Below, one piece after another: positions 1-58,159 of a stretch of DNA of 58,159 nt. The DNA is taken from the NCBI GenBank assembly GCA_000934665.2, contig JYFJ02002370.1, positions 1-58,159 on the forward strand, given 5' to 3'. The notes under the pieces are model-generated. The model was not told where the DNA came from. It worked only from the letters and a program-made list of their open reading frames with translations, and did no database searches. The DNA comes from Catajapyx aquilonaris. Its lineage: Eukaryota. How positions within the stretch are numbered: position 1 is the first letter of the stretch; every line of letters begins with the position of its first letter. The position numbers and the translations under genes were made by a program.

Positions 1-2399
1 AAGAGGTGGATCAGCAGTTGGCCCCATTCTGACAAATCAGATAACGTCAGGAGCAACTCCAAGCACGTGTATTCCCGTTTAGAGCTGGGGTGCTTCTGTG
101 GACAAATAATGCTGTATTTACCTAGGTCACAAACTTACCATGTTCTTCAACAGTTCCTGAATGTTGTTTTGTCGAAATTTCACAGGAACTTTCAAATTGG
201 TGAAGAGTGCCTAATTTAGGCGTGCTAGTGACGCAAGACTGACTTTCTGCAGTCCTATGATATTACGGAACTTGTTCCAGATTATCCGTAGCCATGGTAG
301 TGGTGAACAGTGTTCACGTCCCAAGACAGGTAATATCGATCATTTTTTTCCCACAAAATGTGCAATGATGCCTGATTTTCTTGTGAATAGAATTTACGTG
401 CACTTGCATGCTGTGTCTCTGTTTTTTATCCTTAATGCATGCGTGGAGTTTCATGTGCTCATGATTGTGTCAAATTAGTATCTACATGTAATATTTTACT
501 ATGTAAGATAAGTATGTTACTAATGTCTCTAATGTTATGCAAGTCAATTGTGTGGGTTATAGAAAAATGTATAGTTCAATAAAATAACGTGTTCTCCAGA
601 AAGATATTGTGATACGTTATTGCCATCTTAATGGTGTTTGGTGTGGCGTTGATGAATTATATAAATATCTGCTGATGAACGTCAAATAATTCGACAAGGT
701 TCTAGCTGCGCAAAGTACACCTGCGGCGCGGCGCGGCATCCATCAACGTAGGGTGACGTCGATGGATGTACTCGTAAGGTGCAGGGGCGGGGGCCACGAG
801 TCTTCTCGTTTTCTTTGCAAACCTCTGGCTTGGAGCATGTTCTCAGTGAATGAGATGGGAGTCCTCACTGTCTAATCAGTCACGGTGGGATTTGGATGAT
901 CAGATTTGGCGGTGGACAGTTCCTGGGTTGGATCTGATGTGATACTGGGGTGTTGGGCAGTTTCCTCGCTTCACCATCTCGAATATCTTCCACATCAAGT
1001 GACGTGAGCTGCTTTATTGATATGTGATGCATAATATATTAATGGTTTCATGCAGTAAACATGCGTTAATAGCACAATGGAGAGTAGCCCTATCCAGTGT
1101 CATCTCGAAATTATACTATTCCATCATTGGTGATGCCTTATCAGCCGTCTCTCTTGTCGTCATGATCTGGGTCGTCTGCAAATATTCCTTCTTTTTTTAA
1201 ATAGTGCAGATATTCGGGTGCCACTCTTACATACAAACGCTGCTAACACTTATAAGTCGCCTGTGTCACGTTTCTGCTCTAGATTCGTCTGATCTGTCCT
1301 GGTGCAACTGGCCATAAATCGTTCATGGAGCAACATCTGCAGTATTACAGTTCAGAGCAATGATGAGCAGAAATACCAGGCGAAGGTGAAGATAAATTCA
1401 GTTGTTCGAGGTTTCTGCAATACATTCATGTCAGTAGATTTGACCACTTCAGTATGAGTGTTTAACCCAGTAACAGTAACAGTAGCTCTGTCAAAATAAC
1501 TGCTTAAAAATAAGCAACGGCGTACTCTGTTTATCACTGAGAAATTCTACTGGTAAAAAATATTCCTGTCATCTTCAATCAGATTTGGCAGAAATATAGG
1601 AACGAGCCCTGCATGGCACAGTGCATTAACTATTTCAGTCATTTTATTCTGCACATTAGTTCCTGCTCAGCACTGCTCATCAGGTAGTCCTTCTTTGGAA
1701 TTCCAAAAATGTATGTTCAATGACCAGATTACAGGTTATGAGTTCTCTTTCAATCCCTGATCGAGTGAAAGTTTTTCAGACGGGAAAGGAATCTCGTTGC
1801 ATCGCATCGGTTCAATAAACTGAGCCTTAGGAATCACACCTCCGGCAATGCATGAGCCACGTTACAATCTGACAGTGAGATGTGTACGTGGAGTACACAC
1901 TTGGCATTCGTCTGTTTAATACTTTTTAAATTCCTGGTCTGGTAATATTTTCTGATATAATTTGTCACGTATCGATGCATCCATGTTAAGTGTCTTGTGT
2001 CGGATAAATTGATTTCCTAACTTGTCAGACTGTCGACTGTATTCGACTTCACTGCTAGGCTTGACCACCCGGAGCAGGCGAATAATTGTTGTTTAAAATT
2101 GGGTCACTGGGTTATGCTAGCGAGTTTTTTTTGTGGCTCATTCGTTTTGAGAGACAAATGTAGATTAACCCTGTGTTAAAAACTTTATTCAAAGACTTCA
2201 CATCCCAGTTAAGAAGATCTTGGTGGTCGTCCTGCGGTGGAATAAGTACGAGTTCCGACGGAATTTGTATTATTACAAGAGCAATATGGTTTGCATGAAC
2301 CGATCATGTCTGATCTTGTTTTTTGACAGGCCTGGTGATTGGAGGTGATTTTATCGATGATATCGGTTTTGGCGATTTATATAGTTCTCATTCGTTCTT

Positions 2400-2750
2400 T
2401 GGTGGGTTCCTTTCTCCATACATTACTCTCTTGGCCGAGCCAAAGTACACACATCAAGTGATCCTCGAACAACTATACTTGGCATTAAAATGGCACCATC
2501 CTCGTCATTTCCAATGAAATAAGTATGCAAATATGTGGGATTTTGATCAGAGAATTAACGACCTGGTTAAATGATAGACTTGACTCTGTATTTTGAAAGT
2601 AGATATAAAGTAAACCTCCGGGCAGGGCCATCCAAGTCGGACATAGTTGCCTCCTTCCTAATAAACCTTCAACCAGGGAGTGGCAGAGAAAGGGCTCTGC
2701 AATTGGCAGAAAAGAGGTCTTAAGAGAGCAGCAACTGAGCACAGAAAAAG
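2400..2750 (-). mobile_element. Degenerate Helitron Rep N-terminal fragment
   Basis: Minus-strand translation across frameshifts gives TFKIQSQVYHLTRSLI..DQNPTYLHTYFIGND, matching the Helitron motif TFKIQGQxYHxxGSLLPxxDxxPxFLQIYF. Paralog of 5250-5650. Confidence 0.6.
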
Positions 2751-3099
2751 TTGAGTGTCATTCCATGTCATGTAGACTGTCCATCCTTCCGTGCCAATTA
2801 TGGTGAAATTGGGTGCCATGGATGAATGACACTGCGTCGAATTATATGCTTGTTGAACGATTTCATATTTAACAATGTCTTATGGGTGTCACTCTCTACA
2901 TTAAGCCATTATTAAGGCAAGTTCAGGCGTGGCAACACCGAAGAGTATGCTCAGTTTACCAGGTGAATCTTCTGGAGTTTTTGACTACCGGGAAAAGGTA
3001 TAGTTGCATCCAAACATTACATTAGTGTGGCTAAGGCATCTTCTGCCTCATATAAAGGTATCTATTTGCCCTGTACTCTTATCTAATTACGTGGGGATT

Positions 3100-3590
3100 T
3101 TGTCTTATTATTGCCTTGTGGTTGGTTTTGTTTGCAATGTTATGTAATATTGTATAATGCACTCTGTACAGGATAAGCCTGTAAAATAATATTCCGCAAG
3201 ATCCATCTTGTCAGTTTTAATGAACTGACAAGGTGTGAAACAGATCGAAATTGTAGTGATGAGCATCTGGCACTGTTTGTCCCATTTTTGATTGACCTGG
3301 TTAGGGTTTCCCCATAATAATCGGGAGAGTTTTTCTGTCCCACTCAAAGGTGACCTTTATTCCCTATAAGAGGAAGGAGGGAAGGCTGGCGAAATACGAG
3401 GTACTACTTTTCCTGTATATCAAATCTTGTTGGTCAACTCCTCAGATGATAAAAGACAGTATTGTCTGCATCGTCTTCTGTGAGTGGAGGCAGATTATAT
3501 TGTCATTATTTATTGATTCTTTGCCTTTGATATGGAATGTTCTCAATTGAAATCTTTAAAAAAAAGTCAATGTTGGCCATGGTAGAGACA
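3100..3590 (-). mobile_element. Very degenerate Cys-rich (CxC/KDZ, HMGXB3-like) DNA transposon fragment; paralog at about 5940-6330
   Basis: The paralog reads KKNAHYYYGEILTRSIKYGTNCARC, preceded by DFIYRYRKRLIRPAFPP, which resembles CxC domains of KDZ/HMGXB3-type transposons. Similarity judged by eye only. Confidence 0.25.
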
Positions 3591-4049
3591 ACAGTATTGC
3601 TGTCCGCTGATTTGTTTTGAATAATTATGTTAGTTGCATTTCGTATGCACGCCTCTCTGCATACGAAATGAAATTAATGTATGGCAGTACAAACTCATCA
3701 TTTCTTGTAGGATACCCCCATAACAGAATATTTTTATATTGGGAAGCTCTCTCTACCATTACTGATTTCCCTGGTATGTTGTCATTCAACATTTTCTAAG
3801 TACTAACGAGCGACCAAGAGGATTATGCGTCCCCATGTGGATGGAACGTGTTTTAACAAGGTCTCAACAAAGACTGACAAAGACAGACTTGTCCCTTGCT
3901 TGCCTTCGACATTGTCGCTGTCGGTGGTGAGCTATCGAGGTAGGGGTGGTCTCCGTCTAAGGAAAATTCCATTGTACTTGGCCTACACCAGTGTCGTTCG
4001 CCCACACCCCCAAAATGGAGTGGTGGGGGTAAGAAACAAAATGTTATTA

Positions 4050-4770
4050 AAAAATCACCGTTAAGATTGTGGACTTTAGCATAAATAATAATGAAGCGTA
4101 ACACCAATAATGAAGCGGCGGACACTAAAGTAGAAATTGGCATAAATATGATTACACTTGGACAGTGAATTTCCGTGTGGTCTGATCAAAATTGCTACGA
4201 CAACGTGTATAATTATGCTATTTAGCAGGACATTAATTTTAATAATGAACCTGAGGGCCCACACAAACCATATTGTACCTGTACAGTAACATTACACGTG
4301 CAAGGTCACGGGTTGTGCCTTGAGTAACTGTCCACCGCATCTCATTTACCTATTGATTTAATAATTTGTCTGAATGTCGACTGTATGTAATGGTGTGTTC
4401 AAATAATCCCAGAGATGATACAATTAATTCAATTGCCAAACTTGCAGTTCATGATAAGAGGATAACAACCCAACGTCTTTCCCTCTCTTCGGTGTCCGTC
4501 GTTCAGCTCCATCTGTCCCACGCTCACACCTTTGTATCTTCTGATAGCCAGATAGCTATAATGATATGGCCAAGGGGGACAGGAATCGTAGTCGAATAAT
4601 CTAGGTTTTTTTCAGTCGGTCGGTGCGGTGTATTCATCTCTAGAATCTCTGAATTAATGTAATACCACTGTATTTCATTGCACTGTTACAAGTACAGATT
4701 TTTCGTGTCCCTGAGGAGCAGTTAATTGGGGCTTTATATGAAGTGACTTTTACAGACATTTTATCCACAA
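4050..4770 (-). pseudogene. Possible remnant of a viral (chuvirus-type) envelope glycoprotein C-terminus
   Basis: Broken frames give INCSSG..QWYYINSEILEMNTPHRP..LAIS, then hydrophobic IWFVWALRFIIKINVLLNSIIIHVVVAIL and ISTLVSAASLLVL. The order resembles the chuviral G C-terminus. Confidence 0.25.
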
Positions 4771-5249
4771 TTGCTGTCAATAAATGATCGTAAGCTTTCA
4801 GATTCCTTTGCAGTTGACTTCATTGCAAGGTAATATACAGTTGATTGGCGCCTTTTTTTTTCATTCCTGTTGGTTCATTTCGGGTGAGCCTCTGCAGTGG
4901 ACGGACACCATGCCACGTCAGGTGGTGGACTCGATTGCTACCTCCACCTTCCAGAGCAAGCGAAGAATTGTTGCTTAAAATTGGGTCACTGGGTTATGGT
5001 AGCGGTTTTTTTTGTGGCGCATACGTTTTGAGATACATTTGTATAGCTTAACTGTGTGTTTGGAACTTCATTCAAAGGGTTAGCATCCCAGTTAAGAATA
5101 TCTTGTTGGTGGTCGTCCTGCGGTGGAATTAATTACATGGCGAGTTCATAACCGATAATGTTTGATCATTTTTTTGGGGACATGCCTGGTCGTTGGTGAT
5201 GGAGATGATTTTATAAACGGTATCAGTTTTGGCGATTTATGTAGGAATC

Positions 5250-5650
5250 ATGCATTCGTTCTTTGTTCGGTTTCTTTCTCCATAACATACATTAGGTTCT
5301 TGACCGAGCCAAAGTACCCACATATACTTGTCGTTAATATGGCGTCATTATCGTCATTTGCAATGAAATAAATATGCAAATTTTTGGGATTTTGATCAGA
5401 GGCAGGAATTAACGTCCTGGTGAAATGATAGATTTGACTCTGTATTTGAAAGTGGGCACAAGAAGAAGTCATCTGAAAGCACTGTTGTACCCCCTGGTAC
5501 CATTGAGAAACTCTAGCTGATTTACATTCGTCTTTGGTTTCTTTCCTGACCCAGACCAGTAGCGAGTGTAGAAGCCAAGGCATCTTCTGCCTCATAAAGG
5601 CGAGGAGATCTTGTAGTCGTCGGGGGTTAACATCCTCCAGTTGATCCACC
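5250..5650 (-). mobile_element. Degenerate Helitron Rep N-terminal fragment
   Basis: ORF 5248-5649 contains QQCFQMTSS..FQIQSQIYHFTRTLIPASDQNPKNLHIYFIAND, close to the Helitron NSCFQMTSFG..FKIQGQIYH..LLP..D..PKFLQIYF block. Confidence 0.7.
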
Positions 5651-7039
5651 TCTAGTTCACGTGATATACTGGAGCAGTACGTGCCTTTTAAATTCAGGTG
5701 AAAGTGTGCAGTAGAATCACCCCCTCCATATGCCTTTCTTTTATTTATCTATGTATTCATGAAGCTGCCCTCACGTAGGGTTCTTTTTCTTATTCCCTTA
5801 TCATTCACTCCTATCTATTGGGTCAGATTAGAATCTGAGGCTTCCGTACAGGCAGGTTATGACTTGTTCCAGCACTCATCGGTGTCATTGGTGTCCTTCA
5901 ATGAACCCCCAGTTGTTTTTTGAGAAAACATGCACAACTGGCAAGGTGTGAAACAGATTTGTAGTGATGAGCATCTGGCACAGTTTGTCCCATATTTAAT
6001 TGACCTGGTTAGGATTTCCCCATAATAATAGTGAGCATTTTTCTTTCCCACTCAAAGACCAACTTGTACGAGTAAGAGGAGGAGGGAAGGCTGGACGAAT
6101 AAGTCTTTTCCTGTATCGGTATATAAAATCTTGTTGGTCAACTGCTGAGGATAAAATACAGTATTGCCTGCATCGTCGTGTGAGTGGATGTTTCACTCAT
6201 CAATTTACTTATGAGGTAATGACAGATTATATTATCATTAAATACAATTATTGCTTCATTGCCTTTGATATGGAATGTTCTCGATTGAAATATTTAATAC
6301 AAAATCAATGTTGGCCATGGTAGAGACATCAGTCCAAGTCCAAGTTTGCCAGTTTAGTGTATTCATTTCAGTACCACATGAATATTCTCACCTTTTTATC
6401 ACGCAAATGTTCTAAAATATTTATTTTAATAACTGAGGTTGTCCCCGTTCACATCCACTCAAAGGCCTATAGGCTACAGGTTGTAAGGAATGCTCCAATA
6501 AACCATCACTCAAGCAATCAAACCTGAAATTATTGTGTAATCAGTATCTGTTCGGCCATTCTGGTTGGCATCCTGCTGTTGCAGGTCTACCTTTTTCACC
6601 TCTGTGATTAGGGCAGTTTGCATAAAAATTTTGTTGTGAAGGAATGCTTTCAAGAGTTTTTAGCAGGTGGGAGTGACCTTTTGTGCCTTTCCGTTTTTTC
6701 ATGAACAGACGACTGCATTTCTCCACCTCCTGTCAACAAGATCATTTTTATTAATTTTTCCTCAACTCAGATGGGAGGCATTTTTTGTCTGCTTTTCAAG
6801 ATAAAAAGTGTTGGTCCTCTCTGACAGCAACAAAGTGCGCATCATTCTTGTACGTAATTCTATGTCATTTTATGCAAGTGTTGGGTTACGGTTTGTGCTG
6901 TGGTGAGGCATCCTTCTAAGCGTGGATGACCTCTTCTGAGATGTAAAAGAAATGCATAACAGTCTATTTCCATATGTGTCTATAAATGTGATGGGTCAGA
7001 TAGTTTTCACAATATGTTGTTCTCTCCAGTGTGGAATTC

Positions 7040-7480
7040 TTTTTCAGGAGCCGGGGGGCCCGAAATGCTGGGTTGGTCGCTTGATGTTCCTGTGTGCCCA
7101 AACTTCATGGACTTTGAGCATATTTAGATGGTCTGGAATCTGCATGTTGCAGAATAATTCGCAGCTGTTTCCTCTCGAATATTTAAAAAGTTTGATCCAA
7201 AAATTGTCGTCCTTCATGTGTTTAATAAGGAGGAAGAGTTGACTAAAAGGCAAGAGTAGGTATGGGCCTTTTCTCTCCGGTTCTCATCTCCCTCTACTCG
7301 CGATCGTCTCGTCACGAAAGGTATCAGACGAATCGCACTTTGGAGTGCCACGAGACTTTCCCAACTCACATGATTGCCTCTTCCAAAGGCGAAAATGTGC
7401 ATATATGAATTGCCGTGTATTTGTTACCCATCGACGGTATGTGATCGTGATAAGCCCACGGCAGATTGGCTATCACTACT
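7040..7480 (-). mobile_element. Degenerate integrase-like DDE transposase fragment (IS3EU-like)
   Basis: FWIKLFKY..FCNMQIPDHLNMLKVHEVWAHRNIKR resembles the FWIxLF..IQxxL..WNxHxIR motif of eukaryotic integrase-core transposases. Confidence 0.3.
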
Positions 7481-8433
7481 GTGATACATTTATCCTGTAA
7501 CTTCAGTTACCTAATCAATGAAGGGTTGGAAGTGGTTCAGGGACCCACCAAAATTTTGGCGCGTCTCAAAGTGCGCCACCAAAATTTATTATTACTTCCT
7601 GTTGCTGAATATATTGCAACATTACTTGTTGGAACTTAATATACCCTGGCGTTAGACGCGTTTGAGCTGTAGGTGGTTGATGTTGTAGTGCATTGGTTTC
7701 GTCCATATTCGTTCAGAATGCTACTTACCAGACTCTCTTCGGACAGGTGGAGCTACACCAGACAGGAGCTGTTCGATCTCCGATAAAAGTCTCCGCGACA
7801 ACCAAAGTCAGTCAATTTTTGTGGGTTAACGTTTCATATTGAATTCTGACACCTCACGAGTGCATTTGAATCCGGCGCGTTATTACTTGTATTTTTGAAG
7901 CATGATTCACATGGATATTAAGAATCGACTGAATTCATTTTCTGTAGTATGTCTATTGGAAGTACGTTACAGCAACAAAGCACACGGGCGTCATCCTCTT
8001 TCATCGGTTCTTGCGTTCATCAATGGCGTTTGTTGTCATTGTCTGCGTCCGTTGATCCTATGAAGGTCCCGACCCGAAAAAGATTGGGAATCACTGTCAC
8101 AGAGGGACCGTCCTTCTCTGCCTTCCTTTTGTGGGTTTTGTGGTAGTTCAATCACCTTTTACATCATTTTTTAATTCTCGAATCTCCCCACTCATAACGT
8201 GGTAATTTAAAAATAAATACATGTTTGACTATTCTGGACAAATGGTCATTGTTGAGCCAATGATATTGTCTGCTGGTACACGTTTTCAAACAGTATTTGA
8301 CCACTTTCGCAGATGTCCTGCTTGATAAGCTGCCTGTCTGATGGCCACTGAAGTGCTCACAGCTGTGTGACATATCATTTAGGAAAATTCAATGCCAAAC
8401 CTCCACTTTCATGTGCATGTATTATGCATTAGG

Positions 8434-8434
<1 letters not shown>

Positions 8435-8484
<50 letters not shown>

Positions 8485-8500
8485 TGATGATGATGATGAT
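8435..8500. repeat. Compound microsatellite (AAT)n(GAT)n
   Basis: Directly visible. It explains the poly-His/poly-Tyr ORF 8409-8594. Confidence 0.95.
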
Positions 8501-8509
8501 GGCGGGATA

Positions 8510-9500
8510 TGTGATCCAGGTGCCTAATTTCATGTCGTTTTCCCTTTAGCATGATCCTCCATTTACCTAAGGTGTGACATACCATATGAATCAAGCATAG
8601 TAAGCAGGGTGGCCCTCATAATGCATACAATACCGTGACATGAAATTCCCCAGCAGGTAACTAATTTGACATCACTTGAATGTACTACTGGTACTGAAAA
8701 GTTAGGATCATTGGTATTACCATAACATGGTCTCGAATAGAATAGGTGTGCATTATCATCAATATTCTGCTTTCAGGCTTGATGATCTATTCCCGATTGT
8801 TTTGTTCATGACCCTTTCCTTCTTTGATATTAAAGCTTGGTGTTCGCAGCTTCTTCGTGACTATCATGATAAGGGCAATGTCTCATGATGGGGCTAATGC
8901 ACCAGGGCTAGACAATGAAAATGGTGTGATAATGCAGCCTAAGAAGAAGTGATGCAGTTACCAGACATTATGGCCCGGCCAGACTTGAGTGTCTGATGTG
9001 CGCCTGATATTTTCAGTTGGTACGCTGTATATTGAAGCTTTCCATTATGGCAAAAAGGCAATGGGTAATTGTGAATTTGGTATTCCCCCACGCCTTTCTG
9101 TCTTAATAGCTATTGCCATGCCATATGTTCCATTTATATACAATATCTTTTAACGACCATTGGAGCAAACTTCTCCTCACAAGTCGAAGAAGAGATCATA
9201 ACCAGTTCCGTGCATTGTGAGGCTGAAGATGTGTTGTGATGATGTGAATTAAGTTCAGTCAAGTGGCGAGGTATGCTTGAGTCTTCACTACTGTATTATC
9301 TGATGCGTCCGTCTTCGTTTTCTTGAGTAGCATTGTGGTCCTTGTAGGTCCACTATGATCCTTGGCCTTCGTCTCCATATCCTCCTTGTGATGTAGGTAG
9401 TAGGGCTTGAGCATGACTGTAGCATGACGAACTCCAAATCCATGGCTTCTTCTCTGTCCTGTTCATTGGCTGCAATGCAACTGAGCAGAACAAGGTTGAC
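8510..9500 (-). mobile_element. Possible highly decayed PIF/Harbinger transposase
   Basis: Remnants in Harbinger order: RRIWRRRPRI, SPGALA (cf. FPGxxGAIDG), KEGKGH (cf. NRKGxH), LPAGEFH and MLKGKRHEIRHLD (cf. LKGRFRxL). Many stops. Confidence 0.25.
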
Positions 9501-9999
9501 TTCTTCTTTGTTAGTCCCAATTATAATTTTAGCCGCTTTCAACCTCACTTTTCTATGGCACATAATAACTCAAATGTTTTGAAATAACAGTGGTGCCATT
9601 AAGGGATGTTCTTACCTGACAGAAATTTCTAGTGTCAACGTTGTTCTGGACCGTGATATTAATCATAAGCATCCGAAGGTCATTCTTCAGGCTCCCAAAC
9701 TCCTGGCAGTAATATTTAATAATATTAATATTTTAACAAAATTATCGTTCTTGAACAAGATGCGACTCAAAAAATTGTCCATCATTAACTAGTGTCTGAA
9801 AAATTAATATTAAAATTCCAGCCGCTTTTTAGTGCCTTTTGTGGCCATTTCAAGTGCAAAATGCAAATTATAGACTATTGAGGCCTGGTTTTCACTATTT
9901 GGGGGGGACAGATATTTAAAAACTGAGTTAAGCATTTTTGATATAATATTATTTATGAGCAACAACTTCCAATAAAAATTATTGCTGTTAACTGCAAAA

Positions 10000-11615
10000 T
10001 CAATCCTGGAAGGTGTAGTATTCCCGTCAGAGTTTGTATGAGTTTGCCCTCTGCGTCCTTTGATTCGGCGGAGAAGAGTTCAATCATCTTATTGGTTTTG
10101 ATATCACCGAGAGCAATATATTGTTAAGTGCATGTTAGAGAATGCTCGCAGGGGGTGGATGGGGGAATTTATGTCCCTAACAAGTTTGGGTAGGTCCTTC
10201 GAGGGTTGCAGGTGGCGTTGACAGTGACTTGAGAGATGAGGCCTCAAGGAAGGGTAGGTGTCCCATAATGAAGCGATTGGCGCAAAGACTCGGGAATCCG
10301 TCGCACGCAGCATGATGGGTATAAGGAAACCGGGAGGCCTCCAATGTTGCTCGAGGTTTGTAAGATAATTGCTATCTCCTCTGGCTCTCGAGACCTGATC
10401 TTTCTCCACGCGAAATGAAGCCTTGAGAAAGCTTCTATCATAGCAACACAATAGAAGGGTAAAGGTCCTGAGTCTTCTTGAACTGCTCTTCGTTTTCTCC
10501 CTCCATCTATCCCACCTTTGCGTCTTCTATAGCCAGAAAGCCATTGTAGCTTTGGCTTCTTCCAAATCTTCGTGAGCTGCAGTGCAACCTGATGTGAAGA
10601 TTCCATAAAGATCCCCTAGGAGTCATCTAAACGGATCATTAGCTTGAGCAGGCAGTCTTGAAGCCTTCTTCAAATCGTTGGGCACTTCCACTCCCTTCAG
10701 ATAATATCTTCTGGCATATTCCAGTAGAATCGTCGATTTCCAGGATTCTTCAGGCTTAATGGGCACCTTGAGTGCTTTAGACCACTGAGCGAGAGATCGC
10801 AGGAACCCATCTACATACGCTTGGTTCCCTTCTGATGGACCTGGGGCAATTTCATCTGGTATGTTTAAGAGAATCACCCGATTATCACCCTGGCCAGGGA
10901 TAGAAATCAGAGCTCCGACATCAAAGGCAGCAGCAAGGATGAGTGATACGTGTCTGATCATTGTTCGAGTCATTTTAAGAAGTCGCTTTCTTAGCCATGA
11001 TTCTCCTAAGGTCATCGATTGGAACTTTGATACGTACTTACGAATGAGACGTGTTTTGTTCTATGGCCGTCTGTTATAGTCTCATATCTCACAATATTGA
11101 GTATATCCATACTGATGTTCTCCCTCTAACTAGATCAATACAAGACCACTGAATACGTCCCTAGATAGACATCTCTATTATTTAGGCCATCAATCATAAT
11201 ATGGTTGCCGGCGAAATACAGCAGATTGTGTGTTAGCCGGAATATTCTTATGAACTCTCTGTCAGCTCCGACTCGAAACAGCAACTCTTCCATATAGCCT
11301 CTCCGCTCCCACAGCCGCACCAAGTCCCGGCGATCTGCTATTCCTCTAACTTGATGTCTACTGACGGTCCTGATGTGGTCCTGAGGTATGCCAGTTCCGC
11401 CACTCTGTGGACCTTGTACACGTATTAATTTGCGTGTCGTATGCGAAGCCTCACTTAGTGATTTTCTGCGATGAAACATCGTCGCGGATATACATTCATC
11501 TTTGTCGTTGGCCTAGATCCATTGCTTCAGTTCTGTTGTGCAGAGTGGTAACGATTCCCTGGACGAAGTCCCTTCCCTGGACAGTTCACTATTTCATCGA
11601 TGGAAAATAACTTAC
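10000..11615 (-). pseudogene. L: Endogenous viral element: L protein (RNA-dependent RNA polymerase) of a Mononegavirales/Jingchuvirales-type virus, internally deleted and frameshifted
   Basis: Motif C ISIPGQGDNRVI (canonical GQGDNQ; Arg codon cgg is one change from cag). Motif D region KPEESWKSTILLEYARRYYLKGVEVPNDLKKASR. Downstream SSNIGGLPVSLYPSCCVRRIPESL (cf. LGGx..RxxPDPxTE) and DLPKLVRDINSP (cf. LxxDPxSL). Upstream VYLGTYSVVL..DLVRGRTSVWIYS resembles the L N-terminal region. Confidence 0.85.
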
Positions 11616-13539
11616 ATGATTAAGAAGAGACGACGTGACGTTTCACTAGTGGACTAAACATTGAACAGTTGCAGGCCATGTTCCAAATATTGGGCTTCTT
11701 CTACACCTGTATAGTCGATATTGGGAAATGTGTTCATTTCCCATTTGTTTCGTCTGATTCTTGTTTTATTCCAGTAATAAATTTATCATCCGTTTTCCCC
11801 TTTTGGGAGCATTGTCACACTTGTTAGTAGGTGCCGTGCGAGGAAAATGTCTTTGTTAATGCAGCCTTCTCCGTATGGTTTGCACCGACCCATGTCCCTA
11901 TGGATCGTGGCTGTAGAAGGATGCGCTAGTTCGCCATATGGCACAATAAGTACAGTGTTTTAAGAAAAGGTTTACAAAGTATGCAAATTAAGAAGAGGCT
12001 GTCCAGCCGAACAGACAGGGTGGACATCATTTTTAACAGATATGCACAAGTTAACAAGAATATTGTGGTTGCAACACGTCGCGATATATGCTACTTTTCA
12101 GGCAGTGCATTTTCTTAAACACTTTTTCAGCTGATTTGTCATGTTCATACGAGCTAATGAGAATGTCAGTAATTAAAGGCGTGAAATAAAAGTATTCAAA
12201 ATACTCTGCCTATAGGAATAGTTGTCTTGAGAATGTGCTCATTGTTATTTCCGTTGTTGGTTGCAGTGATTATTTCTGACTTATCCTGCCTTCCTTCAAT
12301 CTTCAAATGTTACTGAATGTCGAAGGGTCATAGTTTAATCACTTCCGTCATCAGAGTGAGGGAGAAACCTCACCAAAATGGAAGTGGCCACTCAATATTA
12401 ATTTTATTGAGTTATACGCAGTTGTTGTGCCCATCCAGTGACCTTATTCGAAAGTCATGCAGCAAGATTTTAGCCGTTTCATGCAGGATCGCAGGATGTT
12501 GTCGTTTGGCCACGCTTGAGTCCTTCAATTGTGATGGTGCCTGTGGTCACCTGTTGCCGAATTATACAGATTATGGGTTATGACATGTCTCGAAGAACAA
12601 TTTTTGTGGCGTCGCACGAGATATTTTCAGTGAAGATGGCATCCAAGATATCCATGGTTAGAGTAAATAAATGGAAGTAAAATTTTAATACTCTCCGTCA
12701 GGATGTTATTTCAGCCACTCTCCTCCCATGTTTCTAACCCCTGTATTGGGATAATCACGTTCATTGTATGAAATATTGGCTCCGTGCTAATGGTAAATAA
12801 TAATGTGTGAATGGTACGTGCATGACGTCAATTTCATTGCAGTGTCGTCCTGATTGGTTGATCAACGTCCGGTGATTTTTAGGCTGGGGGGATGTGACAT
12901 GCTGGTACCCTTGTTGGTGATGTGCATTTGTGTAACCACCACCGGACAGAAATGGTGGACCATTTTTTGTGCATTGTCAGCCAATCGTTAGCTTGTTGAT
13001 TTTTGACATGAGCAGTCTCACAGTGTTGTTGCTGAACACGTGAAATGTGTCCGATACTTGTTGTTACCGTAGATTGCATAATATATTTCAATAAAATAGC
13101 AACAGCTTTATTCGTGGAAACTTATGGAAATTACCTAACATATGTTTGTGTGCGGCCTTCAGAGTGATACCAAACAGCTGTACTACAATCACAGTGCTGT
13201 ATTATCCCCTTTGAGAGTATCTACTGGGTTTGTGAAGGGTGTCAAATGTAGTAACAATGTTGACTCCAAGAACACTGTCATATTGTTCTCTGCATCTCTG
13301 CAGGAATAACTCGTGCATATGTCCAGGTGATATCGACTGGATGGGGAAAAGCGGACACTAATAGTTTCAGTCGGATTATTATTAGATGCAGTAGAGTGTT
13401 CTGATTGTGGGCGTCAGATCAGTCGCTCTTTTTTTTTGCGGGTTCTATGTGACTATACGGACACAAATTGAGTGATGTTCTTTGCCATATCTAGACTGTA
13501 CATCTACATAATTTTGGTTGGTAGTGTATCAGTGACTAT

Positions 13540-13900
13540 ATAACCAAGTCAAAATTTTACTTGTGAATATAACAAGCGTTCATACTATTTCGCTTTCATA
13601 TGCCATAATTTCAAGTGGTTGTGACAGGGTCGTCATGCCTTGAATTCCACGAGCCATCTGTAGGGGTTCAATCTGTCGTACCTTCATTTGCCGTACCCGA
13701 ATTGTTTCTAGATACAATACCAGACATAAAGTGACGAACGAATCATTCTCGTCGCGGCCATGTTCATACGCCAGGGGCATATGTTCCATTGAAGAGAATG
13801 GCATAACTGATGTGTCAATCCCTCCTGCGAATCTCCATGATGTGGGGCACACAGTTTCCACAATTGTAAAAATGGTGATAATGTAGTCAATGTGCATGGT
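13540..13900 (-). repeat. Decayed repeat, paralogous to about 15270-15620; probable DNA-transposon coding remnant
   Basis: Shared anchors such as atgttccattgaagagaatggca / atattccattgaagataatggca and ctccatgatgtggggca / ctccataatgtggggca. Confidence 0.6.
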
Positions 13901-14753
13901 TATTAGGAATCACAATGTCTCAAATTGTGGGTAGGTTATATAATACTTTATAATATAATATACGAAATTAACACCAATATTTAAAGAACAAAACGCCAAT
14001 TCTCTCGAGTAAATCCATCGAGAACTTCTTCAATGTCTAATCCAATATTTTAATTCAACCTGAAGAAGAGTGCTGGACCACCTATTATCTTTCCATGTGC
14101 TATGAACAGGCGAGGGGCGATCCTCAATAGTGGTACTGTCAACTTCCTGTGAATTATTTCCACTGAATGCTCATGACAGTAACTCCTTCAATTGTGCTTA
14201 TTTACAATGAGTCATCTGTGAGCTTCTGGAGTCACTAACATTGCCAATATAACACGAGTGTGTCTTCCTCACATCCCTTGCGATTGAAGCTGGCGGATGG
14301 CGGGCTCGGATGGCGTCTTGTTTGTGAGGCGGGACAGGTTTGACCCTCGTGTCATCCTGATTACATTATGGTATTCGGCTGCTGGGATTCATTCATCTGT
14401 ATGGTTGTAATAGTCTAGGTACTCAACTAGAGAACGAAAATAGCAGTTACTATCATATGCGTGTGATTTTAAATTCACAATTTAGGTACCACAGCTGACC
14501 CACCGTATTTCTGTACTATTGTCCTTATGTGTTTGTGGTGTTAGTTTAAATCATCCTTGGCATCAGTGGAACGTATCTATAAATGCAGTCACGATACATT
14601 AGTAATGTTGGATATAGTAAACCAACCACCCAGAGGCCCTCCACTCCTTGGCCACCTAGAACAGCTGCCTTCTCACCTCCCGGGTATCCAGGGAAAAGTC
14701 TTCATCTACGTACAGACTGGGTCCGTTCATCTTCGGGCCTCCCGCAATCGCCG

Positions 14754-14818
14754 CAATAAGAACATGGGTCAGGATGTTGCTGTTTGAAAATGCCACATCC
14801 TGACCCATGTTCTTATTG
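14754..14818. repeat. Perfect 24-bp inverted repeat (hairpin) at a fragment junction
   Basis: caataagaacatgggtcaggatgt (14754-14777) and acatcctgacccatgttcttattg (14795-14818). Confidence 0.9.
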
Positions 14819-16980
14819 TCCTACTGTTATACATATTGCGTCTGGAAAAAATGTCTGATCAAAGGTGATACAGGAATGTGAACGATCATGTCACTTTAGA
14901 TTTACAAAAGTTTAGTTCCCTGATGAACTAAGAGGTGAACATATGACTTTATGAACATCACTATATACAGTGTAATTATCGTGTGACACACACCCACTCC
15001 CCATTAATTTGAGTGTACTCGAATGTTATGGAGCAAGTTACAAACCCAACTCTTCAGAAACTACGACAAAAACAAGATGAACAAGAAGCCATTCGTGTTG
15101 GGAATTTACTTCGTCCCAACTGACATGGAGGAAGTCCGACGAATCAAAAGAGAATTGGGAGAATAATACAGGTGAAGGACGCAATCAGGTGATGTTGTCC
15201 TTGTCTATGGACTGTAGATCCACATACTTGTATAATTTTGGTTGGGAGTGTTTCAGTGACTAAGAGACAAATCAAAATTTAACTTGTGAATATAACTACC
15301 GTTTATATTCCGCCTTAATTTGCCATATCTGCGGTTTGTTACTGACAGTGGAAAAGGGGAACCAACAGGGTTGTCCTTGTCTGGTCGTGTGTTCCCGAGG
15401 GAGGCGCCTTGAATTCCACTAGTCATCTGTTCAATCGATTTAAATTATGTCATACTCCATACCCGTCATTTACCATACTCGAATTCTTTTCTGGTACAGT
15501 ATGCAGTACCAGACATAAAATGACTAACTAGTCGTTTTCGTAAGCCCGGGGCAAATATTCCATTGAAGATAATGGCAACTCTGGGTCAATCCCTCCTACG
15601 ACTCTCCATAATGTGGGGCATTGAAATACCTGTCTTTCAGTTGGATCATCATGTGGTAAAGCAGGACGGTACCTGAATATTTCATGAACCTTAGATTTCC
15701 GTACAATGCATCACTGTCTTGATCGTAATCAAATTTCTCATCCATCTGGCAGAAGCAGTGATCGAGTGCCACCTTCTGCATGGAATTATGATCTCTTTCT
15801 GTTTAGCCGGTTCTTTCCAATAGTAGTGGTACTCGCCACATTTTGAGAAAATCTTTTGATCAGTCCAATTCAGACATGGTGGCTGAAATAACACACACAA
15901 TACGATATTACTGCAGGGTCTCAGTGGCCAATCGCAATAAAGATTAATTCTACCATCTTCAGCACTAATTTTGACATTGATCTATGTGGGTTGCTGTGTG
16001 GTTTACTATGTCCTTTTCTGAGATGTACAATAAATGCAGAATAGTCTTTTGACATATATGTCTAGAAATGTGATCGGCCAGCTAGTTGTCACAGTATGTT
16101 GCTCTCGTGTCTCGACCCAAGCCAATGTCAATAATGATGAAAAATGTCTGAAAAGTTGGAATGTTTGGATTCATATTTCGTGCCGAAAATTGTGTATGTG
16201 GCATAGTAGTTGTTCTACGTGGGCATGTGACTTCCATGGAACTCCCTTCCTTTGTAGCTTCCATGGCTGCATTTCCATTACTTCGTGACCCAGTAATACC
16301 TTGAACTGAAGTCGGGGTCTGAATAACGCATGGTAGCTTTGGTTTGCCCAATTTAGCGCGCCTGTACTTTGGCTTGTTATGTTACATGTGACATATATGA
16401 GTCAACTAAAGAGGAGTTAACAATGGGACTTGTCAGCGTGACCATTTGCTGGCACACCGTCCTTTCCCAAGTCACGTTCTGTTGTGGTCAACTCTAATGA
16501 CTGAAGTGGAATGGCAAGTTGCTGAAATGGATTACACTTTGGTTTTTGTAGCAATTGATTGGATTTGCTGCTTGTGGCGATTATAATAACTTATGCACAC
16601 AAACAAACACAAACAGGGAAGTCAAACAGGAGCAAGTGCATCACAAGTATATCACATCCCAGACGGCTTTTCTTTTAATGATTTAAAACAGTGGGTTTGG
16701 TATGGGTCATCCTATGTGTCCAGATAGCTACACAGAAATAGTGGAATATTAGACTGACACGACTGTATATTGGGCACATTCGTATTTGCTGATTGCTTAG
16801 GATACCAGCGTGCCTGTTGGTCAGGCCTTGTGCACATAGTGTGTCGAATTCTACTAGAGTTTCACTATCCAGGGCGAGTCGCGTTCTTCTGGGTCTTGTA
16901 GCCTACTGTCGGCGTTGAAATGCTGGGAATCTTATTGCCCTTCCCATTATAGGCATAGGGGCTTTCAATCAATCCATTAA

Positions 16981-17163
16981 AGGCCCATTCACACAGGCCG
17001 CCGACGGTTTTGGTTTTTGGTCGCGTTGACCCTGCGGACCAATCATGACCCATGTAAACAAGCTCTAAACAATGGGTTGTGCTTGTTTACATGAGTCATG
17101 ATTGGTCCGCGGTGTCAACGCGACCAAAAACCAAAACCGTCGACGGCCTGTGTGAATGGGCCT
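16981..17163. mobile_element. Fold-back MITE, probably PIF/Harbinger
   Basis: About 84-bp near-perfect inverted arms, AGGCCCATTCACACAGGCCG... to ...CGGCCTGTGTGAATGGGCCT, flanked by TAA and TTA. Confidence 0.85.
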
Positions 17164-18389
17164 TTACAAGAACAACAACAACAACACCGCCATATCCCTA
17201 TAACGGGTAGTTGGAGCATTACAATAGGATAATACGATCATGTGTGGTGAACAGGAGAGAAATGGCCCTCAACATATCAAAGTGGACCGGTCCTGTGAAC
17301 CTGATGATATGGTTGCTCACAGATATTTTGTGATAATAATTCCTGCGTGTGTGCCAATTTAATGATGATGTAAAACATTGTTCACAATGGATTCATGGAT
17401 ATTCCTGGTGGAACTGGCCATAGATCGCTCATGGAGCATAATCTTCCAGGATTCTAGTTCGGATAAAATAATGATGGTCAGAAATCCAGTTAAACTGAAG
17501 ATGAATTCAGGTGTTCGAGATTGTGTGCTGCAGTACGTTCAAGTCAGTCGATTTGAACACTTTAGACGGCCTAACGTGTAGTGGCATAAATGCTGTGATA
17601 ATAATGCAATACTATAATACTATATTATCAATCTCCTCCACTGCAGTGGGTCATCAGACAATAAAAACAATAAGAACCAATAAGAAACCGTTCTGATTGT
17701 GGCCGAGGGAGAAATAATTTAAATCTGTAGGCACAATTATTATGAACACACTATGGTAGTCGGCTGGGATTTTCATTTTTATGTAGGTGCTGGTAGTGAT
17801 ATTATTTGTCTCGTCGCTATAGAAAAGTCCTGGGAAGTGGTTGAAACTGAGCCTTCCTCCGCCTTCAGCGCCTGCACCTTAGTCATCTCGTGGTTCTTTT
17901 GCCTTTCCTTCTTCTCGATCTTTTTTCCTGGTCCGAAAGAAAGTAGGCTACTATTGTTACAACATACAATCATTTTCTGACCTGTCGGCTGTGTCCATGA
18001 AGAGATGTTGGACCTACTTTGGAGCCGTGTGCGAGTGCGAAGGCGGAGACATGTTAAGAGGGTCTGGCAGTGAATGGGGACTTCTTAAAACAAACAAAAA
18101 AATAACAATGAGCTAAAAGGTTTCTGTCAAAATTCGTGTGGAAAACTTGTGAACATGTTTGCAAATTAACGTTGAAACGTTGATTGATTTAGATTGCCTG
18201 GGAACTGCAAGTTGTCTGGCGGAATATACGGAGTCAGAAGCGTAGTCGTCAGAATTTACCTTGCGCACGTTTACGCAACGTGGGGACGAATTTTTAGTAC
18301 CGGTATTGAGTTTTACCTGCCACTATTAATGGTATGGGAGGAATTTATGGACATGATCTTATCCCTTGTCGGTCAAAAAAGACTGGCTT

Positions 18390-18965
18390 CCTTGGAGTCT
18401 AATTATGGACAGGAGCTGACAGTAGGGCACTACCCAACTGTTGTCAACATTGAGATGTATTGGTCTGGACTTAATTTCAACTGACACCCGTCCATTCTCT
18501 GGAGAACGACGCCTATATGTTGGGTAACCATTTTGTCCGGTGCAAGTCTCATTCACAGACATCTCTTTTGCCATTCGATGGAGTACATATGACAGGCGCT
18601 GGCTTCTCCTTAGTCAGTAAGTTCATAAGGCTGATGACTTTCAACCTGAAGACCCTGCAAACGATGTCATACCTATCGTAAGACTTCTGATTAGGCATTA
18701 GCACATCCGTTATGTCACTCCAGTTTGGATTGCAAGTAAAAGTAATGAAAAGTTCAGGCCGACGATACTTCCTGACATACGTCATGGCGTCTTGTGTCCT
18801 TTCATGCATGTATCTCGGTCCGACGGTGAATGATGATGGAAGGATGACCAGTTGACCAACATTTTGCTCATTACCATCCGCGTTTATGGCGTCCATCAAA
18901 TGAATATAATTTTCAACATGTTCAAACGCTATTATTCTTGGCAATTATATGGCCTACGAGGGATA
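18390..18965 (-). mobile_element. Helitron Rep/helicase fragment (Helitron_like_N region)
   Basis: ENYIHLMDAINADG..VGQLVILPSSFTVGPRYMHERTQDAMTYVRKYRRPELFITFTCNPNW, then GQNGYPTYRRRSPENG..VDNSWVVPY. Confidence 0.93.
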
Positions 18966-19212
18966 CAAGCAAGTAGAAAAGTCGGTCCCTTCATATTTCC
19001 AGCAGCGCCAAGCGGAAACGTGACATTATTTTACTTGTTTCTCATAGCCTCACGCCCCCCCCCCCGCCCCCCCCGGTTGGGAACAGGGATGTAAATAATT
19101 ATTATGTATGACGGTCTGTCTCCCCCCACTAATGACACTGTCTCTGGTGGTACAATTAATTAAATAAATAAATGAATATAATATAATTTTCCACCAGAAG
19201 TTTTTTCTGATT

Positions 19213-19980
19213 CGCTACACCTTTTCGTCTACTTCTTCGTCTACTTCTTCGTCTAATTCTTCGTCTACTTCTTGAGTAGTGCCCCAGGCGAGGTGTCCTA
19301 CTATGTTGGCTGTTATAACCTCCTCTTCCAGATCGCTGGTCGGACCCCAGCGGCGGGACACGGTGTCGTAAAAATAGGGACAGGCGCGGTGGAAATCCCG
19401 TCGTTGGATGGTATGGTGTTTGTAGTGGAGACGTACCTCTTCGGTTCTAACAGGGTTGGGGATGAGGTCAGATAGGTCCCACGCTGGTTTCTGCTTATCC
19501 TTACTCGGCTGCTCTTCTCCTGGATACGCTTCCCACAGATCACTGTGGAACCTTTTCTTCTACGTCAGGGTCAATGGTGGGGGTGTCGATGGCAGGTAAT
19601 ACGGTGAAGACGACGATGCGACATCTTCTTCATCCGAGGAAATGTATCCAAAGAGTTCTTCGGACAGTCTGTTTCTTGCCTCTTCTGCTCCCTCCTCTGG
19701 CTGCAATGGTGCTGAGAGACAGCCGTTTCAGCTGATGGTGTGAGAGGTGGTGAAGTAGGTGATGGTGATGAGCCAGGGGGTGATGGTGATGAGCCAGGGG
19801 GTGATGGTGGTGATGGTGGTGATGGTGGTGATGGTGATGAATCAGGAGATGGTACGGTAGCGGAAGAGTCCCCCCCCTTCTCCTGAGCTTCGACTTCTTC
19901 CCCATTTTTGAGACTAAGTTACTCTCGAACTCTACTCTTCGAACTCTACTCTTTGAATGACTAGATTGTTTATACTAGCA
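19213..19980 (-). pseudogene. Disrupted Pro/Ser-rich, acidic-tailed ORF with a compact TATA-initiator promoter (viral or Polinton-like accessory gene?)
   Basis: Minus strand reads AGTATAAAcaatctAGTCATTC upstream of ATG 19905 (MGKKSKLRRR). With two frameshifts and one stop it continues through (SPP)n, EELFGYISSDEED and ends EVDEELDEEVDEEVDEKV*. Confidence 0.35.
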
Positions 19981-20093
19981 CAACAGTACCCTTGGTAGTC
20001 ATAGTGACTACTGTTTCCAAACCATAGAACACTTTTGTTGCAGAGGTTACATGTTGTCATGGAAATTAAACAACTGGATTTGGTAATAATATA

Positions 20094-20557
20094 AGGCGTA
20101 TTCGGCAATTCAGAAATCTGACTTCCTGGGCTGTTTGGATGTTCGGCAAATCAGGTGCCACGCCCCCTGAAGTAAGTGCGCATGCGCCCTACCTGACTTC
20201 CCAAGCTCAGGAACTTAGTGTACTCCTGACCTGACTTACTTGCTGAGAAACAATTAACAAACAAATTATTGTTATGGATGCAGCAGTGTTGCCAATGCAA
20301 AATGATCAAAAATCCCGCGAGAGGACCTGAAAATACCCGATTTTACCCGCATTTTCATTTTACCCGCACCATTACCCGCAAGCGTCCGAAATACGGCACC
20401 GAAATGCCCGAACGTTGGCATATCACTGGGATGCAGCACAGGCGGGTAGGGGGGTCTCTCAGTTCGGCCGTTCGGCAATAATCTTCTGAGGGGCAGGGCT
20501 AACAACTCAGATATCACGTGACCCATCTCAGAATAATCTGAATTGCCGAATACGCCT
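20094..20557 (+). mobile_element. 464-bp MITE, PIF/Harbinger-like, copy 1
   Basis: TIRs AGGCGTATTCGGCAATTCAGA / TCTGAATTGCCGAATACGCCT; 3-bp TSD ATA/ATA. Confidence 0.92.
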
Positions 20558-20782
20558 ATAGTTTCGAATGAAAAAGAGGCGTTCAGTTTCCATTTTTGAC
20601 GTACATGTCGATCCAATATTGGTTAAGAAGTTGCCTAAAGAAATGCAAATGGTTCATCTGACCATTTCTTGCCATGAGCCGATATGAGTAAAAAGTTCGT
20701 TGTGGAGACTGTTTTTGGGCGGTCGGTACTCGGTAAAACATGCCCGATGTTCTATTGTTTTCCTTGTTGATTATAGAATATT

Positions 20783-21713
20783 AGGCGTATTCGGCAATTT
20801 AGATTATTCTGAGATGCGTCACGTGATATCTGAGTTGTTAGCCCTGCCCCTCAGAAGATTATTGCCGAACGGCCGAACTGAGAGACCCCCCTACCCGCCT
20901 GTGCTGCATCCAAGTGATATGCCAATGTTCGGGTATTTCGGTGCCGTATTTCGGACGCTTGCGGGTAATGGTGCAGGTAAAATGAAAATGCGGGTACAAT
21001 CGGGTATTTTCAGGTCCTCTCGCGGGGTTTTGGGGCATTTTGCATTGGCAACACTGCTGCATCCATAACAATAGGCGTATTCGGCAATTCAGAAATCTGA
21101 CTTCCTGGGCTGTTTGGATGTTCGGCAAACCAGGTGCCACGCCCCCTGAAGTAAGTGCGCATGCGCCCTACCTGACTTCCCAAGCTCAGGAACTTAGTGT
21201 ACTCCTGACCTGACTTACTTGCTGAGAAACAATTAACAAACAAATTATTATTATGGATGCAGCAGTGTTGCCAATGCAAAATGACCAAAAACCCCGCGAG
21301 AGGACCTGAAAATACCCGATTGTACCCGCATTTTCATTTTACCTGCACCATTACCCGCAAGCGTCCGAAATACGGCACCGAAATACCCGAACATTGGCAT
21401 ATCACTTGGATGCAGCACAGGCGGGTAGGGGGGTCTCTCAGTTCGGCCGTTCGGCAATAATCTTCTGAGGGGCAGGGCTAACAACTCAGATATCACGTGA
21501 CGCATCTCAGAATAATCTGAATTGCCGAATACGCCTAATAATTTGTTTGTTAATTGTCTCTCAGCAAGTAAGTCAGGTCAGGAGTACACTAAGTTCCTGA
21601 GCTTGGGAAGTCAGGTAGGGCGCATGCGCACTTACTTCAGGGGGCGTGGCACCTGGTTTGCCGAACATCCAAACAGCCCAGGAAGTCAGATTTCTGAATT
21701 GCCGAATACGCCT
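20783..21713 (-). mobile_element. Same MITE in inverted orientation, interrupted by a third copy
   Basis: The two halves 20783-21072 and 21537-21713 together form the reverse complement of 20094-20557. Flanks ATT/AGT. Confidence 0.9.
21073..21536 (+). mobile_element. Same MITE nested inside the inverted copy
   Basis: Full TIRs. 3-bp TSD AAT/AAT created in the host-MITE sequence cataacAATaatttg. Confidence 0.92.
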
Positions 21714-24700
21714 AGTGATTATTTTCGAAAGTAGGTAGGTGAAGTGAAAGCCTTACGTTTGGTTGTTGTCAGCAAAGGTTGCTGATAACCGACTTAGACT
21801 TTTTTTAAAAAAAGTGCAGTTTCTGGACTTTTTCCGGAAACACCGAAAGGTAAGACATGGATGGGTCAAATTTCAGTGATCTCCGTACTCAGGAAGTGGG
21901 TTAAATAGGCATACATATGTACAAACTTTGAGCTTTATATTAATAAGGATACAGTATGACTTATACTTGTGGGAAGTGTCTGGGAGGAGGGAGACGGGGC
22001 TGTTGCGAATGTCTTTCCAAAATTATGTCAGTGTTTTTACTATATCGTCCTCATTTTGGTCGAATTGAAGCCCCTGCATGAAATCCTCCAGAGTCGGAGT
22101 GGATCCTCAATTTCTCAATGATGGGGGCCTTCCATAACTCTATGCGTTCAAAATACTTTTCAGAAGATCTCTCTTACATGCACCGATGACCCGGGGTCAT
22201 ATCACCTTCCTTGGGTTGACTTTCTTGGCTTAGGAGGCAGACCAAGTATTTTCTCTTCTTTCTTCTCTTTGTTTATGTCGCTGTCCTATTCATTTTTAGC
22301 TATCCTATTATGGATGGATGACGTTATCTGAGGGCTTATTTCTTTGTTCAGCCAAGTTGCCCCTTTCTTTTCTGCAGGCTCATCTTTTGGGATAGGGGGA
22401 CTGCAGCTTAGTCCCCTAGAAAGCTATCTGCAAATAATACTTTCCAGAGTTGTCATTATTTTAATAAACGAAAACTTGGGCTCCCTCCCGCTTGATATTG
22501 CATATTTTGGCCTATATCGTCGAATATTATTACATTGTCACCCACTTCCGTGATGACTTCGTGGTTATCTTGCATGGGTGGCGGGCAAGGAGGATATTTA
22601 AATATATAACTGAAATCTGATCACAAATGTGAAAGTTGGATTACTGCCTTTAGTAGTAGTTGGTCAGGGACATAAAACCATTTTTAGTGATCAACCAATG
22701 TATGGCTTACGTCTTCCATGTTGGACAGGTGAAAATACCACATTCTGACCCATGTTATTATTGTGTTACTGTTATATTTTGCGCCATGGAACAATAATGT
22801 CTGATCAAAGGTGGTACTACAGTATTTTGTGAGGCATAACGTCGATGTCATCCGTTTCATTTTCAATGCTCCACGTGAAGCTTGTACAATATAATGAACC
22901 TGAAAATGTAGCTGGTTGTACATTGGCTACCAGCTTGTACTGGCATCTGGCAGGTCCACATTTGACTCAGTCTTCCTCACTCTAGGTCCTGTCGCAGTTG
23001 ATGATATAGTTTCGGAGTCGTAATCAGGTGATTGTGCAACTTTATGTTCGAATTGTCACTGTATATTCTTCAGATATTCTGTGAACTTCCGATATGCGCT
23101 AGACAGGCAAAGATAAACTACTCTTTTTTTCTTCCCTTCGTTTCTATATCCAGTCAGTCGAACCCAACCCATCGTCCATCTTCCATTTTCGGCTTTTGTT
23201 TATTTTCATTATTTTTCCACGCTTATCATTTGTGATTCTAACTGTATTTTTGCTCAATAATAAAACCATTTGAATCACAATCTGAACATTTTATCTCTTT
23301 CATATTATTTAAACCCGTGCGAATGATGACGATGAACGCAGTTGAAGTTAGTGTCACGATTTATGGCATTACTGATAAGTACTCACAACCTAATTTGTAA
23401 CATCATTCGTCTCGACATTTGTTATTGATCTTTTTGATGAAACTCCAGATTGGTGGAAATAAATGCCAATATTCTTCCAAAAGTTCATTGCATTTTACAC
23501 ATGCAAGACTTCTGGAGAAGCAGCCTCATCTTCTTCCACCCTAATATTATGAACAGTGAATAATAGTACAGAGGAGCATCATTTCGTCCAGTTTCAAAGA
23601 TTCCTCCAGTAGCGTTATATCTTGCAATTGAGATTATGATTCAGGTGGACGTGGGATAATAATTATACTAATCGCTTACCGATTTAGTTCTTAAATATAT
23701 AATTGTCATTTACTAGCAATGTACTGGCAACAGGGTTTTATGTATGTTGGTACTGTCCTCATTGCATCGAATCGACGCTATTGGTGCCACAGGTACAGGA
23801 GGTTAGTGAGGTATTCTGGGTTACAGTGCATATCACTACTTACATGAAACATCTTCACTTTTTCCCTCATATGTGCTGAAGTGGGGTGTTTAGAGCATGC
23901 ATTTTTCACCTCAGGCCATCAGGAAGGGACAATGAAGAATTATTTGGCCAACTGATATGTGATTATCCCCAGTCAATACGCATTTGTCTGACTGGCTATG
24001 TACGTAGAATGAACGGTGAATGTTATGTCTATATTTATCTACATACATGTTATCATGAAGCTGGCCTCATGCGAGATTGATGGTGACATTTCCATTTTCC
24101 TTTGTCATCAAGTACTGGGTCAGCTTAGAACCTGATGAGACTTTCCATATACCTAGGCAAGTTATGGCCTGTTCAGACAAATATTGGTTTTCAAATGACA
24201 AGGGGCGACAAAAACATGACGGAGTAACTATGCTGCTACAGGTTAGTCAGCAGTTGTGTGCTAACTTCACTATCCGTTAGAAGGTTAGATCCATGGACTG
24301 TTGCAATGTCAGGAAAATAAATATTTGGCATGTGACGAAGATCATTATTTTGGGAAGGTAATTTCTAATGGGATCTGGAACTTTGTGTGGCAATTAGTAA
24401 TGACAGCAATGTTGATCGATGCATTCCTTGCGGCTCTCTATAGAGTATGTAATGGAGATAATATACTGTATAATTATAAAAAAGTTGCCGAAGAGAACAG
24501 TGACTTCAGATAAAAGAATCATGTACTGCCCCAGGATATCTGGCTGAGATTAGAGTGTTCTTACCGACATTTCTATTGATGTGCAGGTTCTATGGTCAGC
24601 TAATGAAGTGTGGATCCTGAAGTTCCCAATAAAACATCTCACTTACTTATTGCGGTGTCGAACAGGTCCGGAAAATATAGGACTTTTCGCCTTACCGTTG

Positions 24701-25592
24701 TTGCATGCGAAAGTTGGTCTGTCAGTCCTAAACCCATAATGTTTCCGATAGAAACTTGTGTTGGGCGACCGTAACTACCATCATTACAATGGTACGGTTG
24801 GTTGGGTTGAGTTATATTAGGTTAGGTTAAAATAAAGTTCAAGCGAGGTAACTTTCAGTCAAAATAGATTATTGAAGTTGCAGGTACATGGTTCAAGTAC
24901 AAACTTTTCACTAACGGGTGTAACAGTTACATGTTTTGGTTTAGGATAGTTGGTACACTGTTTCACTTTGTCTAGTATACTGTATGGTTCACAATGACAA
25001 ACTGTTCACTGTTTTTCACTGTGGTAGTTTTTGTCACAAGACCGGTTTCGTGTCTAGCCCTCTTCAGTTGTGATTTTAGCATTTGTTGTAGCGATTTATT
25101 ACATTATTTATATTAATTTATTTCTGTGAGTAACTATAATACTATATTATCAATCTCCTCCACTGCAGTGGGTCATCAGACAATAAAAACAATAAGAACC
25201 AATAAGAAACCGTTCTGATTGTGGCCGAGGGAGAAATAATTTAAATCTGTAGGCACAATTATTATGAAGACGCTATGGTAGTCGGCTGGGATTTTCATTT
25301 TTATGCAGGTGCTGGTAGTGATATTATTTGTCTCGTCGCTATAAAAAAAGTCCTGGGAAATGGCTGAAACTGTGAGCCATCCTCCGCTTTCAGCTTCTGC
25401 ACCTTAGTCATCTCCTGGTTCTCTTGCCTTTCCTTCTTCTCGATCTTTTTTCCTGGTTCGAAAGAAAGTAGGCTACTATTATTACAACATACAATCATTT
25501 TCTGACCTGTCGGCTGTGTCCATGAAGAGAGGTTGGACCATCTTTGGAGCCGTGTGCGGGTGCGAAGGCGGAGACATGTTTAAGAGGGTCTG

Positions 25593-26855
25593 CATCTATT
25601 CATTTCGATCGATATGAGGTTTGACGGAGAAGAAGAGGGGCTGGAGAGGTATCAAAAAAGGAAAATCTTGATAAGGCCAACGGGGGCTTTGATTTCCTGG
25701 TGAATGAGCTTCAGCAGATAGATAAGAGTAAATGGCAAACTTACTTGCGGCGCCTATCACTTTCAACCCAGAACTAACTATCCTGTCTATTTCCCCCATC
25801 AATTCATTGGATACATATGGCATTTATCTGCCACACCCGTTACATCTGGACTTTACAATGCAGGAGGTAGAAGAAGCGTTAAAAAAACTTAAAATCCGTA
25901 AAGCTACAGGGCCTGATCTAGTACCAAATGAACTATGGTCTGTTCCATCAACAAATCTAAGGGAAATACTCTTGATGACCTTTAATAAATTTCTAAATGA
26001 GGCGATGATACCAGAAGAATGGGTCCTACTAAATGTCATACCAATTTTTAAGGGAGGAGACCCTCTTGAAGTGACAAATTATCGCCCAATATCTCTCCTG
26101 AATAATGTCGCCAAAATACTCACAGCAATTATGGAGACCAGAATAAGAAAATGGGTAGAAGACTGGAAGATCTTACCGGAATTCCAAGCGGGGTTTCGCC
26201 CAAATAGAAATACTGGGGATCATCTATTTACGTTAAATGTTATCATTCAAAATTACACATCCAAACCGAGAGGCAAACTATATGCAGCTTTTTTGGACCT
26301 TTCGAAAGCTTTTGATAATGTGTCCCACCAGAAACTGTTCGACTCACTGGGTAAGTTACGATTGGGGGGAAGATTAATTTATTACACTAATACGAAAGAT
26401 TTATGAAAATGCTTCAGTTAATGGACAGGGAAGGGAACAAAATATTAAAATTACCAAAGGAGTCCTTCAAGGTGAGCGATTATCCACCATACTATTCAAT
26501 CTGTTTATGGCGGATCTGGCAATGATATGGGGAAAAAATGAAGTACCTGGAGTTAACTTGGGCCCAGGAACAACTGATATCCATTGCTTGCAATTTGCAG
26601 ACGACCTTATTCTGGTAGCTGATCAACAGATATACCTACAGAGATTGATTAACTTAATGGCTGACTATCTGATTGATAAGGGATTAAGTGTTAATCTGAG
26701 TAAGACTAAAGTGGTAATTTTCAGAAAAAAGGGGAGACTTCCACAAAAAGCTAAGTTCCTGTGGCAAAGTAATATACCTATTGAAATCAGTCCACAATAT
26801 AAATATCTGGGGGTTATTTTCTCTTCATCAACATCATTTAGAAAAATGATGGAAG
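25593..26855 (+). mobile_element. Non-LTR retrotransposon (LINE) reverse transcriptase fragment, truncated at both ends, one frameshift
   Basis: KATGPDLVPNE, PIFKGGD..NYRPISLL, FQAGFR, FLDLSKAFDNV, KGVLQGERLS and LQFADDL motifs in ORFs 25732-26406 and 26507-26860. Flanked by a GCAT direct repeat. Confidence 0.95.
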
Positions 26856-26894
26856 CATGATCTTTTCCCTTGTCGGTCAAAAAAGACTGGCTTC

Positions 26895-27470
26895 CTTGGA
26901 GTCTAATTATGGACAGGAGCTGACAGTAGGGCTCGACCCAACTGTTGTCAGCATCGAGATGAATTGCCCTTGACTTAATTTCAACTGACAACCCTCCATT
27001 CTCTGGAGAACGACGCCTATATGTTGGGTAACCATTTTGTCCCGGTGCAAGTCTCATTCACAGACCTCTCTTTTGCCATTCGATGGAGTATATATGACAG
27101 GTGCTGGCTTCTCCTTAGTTAGTAAGTTCATCAGGCTGATGACCTTCAACCTGACGACCCTGCAAACGATGCCATACCTATCGTGAGACTTCTGATTAGG
27201 CATTAGCACATCCGTTATGTCACTCCAGTTTGGATTGCATGTAAATATAATGAAAGGTTCAGGCCAACGATACTTCCTGACATACGTCATGGCGTCTTGT
27301 GTCCTTTCATGCATGTATCTCGGTCCCACGGTGAATGATGATGGAAGGATGACCAGTTGACCAACATTTTGCTCATTACCATCCGCGTTTATGGCGTCCA
27401 TCAAATGAATATAATTTTCCACATGTTCAAACGCTATTGTTCTTGGCAATTATATGGCATGCGAGGGATA
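26895..27470 (-). mobile_element. Helitron Rep/helicase fragment (duplicate of 18390-18965)
   Basis: ORF 27054-27449 carries ILPSSFTVGPRYMHERTQDAMTYV..FTCNPNW and is followed by GYPTYRRR. Confidence 0.93.
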
Positions 27471-30400
27471 CAAGCAAGTAGAAAAGTCGGTCCCTTCATA
27501 TTTATATAAATAATATATAAATATGATATAAATAAATAAATAAAATATGATTTTCTACCAGAAGTTTTTTCTGATTGTTTCGAATGAAAGAGAGGTGTTC
27601 AGTTTCCATTTTTGACGTACATATCGACCCAATATTGGTTAAGAAGTTGCCTAAAGAAATGCAAATGGTTCATCTGATCATTTCTTGCCATGAACCGATA
27701 TGCGTAAAAGTTCATTGTGGAGACTGTTTTTGGGCGGTCGGTAGCCTACTCGGTAAAACTTGCCAGATGTTGTGGTGGGGAAGCTTCTGTTTCTCCAGAA
27801 CCACCCTAGATTCTACCGACTGTTGCTTTGTCTTTTCATCGAAAATGGACTTTCTTGTCTTAGGAGGCAGACCAGTATTTTCTCTTCTTTCTTCTCTTTG
27901 TTTATGTCGCTGTCCTATTCATTTTCTGCTATCCTATTATGGATGGAAGACGCTCTCTGAGGGCTTGTTTCTTTGTTCAGCCAAGTTGCCCCTTTCTTCT
28001 CTGCAGGCTCATCTTTTGGGATAGGGGGACTGCAGCTTAGTCCCCTAGAAAGCTATCTGCAAATAATACTTTCCAGAGTTGTCATTATTTTAATAAACGA
28101 AAACTTGGGCTCCCTCCCGCTTGATATTGCATATTTTTGGCCTATATATCGTCGAATATTATTAAATTGTCACCCACTTCCGTGATGACTAAATAGCTCT
28201 TTTTTCGTGCTAAAGGCGGTTATCTTGCATGGGTGGCGGGCAAGGAGGATATTTAAATATATAACTGAAATCTGATCACAAATGTGAAAGTTGGATTACG
28301 CCTTTAGAAGTAGTTGGTCAGGGACATAAAACCATTTTTAGTGATCAACTAATGTATGGCTTACGTCTTCCATGTTGGACAGGTGAAAATACCACATCCT
28401 GACCCATGTTATTATTGTGTTACTGTTATATTTTGCGCCATGGAACAGTAATGTCTGATCAAAGGTGGTACTACAGTATTTTGTGAGGCATAACGTCGAT
28501 GTCATCCGTTTCATTTTCAATGCTTCACGTGAAGCTTGTACAATATAATGAACCTGAACATGTAGCTGGTTGTACATTTGCTACCAACTTGTCGTGGCAT
28601 CTGGCAGGTCCACATTTGACTCATCAGTCTTCCTCACTCTAGGTCCTGTCGCAGTTGATAATATAGTTTCGGAGTCGTAATCAGGTGATTGTGCAGCATT
28701 ATTTTCGAATTGTCACTGTATTCTTCAGATATTCTGTGAACTTCTGATATGCGCTATAGACATCAGGCAAATGTTCGTTTCTATATCCAGTCAGTCGAAC
28801 CCAACCCATAGTCCATCTTCCATTTTCGGCTTTTGTTCACTTTCGTTATTTGTCCTCACTTGTAGTCATTTGTGATTCTAACGGTATTTTTGCTCAATAA
28901 GAAAACCATTTGAACCATAATCCTAGTACGGTTTTCTTGTAAGCTAATCCTGATCACTCTCAGCTTAGCCCTTCTGGGGTCTGCTTCATTTTCTCCTTGT
29001 GACATGCTGTGGTGAACCATATTTGATAAGTAACTTCAAGTTGTAATTTTTAATTTAGGGAGCTATTAAATCAAGATGGTGTCATTCCATTTCATGCGTG
29101 GAATGCCCGTCATATTCTCCCATGCCAATTATGGTGAAATTGGGTGCACATGTATGTGCAATTGATGAATGTCACTGCATTGAATTTTATGCTCATTAAA
29201 CGTTCTCTTCATGAAGTCATCACACTCACAGGTTCAGGAGTGGCATCAACTAAGAGTATGCGCAGTTAATTATGTAAATCTCCTGGATTTTTTGACTGCC
29301 GGGAAAAGAGCTACAGTCGGATCCAAACATCACCATGTCAGTTTATAGTAGGGGATCATCTGTCTCATAAAGGAGATGAGATCTTTTAGTCGTCGGGGGT
29401 TATCCTCAACATGGTTCATATGATACTGGAGCAGTAAATGCCTTTTAAATTCAGGTGAAAGTACTACAATGACACCCTTCCTATTATGTTCATATTTATC
29501 TGTTATCATAGAGCTGGCCTCATGCGGGATTCCTATTTTCCTTTGTCATCAAGTACTGAGTCAGATTAGAACATGATGAGACTTTCCGTACCTATAGGCA
29601 AGTTATGTCCTGTTCAGACAAATATTGGTTTCCAAAGGACAAGGGGCAACAAAAACATGGGGTATGCTGCTGTAGGTTAGTCAACCAGCTGTGTGCTAAC
29701 TACACTATCCGTTAGACCCATCGACTGTTGCAATGTCAGGAAAATATGTGGCATGGACGAAGATCATTATTTTGGGGAAGGTAATTTCTAATGGGATCTG
29801 GGACTTTGTGTAGTAATTAGTAATGAAATGACAGTAATGTTGATCGATGCATTCCTTACGGCTCTCTATAGAGTTCGTAATGGAGATCATAGTTTGTTTC
29901 ATGCGAAAGCCAGATGGCTCGACTATCACAAAATAACTAGATATTGAATATTTCCCTTTCTAACTCCTTCGTCTGATCCAGGAAGGTGCATTGGCCAACA
30001 GCTTTTTGCGGCATCTCCCTATAGCGAGACTGACTTATTCTGACGTGTATAGCTTTTTATTCTGAGGAATGTGATATATGATGAGCCATAGTTTCCGATG
30101 TCCACACTAATAAAAGAGGCGGGGTCGCTTGGTGCCTTTGAGCCTCAGCTTTAGCTTTAGCCTACGTTTGTTGAGCACCCAGACCACGGAGTTGACTATA
30201 AACCTCCTGATTTGCCAGTCCTCTGTAATAAGTGTATACATAATTATATAGTACGCCTCCCTGCTGCACACTTACCAGTGCCTATTTAATGGTATTTTCG
30301 TGCCTGAAAATTTAGACTGTAATTATTCAAAGGCGACTGTCCCGCCCTCTGCTCACGGGTAGTCCAACTATGAGGTTCGGGTTCTGGCCGCATGAGGCGT

Positions 30401-30799
30401 CGGGCGCTGCTTCCCTCTCTACAGCCTCGCTGGTGACGACGGAGTTCGGGTGGGGGCTGCTGTGACTCGGACCAGGGGCTGTCCCGGGGCCAACTCCGGG
30501 CTAGGAAGGTGAGCGAAGGCTTCAGCGGTTGGGGGGCGGCCCGTGGAGGCCATCTATTCACCAACATTGGTCAAGGGGGGAGGGAGAACCGGCGGCCCAC
30601 TCTTGCCCCCTGGAATGTTCCTTTTTTCAGGTAAATCCAGGCAGGTTTTTGGTTGGAATTTTTGTTTCACCACAAGTGCAGGGTAAAAGGCAAGTCAGTG
30701 CAGAGCCGCACTGTACAGAGAGCGTACCATATCTCGTTGCTGGTGCGAATCATTCATGCTGCGCAATGGTTGAGTTCGTAAATAATTAATGTGTACGTA

Positions 30800-31500
30800 G
30801 CAATTGATTTACTGCCGTCCACATCTTTAAGGTGGATTCACATGTCCGCGATCCCTTGCCTTGCGACGGATTTGGCCGGCGACCGAGTGGTCACATGTCC
30901 ACAATGTGATGCGACTGCGTTCGCTCTCTGTAAGCTATTTGTTGCCCGTTGCGCAGGTCTGCTAGATCCAGATACCGCTGATGGCGGCACGGGATCGCAG
31001 GTCACATCCTTGCCGTATTGGCCAGTAGAACCACAGCCCGGATTCAATTTCAAACCTCGCCGCTTCACCCGCTAAGGGCGCTGCAGTTGCCTCGCATTAA
31101 AACCTTTAATTATTTTGCTGTTACAAACGTCCATGGAGCTGGCTACTGACTATAGCAGATGGCCGGCTGTAGGTTTGCCCGGGAAATATGCCTTCCAAGC
31201 CTGTACTTTGAGGGATACAGCCGGATCAGCGGAGTGTCCCCCTTTGTTTTTGGGCCATGGGATCGTGCGGAGGGGGATAGGTGAATGCGAGCATGATTCT
31301 GTGCCCCAACCAGCTCTGGAACGGAGCTTCCAGCAGCTGTGCGATCTTATGCCCACGTCGCGACAGGGGTGCGTGGTTGCAGATGCGGTCGCAATCGCGG
31401 ATATGTTCTTCCATATGATCATGTTGAGTGGAATTTCTTGTAATTGAGAGACTTTTTAAAATTGTATGGTAAGCTGTACTAAAGACATGTTTTCTAGCAA
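30800..31500 (-). mobile_element. Degenerate Ty3/Gypsy-type integrase fragment
   Basis: Remnants in integrase order: EEHIRDCDRIC (zinc-finger half), APFQSW, WKAYFPGKPTA, GFNARQLQ..RRGLK and GHVTTRSPA. Confidence 0.4.
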
Positions 31501-32727
31501 TTGACTGCATTATTACATTACAAGTTCTATCAATGTTGGGGATTTTTTACTCGTGTCTTAAAGGATGGCTTCCAGATCAAGTTTGCTGTCGCTCACAATT
31601 TTTAGTGTAGGTCGTTCCGAATAATAGCATATGAAAAATGTAACTCTAATCTAACTCTAATATCTGTTCACTGAGTAATGGAGAATTTGCACAAAATTTT
31701 GCATTTGAAAGGGCCACAGCGTGGTCAAGGTACCTTCCAGAATCTTTAGTTGGACATTTCTGACGATGGTAGATGATGGGCAATTTTCGTGGTCACTTAT
31801 TGTGCACAAAGAGTAGTAAAATAAATGCAGTCTGTGAAAATTACAGAACCAGATCCCTACATGCAAATTTTTACTAATCTGGGGAATTAGTGCTTAAATT
31901 TCGTCATGTACAAAAACATGCCTTGGGAGTGACTGTTGAAATCTAATGCCTGAATCGTTTACAGGTTACCGCAACTAGTTCCACATGCCACGATGTGCTT
32001 GGGGCAAGCAGTACTTCCTGACGCTTCTGCAAAGTGACCTTCAGCTGCGGAGGATGATTGTTACAACCCGACACAGCTCTGATGAAACAAGAGTTTTTGT
32101 GATCAGGTAAATAATCTTGATGAATAATGTTTTTTATTTTCAGTATTATGAACTTCTGCGTACTTGAATGGGGAATTTTAGTATAATTTTTTGTCACTTG
32201 CTGACTTTTGAGTCATCTGGGGTCATTGGATGATTATATTTGCATCTGATATGAGTTGCTGTGATAGATTGATTCAATCATAATGGTTGCTGGATACCAA
32301 CTTTTGATATTTACTGGTTGTGCTCTGCTAGAGAAATATGTACAAGATAGTAATGTCAATCATGGAAGACAAAATATGCTAAGCTCTAAATATGGCAAAG
32401 GGGGAAGAGTAATTTCTTTGACTGTCTGATGCCTGGTTCCACCACCATTTTAACTGCCTGATAAGAGCTATCTGTAGTTTGCTGCCCCTTTAAATGGCAG
32501 GCTATGTTCCTGCAATGTGTAGTGCCCAAGACCAAAGGCTAAGCTGTTTATTAGTGGGGAAACTGAAGCTCAAGTCAATGAGTCGTACCCACTGCACTTG
32601 CATGATTCAGCTACTGTTGAAGCATTTAAAGTGACTGTTTAATTTTTAATACGTATTTTAGCTTTGCTTAATATTTGTGGTAGATATTTGGGATGGTTGT
32701 GCGAATCACTGGCCTGCTTTTAATGTA

Positions 32728-32903
32728 CGGTAAAACATCGATACAACGCTATTCAGGGTACTGCCCAAAATTGAGCATTATAATTGGGATGGTGTTATAT
32801 GCGGGAAAATTTATGTCATGGAAATGATCAGGGGACTGGAAAAAACTGGCGTTAAAAGTGGGAAAGTGTCATATGCAGAAAGCGTTATATCCAGGTTTTA
32901 CTG
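32728..32903. mobile_element. pogo/Tigger-like MITE
   Basis: TA|CGGTAAAACATCGATACAACGCT ... AGCGTTATATCCAGGTTTTACTG|TA: imperfect TIR and TA TSD. Confidence 0.75.
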
Positions 32904-33022
32904 TATTTGTTTTCTGTAACATCTTACTGTATTTAATGCAGATTTGTATATAACAGGAACAATTCCTTTAGTATGTCACTGGAATCTAATGGACATGGTG
33001 TGGGGCGATTGAAACAATAATA

Positions 33023-33410
33023 CAGGGTGGACAAACTACAAGTGTCGTTTTATAACGTGCGGCTATTAATAGAAGTGCTTTACGATTGACGTAGCAGCAA
33101 CGTGTAAAATGGCCCACTTCGGCGCCATCGAAAATATTAGATTCCAATAGCAGCACACATGTAATGCATTACAGGTCCATCTGGTGCCTTGGGCGTCACC
33201 CATTTCACCCAGGCGCATCTCAGGTCATATGTGCACCTACTTTTTTCCAGGTCAACCCAGCAGCAGGGTTGATTACACGTGAGCTGCTATTGGAAGCTAA
33301 TATTTTCGATGGCGCCAAAGTGGGACATTTTACACGTCGCTGCTACATCATCGCAAAATCACTGCTATTAATCACAGTTATAAAACGACACTTGAAGTTG
33401 GTCCACCTTG
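33023..33410. mobile_element. Tc1/mariner MITE with long TIRs
   Basis: TA|CAGGGTGGACAAACTACAAGTGTCGTTTTATAAC ... GTTATAAAACGACACTTGAAGTTGGTCCACCTTG|TA. Inverted similarity extends about 125 bp. Confidence 0.88.
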
Positions 33411-34884
33411 TATATGCATGAAAGAGCTGTTCAATTTAAGTGGTCAAAATCAGATTTTCTTGGTGCACTGTGGTGTTAAGAGTTTCAAACTGTCGTCCAC
33501 TGTTGCCATATTGCAAGGTTGGATTATGAGCACTGAATTTTACAAAATGTGGCAACATCTCCTCCCCAAAAGTTAAACCAGTGGAACTATTTTCAGTGAT
33601 ATTTAGTCTAATAATTTTCATGCCAGTTATTGCCTAGTTAGGGGAGGCAGGCCGGACACAGCTTCCTGGGTTGTTGTTGGATCGTTGTCATGTACAATCT
33701 GGATGGTGTTTATGGAGGATGGGCCTAATATGGTTTGATAATAGTGAAGCACAGTTATTGCCTAATTAGATCCCCCAACTGAGAAATGTGGATTGGAAAG
33801 ATCTGGCTGCATTGAAACTTGTTGCTCTGCTGCTTAGTTGGTGGCGACAACTATGACGTCACGAGAGACGTGAAGAATTCTTGTCAGATTCCTAAACCCT
33901 GTGGGCGCCAAGGCATCGCGATGTACCCCCAAATGGTTCAAAAACTTTGCCAGGTTTTAGCGGAACTCCTGTATAAAGCGTAGAGGATTGCAATTTGCAC
34001 CATTTTCACGAGCATTTCGAGCAGAACTTGCCCTAAAAAATAGTCTTCTCGATGACTAATCCGACATTTTGAAAGGAGGGGTGGATTCGGATCATGGCAC
34101 CCAGAACCAATTTTGAAAGTGGAGATTTTATGAAATCTAATTCAGTTGTAGGACTTTCACAATTAATGGGTTAGTAAATTGACCAATATTTTGCATTAAA
34201 CATATTTTTTGCAATACCCGTAGGAACTCCATGGTTTATTCCGTCGTTTATTCTGTCAGTAGCCCTTTATGGTGTTAGATCGCAAGACGTCCGTGATTGG
34301 GGTGGGAAAGATGATTAGTGGTGTACTTATATTCATTGCAATGACAAATGTTAATGGAAAATGAATTTAAAATTATTCCCATGTGGCTGCCTCCTGGTAT
34401 CTTATTGCCATATTGTTAGAATTTTGCAACAGTAACTTGAATGGACTCTGTAAAATGTAATGTAACTGACGCAACATGAAAAAGACGAGCTCTTTGAGGG
34501 ATGCTGTAGTGACATGAAACCTTGTGAGCTGAATGTGTTTAGAAGTAAAACTGATATGTAATCTTCTCTTCAGGAGCAATTTTGTGATTATTTTAGACCA
34601 CGCCTATTCATGTTCAGGTTTTCAGGAGAAATTAGGATTAACATTTGTTGCGTCAGTTGCGACTATAATATCTTGATTATTCCATGGCTCTACCGCTACC
34701 TGATAGCAGAATGCTGCTATGCCTACTTCATGTGACATAATGACATAATGATCTGCTTTCATTCAGCCATCTCCACCTCGCAATAAGCGACTTCATTTTT
34801 GGATCATGTCTCTGTTGCCGTGGAATTACCCTGCTCCGCCTTTATTATGCTTCAGATGTACAAGCTGGTACAAAGTGGTCCTTT

Positions 34885-35138
34885 TCCGTAACCTGGTATC
34901 GCGAGTGAGGGGGGGGAATGAATGGGAGGGGATGTGCAATGTGCAGTGCTATGTCTATAACGTGGTACATTTTGTGAACTCCCCTGGGTGCTTAGTCTCA
35001 GGAATCCCGCCCGAAATGAAGCCAGAGACGACCCAACTCTGCACGAGATGAAGGGGGGAATGCCCGGGCTTGGTATCGAACCTGGGACCCTTATTATATC
35101 CGAGGAAGCGTACGTTACCGGAGCACCACCCCGCCTCC
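34885..35138 (-). mobile_element. tRNA-derived SINE (Pol III A/B boxes)
   Basis: Minus-strand head GGAGGCGGGGTGGTGCTCCGGTAACG...CCCAGGTTCGATACCAAGCCCGGGCA has an A-box-like and a B-box (GGTTCGATACC) element, followed by a non-tRNA body. The 3' end is approximate. Confidence 0.65.
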
Positions 35139-36918
35139 TTTGGGATTCCTCCAGTTAATTGCACTTTTAAAAACACATTAAATGGTGACCTTGGGGTGTC
35201 TGAAGTGTTACGCGGCATTCTAAAACACTGATTGCATAATTATGTGTTATTGTTCCTGTGACACTTGTAAAATGTATTGTATTTGCAGCATCTTGTAATT
35301 TAGCATGACTTCAATCTATGATGAAAGTAACTTCATAAAGGCCATGCGGTAGACCTTCACCTGGCAAGGTTCAAAAAATTTTGGGGGAAAAATACTGATT
35401 TGATGTTTGATAGGATGCAGATGTGTGACGAATGGGACAACGGATTTTTAAAATATTGTTTTTAGTTTGTATGTATGAGCCGATCCTTTTCTGACACACA
35501 CAATAGATATGGGCCTACCACAGTTTTCTTAATTTTCGGACTTAAAATTAAATTGTCTGTATTCCAGGTGCCCCTTAGGTAATACTTCACTACACTACAT
35601 CCCCCTCACTCGAATTGCCGGTTCATTAGATTCACCTTACATAGGATCCCTCTTCAAGAAATGGGTGTAGTGTAATGCTTATTTGGAAACACACCAGCCA
35701 TTTCATTGATGTGTTCGTGTTCTGTAGCATGTGTTAGCTGTTGCTTTGACAGAAATTCAGGTGCCCGGTGTCAGCCAGTAACAGATTTTTACATGAATTT
35801 TGCCACGGAAGTAACATGGCTTGTGAGTCATTTTCTAGGAGAAAAGGCGGTACTGATGATGAAATATTTTCTGACATTGGGATGCTAGGTGTTGTGTTAG
35901 CCATTATTCTAATGTCCTGAATGTGTGATATAAATTGAGAATTAATGCTCAGTTTCCTTTTTTGCAGATTGGAAAGGGCACATCCACACAGCATCACATC
36001 TGGGTTTTATATGCTTTACCTGTTGACAAGGATTCGGCAAGTAGAAGGCATCCAAACGGAATGCTGGAAGTTTTGCTGCCCTCCTTCGTCCCCTGCGCGG
36101 TGACAGTGTTGGGTCCGGTGGTGCCAACAACTCACCAGTGAGATGGCACTCCTGCCTCGCCCGTCTTTTGTGGCTGGATGTCTCCAAGGACACCGCCGAA
36201 GTCAACAACCCAGAATAGCCTGACCATTTGGCACTCTCTTGTATTCCCCCTGTTCCTCCCCCCATTTCTACAAGTACCTGACCAGATTTTTAAAATAATG
36301 ATTATGTGATGGTAGCGAGGACCTCCTCGTTATTCGCTGGCAAACCCAGTCTTTTGGGAAAAGCTGTGAAGGATGATGATGATGATGATGAAGACTTTAC
36401 ATAACCAACCTTGCCTAGTGAATCACATGCGACTTTATGGACGAAGCCAAAGTTCCTGCGCTTGACTCGTATGGAAGGACCTGATGGACGGCATGAAGAG
36501 GAGGCCTGTGGGAAAGAGGGAAGGGAAGGGCATCAATCCCCCAACCATCAAGAGATCCCTTGCGGGGTACTGGCGGGGACAACGTGAATGTGGCAGTTGG
36601 GAAGAAGACCCATGGGCCTGGTTGCCGCCATCATCTGTGATGACTAGATTCCTGCCTGAATGATGGAACAAATTGCTCAAAGAACGAGTCACATGTGAAA
36701 TTCGCATGGGCTGGTTGGTCATGTTTCCTCTGCACCTGAATCAATTTATGTCTGCATCTTGGAGGTTCTAAGGTCCTGTGCCATTTCAATAGCTATGTCC
36801 ATTTCCATCTGAAAGAGGCAAAAGCCGGACCACCAACTATTTTATTTTTGCAATACTAATAACTGCAGTAAGTGCAACCCTTGCAAATTGCAACATAGTA
36901 GGGTGTCATATTACGCTT

Positions 36919-37252
36919 TCATGTCAGTGTCCCAATTTGACCTTGAAAAGGGGCTTCTGAAATCCGGAACTTCACAAGTTTCAACTGGACGGGATCGTCC
37001 ACCCCCTCCAACTCCTTTGCCACATATTTCCCGTATGCTGCATGTGGCCCATCCTCCCTCTCGCTGTCCCCCACTGCCTTGGTGACGATGTCCACCTTCT
37101 CTAAAATGTTCTTATAAAATGTGGCACGACTTGGTGGCTTCAGGGATGTCGGCTTCTCACTGGTGCTGCACTTTTTTTTGCAGGGTGGTTCCAATGCTGC
37201 ACTATCCTCATATTCCACCTCTCGCACGATGTCATTTCCGGGATCTGTCTGA
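36919..37252 (-). mobile_element. MADF/BESS-type DNA-binding protein C-terminal exon (Harbinger second-ORF-like)
   Basis: DGPHAAYGKYVAKELEGVDDPVQLKLVKFRISEAPF is a BESS-like tail, preceded by the splice acceptor tttcttcctgttcatcag. Confidence 0.55.
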
Positions 37253-37699
37253 TGAACAGGAAGAAAACAATTAAGTCATTATGTAGCTTCATAAATCGGC
37301 ACTGTCAGGATGGAATCTTTGTAATATGATAGCCCTAAATGTCATTTCGGATAATAGCATAAAGGGTTTCTCACAACTGTTTCTGTTACCACCGCAAGTG
37401 ACAGTCATGGTTCTCAAAACAATTGGCATGGCGAGGCCGCTTATGGCATGTTTGTTGCAGTATGGTTTGGCAGTGTGCGCAGCTGCCCCTCTTGTAAGTG
37501 GACAGATTTTTGTGATACCATACACATCACCATAACTAGCAAAAATGAGATATGTGTAAAATATTAACCACGCCCTCGCACCCTCTGCACGCAATGTCTG
37601 GGACAAACGTCACTTACCAGTTGGCTGAGAGCTCCTGTGTGTTGGAGTCAGTGCTTTGGGTGGCCCTTGGGGTGGTGCTATCCCATAAAAATTCCAGAT

Positions 37700-38850
37700 T
37701 GTCATAGCACCATAGCACCTTCACCCGCCCACCTGCGGACCCACTCGCCTGCTTCCAATGGCCAGTGCTTGTGCAAATTTTTATTTAAATTTTTAGAAAT
37801 GGTTAATGGCCCTATTTGTAGAGATTCATAATACCCAATGAAATATATGAGAGGCCCCTTCTCACCAGAAGGCACACATACCATCATTCGGTGCCTCATC
37901 CAGAATGGCAGCATGTTCTGTCCGAGGATGGCCCCAGTATTGGCACCAATGTGCCTTGAACCCCAGTGATAACTGCACCAGGGCCGGGTCACACCAAAAC
38001 CCATCGCATGTGCAACCAGCACTAGTATACCATCTCCTCCGCACCTCCCTCTCTTCACTCGCTTCACGTCTCGGTCCATGCTGGTGCTGCTGAAGCAACC
38101 GCTCACTTTACCAAGCATTTCCATGGGTGACCCGATTTGGATAGGTTGAAGAGGTGCTTTGAACTTGGTACGGGGTGATGCGGGGTAGTACAGATGTTTC
38201 TTAACCTTCACACTGTTGGCCGTAAATGTCCTCACCAAGTACTCGATTCCTCTTGCTGATTGGCCTTGTTTCAGGCTGCCACACGATCTCATCACGAGGT
38301 TCGCCAATGTTCGCAGGCTGGCACTCTGCAGCGAAACGAGATGCTTCACTTTGGCCATTTGGTGACGAATGCTCTTTGGTCGGGGAAACAATTGTGCTTA
38401 TGGAATCAGAGGGCAACCGGTCACTAACACTCAGGGTGTGAGACTCCCAACTAAACCCAGCGAATCTATTGGCAATGTAACGGCACTTCGACCACCCTAT
38501 CCAAATATTGGCTACCAGCCGCTTCCCTCCTCTCCTTCAGATCATGTGAAGTAGCAAGTGCATCCAACAGAACAGCGGCGCAGGCAAATAGTCGACAAGC
38601 TGTGCGATCTTCAACAACTGTATTTCAGTGAAAGGGTAAACCTCTGACAAATTCCTTCTGGGAGGAACAGCCACGTTCCTCTGAGCATAAGTAACCTTTG
38701 CGGAGCACTCACACAGAATATATTTTACGAAGATTCGCAAGGCGGCTGGGGTATCTACTTGTACGAATGGCCTACCACCGACAACTCTCATTCTCTCCCA
38801 CAGTTCTTTGAGGTACGATGGAGTGTGCCTGGATATTTGGAACATCCAGC
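37700..38850 (-). mobile_element. Degenerate LTR retrotransposon (Gypsy-like) RT/RNase H fragment
   Basis: LRTLANLVMRSCGSL..IEYLVRTFTANSVK (cf. xEYLGxxIxxxGxK) followed by GANTGAILGQ (cf. DASxxGxGAxLxQ). Confidence 0.45.
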
Positions 38851-39720
38851 CCTAATGTTTCAAGTTCATGTAGAAGGGTGTTGTATAAATTTTCACCAGT
38901 GCTACTTTCCACCACTAAAAACTTGATGAAATGTTCATATACTCTTGCTCACATGTAATGCAAAATATCAGTGCGTGGACGTCCAAAGCCATAGTTAAAG
39001 TTACCTTTGAAGAACTTGTAGTTATATTTAACATTTGGCTTGAATAATGATTTGTCAGTTGTTTGATCCTTAACGCCACGGTAAACCAAGAACATGTCAG
39101 GCTCATGTTTTTCGAGATAACATTTCCCACATTGTCATTACCGACAGGTTGCTAGTGAAATAATACTTCTTCCTTCCGCTTCGTCCATAGTGTACCACTC
39201 TCACTGGAAAAGTGCGGATGAAATGCTCAATCAGGACATTAGTATCTTGTGGAATGCGTGAGTGGCCCTTGTGCTTTCCAATTCAATCCTTTGAGGACGA
39301 AATTCCTTCTTGTGCAAGGTCACACAACCTCTGCACTCGTTTCTTGGTGATCCCGTGAAGTGACACAAAAGCCTTTTTTACAGACAACAGTGTCCTGGAA
39401 GCCTATTTTGACCTGCAGGCATAAGGACACGATAATGTTAACATTAAAGTTGTAATGTCATGCAGTTCAACACCTGCTGAATGTTATATCGCACCTTATA
39501 GAAGTAATTTGCGCTCCTTGGACGATTCACCACTGTTGCTGCACGAGGCCTTCTGGTGATTAAGGTATAGGCTTAAGATTTATTCTTAGCCGCTTTGGAG
39601 GTAGGCTTAAGATTTATTCTTAGCCACTTTGAGTGGCTGCCTAGGTAGAATAAGGGCGCCCAGATAGGTGTCCTCTGCATCTTTACTAGCCATGGCATTC
39701 AATTCACCTGTCAGCAGGTC
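38850..39720 (-). mobile_element. Sola-like DNA transposase fragment
   Basis: KKAFVSLHGITKKRVQRLC..KD*IGKH and YKFFKGNFNYGFGRPRTD. Same motif family as 57550-58159. Confidence 0.5.
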
Positions 39721-40499
39721 CTTTGCATTGCTGCTGAATTTTTCATAACATTTGCGCTTTCCAACATGGCGATTGTCCAAATTTGCATTCCTCATTCCTG
39801 TGACATGTTTCAACATTATAGGAATATGATTGTGCATAATTTTGAGAAAAAAATAAGCCTGGAATAAGGAAGCGCTCAGTTTTCTATTTGCACTTCAAAT
39901 ATCATGACAGCTTGCATGAATAGGTATACGTTCAAGACATTATACGTACCTTGGGGTTGATGGACAATGATCATTAGATTGGTCCCATCAGAAATTTCCT
40001 CATTCTCATCATTATCATCATCTTCTTCATATGCCTTGTGCTTTGAATTGTATTGTTGTAAAACGAATTGTTATTTTTTTTAGATCAAATTTCCTGACAA
40101 CGGCAGCCCGGATGTTTTGTACTGCTGGTGTGTTTGTATACACTATCTTTCTTCTCCCACTTGCGTTACATTCGACCAGATACTCCATGATATCTGATAC
40201 ATGAGAAAGAAGTATAACTTACATGAATCTCTGAACAGTTTTCGTTGCACGTAATGTACACTATACCTATCACTTATTATTCTAGAAGACCACATGGCAG
40301 AGTGTGCTTTGCAATGACGATGAATCAGCGTGGAATCAGCTATGTAATTTGTAGATGGGGAAGGGTGTAATGCCCTTATGTGTATGTTGTGTTACGTGAG
40401 TCAACTGATTTGTGGGTGTAACTAGGTACCCATGAAAATGTAAGTCAAAGTCAACAATAATTGAACATTGCTTGTTCTCCATAGACGTACAAGGCAATT

Positions 40500-41050
40500 A
40501 TTTTGGCAAACAAGGTTCATCATCCTGCATGTCTGTCACAACTGCTGTATTGGGGTAATATGTCTGTCCACTCTGGGTTACATGGCGGCATTTAATAACA
40601 GTTGTATGGCCAATAAAATGTGGGCTTTCTTTTACCAATGCTAGGTGCTCATCGTCAATTGTGGCCCTTGGAAAGGGAACATGTCATGTTTTCGTGGGGG
40701 AAAAAATCACTTGAAAAGTAATAGCACTGCTTCAGCTGGTGCCTCTTAGCAATCGTTAACCTTATATTCTTTTTATTCCTAGAGAGCTGGGCCCACTGCT
40801 TCACAGGGCAATGAGCATAATTGATTGCAATTTAGAATAATGTTTCATACTGAAATTGTCAAGCTTGCAATAAAATGCAGTTTGCTTATGTATACCCTGC
40901 TTCGCTCCAGTAGCATTACATGGTTGAAAGACGTCCACGGACAATATGATTTGCAGGGCTTGAATATCTTTTGAAAATAACGGATGGTTTTAAAAATTAC
41001 TTCCGTCCCTATAATTTCGTAGAATTCCGTCACCTGAAAGTGACAGGGTT
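40500..41050 (-). mobile_element. Possible decayed piggyBac transposase fragment
   Basis: ERSRVYISKLHFI..DN (cf. MSRxRFxxIxxxLHFxDN) and a downstream MFPF/KGH..K remnant. Confidence 0.3.
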
Positions 41051-42699
41051 CAATATCTCATGCAGTGTATCCACGTGCTGAAACAAACTAGATAGCTGCT
41101 GTTTCAGTGGTTTCAGCATTGATTCCTTGCAACCAGTTTCACTACATATCCCCAACTGTATTGTTACTGGTTCTACTAATCCAAATGCAAATGCACTACA
41201 AATTCAAATGCTAATCCAAGAGCTAATGATCAAGCTCAACTTAGGATTCAACACAGCAAGGTGTGTTGTGGGACACAAATACGTGTGCCGCTTCTCTGGG
41301 TGTTATGCAAAGGAAGCATATTTCTTCCTTCACGTCCACGTTGGGGACAGAAGAGCGTGGGGAGCGACGCTCAGTCGAATCATTTTCTTCATCTATCAGG
41401 TCCATCACCGCTCGACACACTGGGAACAGCGTCATTCTGTTTTCGTGTCAGTGCATCTACCAGCTCATCTAGCTTCCGGTGGCTGTAAGGGACGGGTGCA
41501 CTGCTTATGCCATTTAGCACGCCGACTAATCAAAGTGGATTCAATACCACTGCCCTCATCTAAGATATCGACAGCCTGGCCAGATGGTAGCTGATAACTG
41601 CTATTTCAGTTTAAGAAATAAGAATCAATAAAAATAGTCGTGCACAATACAAAAAATACATGCTAGACAAATGCAGTAGACAGAGACGCTAATGACGTGA
41701 TTACTATTCCGAAAGCTTGCCTGAACCACAATCGACGCATGCTGTTAATAAGAGATGAAGAACTGGACGGATGGCCATCCACCTCCATTCGTCACCATGT
41801 CGCAATACGCCTGCACTAATCACAGTGATGAGACAACTGAACTATAGCCGTCGACAGGGCGATTTGGCACTGACCTAGCAGTGCTACGGGTATCCTTTTG
41901 AGGTGAGGAACAAGTCTCCTCACAAAGGCCTCATGCTCGTTCATTTGGGAGTCATTGGAGCTACTACGTCCGGGCAGGAAGCTCGTTCGCTAGTTGGTTC
42001 CGCCTTGCTGTACGACTTCTCACTCCTGTTGGGGTCAAAGTAGGAAGACCGTCGGTCCCCTGAACGGGGATTAATTATACAGCTGGGGTACGAGTGTTAC
42101 GGGGCTGCTCAGGACTATGCCTTTTCTAAAAATGTCGAAGTCAGATTTTCGGTATTTTGTTTGAGGTGCGTGCTTCTTTAGAAGAAGGTATGATGTCCGC
42201 AAATCTAGTGCTATTGGTCCGTAAAAATTTGGCGTGTTTCCTAGGCGAGGAAATCCATTTTATTTTTTGTGTGCATTAGAAGAAATTGATGCCGGAGTAA
42301 ACTGACCACTCCCCTGTCACAGGCGTACTGGTACGTGAGGATGGTCGGAAACTACATCCTCAGATCTTACGGGAACTGGCCCATGACCATGTCGTCCCAG
42401 GCCCTCAGTGTGACGTTGCACCCTACGCCTGAACAACCGTAATAGTCCCCATGTGGGTGTCATAATCGAGTGCATTTGCTGGAGGGACATTAAAAGTCAT
42501 CGATGTTAACTTTTAGAATATCATTCTGCTGGTTGTGTTTTTCCATTTCCTTACCTAGTTGTCTGAGAACAAAGACGAGTTATACAGGTACCTATACCTG
42601 ATCGACATTACGTCATATATCGTAAATGTGCCTGATGTATGATTTTTCCCATCAAAAATCTCAGTTATTATTTTCATAGACATCCACAAGCGGCCGAAG

Positions 42700-43010
42700 T
42701 TTCAAAAGAAGATTCTGTGTAACTCTGACACAGAATCTTCGGCAGCTTGTAGATGTCTTCTTAGTCGTGGGATCTCTCTAAGGATACCATCTTCAGAAAG
42801 TTCATCGTAGTTTACGACTAGGACTTGAACTAACAGTGGAAGTTCGTCACAAGTTGTGATCAGATTCTTGGGCTCAAGAATTGCAAACCGAGCTGATATA
42901 CTTTCCATGTCTGCAACGAGTGTCTATTTCTCGATAAAAACCTGTCAATGCACGCCAACATTGATCTTTTCAACTCTTCATTCAACGTGAGTGGTTCATC
43001 TAAATGAAGG
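42700..43010 (-). mobile_element. hAT transposase C-terminal fragment
   Basis: ISARFAILEPKNL..LVVNYDELSEDGILREIPRLRRHL is typical of the region preceding the hAT dimerisation domain. Confidence 0.5.
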
Positions 43011-43074
43011 AATGCCATGTCCCGCAGAGTTACACTTTAAAGAATGACGTAGTCGCCTGAAACTTCAGAAGATG

Positions 43075-43128
<54 letters not shown>
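43075..43128. repeat. (AAT)n microsatellite
   Basis: Directly visible. Confidence 0.95.
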
Positions 43129-43679
43129 TCGGAGATACAACTATTCACTACTGAAAGATTTTATTTTCATTCTGCATAATTATTATTATGACTGTTGCAA
43201 AGCGAGGCAAGAAGGCCTTCACACTCGCTTTGCAACAGTCAGATTCTGATAAAAGGTGTGATAAGGGGGAATAGCCCGACTGGTGCTTCAGTAGGCCCTG
43301 GTGTACGTGTCTGGATTAATCTGCAATGGCGCATTGTACAGCTCCTTTACCTCTCCTGGTTCACCCGATGTCCTTCCATTCGCCTTCCTGGGCAGCTTGT
43401 GCACAAATCGCATTGATCTTTCATAGGCCGGTGAAATCCCAGGTTATACTCCCCGTGTTGAGAACATGAAGGTAGAGTGATTTATTTCCCGGAACTACTT
43501 TCTTGTGTTGACAAAAGTGAACATAGTCCAGGTAGAGTCGTGTATGGGAAAAATCCCCTGCAAGATACTGCCTTTTTGATCTAGCCCGAACGTAATGTCC
43601 TGATACAACTGGGATGGAATTGATATATGCGCGAATGATGTCTCTGACAGCTTCGGTCTTCTGAGGGGGAGTGTTTTTC

Positions 43680-44275
43680 CCACGTTCAACCAGAATAAAG
43701 TTTGGCGATCGTCCTCAGGATGGAGATAGGCCGCCAGTTGGCCGGGTCCGCCGTGTCCCCATTCTTGTGGATAAGCACGGTGGAGATGTTCTTCACGAGT
43801 CAGGAACCCATCGGAACCGGAGACAGATGTTGAAGATGGTCGTCAACAAGGCGGCCTCCGGGTCCAGTCCCCGCCAGTGACCATATGTGAGCCTGTCTTC
43901 CCCAGGGGCCGAGTTCTCACACCTACGGAGGCGACCACCAACCTCGCTCTGGGTGAAACGCTCCATTGGGACCTCAGGTCGCTCCCTCCTTTGAATATAG
44001 AATGAAGGGTCACATGGCCGCGGGTGGTGCACATCCTGGAAGAACTGCTCCAGCTGCTCCTTCTCAATGGTGCACCTTCTCCTTGCATAATCAGCCGAAC
44101 CGCCCGCCTCCGGTTGCGTCTATACAATGCCTGGATGGTCTTGGCATCATTGACATCGAGGGGGGGGGGGGGGGNGGGGTCGATTCGGAGCAGGGGACCT
44201 ACGGGGAGGCAGCTTGATGGTGGTGGCAGCAGTGGCAGTCACCTCCTCCAGGACAGACTGGAATCGTTCCCTTTG
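43680..44275 (-). mobile_element. R2-group (NeSL/Utopia-like) non-LTR retrotransposon RT N-terminal fragment
   Basis: LYRRNRRRAVRLI, then RLRRCENSAPGEDRLTYGHWRGLDPEAALLTTIFNICLRFRWVPDS* and ANWRPISILRTIAKLYSG. Confidence 0.8.
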
Positions 44276-44660
44276 ATGGAGAATTTTTGCTTCCTTGGCC
44301 GTACCATTGCTCCTGTAAATAATAAATTGCAAGGAGTATATTCTATTAATGATGTAGAACGTCCCTTTAAAATATAATTATAATGAATTTTAATGGCTGA
44401 AAATGTTCAAAAAAAGTGTTGGTGGAGGTCGCCTATCTGTTGCCTAACGAATATACGACATGTTGCACTGGCCCATCCTCCATTTTTTTTTCCTAGCCAC
44501 CTTCCACACCTCCTCCACATGTTTATAAAGTGTTTGAACATATGTATCAGGCATGAATGGTCTTTAAATTCTGAGTAGCGAGCGTGTCACGCCAGTGTCC
44601 GCTCAGTGTAACACCACCCTTACTGTCCACCAAAATGACCATGGAGGTCTGACACTCTTA

Positions 44661-45520
44661 TAGAGCAAAGTATAAACCAATCACAAATGCCTGTATGAAC
44701 CAACACTTCAATGAAACGACTGCTTATGTAATGAAAAGAAATGGCGTGTACGTAGGCGTTGAATCAAGGGGGCAGCAACTTGCAAGTATAACTGGTGTAC
44801 GTACACTTTCCGCGAGTAACCGGGTGCAACCGGGGAAGTAACTAGGGAGTAACCGGTGTACACTTTTTCAAAGACTTGCAACCCCCTTGCGTTGAATGCA
44901 TTTTAAGCACTTCCCGTGCCCATCTCTCGCTGCGTGACCTACGTGCAACAAGAGACGAGTGTCAGCCTCTTCTGCAGGGGCAAACCATGTCGAAGTGTAG
45001 GGTCGGTGGGCTGACAAGGACTCCTTCGTCAAGGGTGGTACACAGTATTTTCCCGTCAATGGAGAGGCCGGACACACTTGTGGCAAGCAAACGGAAGAGC
45101 TCCACCTTGTTTTGAATTTCTCGCAGGAAATTGACCCAACCTTTTAGGAATCTTGGTGTTCAGAGTAACCCACGTCCTGCTACCCTGACCCCGCTTTTCG
45201 CGGGTCGCCCTTTTCAGGCTGTCAGGTATATACAGGTATATACCAGTGCAAATGAAAAAATCACGGTGGAAGTATTCAGTATGACATTTCACGCAAGCAA
45301 CAAAGTACATACGCATGTGAAAATTCAACGCGAACCTATCCCACACGATGTCCAGGCGGGTTATACAGTGGATCACTCATTTCTGATGTAGGGCAGAAAC
45401 ACCCTCTCCGCATATTCCTTGAAGGTGACACATAGGCCAGGCTTCAACATATGCACGATTACTGCACCATCCAGAAATTTTGCCTGTACTAATGGACATG
45501 TCTCTTCTGTGCTTTTGCCT
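44661..45520 (-). mobile_element. Academ (XPG-type) transposon fragment
   Basis: KFLDGAVIVHMLKPG, LDIVWDR, YIPDSLKRATREKRGQG and AEEADTRLLLHVGHAA. A possible TAG terminus at 44661 and short subterminal repeats (taaccggtgtacac-like) at about 44790-44865. Confidence 0.7.
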
Positions 45521-45559
45521 GTCATTTTGAGCAGGCACTGACTCCAGAGGTCTGACTTG

Positions 45560-45900
45560 CTCGAGCTACCCCGAAGAAGAGGGGACTCTGTATCATGAAA
45601 ACATGTGCTGTTGTTGCAGCATTTTCACTATCAAATGCTGTGCCAACAATATTGCCTGCCTTGTAATCTATGCGAGGTTTTAAATATATTTCGTCTATCC
45701 TTAGAGTAACCTTGAGATCAGACAAATCAAGTGCTGAAAACTTCTGCTTTGTGAATGACAAAAGCATGATCATCAGACTGCTCCATGGATGGGTTTGTAT
45801 GTAAAGGAGCACAAATTTTTCCGATTGTTCTGGGATGAGGCATCACTATGCAACCTGAACCTCTGCAGAATTTGTACACATGTGGAGATGCTACAGTCGG
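45560..45900 (-). mobile_element. P-element/THAP9-like transposase fragment (first catalytic D region)
   Basis: SPHVYKFCRGSGCIVMPHPRTI, then VTLRIDEIYLKPRIDYKAGNIVG..AATTAHVFMIQS. Confidence 0.8.
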
Positions 45901-46049
45901 ATATACCTTTCTCAGCAGTGATTTAATTTTTAGTCCTACATTGTTATACTCATATAATTTTACAGTGTTGCTTCGGCTGAAATTGAATGCTTAGACTACA
46001 CATATTGATGCACACTATAACATGACGCGCCTGGCTTTCGACTTCCTTC

Positions 46050-46400
46050 CACCATCATGCTCTTCTTCCGCATCTGCAGCTCTCCGTTTTGACGTCGTCT
46101 TCCGACATTGGAAAGCTGTTTGGGCGTCCGTAATGTACTGTGGATTCCTGATTGGCATATTTCTGGTGTTTCTGGGATCTCTGGCAGTAGGCAATCCATG
46201 TAAAAGGCTTTCAATTTTGGCTCAAATTTTTTTTAATCCCAAAACGTATCGTCCCGGAGTATGCGTTCAGTCTTCACCCCCCTGATAGGTCCAAACTGCG
46301 AATATGGCATACTTCCTCCTCGTCACGTGGAGCTGCCCCTGGACCTGATAGTAGTAGGGGGTGGTTCGTGTTTATCCCTGTGATTTCGGTTTTCGCTCTG
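46050..46400 (-). mobile_element. YqaJ/lambda-exonuclease-like domain C-terminal fragment (ISL2EU/Kolobok-associated type), copy 1
   Basis: NH..YYYQVQGQLHVTRR..ERILRDDTFW..KLKAFYMDCLLPEI..RNMPIRNPQY. Confidence 0.8.
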
Positions 46401-46493
46401 TTCACATTCCACACTGTTACTTTCCTTTGCAAAATGCGCCTCGCAAAGCGAGTCACTACATAAAACTGCACAGTACCCACAGAGGCAACTAAC

Positions 46494-46628
46494 CTGAGCA
46501 TCCATGACAGTTTTGGCACTCTCTTCCTTTATGAAGGTGACGGTAGCAGAATTGAAGGCATTCCCAAGCTTATTAAGAATCTCCTCCACATGGACTGCCA
46601 GTATGTGCCCAAAGTCGTGGAAGAATTT
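46494..46628 (-). other. 135-bp phase-0 exon encoding part of an RRM domain, copy 1
   Basis: taacatttgcag|KFFHDFGHILAVHVEEILNKLGNAFNSATVTFIKEESAKTVMDAQ|gttagt. Canonical splice sites; FGxIxxV and RNP1-like SATVTF followed by EESA. Confidence 0.65.
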
Positions 46629-47499
46629 CTGCAAATGTTAACATGGGATGAGCCAAGGTTTTTAAAACCACAAGCTGACTTGCGTGTCCATATTTATGCA
46701 GCTACAAGTTCACAATATTCTCTACTAGAAACAAGCGGCATCAACAGGTGAGCATATCATCATACAATCAAGTAATGAAAAATCGAGTAATGAGTAGTGA
46801 AAAATGGATCTGAGTACAATCTATGAATAATGGCAGTGAAGATTACCTCGACGTCTTGCCTCTTCCATTCCATTGGAATAGGATAAAAATAAATTGTCTT
46901 CTGTATGTGAAGATAAGTCATTTCTTTTGGGTACTCTGAATCTGAAACAAGTCGGAAAGATTACAATAACTCTGGACTCAATACGCATTGGTACACCCTG
47001 CACAATATAGGTGAAGGCAGTAGGGTAAATATTGCATTACACATGCCACGATAAAATCACCTGCAGGTCAGGATAGTCGTGTTCGTTTCTAGCATCATTA
47101 GTGCATTCGCGCGTATGTGGGAATCCCATGACGGATATTTACCTGAGCAATGAATGTGTGATATCTGTAGCTATAAGTGAAAAGGTAAAGCCTACTCACC
47201 CGATACTGCCAAAACGTTGGCTTTATAAAAGCCGGATCCGCCAGTTCGTCGTGATCAAGTGCTTCGCCTTTCCAACTGAAGATCCAGTCGTTGCAGTTCC
47301 CGGATGGACCTTACGTCCTGCTTGTCCACGTCTTTGCACCAAAATACTTCATGCACCGCCTCCTTGTTCACTGTCTTCTCTGATGGCAGATGATTTTTTT
47401 TCTCAAATACGGAAGGCACGACTCTCTCTCTTTTTTTGTTATCAAAAGTATATCTCACAACGGAAAACATGTTTCTTGCAGGCGGATATCAGCCGAGTG

Positions 47500-48330
47500 T
47501 TCAGGTAAAAGGTGAGCATCCACTTTGTGACATCCCGTGAGGGCTCCTCGCACCCAACTGTGGTGGACATGCCCACTTTAGTCGCTTCCTCAACAACTGG
47601 AAGATCATCGAAGGAAGTTAAAATTCATCAGCACCATATCTGGCGGATATGAAAACATGAATTATTTCATTTCTTACCATCAAATATTATATGTCTATAC
47701 AGGGGGCCTCTCTCCAGGACATTGAGGATGGCCGTCTCCAGCCTGTATATAATGTCCGTGAGTTCATCTGACGGCGCGAACAGGTATCCATGACTGCGAC
47801 ACTGAATGAGATCCTCGTCTTCATTCGGGTGTGGTGGCAAAACAGCATGCACATTGCGCAAGGGTTTGCGTCGGTACATTTCATTGCCTTTCTCACGACA
47901 TAACCGGTAAATTGGTGTAGTGTTCTCGATCCTGGTTTTTCGTGCAACTACCTTCAGGCTGTACGTGTCGTGAAAGGCGTGGAATAATAACTTAAAGGTT
48001 GGAAATAACGAAGTACCGTAGTTGTTTTCTGGCATTTATGGTAGACGATACTATAAATCATTGCACTTGAACAATGTCAAGCGTTAGAGTGTTAGACTGC
48101 ACAAATGAACATTACCTTTTTGCCTACGAGATAAGTCGATTCGTCTTTAGGGTTGTACGTGACCAAATCAGAAATGGAAGATATGTTGGCAAGCACCTCC
48201 GGTTTTACTAATTAATCTTCCCAGAAGGGATTTGAGCAGCATGTACACGTCTTCGCCTAAAAACGGCAACATCGGTTTGTCCGTTTGATATTTTTTGAGT
48301 CAGCTTGTTTGCAATGCATGCAAAGAAGCT
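47500..48330 (-). mobile_element. P-element/THAP9-like transposase C-terminal fragment
   Basis: PTFKLLF..TYSLK, GYVVRKAMKCT..CAMC and LIQCRSHGYLFAPSDELTDIIYRLE. Confidence 0.6.
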
Positions 48331-49069
48331 TAATTTGGCCACCATAAATTTATCTTTGCGTGAATCACGCAGCACTCTCTCTGTGTGTAACTGTCACCTG
48401 ATGGCTCCTTCCCTGTCTCGCCATTCACCTCCGGGACGATGGTATCGTCCGTGTTGGCTTCCCCCTTCTTCCCTGGGTAAAACTCGGTTATCCGGGACTG
48501 CCCCGGGGTGGTTACTGCCCCCGCCCCCGGTCTTCCTCCAGCTACCTGGTGCCCTTGCCCCTCCTCCTGCCCTCCCTCAGCGCTCTTCCTTCCCATCCTT
48601 CCCCTTCAACCTTCTCTCCCTCCGGAGCTGACACACCACTCAACTTGCTTTTCTGGGAGTAAAGCCTATGAGAGGCAATCCTGGGATTCACACGAACAAA
48701 ATGCCAGGCATCAAGTCGCTGCCAACCCTGGTGTAGACCTACTTCTGTCTGCAACCTGTAACTGATGCGATTGCAGAGCTAGGTGACTATGATGATTTGG
48801 AATGCTGGAGACCACCGTGCTGTGAACAGTGGGGTAGGATGGTGATCGATGGTGATGATGATGGAACAAATGGCTGTCGAAGATTGGCGGCGATAGGGGT
48901 GGCGCGGCGCCAGCGCCAGTGGCTGGTTGATTACACACTTTGTTCTTCAGCTGGGAATAAATCCCTTCTCCAGCGCGACGGGGCTGACGGGCTATGATTC
49001 GGAATCAACGGGTTGTTCGGAATGGATTCTCAGCGTAATGTCAGTCTATGGCGTTCTCGGCCCGAAGAG

Positions 49070-49196
49070 CGTATTATGCAGTATTGAAGGCGTGTGGAAC
49101 AGCATAAGTAATAATTATCATATATTGAGGCTTACCCATTCCCTCACAATATGAGCCATGTGAATCGGTGATCTGACCTGGACCATATAGAAACAT
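49070..49196 (-). mobile_element. Tc1/mariner transposase fragment (partial duplicate of 55250-55368)
   Basis: FYMVQVRSPIHMAHIVREW (cf. FxQDNxPxHxAxxVxxW). Nucleotide match to 55250-55368. Confidence 0.65.
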
Positions 49197-49199
49197 CCA

Positions 49200-49760
49200 T
49201 CGGCGAATTCCGCGAGCACAGAGGCTTCAAGGCTATCAACTGTTTCTGTGATCACATTCGCAATGGCCTCTCCCGTCACACCATTTTTGGAATCCACATA
49301 CCTGACGAAGTCTTCTCTCACATCCAGTGTTTCCTCGTGTACTTATCTGATCACCATTGGGTGCTGCTCCGTGTTGCTACTGTCTGTTGCCTCATCTGCC
49401 ATGATAGAGAAGTACCCTGCACTCTTAATATCGTTAACAATTTTTGGCGTAATAAAGTCTCCACAACAGGAGATGAGTTCAGGAGATGAGATAAGTAGCG
49501 TGTCTGGGGGCATTCTCAAGATGTTCTTGTGAAACTTTGTCACCTGCAACAATTCTAAATTCCAACAGCTTCTGGAAATTCCCCGTGTTTTCATTACCAA
49601 GTCAGTGTTGGCTGTCATCACGATGACCTCTCAAAGATATGTTTTGGCGGCCACAAAAAATGACAGTCTTTAAAATTGACTCTACATTTTTTGTTTTGTT
49701 TTGTTTGCCTGAACTCGTTCAGCTATCGCGTTGTTGAGCTGTAGGTGAACGGGTACCGTG
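49200..49760 (-). mobile_element. hAT transposase fragment (P52rIPK/THAP12-like)
   Basis: SILKTVIFCGRQNISLRGHRDD, KIVNDIKSAGYFSIMADEATDSSNTEQ..VIR and VREDFVRYVD..VTGEAIANVI. Confidence 0.9.
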
Positions 49761-50039
49761 AAAATTTAGGTTTTAGGACAGAGGATTGGCATTGCTACTC
49801 GCCCTCCGGCCCGATCAGGGCCCTAAACCTAAACCGTATGCACAACAATTACACAACAAACGGGGAATCCCATGGGTAGTAAACCGCCCACGGCCCCGCC
49901 GGAGTGGGCAACAAGCCCCCGGGGAAACCAGGCCGGCGCAGGGCGCAGCCGACAAGGAGCCCAGGGGGCCCCACCCAAACTGAAACCTAATCCTCCTAAA
50001 AACAGCGCCCCGTCCTCCCAGGCCCGGCCACTACTGCAA

Positions 50040-50632
50040 GCCGCTATGTATAAGTCAGCAGTTTCAGAGCAATATTTCTCAAATTCTGCTATGTCAATAC
50101 TGTATCCGCTAGCAAGTGTTCTTAAAATGATGCCCAAGCGTTTGATGAGGATTTCATCAACACCGGTTATATCTGAAGCCAAGGTAGGATTGCAGACAAA
50201 CTTCCGAGCCGTATTGCCATCATTGCTCGTACCGAATCCTGGTTTCGGGATGTCGACCAGAAGTCCCATTTCATCCCGGAAACTATCTTGAATGACCTTT
50301 TTTCGGACCTCAACCCGCTCTTTGTCAGGCTTTCGAATTTGCCAAGATTGCATTTCTAGCCTGTACGCGACGTGCAAGATGCACTCAAAGCACTTAATCC
50401 ATGCGTGCAGGCTCGATATCCCCAGCGTCAATGCGGCATCGTTCGGTTCTTTTCCACGGACAAGTTGTAAATTGTTCATCTGCTTAGGAGTCGCGCCACA
50501 AACGTGACAGTTCTGCGGCGCCTGATTCATAAGAACACTGCAAATTTTTCCCTCGATCATGCTGAGAGCTAGCTCTGGTTTGACATGTATTTCGCGCCCT
50601 TCTACTTGTACAACAGTAGGAGACAATTCCAA
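50040..50632 (-). mobile_element. Transib transposase core fragment (RAG1-related)
   Basis: LSMIEGKICS..NCHVCGATPKQMN..LGISSLHAWIKCFECILHVAYRL..MGLLVDIPKPGFGTSNDGNTARKF. Confidence 0.92.
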
Positions 50633-50635
50633 TAT

Positions 50636-50850
50636 TATTGTGTTCCTCCAGCCGGGCAAGGCCTTCCCGGAGATCGCCCTTAGGCGGCAAGTAGACGTTG
50701 ACTAAGGTGAACTCCAGCTCTCCCGATCGAATCGTGTATGCCTTAATGATGGGGCTCGACAGGGTGACCAGGCTGACAACCCTGGTTTCCCTAGCGTAAA
50801 CGACCAAAGCCACCGACGCCTCCTCCGAAGAAGGTATAGGTGCCTTAATT
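50636..50850 (-). mobile_element. Non-LTR retrotransposon APE endonuclease fragment
   Basis: ALVVYAR..EFTLVNVYLPP is an APE-type endonuclease motif. Higher GC than its neighbours. Confidence 0.55.
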
Positions 50851-50894
50851 ACAAGAAGTCACCAGTAATACTCCAGGCAATGAAGGGTCTAACC

Positions 50895-53373
50895 CCCCCA
50901 AAAAAATATAAAGCTGAAAATTGGCATGTGTGTAGAGAGACCTATTCTAAGTAAAATCTGAAAGTTCCCCAAAAATCCGAGCCCTGCTTCAGCCGCCATC
51001 TTGGAAAAATGGCGGCCAAAACACGCATCTACAAAGTATTTATTTTCTCCACAAGTAAGGCTCGAACGGTATTTTGTGTTCACGTCACATGCGAGCGGTA
51101 GCAATCAAGGCGTATTTTAAGACCATGCATGAACACATGAAGGCCATAGGTCATTCGCTGACCTCATTACATGCGGTTACTGCATTGAACTTCCGCATGT
51201 TTAGGAACAGTACGTGTGATGTACGCATCCTACGTGAATATGTTTCCAGTGAATGATATTAGCATAAAAGAAATATAGTATTAAAAATGAAACATAATTA
51301 ACAAGGGGAAAAATAGTATAAAAATAACAACAATGCAAGTGCAACATTAGATGAGACCTCTACGTTTATTAATGACAAGACCATTGTTACGACTCCGTAC
51401 TTTAGGACATTTATAGCATGTTACTAATTAAGAACGATGCAAATTATTATTATTATAAGACAACTATTATAACATGGGTTGCATGAAAGATAATACAGGA
51501 TGAATCTTACCAAGGCAGACCGTTATAAATCCCAGATATGAGCGTCATCATCATTGAAGGCATCCTCTGCTGTGTCAAGATCATTATCTTGAACACTGTC
51601 ATCTGGGACTTGCTCGTTGGTGCAGGATATTCCGTGGCAATAACTGCAATGTCCGTACATAGCAGGCCAGCTCGACGACATCCGCAACGGTTTGTGCAAA
51701 CCTCTTTGCAGAGGCACCTTATTAACTTGAGAACGTACTCTGGTGCTGGCGCCTTTGAAGTCGTGACTGGTTGCAAGCAACCGTTGCGCATCTGCCATCC
51801 CCATTCTATGGCAGGTAGGTTGCTTCCACGCCATTCTTGCACCTGATGATACACACGATATGAGTGCTGTCTTGCAGCTTCGGTTGTTGGTGGAAGACTG
51901 GCCAAATCGAAGGAGGTGCAACTAAGGGACATGCGACTGACAGTCCTGTTGTACGCATGGAATCTGGCTATGTCCAGGGATGCACACTGGCGCGAATTGT
52001 ACAATGCAAGAAGGAACTATTCCCCAGCTTTGGCCACATCATCCTTTGAGGATCCACGACTGTTGAATATGTCAACAAGATCACGCAAGTCAGTGAACTT
52101 TTCTAACAAGTTGAAAGCTTTTTTCTTCCCTTGTCTGAATGGAGCTGAAGTAGTATCACTTCCGGTGAAGGAATGGAGGAATAGTATTGCTGGAGTCATT
52201 GCACCGAGAGAGATCTGCAACTTCTTGGAGCTGTACACCTTCTGTGGTCTTCTTTGCGGGGGTGGCGTAACACGATATCATTTGACGTGGAATTTAGTGC
52301 AGTGATAAGCACAAGAAGATCCGTGTCCTCCCCAACAACTGCAACAGGTCCATTCGCATTACACTTTCCTATTGCCTATGTCCACATCAGCGTCCCCACG
52401 TGACTTGATAACACCAATACCAGCAACCATCATGCGATTTGCTAACACTTCAATTAACTTTACTTTGTTTGTTTGGTTGGACAGGAAGTGGGATTGAGAC
52501 GTGGTCACCGGCATGTGATCAGAGAATACTATATCTGCTGCTGCTGATTTCTTACTAGCCCTCCTTCTCCTCTCTTCGGTTTTTGTTGAACTGTCATCAT
52601 AGCCGTCAAATACGACATGTGTATTCTCCCCATATGACAATACGCGAGAAACGTAACAATCCAGCACATCCGCGTATGTGGCCGGACGTGGCCATACTGT
52701 AGAGTGGAGAAGATATCCGCCATCCAGCACAAACGCAGACACATGAGGCAGGACACTGTCGCATGGTACTCTCTCCTCCATTACATTGGCAAGTACTGCC
52801 TTGTTGGTTTTTCTGAATCCCACCTCGTCGAAAAGCGATGAGGGAAAAGGAGAGAATTCGTAACTGAAGCATTCCATGAGTTGCTCATCTGATCGAAAGA
52901 CACATACCAGACGGCTGAATAACTGCATTTGATTAATGACGCAATTATCGTCTTGTAGCTGAATACCCTTTGTCATATGGGCCAATGACTTCACTTTATC
53001 ACCTACCTGGAAACATATTCACGTAGGATGCGTACATCACACGTAATGTTCCTAAACATGCGGAAGTTCAATGCAGTAACCGCATGTAATGAGGTCAGCG
53101 AATGACCTATGACCTTCATGTGTTCATGCATGGTCTTAAAATACGCCTTGATTGCTACCTCTCACATGTGACGTGAACACAAAATACCGATCGAGCCTTA
53201 CTTGTGGAGAAAATAAATACTTTGTAGATGCGTGTTTTGGCCGCCATTTTTCCAAGATGGCGGCTGAAGCAGGGCTCGGATTTTTGGGGAACTTTCAGAT
53301 TTTACTTAGAATAGGTCTCTCTACACACATGCCAATTTTCAGCTTTATATTATTTTTTATAGGTTCACCTCTA
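50895..53373 (-). mobile_element. Internally deleted Academ (AcademX) DNA transposon with about 350-bp TIRs
   Basis: 50900-51249 is the reverse complement of 53007-53360. The right terminus reads 5'-TAGAGGTGAACC inward. The interior (51507-52994) encodes an XPG-like nuclease (VVFDGY..STK, GDADVDI, VVGEDTDLL, LHSFTGSDTTS), then LPPT..QHSYRVYHQVQEW..WGW and a Cys-rich C-terminus. Confidence 0.8.
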
Positions 53374-53509
53374 CATGATATTCTCCGTTTCCTGGACTAT
53401 AAGTTACATGTATACTTCAATATCGTCGTGAGAGTGATGGAAGGAGAAGGTGATTACGGCTCTCACCTTAATCGAGGAGAATTAAGGCAGACTCAAAAGG
53501 CTTGTCCCG

Positions 53510-53680
53510 ATCTTCCGATCTTGGAAAGCTGTTTGGGCGTCCGTCATGTACTGTGGATTCCTGATTGGCATATTTCTTGTGTTTCTGGGATCAATGATCT
53601 CTGGCAGAAGGCAATCCATGTAAAAGGCTTTCAATTTTGGCTCCATTTTTTGATCCCAAAACGTATCGTCCCGGAGTACC
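53510..53680 (-). mobile_element. YqaJ-like exonuclease fragment, copy 2 (internally shortened)
   Basis: LRDDTFWDQKMEPKLKAFYMDCLLPEIIDPRNTRNMPIRNPQY. Confidence 0.8.
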
Positions 53681-53736
53681 GCCTCGCAAAGCGAGTCACG
53701 CCATAAAACTGCACAGTACCAACAAAGGCAACTAAC

Positions 53737-53871
53737 CTGAGCATCCATGACAGTTTTGGCATCCTCTTCCTTTATGAAGGTGACGGTAGCAGAATTGAAG
53801 GCATTCCCAGGCTTATTAAGAATCTCCTCCACATGGACTGCCAGTATGTGCCCAAAGTCGTGGAGGTGTTT
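53737..53871 (-). other. 135-bp RRM exon, copy 2
   Basis: Same splice sites; KHLHDFGHILAVHVEEILNKPGNAFNSATVTFIKEEDAKTVMDAQ, frame open. Confidence 0.65.
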
Positions 53872-54523
53872 CTGCAAATGTTAACATGGGATGAGCCAAG
53901 GTTTTTAAAACCACAAGCTGACTTGCGTGTCCATATTTATGCAGCTACAAGTTCCCAATATTCTCTACTAGAAACAAGCGGCATCAACAGGGGAGCATAT
54001 CATCATACAATCAAGTAATGAAAAATCGAGTAATGAGTAGTGTGGCTCGTCTCTCGCCGGACGGGTATGGACTGCTCCACGTTGCATCGGAGCAAGCATG
54101 TGCCATTTGCAAGAGACGAGTGTATTGCCAAAAGCGGCAGGATATGATACATCCTTCACGTAATACACTGTCAGATACAACATACAAGCTACCTACAAGC
54201 TGCATGTTACATCCAAGTTGATTAGGCATGCCTTCTTCACATAAATGTGTTTCTCTTGGCCAAAAAACACACATGGCCCTGGTGGAGCATAACTTTCCTC
54301 CGAGTGTGGGTAGTTCATCTGAAGTAATAATAATAAAATATATGTAGCGCCTAAGGTACTGTATTTGGTACCAAAAACTGAAAAAAGAATTATGCGAGTT
54401 TCAAATATTCATGCATTTTTCAAAGTCAAATTTTATAACAATCTGTCAAGAGAAGATAATCTTGGATCCTGCATGACAAGTATTTTAAATGGACCTAAGC
54501 ATGGATAAATTCAAACAACGCTC

Positions 54524-54800
54524 TTACCTCTGACATTCGTCGTCGAAAATGTCCCTAAGCGAGCCGCTCTCCTCTTCTGCCCGTCTTTTGCAACATGTGA
54601 CCAACTTACGGCGAGCCACACTACCGGAGTGATTGTGTGGTGCACGTTCCCTACACATCCCGTTAGCCACCACCATTCTTGCAGGACAACTGTCCTTGAC
54701 ACATTTATAGTACTGCGATGTCCCCGCAGCACTGCTCTTTCTGCATGCGAAATTGTTCCTAACGTATACAACACAGCCCTTTTTTATGCCTTCTATTCTC
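54524..54800 (-). mobile_element. FLYWCH zinc-finger exon (MULE-type transposase N-terminus)
   Basis: YYKCVKDSCPARM..HNHS..CKRRAEEESGSLRDIFDDEC, ending at a donor-like ag|gtaaga. Confidence 0.7.
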
Positions 54801-55009
54801 TCCATGGCTGAGGTCACGAACAAGTCTCACAAACGGTCACGCAGACACCGAAGGGTACACTGTTAAAAAAAACAACAGAAGGTTAGCTGCCACAACATGG
54901 TCAGGGAAGGTCTCTGATTTTGTGGAGGAAGGTAGAAGTTTAACTATACACTTACTTTCGCATGTTTCACAGCTTCCCGCACATTGTCCTGTTGTTCGTA
55001 CTCCGAATA

Positions 55010-55368
55010 TGTTGAGTCACCTTCGGTAACACTGTCTTTCAACCAAACCAAACCATGGCGGTGTCGCATAATGCGCGCGGCAAGGTCTGGTTCCTTCCCA
55101 CAGGGCGCTTTTGTTTTTGAACCTTATCTCCTGGAACCGATCTTTCAATTTACTCCACACGTTTTCGATATGGTTAAGATCGGCACCCTTTGGTGGCCAG
55201 TTCAAAAAGCACACGGAGGGGTTGTTGTGGATCTAAACGGGAGGTGAACTTATTATGCAGTATTGAAGGCGTGTGGAACAGCATGTAATTATCACATATT
55301 GAGGCTTACCCATTCAGTCACAATATGAGCCATGTGAATCGGTGATCTGTCCCGGACCATATAGAAAC
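55010..55368 (-). mobile_element. Tc1/mariner transposase C-terminal fragment
   Basis: RDRSPIHMAHIVTEW and LNWPPKGADLNHIENVWSKLK (cf. WPxxSPDLNPIENxW). Confidence 0.85.
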
Positions 55369-55870
55369 AAATGACAGTCTTTAAAATTGACTCGAGCTTA
55401 TTTTGCTTTGCCTGAACTCGTTCAGCTGTCGCATTGTTGAGCTGTAGGTGAACTGGTACAGTCTTATTCTCCATTGTTTTTTTTTTTTTTAATTCAGGCT
55501 GTGCCATTACTACTGCCGCTTTGTGGACTTCAGATAGTATCATGTTCCCTAAATTTTCTTGAAGCAGATGTCCATGATATTGTTGGACTATTCATAAGTA
55601 TATCAAGTTTTGCCCCATTTTTCCACACTCCCAACACACCTTGTAACATATTCGAGAGGTATTCTCAGGAAATGTGTCTCGCGTTCTCCCAAGTCGTGCA
55701 CAATTTCTCCTGGAAATCAGTCAGCCACAGTTTCACTTACTCCTGGCTGGTCAAATCCACCCCAAATTTCGTTTGGAAGCGATGCTCCTCAGCAAATGGT
55801 CTCAGTTTCTCATAAGAGCACACGTGTTATTTTAACATACCATCATGTGTGGGAATAAGATCCTGCAGAA
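55369..55870 (-). mobile_element. hAT transposase N-terminal fragment (overlaps 49660-49760 in sequence)
   Basis: PVHLQLNNATAERVQAKQNKLESILKTVI. Nucleotide identity with the 49660-49760 hAT piece. Confidence 0.7.
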
Positions 55871-56145
55871 AGAATGATGTCAGTAGGGTAAATATTGCAC
55901 GTATAGGCGCCTTAGGAGGTATTCTTCCCAGATTCTTGCATCGTGGGCACTCCCTCGCCAGCGGGCAACAACATCCAAGACTTTGTTGTCTGCCCCACAC
56001 ACAACCTAAAATTTTATTTATAAGTTCAGAGACACACAGTCATGCAGGTACACTGCTCTCATTTTGCTGTTGCAGTCACATTACTGTCCATTACTAACAG
56101 TAGTAACAGTAGTCCAGTCTGCATTGTTTAGATTGAAACCTCACC

Positions 56146-56670
56146 TGCACGTTTCTGTTTTATGTACAGCTGGGGGAAACGCCCACCAGGGCTTTTGATC
56201 TTCATGTGGGTGGCGTCAATGAGGCGCACCACACCAGGAAATCCGGCAAACTGCCTGAACGCCCTCATCTGCTCCCTGGCCTGTGCTGGTGTCCCGGGGA
56301 ATTTGACGTGGTTTCTCCTTTCCTTTGCCAGGGCATGGGCAGCCTTCCTGGTGATGAGGCTGACGGTGAGGCTTAAGCGTGCAAGTCCCCCACGTCCTCT
56401 TGCATGTCGTTCCTGGCAAAAAAACGGAGGGCAACGAGGACCAGCAGCTCCACTGTCGGCGGTCTGCCTCTCTGGGTCGTCTGGTGCGGCCGCAGGTCGT
56501 CCCGCACCATGTCCGTAATCCGCATGGCGTTGACTTTAGAGAATCGGTACCGCCCCTTGAACTCCCACTGCGAGTACTCGCGATACGGATCCTTACGTTC
56601 GCGGTAAATCCTCAAACCCCGCCTTTGTCGTTCAACTTCACGCACAACCCTGCAACTGATCCTTGCAGTC
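56146..56670 (-). mobile_element. PIF/Harbinger (HARBI1-like) transposase N-terminal fragment
   Basis: YSQWEFKGRYRFSK..VLVALRFFA..QEDVGDLH, then HVKFP..AFRQFAGFPGVVRLIDATHMKIKSPGG..YINRN, ending at a gtgagg donor. Confidence 0.92.
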
Positions 56671-56674
56671 GTAC

Positions 56675-56960
56675 ACTGTTTGGGCGTCCGTAATGTGCTG
56701 TGGATTCCTGATTGGCATATTTCTGGTGTTTCTGGGATCAATGATCTCTGGCAGTAGGCAATCCATGTAAAAGGCTTTCAATTTTGGGCTCCATCTTTTG
56801 ACCCCAAAACGTATCGTCCCGGAGTATGCGTTCAGTCTTCGCCCCCTGATCGGTCCAAACTGCGAATATGGCCTCCTCGTCACATGGAGCTGCCCCTGGA
56901 CCTGATAGTAGTAGGGGTGGTTCGTGTTTATCCCTGTGATTTCGGTTTTCGCTCTGTTCA
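56675..56960 (-). mobile_element. YqaJ-like exonuclease fragment, copy 3
   Basis: NHPYYYQVQGQLHVTRR..FAVWT..ERILRDDTFW..KLKAFYMDCLLPEIIDPR. Confidence 0.82.
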
Positions 56961-57049
56961 CATTCCACACTGTTACTTTCCTTTGCAAAATGCGCCTCGC
57001 AAAGCGAGTCACTTCATAAAACTGCACAGTACCCACAGAGGCAACTAAC

Positions 57050-57184
57050 CTGAGCATCCATGACAGTTTTGGCACCCTTTTCCTTTGTGAAGGTGACAGT
57101 AGCTGAATTGAAGGCATTCCCAGGCTTATTAAGAATCTCCTCCACATGGACTGCCAGTATGTGCCCAAAGTCGTGGAGGTGTTT
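57050..57184 (-). other. 135-bp RRM exon, copy 3
   Basis: Same splice sites; KHLHDFGHILAVHVEEILNKPGNAFNSATVTFTKEKGAKTVMDAQ, frame open. Confidence 0.65.
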
Positions 57185-57549
57185 CTGCAAATGTTAACAT
57201 GGGATGAGCCAAGGTTTTTAAAACCACAAGCTGACTTGTCTGTCCATATTTATGCAGCTACAAGTTCACAATATTCTCTACTAGAAACAAGCGGCATCAA
57301 CAGGTGATCATACAATCAAGTAATGAAAAATCGAGTAATGAGTAGTGAAAAATGGAGCTGAGTACAATCTATGAAAAATGGCAGTGCAAATTACCTCGAC
57401 TTCTTTCCTCGTCCATGTTAGTGGAATAGGATAAAAATAAATTGTCTTCTGTATCTTAACATATCTCATTGCATTTGGGTCCTCGCTCTCTGAATCTGAA
57501 ACAAGTCGGAAAGATTACAACAACTCTGGACTCAATACGCATTGGTACT

Positions 57550-58159
57550 GTAAGTCATAGCATATACCTTCTTCACTCGCCAGTCACATTTTTCTGGAAT
57601 GAGATCATGAAATGCCTTTGCTCGTTGTTTATGAACACGCATTTCTACCATTAGTGCAACCTTTTTCTTTTCATCTATCTCTACTTGGATTTCACTCCTC
57701 AGGCGAGTACAAAATGTACAAGTATCGGTAGCAGGCGACGAAAAGCCAATGTTGAACTCTTTGTTAAAAATCCTTGAAAACATTGATCGTTTGACATGGA
57801 ATTCTGAAGCAACATACATTTTCATCAATATTTAGCGATACTCAAGTTGCTTGGTAAATAAACCCTCTTAGACTTTGCTCTGTTATAATGACTCTTTTCA
57901 CACCTGTCACACCTGAACTTTCTCCTTTTTGGATTCACCTTTTTTTGCTTTTCCTCCTCTTCCATCCTGAATAGGATTTTCCTCCCACGCTTGCTTTGCT
58001 GTAGTTAGAAGTCTTCTTACAGGTGATACTCCAGTGGCAGCCATAAACATCTTTTGACACACTGTGTCAGAGTTACGGCGACCCGACCATAAAGGCCCCG
58101 CGCCAATGTATCTCATCATCCACAATTATTCAAAGGCTAATCAAGAACAAGAATTTACA
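57550..58159 (-). mobile_element. Sola-like DNA transposase fragment
   Basis: VCQKMFMAATGVS..DGRGG, SHYNRAKSKRVYLPSNLSIAK and FSRIFNKEFNIGFSSPATDTCTFC..VHKQRAKAFHDL. The superfamily assignment is from recall of the motif family. Confidence 0.6.

Follow-up and report, generated by a model that had tools for sequence, protein, structure and literature searches.

The closest described relatives of the locus analysed here are piRNA clusters of insects in which transposon remnants share one orientation. For Aedes, two reports place endogenous viral elements (EVEs) among transposable element (TE) fragments in unidirectional clusters that yield piRNAs antisense to both (bioRxiv 10.1101/127498), find the core piRNA clusters enriched in antisense EVEs (bioRxiv 10.1101/2022.08.22.504762), and identify the co-oriented neighbours of the EVEs as Ty3/gypsy and Pao-Bel LTR elements, with other TE classes lacking directional bias (bioRxiv 10.1101/127498, 10.1101/2022.08.22.504762). 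For Drosophila, PMC10643416 describes flam-like clusters found by strand bias alone, with one-strand piRNAs in both candidate species for which public small-RNA data existed; the bias is there ascribed exclusively to Gypsy-family ERVs, LTR enrichment is treated as defining, and the clusters found by synteny measure 227-1085 kb.

The window (the whole stretch of DNA analysed, 58,159 nucleotides from Catajapyx aquilonaris) resembles the Aedes clusters in that a piece derived from a non-retroviral RNA virus lies amid same-orientation transposon fragments over tens of kilobases. It is unlike them in that DNA transposons and Helitrons make up the co-oriented set, with no LTR signature found. With flamenco and the flam-like clusters (PMC10643416, PMC11400887) it shares an apparently large size, a strong bias of remnants against the direction of the inferred transcription, and a fit to the heritable-memory trap model. 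The strong strand bias of transposon remnants typical of flam-like clusters is present (13 of 14 pieces minus), whereas no LTR (Gypsy/ERV) enrichment was found by Pfam and the visible extent is 58 kb as opposed to 227-1085 kb (PMC10643416). In layout the window matches the mosquito unidirectional EVE-bearing piRNA clusters, and flamenco in part. We tentatively regard the window as part of a larger strand-polarised transposon graveyard with an embedded RNA-virus fragment, functioning most likely as a uni-strand piRNA cluster, a function to which we would give a little less than an even chance.

The minus-strand polarity of the window is real. At a threshold of E<1e-3 the 58 kb holds 14 supported coding remnants, 13 of them on the minus strand, and these 14 pieces represent seven families: Helitron, Nyamiviridae-like L polymerase EVE, Transib, Tc1/mariner, YqaJ-type, an unnamed TIR-flanked family and LINE reverse transcriptase (RT). 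Counted as 12 insertion units, minus and plus stand at 11:1 (two-sided binomial p=0.006), a significance that requires same-family copies to be treated as independent; counted as seven families, they stand at 6:1 (two-sided p=0.125). The earlier note had proposed a binomial test of orientation against the genome background; in the present counts the bias is significant for units and not for families. Its observation of a strong minus-strand polarity is borne out by these counts together with three database-free tests described below. Its inventory, put at over 20 fragments and some 15 families, shrinks to the 14 pieces and seven families, besides which there are four weak leads, and the near end-to-end packing it described gives way to supported remnants that add up to 7894 bp (13.6% of the window), with 30-43 kb lacking detectable coding on either strand. 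The polarity runs to both ends of the window, so the limits of the feature fall beyond it.

The annotation draws on searches of different reach. There are 432 stop-to-stop ORFs of at least 53 aa (206 plus, 226 minus); the Pfam scan took in 429, leaving aside the three that cross the N at 44175. Matches at E<=0.01 were obtained for 12 ORFs and at E<1e-3 for seven, five of these on the minus strand and two on the plus strand, the latter both belonging to one RVT_1 locus. Pfam has limited sensitivity for decayed pieces, as evident from a clear Transib fragment that it missed. Searches of the window by tblastn with retrieved proteins (Helitron, unnamed family, YqaJ-type, tapeworm-virus L) returned matches exclusively on the minus strand. 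The large-database searches used minus-strand ORFs except for one plus-strand atlas control, which biases this part of the annotation; no such bias affects the Pfam scan, the ORF counts or the skew.

In the first of the database-free tests, the plus-strand AT skew is below zero in 52 of 58 1-kb bins. The LINE piece stands at +0.109, against -0.091 for the verified minus pieces; the remaining 50.7 kb comes to -0.070, and the unique sequence at 29892-43000 has -0.067. Minus-strand ORFs of at least 100 aa number 47, against 15.1±3.7 in 300 block-wise Markov simulations, not one of which reaches 47; their plus-strand counterparts number 25 against 17.1±4.0, a count reached in 9 of the 300. Self-BLAST of the window gave 35 HSP pairs, among which the interspersed ones are direct throughout (22/22), seven are microsatellite and five are inverted, these five comprising one TIR pair and four pairs within a single palindromic complex.

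Table 1. Coordinates, strand and supporting evidence of the features in the window
Feature	Position	Strand	Evidence
Helitron Rep N-terminal remnant, old copy	2492-2654	-	tblastn best E 6e-7
Helitron Rep N-terminal remnant, old copy	5113-5628	-	tblastn best E 1e-9
Mononegavirus L polymerase EVE, internal fragment	10265-10949	-	tblastn extent with tapeworm-virus L protein
Helitron-like unit 1	17611-24463	-	Helitron_like_N E 3e-28, ORF 18552-18944; tblastn
Palindromic complex, ~470-bp unit	20086-21723	order minus, plus, minus	self-BLAST, 96-98% identical copies
Helitron-like unit 2	25133-29891	-	Helitron_like_N E 2.5e-21, ORF 27057-27449; tblastn E 1.4e-54
LINE reverse-transcriptase internal fragment	25593-26848	+	RVT_1 E 1e-15 and 1.8e-16 (ORFs 25732-26403, 26378-26857)
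Run of eight minus ORFs of at least 100 aa, family-less	34852-38851	-	ORF lists
P-element/THAP9-type transposase piece, weak lead	45525-45842	-	Pfam TNP-like_RNaseH_N E 0.013, under curated cut-off
YqaJ-type C-terminal remnant, copy 1	46024-46435	-	tblastn (13 proteins) best E 1.3e-16
Transib-type transposase internal fragment	50042-50602 (ORF 49832-50701)	-	phmmer vs PDB 6pqn, E 4.9e-45
Near-complete TIR element, unnamed family	50900-53356	-	TIR pair; coding 51562-53018
YqaJ-type C-terminal remnant, copy 2	53512-53739	-	tblastn best E 2e-18
FLYWCH zinc-finger ORF, weak	54527-54826	-	Pfam E 3.7e-4, 21.0 bits vs cut-off 23.6
Tc1/mariner-type DDE_3 transposase C-terminal end	55020-55232	-	Pfam E 1.2e-6, 28.9 bits vs cut-off 28.6
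Harbinger-type transposase N-terminal piece, lead only	56376-56777	-	protein atlas nearest clusters 0.94 (207/256 features)
YqaJ-type C-terminal remnant, copy 3	56650-57009	-	homologues E 5.7e-21; tblastn E 3e-25

The viral piece is an EVE: its protein sequence is similar to that of an RNA-virus gene, it is incomplete and degraded (~200 of 1961 residues), and Helitron remnants lie on either side of it on the contig. Its ORF at 10626-11060 contains the GDN motif and matches Pfam Mononeg_RNA_pol (E 3.2e-6); there is a frame change downstream of this ORF, and the piece as a whole corresponds roughly to residues 663-858 in an L protein of 1961 aa. The best relative is the RdRp of Wenzhou tapeworm virus 1 (E 1.1e-16, 44% identity), and L proteins in the PDB match the ORF at E 1.7e-6. 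The EVE is co-oriented with the Helitron pieces on both sides (5113-5628 and 18371-18929), all on the minus strand. As regards LTR sequence beside it, the flanking ORFs 10107-10526, 10247-10615 and 11138-11512 contain no Pfam family. The EVEs of Aedes derive from flavi-, rhabdo- or chuvirus-like viruses, unlike the Nyamiviridae-like virus of the window.

Helitron coding, located by tblastn with 120 Helitron proteins in six clusters that are all minus, is confined to about residues 270-490. The first of the two old remnants at the head of Table 1 (2492-2654) lies in a block (2069-3595) that is a direct repeat, at ~75% identity, of the block 4951-6333, and the blocks holding these two oldest remnants may be a tandem duplication. 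Helitron-like units 1 and 2 have Rep N-terminal coding at 18371-18929 and 20546-20780, and at 26638-27434 and 27533-27805, respectively. They are collinear at 81-95% identity and have candidate ends in common, and since their flanks differ they are separate insertions. Unit 1 received later inserts at 19213-20557 and 20752-22217. Unit 2 contains the LINE RT piece, which covers RVT_1 profile positions 6-204 of 205, lacks a poly-A and replaces 280 bp present in unit 1, a pattern that resembles capture or patch repair more than ordinary retrotransposition. The earlier note had singled out a LINE RT at 25593-26855 as the only clear plus-strand coding piece, and it is indeed the sole supported one, its coordinates agreeing with the insert boundaries determined here (Table 1). 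The palindromic complex, absent from the earlier note, is an exception to the uniform orientation; each of its ~470-bp copies has an ORF of 108-126 aa for which the Pfam scan returned no match and no known family.

The Transib-type fragment matches chain residues 194-380 of 497 in PDB 6pqn ('DNA-mediated transposase'), which we take to be a Transib transposase. The neighbouring TIR element has TIRs of 350 bp at 98.3% identity, and its coding part aligns with residues 31-492 in a protein of 532 aa (tblastn E 6.5e-106; 150 representatives converging on one cluster) from a widespread family (3050 representatives at E<=0.001) whose long members show just weak DUF6589 or NYN_YacP matches. The DDE_3 piece corresponds to profile positions 109-145 of 146, and the adjoining 55251-55462 is repeated directly at 49072-49195 and 49655-49759, where a 460-bp insert interrupts it. 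With 13 YqaJ-type proteins (PF09588/PF20700-bearing), tblastn gave 45 HSPs in three places, all minus, and the corresponding DNA repeats (46116-46994, 53511-54042 and 56676-57548) are all direct at 90-96% identity in self-BLAST. Among the leads, the P-element/THAP9-type piece returned no relevant match in the PDB search; the Harbinger-type piece had no match in the Pfam scan, and one of its nearest atlas clusters carries DUF8040 in 23% of members, Arthropoda being the commonest phylum.

The family-less ORF run returned no Pfam match, and a PDB search of its three read-through frames gave no meaningful match; no plus-strand ORF of at least 100 aa occurs between 33.4 and 41.0 kb. Six-frame read-through Pfam scans yielded nothing in 24 frames of 29901-41902 or six frames of 1-3002, and one noise match alone in 18 frames of 42901-51902. 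Integrase, gag, protease and env of LTR/Gypsy or Pao-Bel type are absent from the 429 ORFs and 48 read-through frames, as judged by Pfam, which detects decayed pieces poorly. The 0/429 agrees with the predominance of DNA-transposon over LTR fragments claimed earlier, and the sole RT in the window, short and internal, sits on the plus strand, opposite to the other remnants.

The orientation might have arisen otherwise. The window could belong to a plus-strand host unit, as a long intron, a 3' extension or the body of an lncRNA, from which selection purged sense insertions on account of the splice and poly-A signals they carry; the polarity would then be a by-product of ordinary expression, devoid of a piRNA role. 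We consider this alternative, which the earlier note had raised for a long plus-strand host gene, unlikely, though not negligibly so. Mammalian introns transcribed in the germline have T>A and G>C on their sense strand, and the plus strand displays these signs over the first 36 1-kb bins (AT skew negative in 34, GC skew positive in 28), with a minus-strand host gene not evident in the window. Past 36 kb, however, the GC skew flips and is positive in just 6 of 22 bins. AATAAA hexamers (43 plus, 33 minus) show no depletion on the plus strand proposed as transcribed, and no plus-strand host-like domain was found in the 206 plus ORFs of at least 53 aa or in the read-through frames. In introns of expressed mammalian genes, the antisense TE bias is of modest size and falls mainly on LINE and LTR elements; the window shares with them the one-strand TE excess and the T-rich sense strand, yet its ratio of 11:1 is carried by DNA transposons, cut-and-paste fragments included, and no exons are seen in it. 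Such a host unit would moreover overlap with genic or read-through piRNA clusters, so that piRNA production is compatible with it.

A structural origin that involves no selection, in which tandem or adjacent Helitron insertions and orientation-copying local duplications combine with chance among few independent insertions, strikes us as rather less likely again. The four Helitron-derived units do form two pairs (the two old blocks; units 1 and 2), the three YqaJ-type copies are 90-96% identical, the families split just 6:1, and large parts are unannotated. Known Helitron arrays and fragment capture likewise show adjacent same-orientation units and could accommodate an internal RT fragment within one unit that lacks insertion hallmarks. 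But such an array accounts for 17.6-29.9 kb at most and leaves the co-oriented Transib, Tc1, TIR-element, YqaJ-type and viral pieces unexplained, and duplication is unable to give these unrelated families and Helitron a common orientation. Helitron-like units 1 and 2 are separate insertions, and skew and ORF excess extend to unique sequence such as 29892-43000. That the window, in whole or in part, is cargo of one large composite mobile element (e.g., of Helitron type, capturing fragments in its own orientation), assembled elsewhere and arrived together, appears quite improbable to us: many pieces are internal and lack termini, the poly-A-less RT piece is fitted neatly into its Helitron unit and the Helitron units have candidate ends in common, but these units are just ~4.8-6.9 kb long and take up 17.6-29.9 kb, the element at 50900-53356 carries TIRs of its own (98% identical) and a later insert interrupts the Tc1-like copy, which speaks for on-site insertion, and no terminal structure encloses the window as a whole.

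The reading as a uni-strand piRNA cluster presupposes a PIWI pathway in the host. Its anatomical prerequisites are present, namely window-wide polarity, fragmentary nested remnants and an EVE co-oriented with transposon pieces. Because the families insert differently (rolling-circle Helitron; cut-and-paste Transib, Tc1 and TIR element; viral fragment), their shared orientation goes beyond any single insertion preference, and because identity levels vary (TIRs 98%, Helitron units 81-95%, older copies ~75%) and inserts are nested, insertion on site at different times is suggested. Most pieces are internal, the L, Transib and Helitron fragments (663-858/1961, 194-380/497 and about 270-490) among them. 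Against this reading we count the family split with its p=0.125, the possible tandem duplication of the oldest Helitron blocks, the small annotated share, the blank at 30-43 kb on both strands, the missing LTR signal and the undepleted AATAAA on the plus strand. The plus-strand precursor and the antisense piRNAs are proposed from the co-orientation itself. From it we infer transcription of the window, its direction, processing into piRNAs and a silencing effect: a long transcript of the plus strand would begin upstream of the window and proceed from left to right. Its sequence would be complementary to nearly every captured element as well as to the viral L mRNA, and the piRNAs cut from it would direct PIWI proteins against the captured elements. 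The window would be a plausible candidate for the known type of unidirectional piRNA cluster.

Strand polarity is the core of what the earlier note had observed, and this core is real, with the accompanying numbers overstated. Among the 14 supported coding remnants, 13 read on the minus strand, the exception being a fragment of a LINE reverse transcriptase (RT). A binomial test of orientation is significant for insertion units (four Helitron, three YqaJ-type, the endogenous viral element (EVE), Transib, the TIR element, Tc1 and the RT piece), which stand at 11:1 for minus (two-sided p=0.006), but not for families, whose ratio of 6:1 (p=0.125) is not significant by itself; with four weak leads added, all of them minus (FLYWCH, TNP-like_RNaseH_N, a Harbinger-type atlas lead and a LINE N-terminus), the ratio becomes 10:1. 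These counts carry an annotation bias, in that the large-database searches were queried with minus-strand ORFs plus one plus-strand control (ORF 41082-41591, without a match in the protein atlas; recognition 1044, best score 0.78).

Stronger evidence than any count of pieces, units or families comes from database-free tests of the polarity. Of the 58 1-kb bins, 52 have a negative plus-strand AT skew; its value is -0.091 across the minus pieces that were verified, +0.109 for the single plus piece, -0.070 in the other 50.7 kb and -0.067 over the unannotated 29892-43000. ORFs of at least 100 aa number 47 on the minus and 25 on the plus strand, compared to 15.1 ± 3.7 and 17.1 ± 4.0 in 300 simulations that preserved the dinucleotide content of every 2-kb block; the observed count was reached by 0/300 simulations for minus and 9/300 for plus, and the minus-over-plus difference of 22 by 0/300. 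Composition is rejected as the cause of the minus-strand excess, since in the block-wise simulations long ORFs are slightly less numerous on the minus strand than on the plus strand. Fourteen of the 25 plus-strand ORFs (a second RT ORF included) lie over minus-strand coding, of which they seem to be shadows, and one more, 25732-26403, belongs to the RT piece.

Coding features and leads in the window, with the match on which each is based
Feature	Position	Strand	Evidence
Mononeg_RNA_pol	10626-11060	minus	Pfam E 3.2e-6
Helitron_like_N	18552-18944	minus	Pfam E 3e-28
Helitron_like_N	27057-27449	minus	Pfam E 2.5e-21
Helitron protein matches	2492-2654, 5113-5628, 18371-18929, 20546-20780, 26638-27434, 27533-27805	minus	tblastn
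RVT_1, two adjacent ORFs	25732-26857	plus	Pfam E 1e-15 and 1.8e-16
LINE RT N-terminus (presumed)	43.6-44.1 kb	minus	lead by eye
TNP-like_RNaseH_N, weak lead	45525-45842	minus	relaxed Pfam E 0.013
YqaJ-type protein matches	46024-46435, 53512-53739, 56650-57009	minus	tblastn, 13 proteins, 45 HSPs
hAT-like (presumed)	49346-49630	minus	lead by eye
Transib-type transposase piece	ORF 49832-50701	minus	PDB 6pqn 'DNA-mediated transposase', E 4.9e-45, chain residues 194-380/497
LINE endonuclease-like (presumed)	50639-50858	minus	lead by eye
FLYWCH	54527-54826	minus	Pfam E 3.7e-4, under curated cut-off
DDE_3	55020-55232	minus	Pfam E 1.2e-6
Harbinger-like (presumed)	56131-56777	minus	lead by eye
Common N-terminal motif (presumed)	about 39.0, 43.5, 57.6 kb	minus	lead by eye

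The supported remnants account for 13.6% of the window (7894 bp), far from the nearly end-to-end packing that had been described, and they represent seven families compared to the roughly 15 claimed; about half of the claimed families could not be confirmed, several being discernible by eye only, from recall. Of the 432 stop-to-stop ORFs of at least 53 aa, 206 lie on the plus and 226 on the minus strand; the 429 that remained after leaving out three across the N at 44175 gave 12 with a Pfam match at E<=0.01, seven of them at E<1e-3; the five further matches (PRC2_EED_ins, CUB, BURP and two Nup35_RRM_2) were taken as noise. Among the 429 ORFs, Pfam detected none of the integrase, gag, protease or env families. 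Relaxing the threshold to E<=1 for 66 long ORFs, 39 from the minus and 27 from the plus strand, added one relevant weak match, the TNP-like_RNaseH_N lead, for which the PDB returned designed repeat proteins only. Read-through Pfam scans found no family in 24 frames of 29901-41902 (all six frames covered) or six frames of 1-3002, and one match, judged noise, in 18 frames of 42901-51902. Sensitivity of Pfam is limited here, as the clear Transib piece escaped it; its PDB match, 6pqn, we take to be a Transib transposase. The LINE lead at 43.6-44.1 kb aligns in the expected register with the plus-strand RT ORF in pairwise BLASTP, but at E=1.0, and a PDB search with 43796-44119 gave R2 proteins at E 0.19-0.26, below significance. 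Eight successive minus-strand ORFs of at least 100 aa occupy 34852-38851, a stretch of higher GC (~0.48). Neither Pfam nor PDB matched this run, possibly an uncharacterised element family: 37705-38397 retrieved designed repeat proteins only, without a scoring stretch, and the three minus read-through frames of 34850-38851 yielded at most PDB matches at E 0.04-0.09, taken as noise.

Two families emerged from relatives of individual ORFs. ORF 52362-53018 (minus) falls in an unnamed family that is widespread (3050 representatives at E<=0.001); among ten long members scanned, three showed weak matches only (two DUF6589, one NYN_YacP). With the best 150 of the 3050 as tblastn queries, the sole match was 51562-53018 on minus (E 6.5e-106, residues 31-492 of a 532-aa protein). 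Inverted repeats of 350 bp and 98.3% identity, at 50900-51249 and 53007-53356, enclose this coding region in a unit of 2.46 kb, which for that reason appears to be a young, near-complete transposon. ORF 56641-57249 (minus), without a PDB match, has 13 longer relatives with PF09588 (presumably the YqaJ family), PF20700 and often PF01771, one of them labelled 'putative phage-type endonuclease' by its source; each of the three sites matched by these 417-1193-aa proteins, on minus only, spans just their final ~100-120 residues. The 120 longer Helitron proteins used in tblastn likewise hit one strand only, within about residues 270-490, and the helicase part was absent.

Among its longer relatives, ORF 10626-11060 is most similar to the RdRp of Wenzhou tapeworm virus 1 (E 1.1e-16) and the TPA twin 'Taeniapi tapwovirus' (E 2.5e-15), at 44% identity; we assume both to be Nyamiviridae. 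PDB L polymerases match the ORF at 1.7e-6, and a search of viral contigs with it gave no closer relative. By tblastn, L residues 663-858 of 1961 map to 10265-10949 on minus, with a frame change near 10474-10548, and the EVE is read as a short, decayed internal part of the polymerase core. Its orientation is that of the Helitron remnants flanking it on both sides.

Self-BLAST of the window (E<1e-10) returned 35 HSP pairs, of which seven are AAT/ATA microsatellite, five inverted (the TIR pair and four within a palindromic complex at 20086-21723) and 23 direct. The interspersed pairs are direct in 22 of 22 cases, the 23rd direct pair lying inside the palindromic complex. Perfect microsatellites occur as (AAT)16 at 8435-8482 and (ATA)18 at 43075-43128. 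Two Helitron-like units, 17611-24463 and 25133-29891, are collinear at 81-95% identity, with both ends in common and different flanks. Shared ends but different flanks speak against segmental duplication, and the units are read as neighbouring insertions of one Helitron-like family. The first received later inserts at 19213-20557 and 20752-22217. The palindromic complex, which sits in this unit as an insert, is made of ~470-bp copies oriented minus, plus, minus in turn; the copies are 96-98% identical, and each retains an open 108-126 aa ORF that matches no Pfam family. Short tandem repeats (periods 9, 12, 14 and 21) at 19224-19957, within an insert of the first Helitron-like unit, create minus-strand ORFs of low complexity that are rich in His, Pro and Ser. 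In the second unit, the 1256-bp RT piece, whose insert boundaries of 25593-26848 agree with the coordinates proposed earlier, stands in place of 280 bp (18067-18346 in the first unit). It lacks poly-A, shows no target duplication and ends within the RT ORF; capture or a repair patch seems a likelier origin for it than retrotransposition. A Tc1-like stretch at 55251-55462 recurs at 49072-49195 and 49655-49759, split there by a 460-bp insert, and an older pair of ~75% identity, 2069-3595 and 4951-6333, may be a tandem duplication. The separate insertion of the two units, the later inserts, the older pair and the split Tc1-like copy together argue for a locus built up through repeated on-site insertion over a long time.

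The window, of 58,159 bp, has a single N and a GC content of 39-49%. Its CpG observed/expected ratio of 0.69, with TG and CA in excess at 1.24, suggests some germ-line cytosine methylation of this repeat-rich DNA. Plus-strand GC skew is positive in 28/36 1-kb bins of 1-36000 compared to 6/22 of 36001-58159, a switch at 36 kb without counterpart in the AT skew, which keeps its negative sign. The tRNA search of the window gave no genes, and the Rfam search at gathering thresholds no family.

The families are unrelated and insert by different mechanisms, yet they have one orientation in common, and the polarity crosses unique DNA, which indicates selection, or a process linked to transcription, over the whole region. 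Among known systems, the best fit is a unistrand piRNA source. In Aedes, unidirectional clusters hold EVEs interspersed with TE fragments and give piRNAs antisense to both (10.1101/127498), and core clusters are enriched in antisense EVEs, transcription often being read-through from an upstream gene (10.1101/2022.08.22.504762); in Drosophila, flam-like clusters were found by LTR enrichment combined with strand bias, and small RNAs later confirmed those for which there were data (PMC10643416). The window shares strand polarity with both, and co-orientation of EVE and TE fragments with the Aedes EVE clusters, but differs in the LTR/Gypsy feature, strand bias in the fly and mosquito clusters being borne, in those sources, by Gypsy or other LTR elements (PMC10643416; 10.1101/127498). 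With two features shared and the third missing, we regard the window as a candidate unistrand piRNA source cluster at slightly less than even confidence, an interpretation from sequence that the earlier note had also advanced and that is reasonable and already well precedented. A more specific proposal, held only tentatively, goes beyond the fly and mosquito models to another invertebrate: a flamenco-type one-strand piRNA trap with an antisense archive in which DNA transposons and Helitrons make up almost everything besides a Nyamiviridae-like virus fragment. The polarity could also stem from an intron, or another unit transcribed on the plus strand, that yields no piRNAs; we consider this unlikely. 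Tandem Helitron insertion combined with duplication and chance appears more unlikely still: duplication alone, or insertion preference, leaves the co-orientation of unrelated families and the continuation of the polarity through unique DNA to be explained. That the assemblage is a composite cargo-carrying element seems distinctly improbable.

As an intron or a duplication product, the window would be ordinary repeat-rich DNA. As a piRNA source confirmed by small RNAs, it would be a sequence-predicted unistrand cluster of unusual content (DNA transposons, Helitrons, a Nyamiviridae-like EVE and no LTR detected), the dominance of DNA transposons being the point of note if small-RNA mapping is positive. 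Strand polarity together with composition skew would then be supported as a genome-only predictor. The trap model would widen to include further classes of element, as well as a virus family that goes unmentioned in the Aedes accounts consulted (10.1101/127498, 10.1101/2022.08.22.504762). On the more specific trap reading, selection for antisense capture would act not on ERV-like retroelements alone, but also on cut-and-paste and rolling-circle elements, and would cover RNA viruses without LTR-mediated entry.

Follow-up and report, generated by a model that had tools for sequence, protein, structure and literature searches.

Fossils derived from the polymerase (L) of mononegaviruses are a well-known class of endogenous viral element (EVE). 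Polymerase-derived, nyamivirid-like EVEs are described from the isopod Armadillidium vulgare (Theze et al. 2014, PMC4231630), and eEBLL-1 of Eptesicus bats, an endogenous bornavirus-like L element (EBLL), is described as keeping an intact frame of 1,718 codons (PMC4865735); a vertebrate genome screen is reported to have found no nyamivirid EVEs (PMC11089739). The element analysed here lies in a 58,159-nt stretch of DNA (the window, by which we mean that whole stretch); it changes no concept concerning this class, to which it adds an undescribed lineage. We are highly confident that it is a non-retroviral EVE, that is, a partial DNA copy of the L of an extinct or undiscovered nyamivirid-like mononegavirus, lying on the minus strand of a transposon-rich region of a eukaryotic chromosome and now a dead pseudogene. 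A first-pass annotation had proposed that part of a mononegavirus L was endogenised here and has lost motifs A and B through an internal deletion, and this proposal is supported by the results below; the strand, a second and larger gap, a frameshifting repeat insertion and a 3′ truncation were absent from that account.

Similarity of the locus to mononegavirus L proteins

The L signal occupies the minus strand, where collinear pieces of mononegavirus L run from ~11341 to 10019 with an open frame reaching up to 11512. The extent proposed earlier, 10000-11615, coincides with a block of raised G+C, which is mostly 0.44-0.53 over ~10000-11600 versus 0.30-0.37 in the flanks. The GDN-containing motif C of Mononegavirales L is present as GQGDN at 10895-10881 (minus strand), within the stop-to-stop frame 10623-11060, and the GQGDN(R) reported by the first-pass annotation is found to extend to 10878. 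A profile of 1951 positions, made from 29 full-length L proteins (27 long representative matches from the exhaustive search described below, plus two tapwovirus L), was compared with the six frames of the window. Positions 10946-10548 correspond to profile 659-792 with 127.9 bits (E 1e-40), and 10483-10268, in a different frame, to profile 783-854 (E 3.5e-7); five more collinear minus-strand pieces each scored above 1000 of 1000 shuffles. The strongest of these matches covers the motif D block and following conserved L blocks that had been claimed from inspection of the sequence, including ..IKPEESW.. (10760-10740), which we take to be motif D. The further L blocks claimed downstream are likewise present, at 10471-10268, 10277-10164 and 10111-10019, and each beats 1000 of 1000 shuffles. 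A HMMER comparison with Pfam Mononeg_RNA_pol (PF00946), the check suggested by the first-pass annotation, was borderline (E 2e-6 to 3e-6): the frame 10623-11060 reached 25.6 bits (E 3.2e-6), just under the curated cut-off of 27, and the same core with its TGA read as X reached 26.4 bits (E 2e-6), again a narrow miss. On the strength of the sequence comparisons as a whole, we regard the homology of the core to Mononegavirales L as secure despite the missed Pfam cut-off.

Protein searches were made at several depths. A word-indexed search returned two proteins among 388 candidates (44% identity, E 1e-16), both of which are tapwovirus L (Wenzhou tapeworm virus 1 and Taeniapi tapwovirus). An exhaustive search of 1.84 billion representative proteins returned 96 matches at E<=1e-3. 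Of these, 22 reach E<=1e-10, no match reaches 1e-30, and the top one has E 8.9e-16 with ~42% identity. The aligned region in the 27 matches of at least 1600 aa is residues ~580-830, and all seven of the long matches that were looked up carry PF00946. Among the 69 shorter matches, 68 carry Mononeg_RNA_pol (E<=1e-3), 66 of them above the Pfam cut-off, and only one of the 96 was shown to be something other than L (P0093, a WD40/STAND protein, E 4.6e-4). Tblastn of the core region gave 36-45% identity to many L proteins, and a search with a 13-L profile returned 3 proteins only. The named relatives comprise the L of Wenzhou tapeworm virus 1 (Tapwovirus), Beihai rhabdo-like virus 4 (Berhavirus), Soybean cyst nematode nyami-like virus and Socyvirus heteroderae. 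A GDN segment closer to a cellular or transposon protein would have spoken against the first-pass annotation; this was looked at, and nearly all of the checked matches among the 96 are L, so that we reject the idea that the GDN block comes from a cellular or transposon protein.

Two of the representative matches, both from outside the window, join L sequence to other domains. P0057 (354 aa) carries Mononeg_RNA_pol joined to a piggyBac-type transposase domain, and P0014 (1240 aa) carries L domains joined to a bornavirus N (BDV_P40) domain; both are probably gene models over other EVEs.

Anatomy of the fossil and the gap at motifs A and B

Read in the sense of L, and hence in descending coordinates on the minus strand, the element retains ~376 of the 1951 profile positions in seven collinear pieces, which occupy three frames and span L residues ~130-950. 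The stop-to-stop frame of the first piece is open for 57 codons upstream of it (11342-11512); the profile search detected no similarity to L in this stretch, while the raised G+C runs on to ~11600, and it may be further L N-terminal sequence. The first piece proper (11132-11341) corresponds to profile 127-196 and to ~141-207 of the Soybean cyst nematode nyami-like virus L, scoring 9.2 bits versus 4.1 for the best of 1000 shuffles, which upholds the N-terminal-like segment that had been placed upstream of motif C. Against single L proteins (phmmer) it aligned to residues ~126-205, best with Beihai rhabdo-like virus 5 (E 0.013), and its ..YFAGN.. matches F.GN in the consensus of 13 aligned L proteins. 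The first junction (11089-11131) consists of 43 nt without L similarity, standing in place of profile 197-514 (~320 residues). It is followed by two pieces from the region before motif A. The first of these (11044-11088; profile 515-529) holds an R.(Y/W)Q.A.E block in a third frame with one internal stop, and scores 2.8 bits versus -0.3 for the best of 1000 shuffles; the second (10959-11036; profile 534-558) holds a QSMT...L.KRL.KM block and shares its frame with the GDN block.

At the second junction (10947-10958) four codons take the place of profile 559-658, with the frame kept. These ~100 residues, which hold motifs A and B, are absent at the locus: the QSMT block gives way to profile 659 after four codons. 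The missing segment corresponds to residues 571-671 in the L of Soybean cyst nematode nyami-like virus, 564-663 in that of Wenzhou tapeworm virus 1 and 549-649 in that of Beihai rhabdo-like virus 4. In these three reference proteins it contains ..LDFSGWN.. or ..FDFSKW.. together with ..EG(L/M)(R/K)QK.WT.., and we take the ..DFS.W.. and EG.(R/K)QK.WT blocks to be motifs A and B. The six frames of the 58,159-nt window contain nothing that matches profile 559-658, in agreement with the earlier remark that the two motifs are not visible, and the fusion that had been placed near 10950-11000 is found where the QSMT block (11036-10959) joins profile 659 (from 10946), four codons apart and in the same frame. 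Motif A (..D..W..) and motif B (EG.RQK.WT), as they occur in Mononegavirales L, are thus both missing. The element is derived from the Mononegavirales L family and is not a working member of it, and we conclude that it cannot encode a polymerase.

The limits of this gap would be different if motif B had been degraded and not deleted, so that ESWLRKR... just before the junction were a remnant of E.W.EG.RQK.WT and only motif A with its surroundings had been lost. Two sets of alignments can be read in this way: (i) tblastn with P0008, P0009 and P0010 runs contiguously from 11006/11003 onward with motif B, with gaps of 2-5 residues, and sets ESWL on the first residues of that motif (E(A/S)W(F/L)EG); and (ii) the phmmer alignments of several matches begin at query residue 17-20. 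The profile, however, sets these same residues on the QSMT block, where they score 14.1 bits and the best of 1000 shuffles reaches 2.1. The agreement with that pre-motif-A block extends to QSMT, L, KRL and KM, and residues 542-561 of the Wenzhou tapeworm virus 1 L align to it at 50% identity (tblastn), whereas G, Q, W and T, which are invariant in motif B, do not occur here. A degraded motif B is accordingly improbable, and we keep to the reading in which both motifs are deleted and the QSMT block precedes motif A.

Beyond the second junction, the core after motif B (10566-10946) carries GQGDN and ..IKPEESW.. and continues to profile 786, with an in-frame TGA at 10625-10623. It is interrupted by a frame-shifting insertion of 94 nt (10472-10565), made up of a host repeat fragment (10487-10565) and one copy of a 14-nt duplication. 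L similarity resumes at 10268-10471 (profile 787-854, E 3.5e-7), where a ..GGLP.SLY.. block is recognised; this piece was also recovered as second segments of the tblastn alignments. A weak piece in another frame (10164-10277; profile 856-893) reaches up to the L(I/V)(K/R)D block, with 2.6 bits versus 1.2 for the best of 1000 shuffles. The last piece (10019-10111; profile 914-945), again in another frame, has iE 0.0047 and 5.9 bits versus 2.4 for the best of 1000 shuffles, and was also recovered by tblastn with P0009. L similarity stops here, and a second high-copy repeat fragment (9953-10014) abuts the truncated 3′ end. Three of the pieces are individually weak (the N-terminal one and those at profile 515-529 and 856-893, at 2.6 to 9.2 bits). 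The lesions amount to at least five frame changes, several in-frame stops, two internal gaps, one repeat insertion and the 3′ truncation. A single frame of ~2000 codons with capping and methyltransferase domains was not found; the pieces end at profile 945, and the six-frame profile search found no secure L match beyond that position in the window.

A possible extra piece lies 8 kb past the truncated end, at 2049-1849 on the minus strand, where profile 974-1036 is matched in the right order (E 0.0052 among 129 chunks; 8.4 bits versus 5.2 for the best of 1000 shuffles); the conserved block expected next is not recognisable. If this piece is real, the fossil has been split by ~8 kb of later insertions. 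Two other candidates, 4822-4616 (profile 1380-1446, E 0.13) and 5631-5503, do not follow the order of L and were taken as chance matches.

Integration, host repeats and decay

The virus-derived sequence is contiguous with host DNA, as expected of an EVE, with transposon-rich flanks and with host repeats both inside and beside it. Contigs of four runs were compared with the locus. In each of two DNA runs a single contig of 1878 nt covers 9900-11650 with zero differences; a third run, from the same sample, covers 9900-11650 in two contigs with a break at the repeat. The assembly is in this respect reproducible, but the agreement is not independent, since the one sample behind these runs may itself have supplied the window. 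Contig depth at the fossil equals that of the flanks. Since contiguity is seen in contigs of runs from one sample, possibly the source of the window itself, we considered that the sequence might not be integrated at all, being contaminating viral cDNA, an assembly chimera or a GDN-bearing cellular or transposon protein. The equal depth argues against this, as do the high-copy host repeats inside the element; the stops, frame changes and gaps are incompatible with a replicating virus, and the matches counted above, with one of 96 shown to be other than L, speak against a cellular or transposon protein. Together these leave very little room for any of the three, and we proceed on the basis of an integrated copy.

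Recognisable transposon fragments occur on both strands of the surrounding DNA. In 140 other frames of the window, every Pfam match was to a transposon domain: two Helitron-like ones on the minus strand, a reverse transcriptase on the plus strand and a FLYWCH domain with a weak score. The two Helitron_like_N fragments (18552-18944 and 27057-27449, both on the minus strand; E 3e-28 and 2.5e-21) are closely similar, and that at 27057-27449 adjoins a fragment of non-LTR reverse transcriptase on the plus strand (25732-26857), an arrangement that points to nested transposon insertions. A role of the element as a source of piRNAs antisense to L mRNA, as suggested by the first-pass annotation, would be hypothetical: a piRNA cluster should show dense small RNAs of 24-31 nt and transposon fragments that mostly share one orientation, and those recognised here include Helitron-like fragments on the minus strand and a reverse transcriptase on the plus strand. 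A frame of 290 residues on the minus strand at 49832-50701 had no Pfam match; its nearest protein-atlas clusters, by language-model features, are RAG1-like (RAG1_RNase_H, ZnC2, ZnH2; scores 0.92-0.95), which suggests a fragment of a Transib/RAG1-like transposase. Protein-atlas look-alikes of two transposon frames, each with few records, pointed to no clear host phylum, being from Porifera or Chordata in one case and from Arthropoda or Nematoda in the other. No other viral gene was found in the window, either by Pfam in the 140 frames or by tblastn with the other ORFs of Beihai rhabdo-like virus 4 (from a 10.7-kb contig), which gave no match below E 0.4; the fossil is L-only. Rfam gave 0 matches in the window. 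The only tandem repeat near the element is a perfect (AAT)16 at 8435-8482, 1.5 kb from the fossil.

The two host repeats were characterised from contig depth. The sequence 10501-10568, inside the fossil, falls in high-copy depth bins (10490-10607) with a summed contig depth of ~4100-8100 versus ~30 elsewhere, and many other contigs match it. Beside the fossil, 9953-10014 has a summed depth of ~2200-2400 versus ~30, and the other contigs diverge from the window beyond 10014. A run made from a different sample, under the same species label, also contains copies of both repeats; within the window, a self-comparison of 8500-13000 against the whole revealed no further copies. Other copies of the 10501-10568 repeat go on with A/C-rich tails beyond 10562-10567. 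The first repeat sits exactly between the two frames of the core and is flanked by an imperfect 14-nt duplication (10473-10486 versus 10567-10580, 12 of 14 alike). Among 1996 random pairs with equal spacing, 1.6% score at least as high as this duplication, and its two copies, when translated, fall on the same positions of L (A.(H/Q)ED). We read the 94-nt insertion as a host repeat fragment that was inserted later with a target-site duplication, and we attribute the frame shift in the core to it. The second repeat starts where L similarity ends and its other copies differ beyond 10014, and for these reasons we consider the fossil to be truncated at about L residue 950 of ~2000. The nested host-repeat insertion provides a relative time marker.

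Viruses of this kind have no DNA stage, so that a host reverse transcriptase would have been needed to copy the L RNA. From what is known of EVEs, an enzyme of a host retroelement would have turned this RNA into DNA and inserted it in the germ line, after which the copy would have decayed neutrally. A fragment of non-LTR reverse transcriptase lies 15 kb from the fossil. Neither a poly(A) tract nor an outer target-site duplication could be defined at the element ends, both of which have been eroded or truncated. The gaps inside the element could have arisen after integration or could have been present already in the copied RNA, as a patchwork produced by a defective viral genome with internal deletions or by template switching of the host reverse transcriptase. 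The second gap has features that would suit a deleted template: it is clean, it keeps the frame, four codons separate the blocks, and no host repeat lies at either junction. A kept frame is nevertheless expected one time in three by chance, and in an element with frame changes, stops and a repeat insertion, later deletions need no special pleading. The usual form of a defective genome is a single deletion, and two gaps together with a 3′ truncation are unlike it. Viral DNA made from the defective genomes of RNA viruses is, on the other hand, reported in insects (PMC5857290). On balance, a template that already carried the gaps is a possible but less probable origin, and, because the element has so many other lesions, we somewhat favour genomic deletions after integration. 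A more specific form of the template explanation, in which the fossil keeps an ancient defective nyamivirid genome or a vDNA-type product, with three L segments joined before integration and motifs A and B excised in frame, is rather unlikely; if true, it would constitute a germ-line record of defective RNA as a substrate of reverse transcription outside insects.

Virus lineage and comparison with described elements

The position of the fossil was estimated from a tree (IQ-TREE, LG+C20+F+G4) built on the 191 columns of profile 659-853 in which the fossil retains a residue. Its 39 rows are the fossil and 38 L proteins chosen from the similarity matches, with no chuvirus or bornavirus L among them. 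Socyvirus heteroderae and Soybean cyst nematode nyami-like virus together form the sister group of the fossil (ultrafast bootstrap 94, SH-aLRT 75), and an earlier quick tree of 31 rows gave the same sister (SH-aLRT 91). The fossil falls within a clade of 22 rows (94/91) that holds every named nyamivirid in the tree, namely Berhavirus, Tapwovirus, Socyvirus, hymenopteran orino-related virus and Hangzhou Nyamivirus 1, and it stands apart from a clade containing a xinmovirus (98/91), from the rhabdo-like rows and from the Arlivirus (lispivirid) row. Support for the clade is moderate. None of the starred branches includes the fossil, whose own end branch is long, at 1.28, and the 'nyamivirid' clade also takes in a long-branched peropuvirus. 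Judged from 191 columns and with a long end branch, the fossil L groups within Nyamiviridae as sister to Socyvirus. The first-pass annotation had left the choice among xinmo-, nyami-, lispi- and chuvirus-like lineages; the nyami-like option is retained, and the xinmo- and lispi-like options are disfavoured by a tree in which chuvirus L is not represented. Its suggestion of a possibly undescribed lineage agrees with the identity values: the fossil is at most 38% identical to any L found, and on this ground we regard the lineage as undescribed.

The element documents a past infection of the host lineage by a nyamivirid-like virus that is ~38% identical at most to any L in the 1.84 billion representatives, and it extends the sampled diversity around Socyvirus. 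Orthologous loci, if found, would give a minimum age for the virus lineage.

Comparison with the nearest known L proteins and EVEs places these features in context. Socyvirus L, on the nearest branch, is 37.7% identical to the window copy over 191 aligned columns, and the two share the GQGDN, ..KPEE(S/T)W.. and ..GGLP.SLYP.. blocks. Relative to Socyvirus L, however, the window copy keeps only about a fifth of the protein: it is without motifs A and B and residues ~208-526, it ends at ~958, and it is broken by stops, frame changes and a host repeat. The EVEs of Armadillidium vulgare are also polymerase-derived mononegavirus fossils in an invertebrate genome, and are reported to group with nyaviruses and soybean cyst nematode virus (PMC4231630), a likeness that we draw from their published description. 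The bat element eEBLL-1 is likewise an L-derived mononegavirus EVE; as described, it is intact over its 1,718 codons (PMC4865735), whereas the element in the window is fragmented and lacks two catalytic motifs, which makes co-option of the window element as a polymerase impossible.
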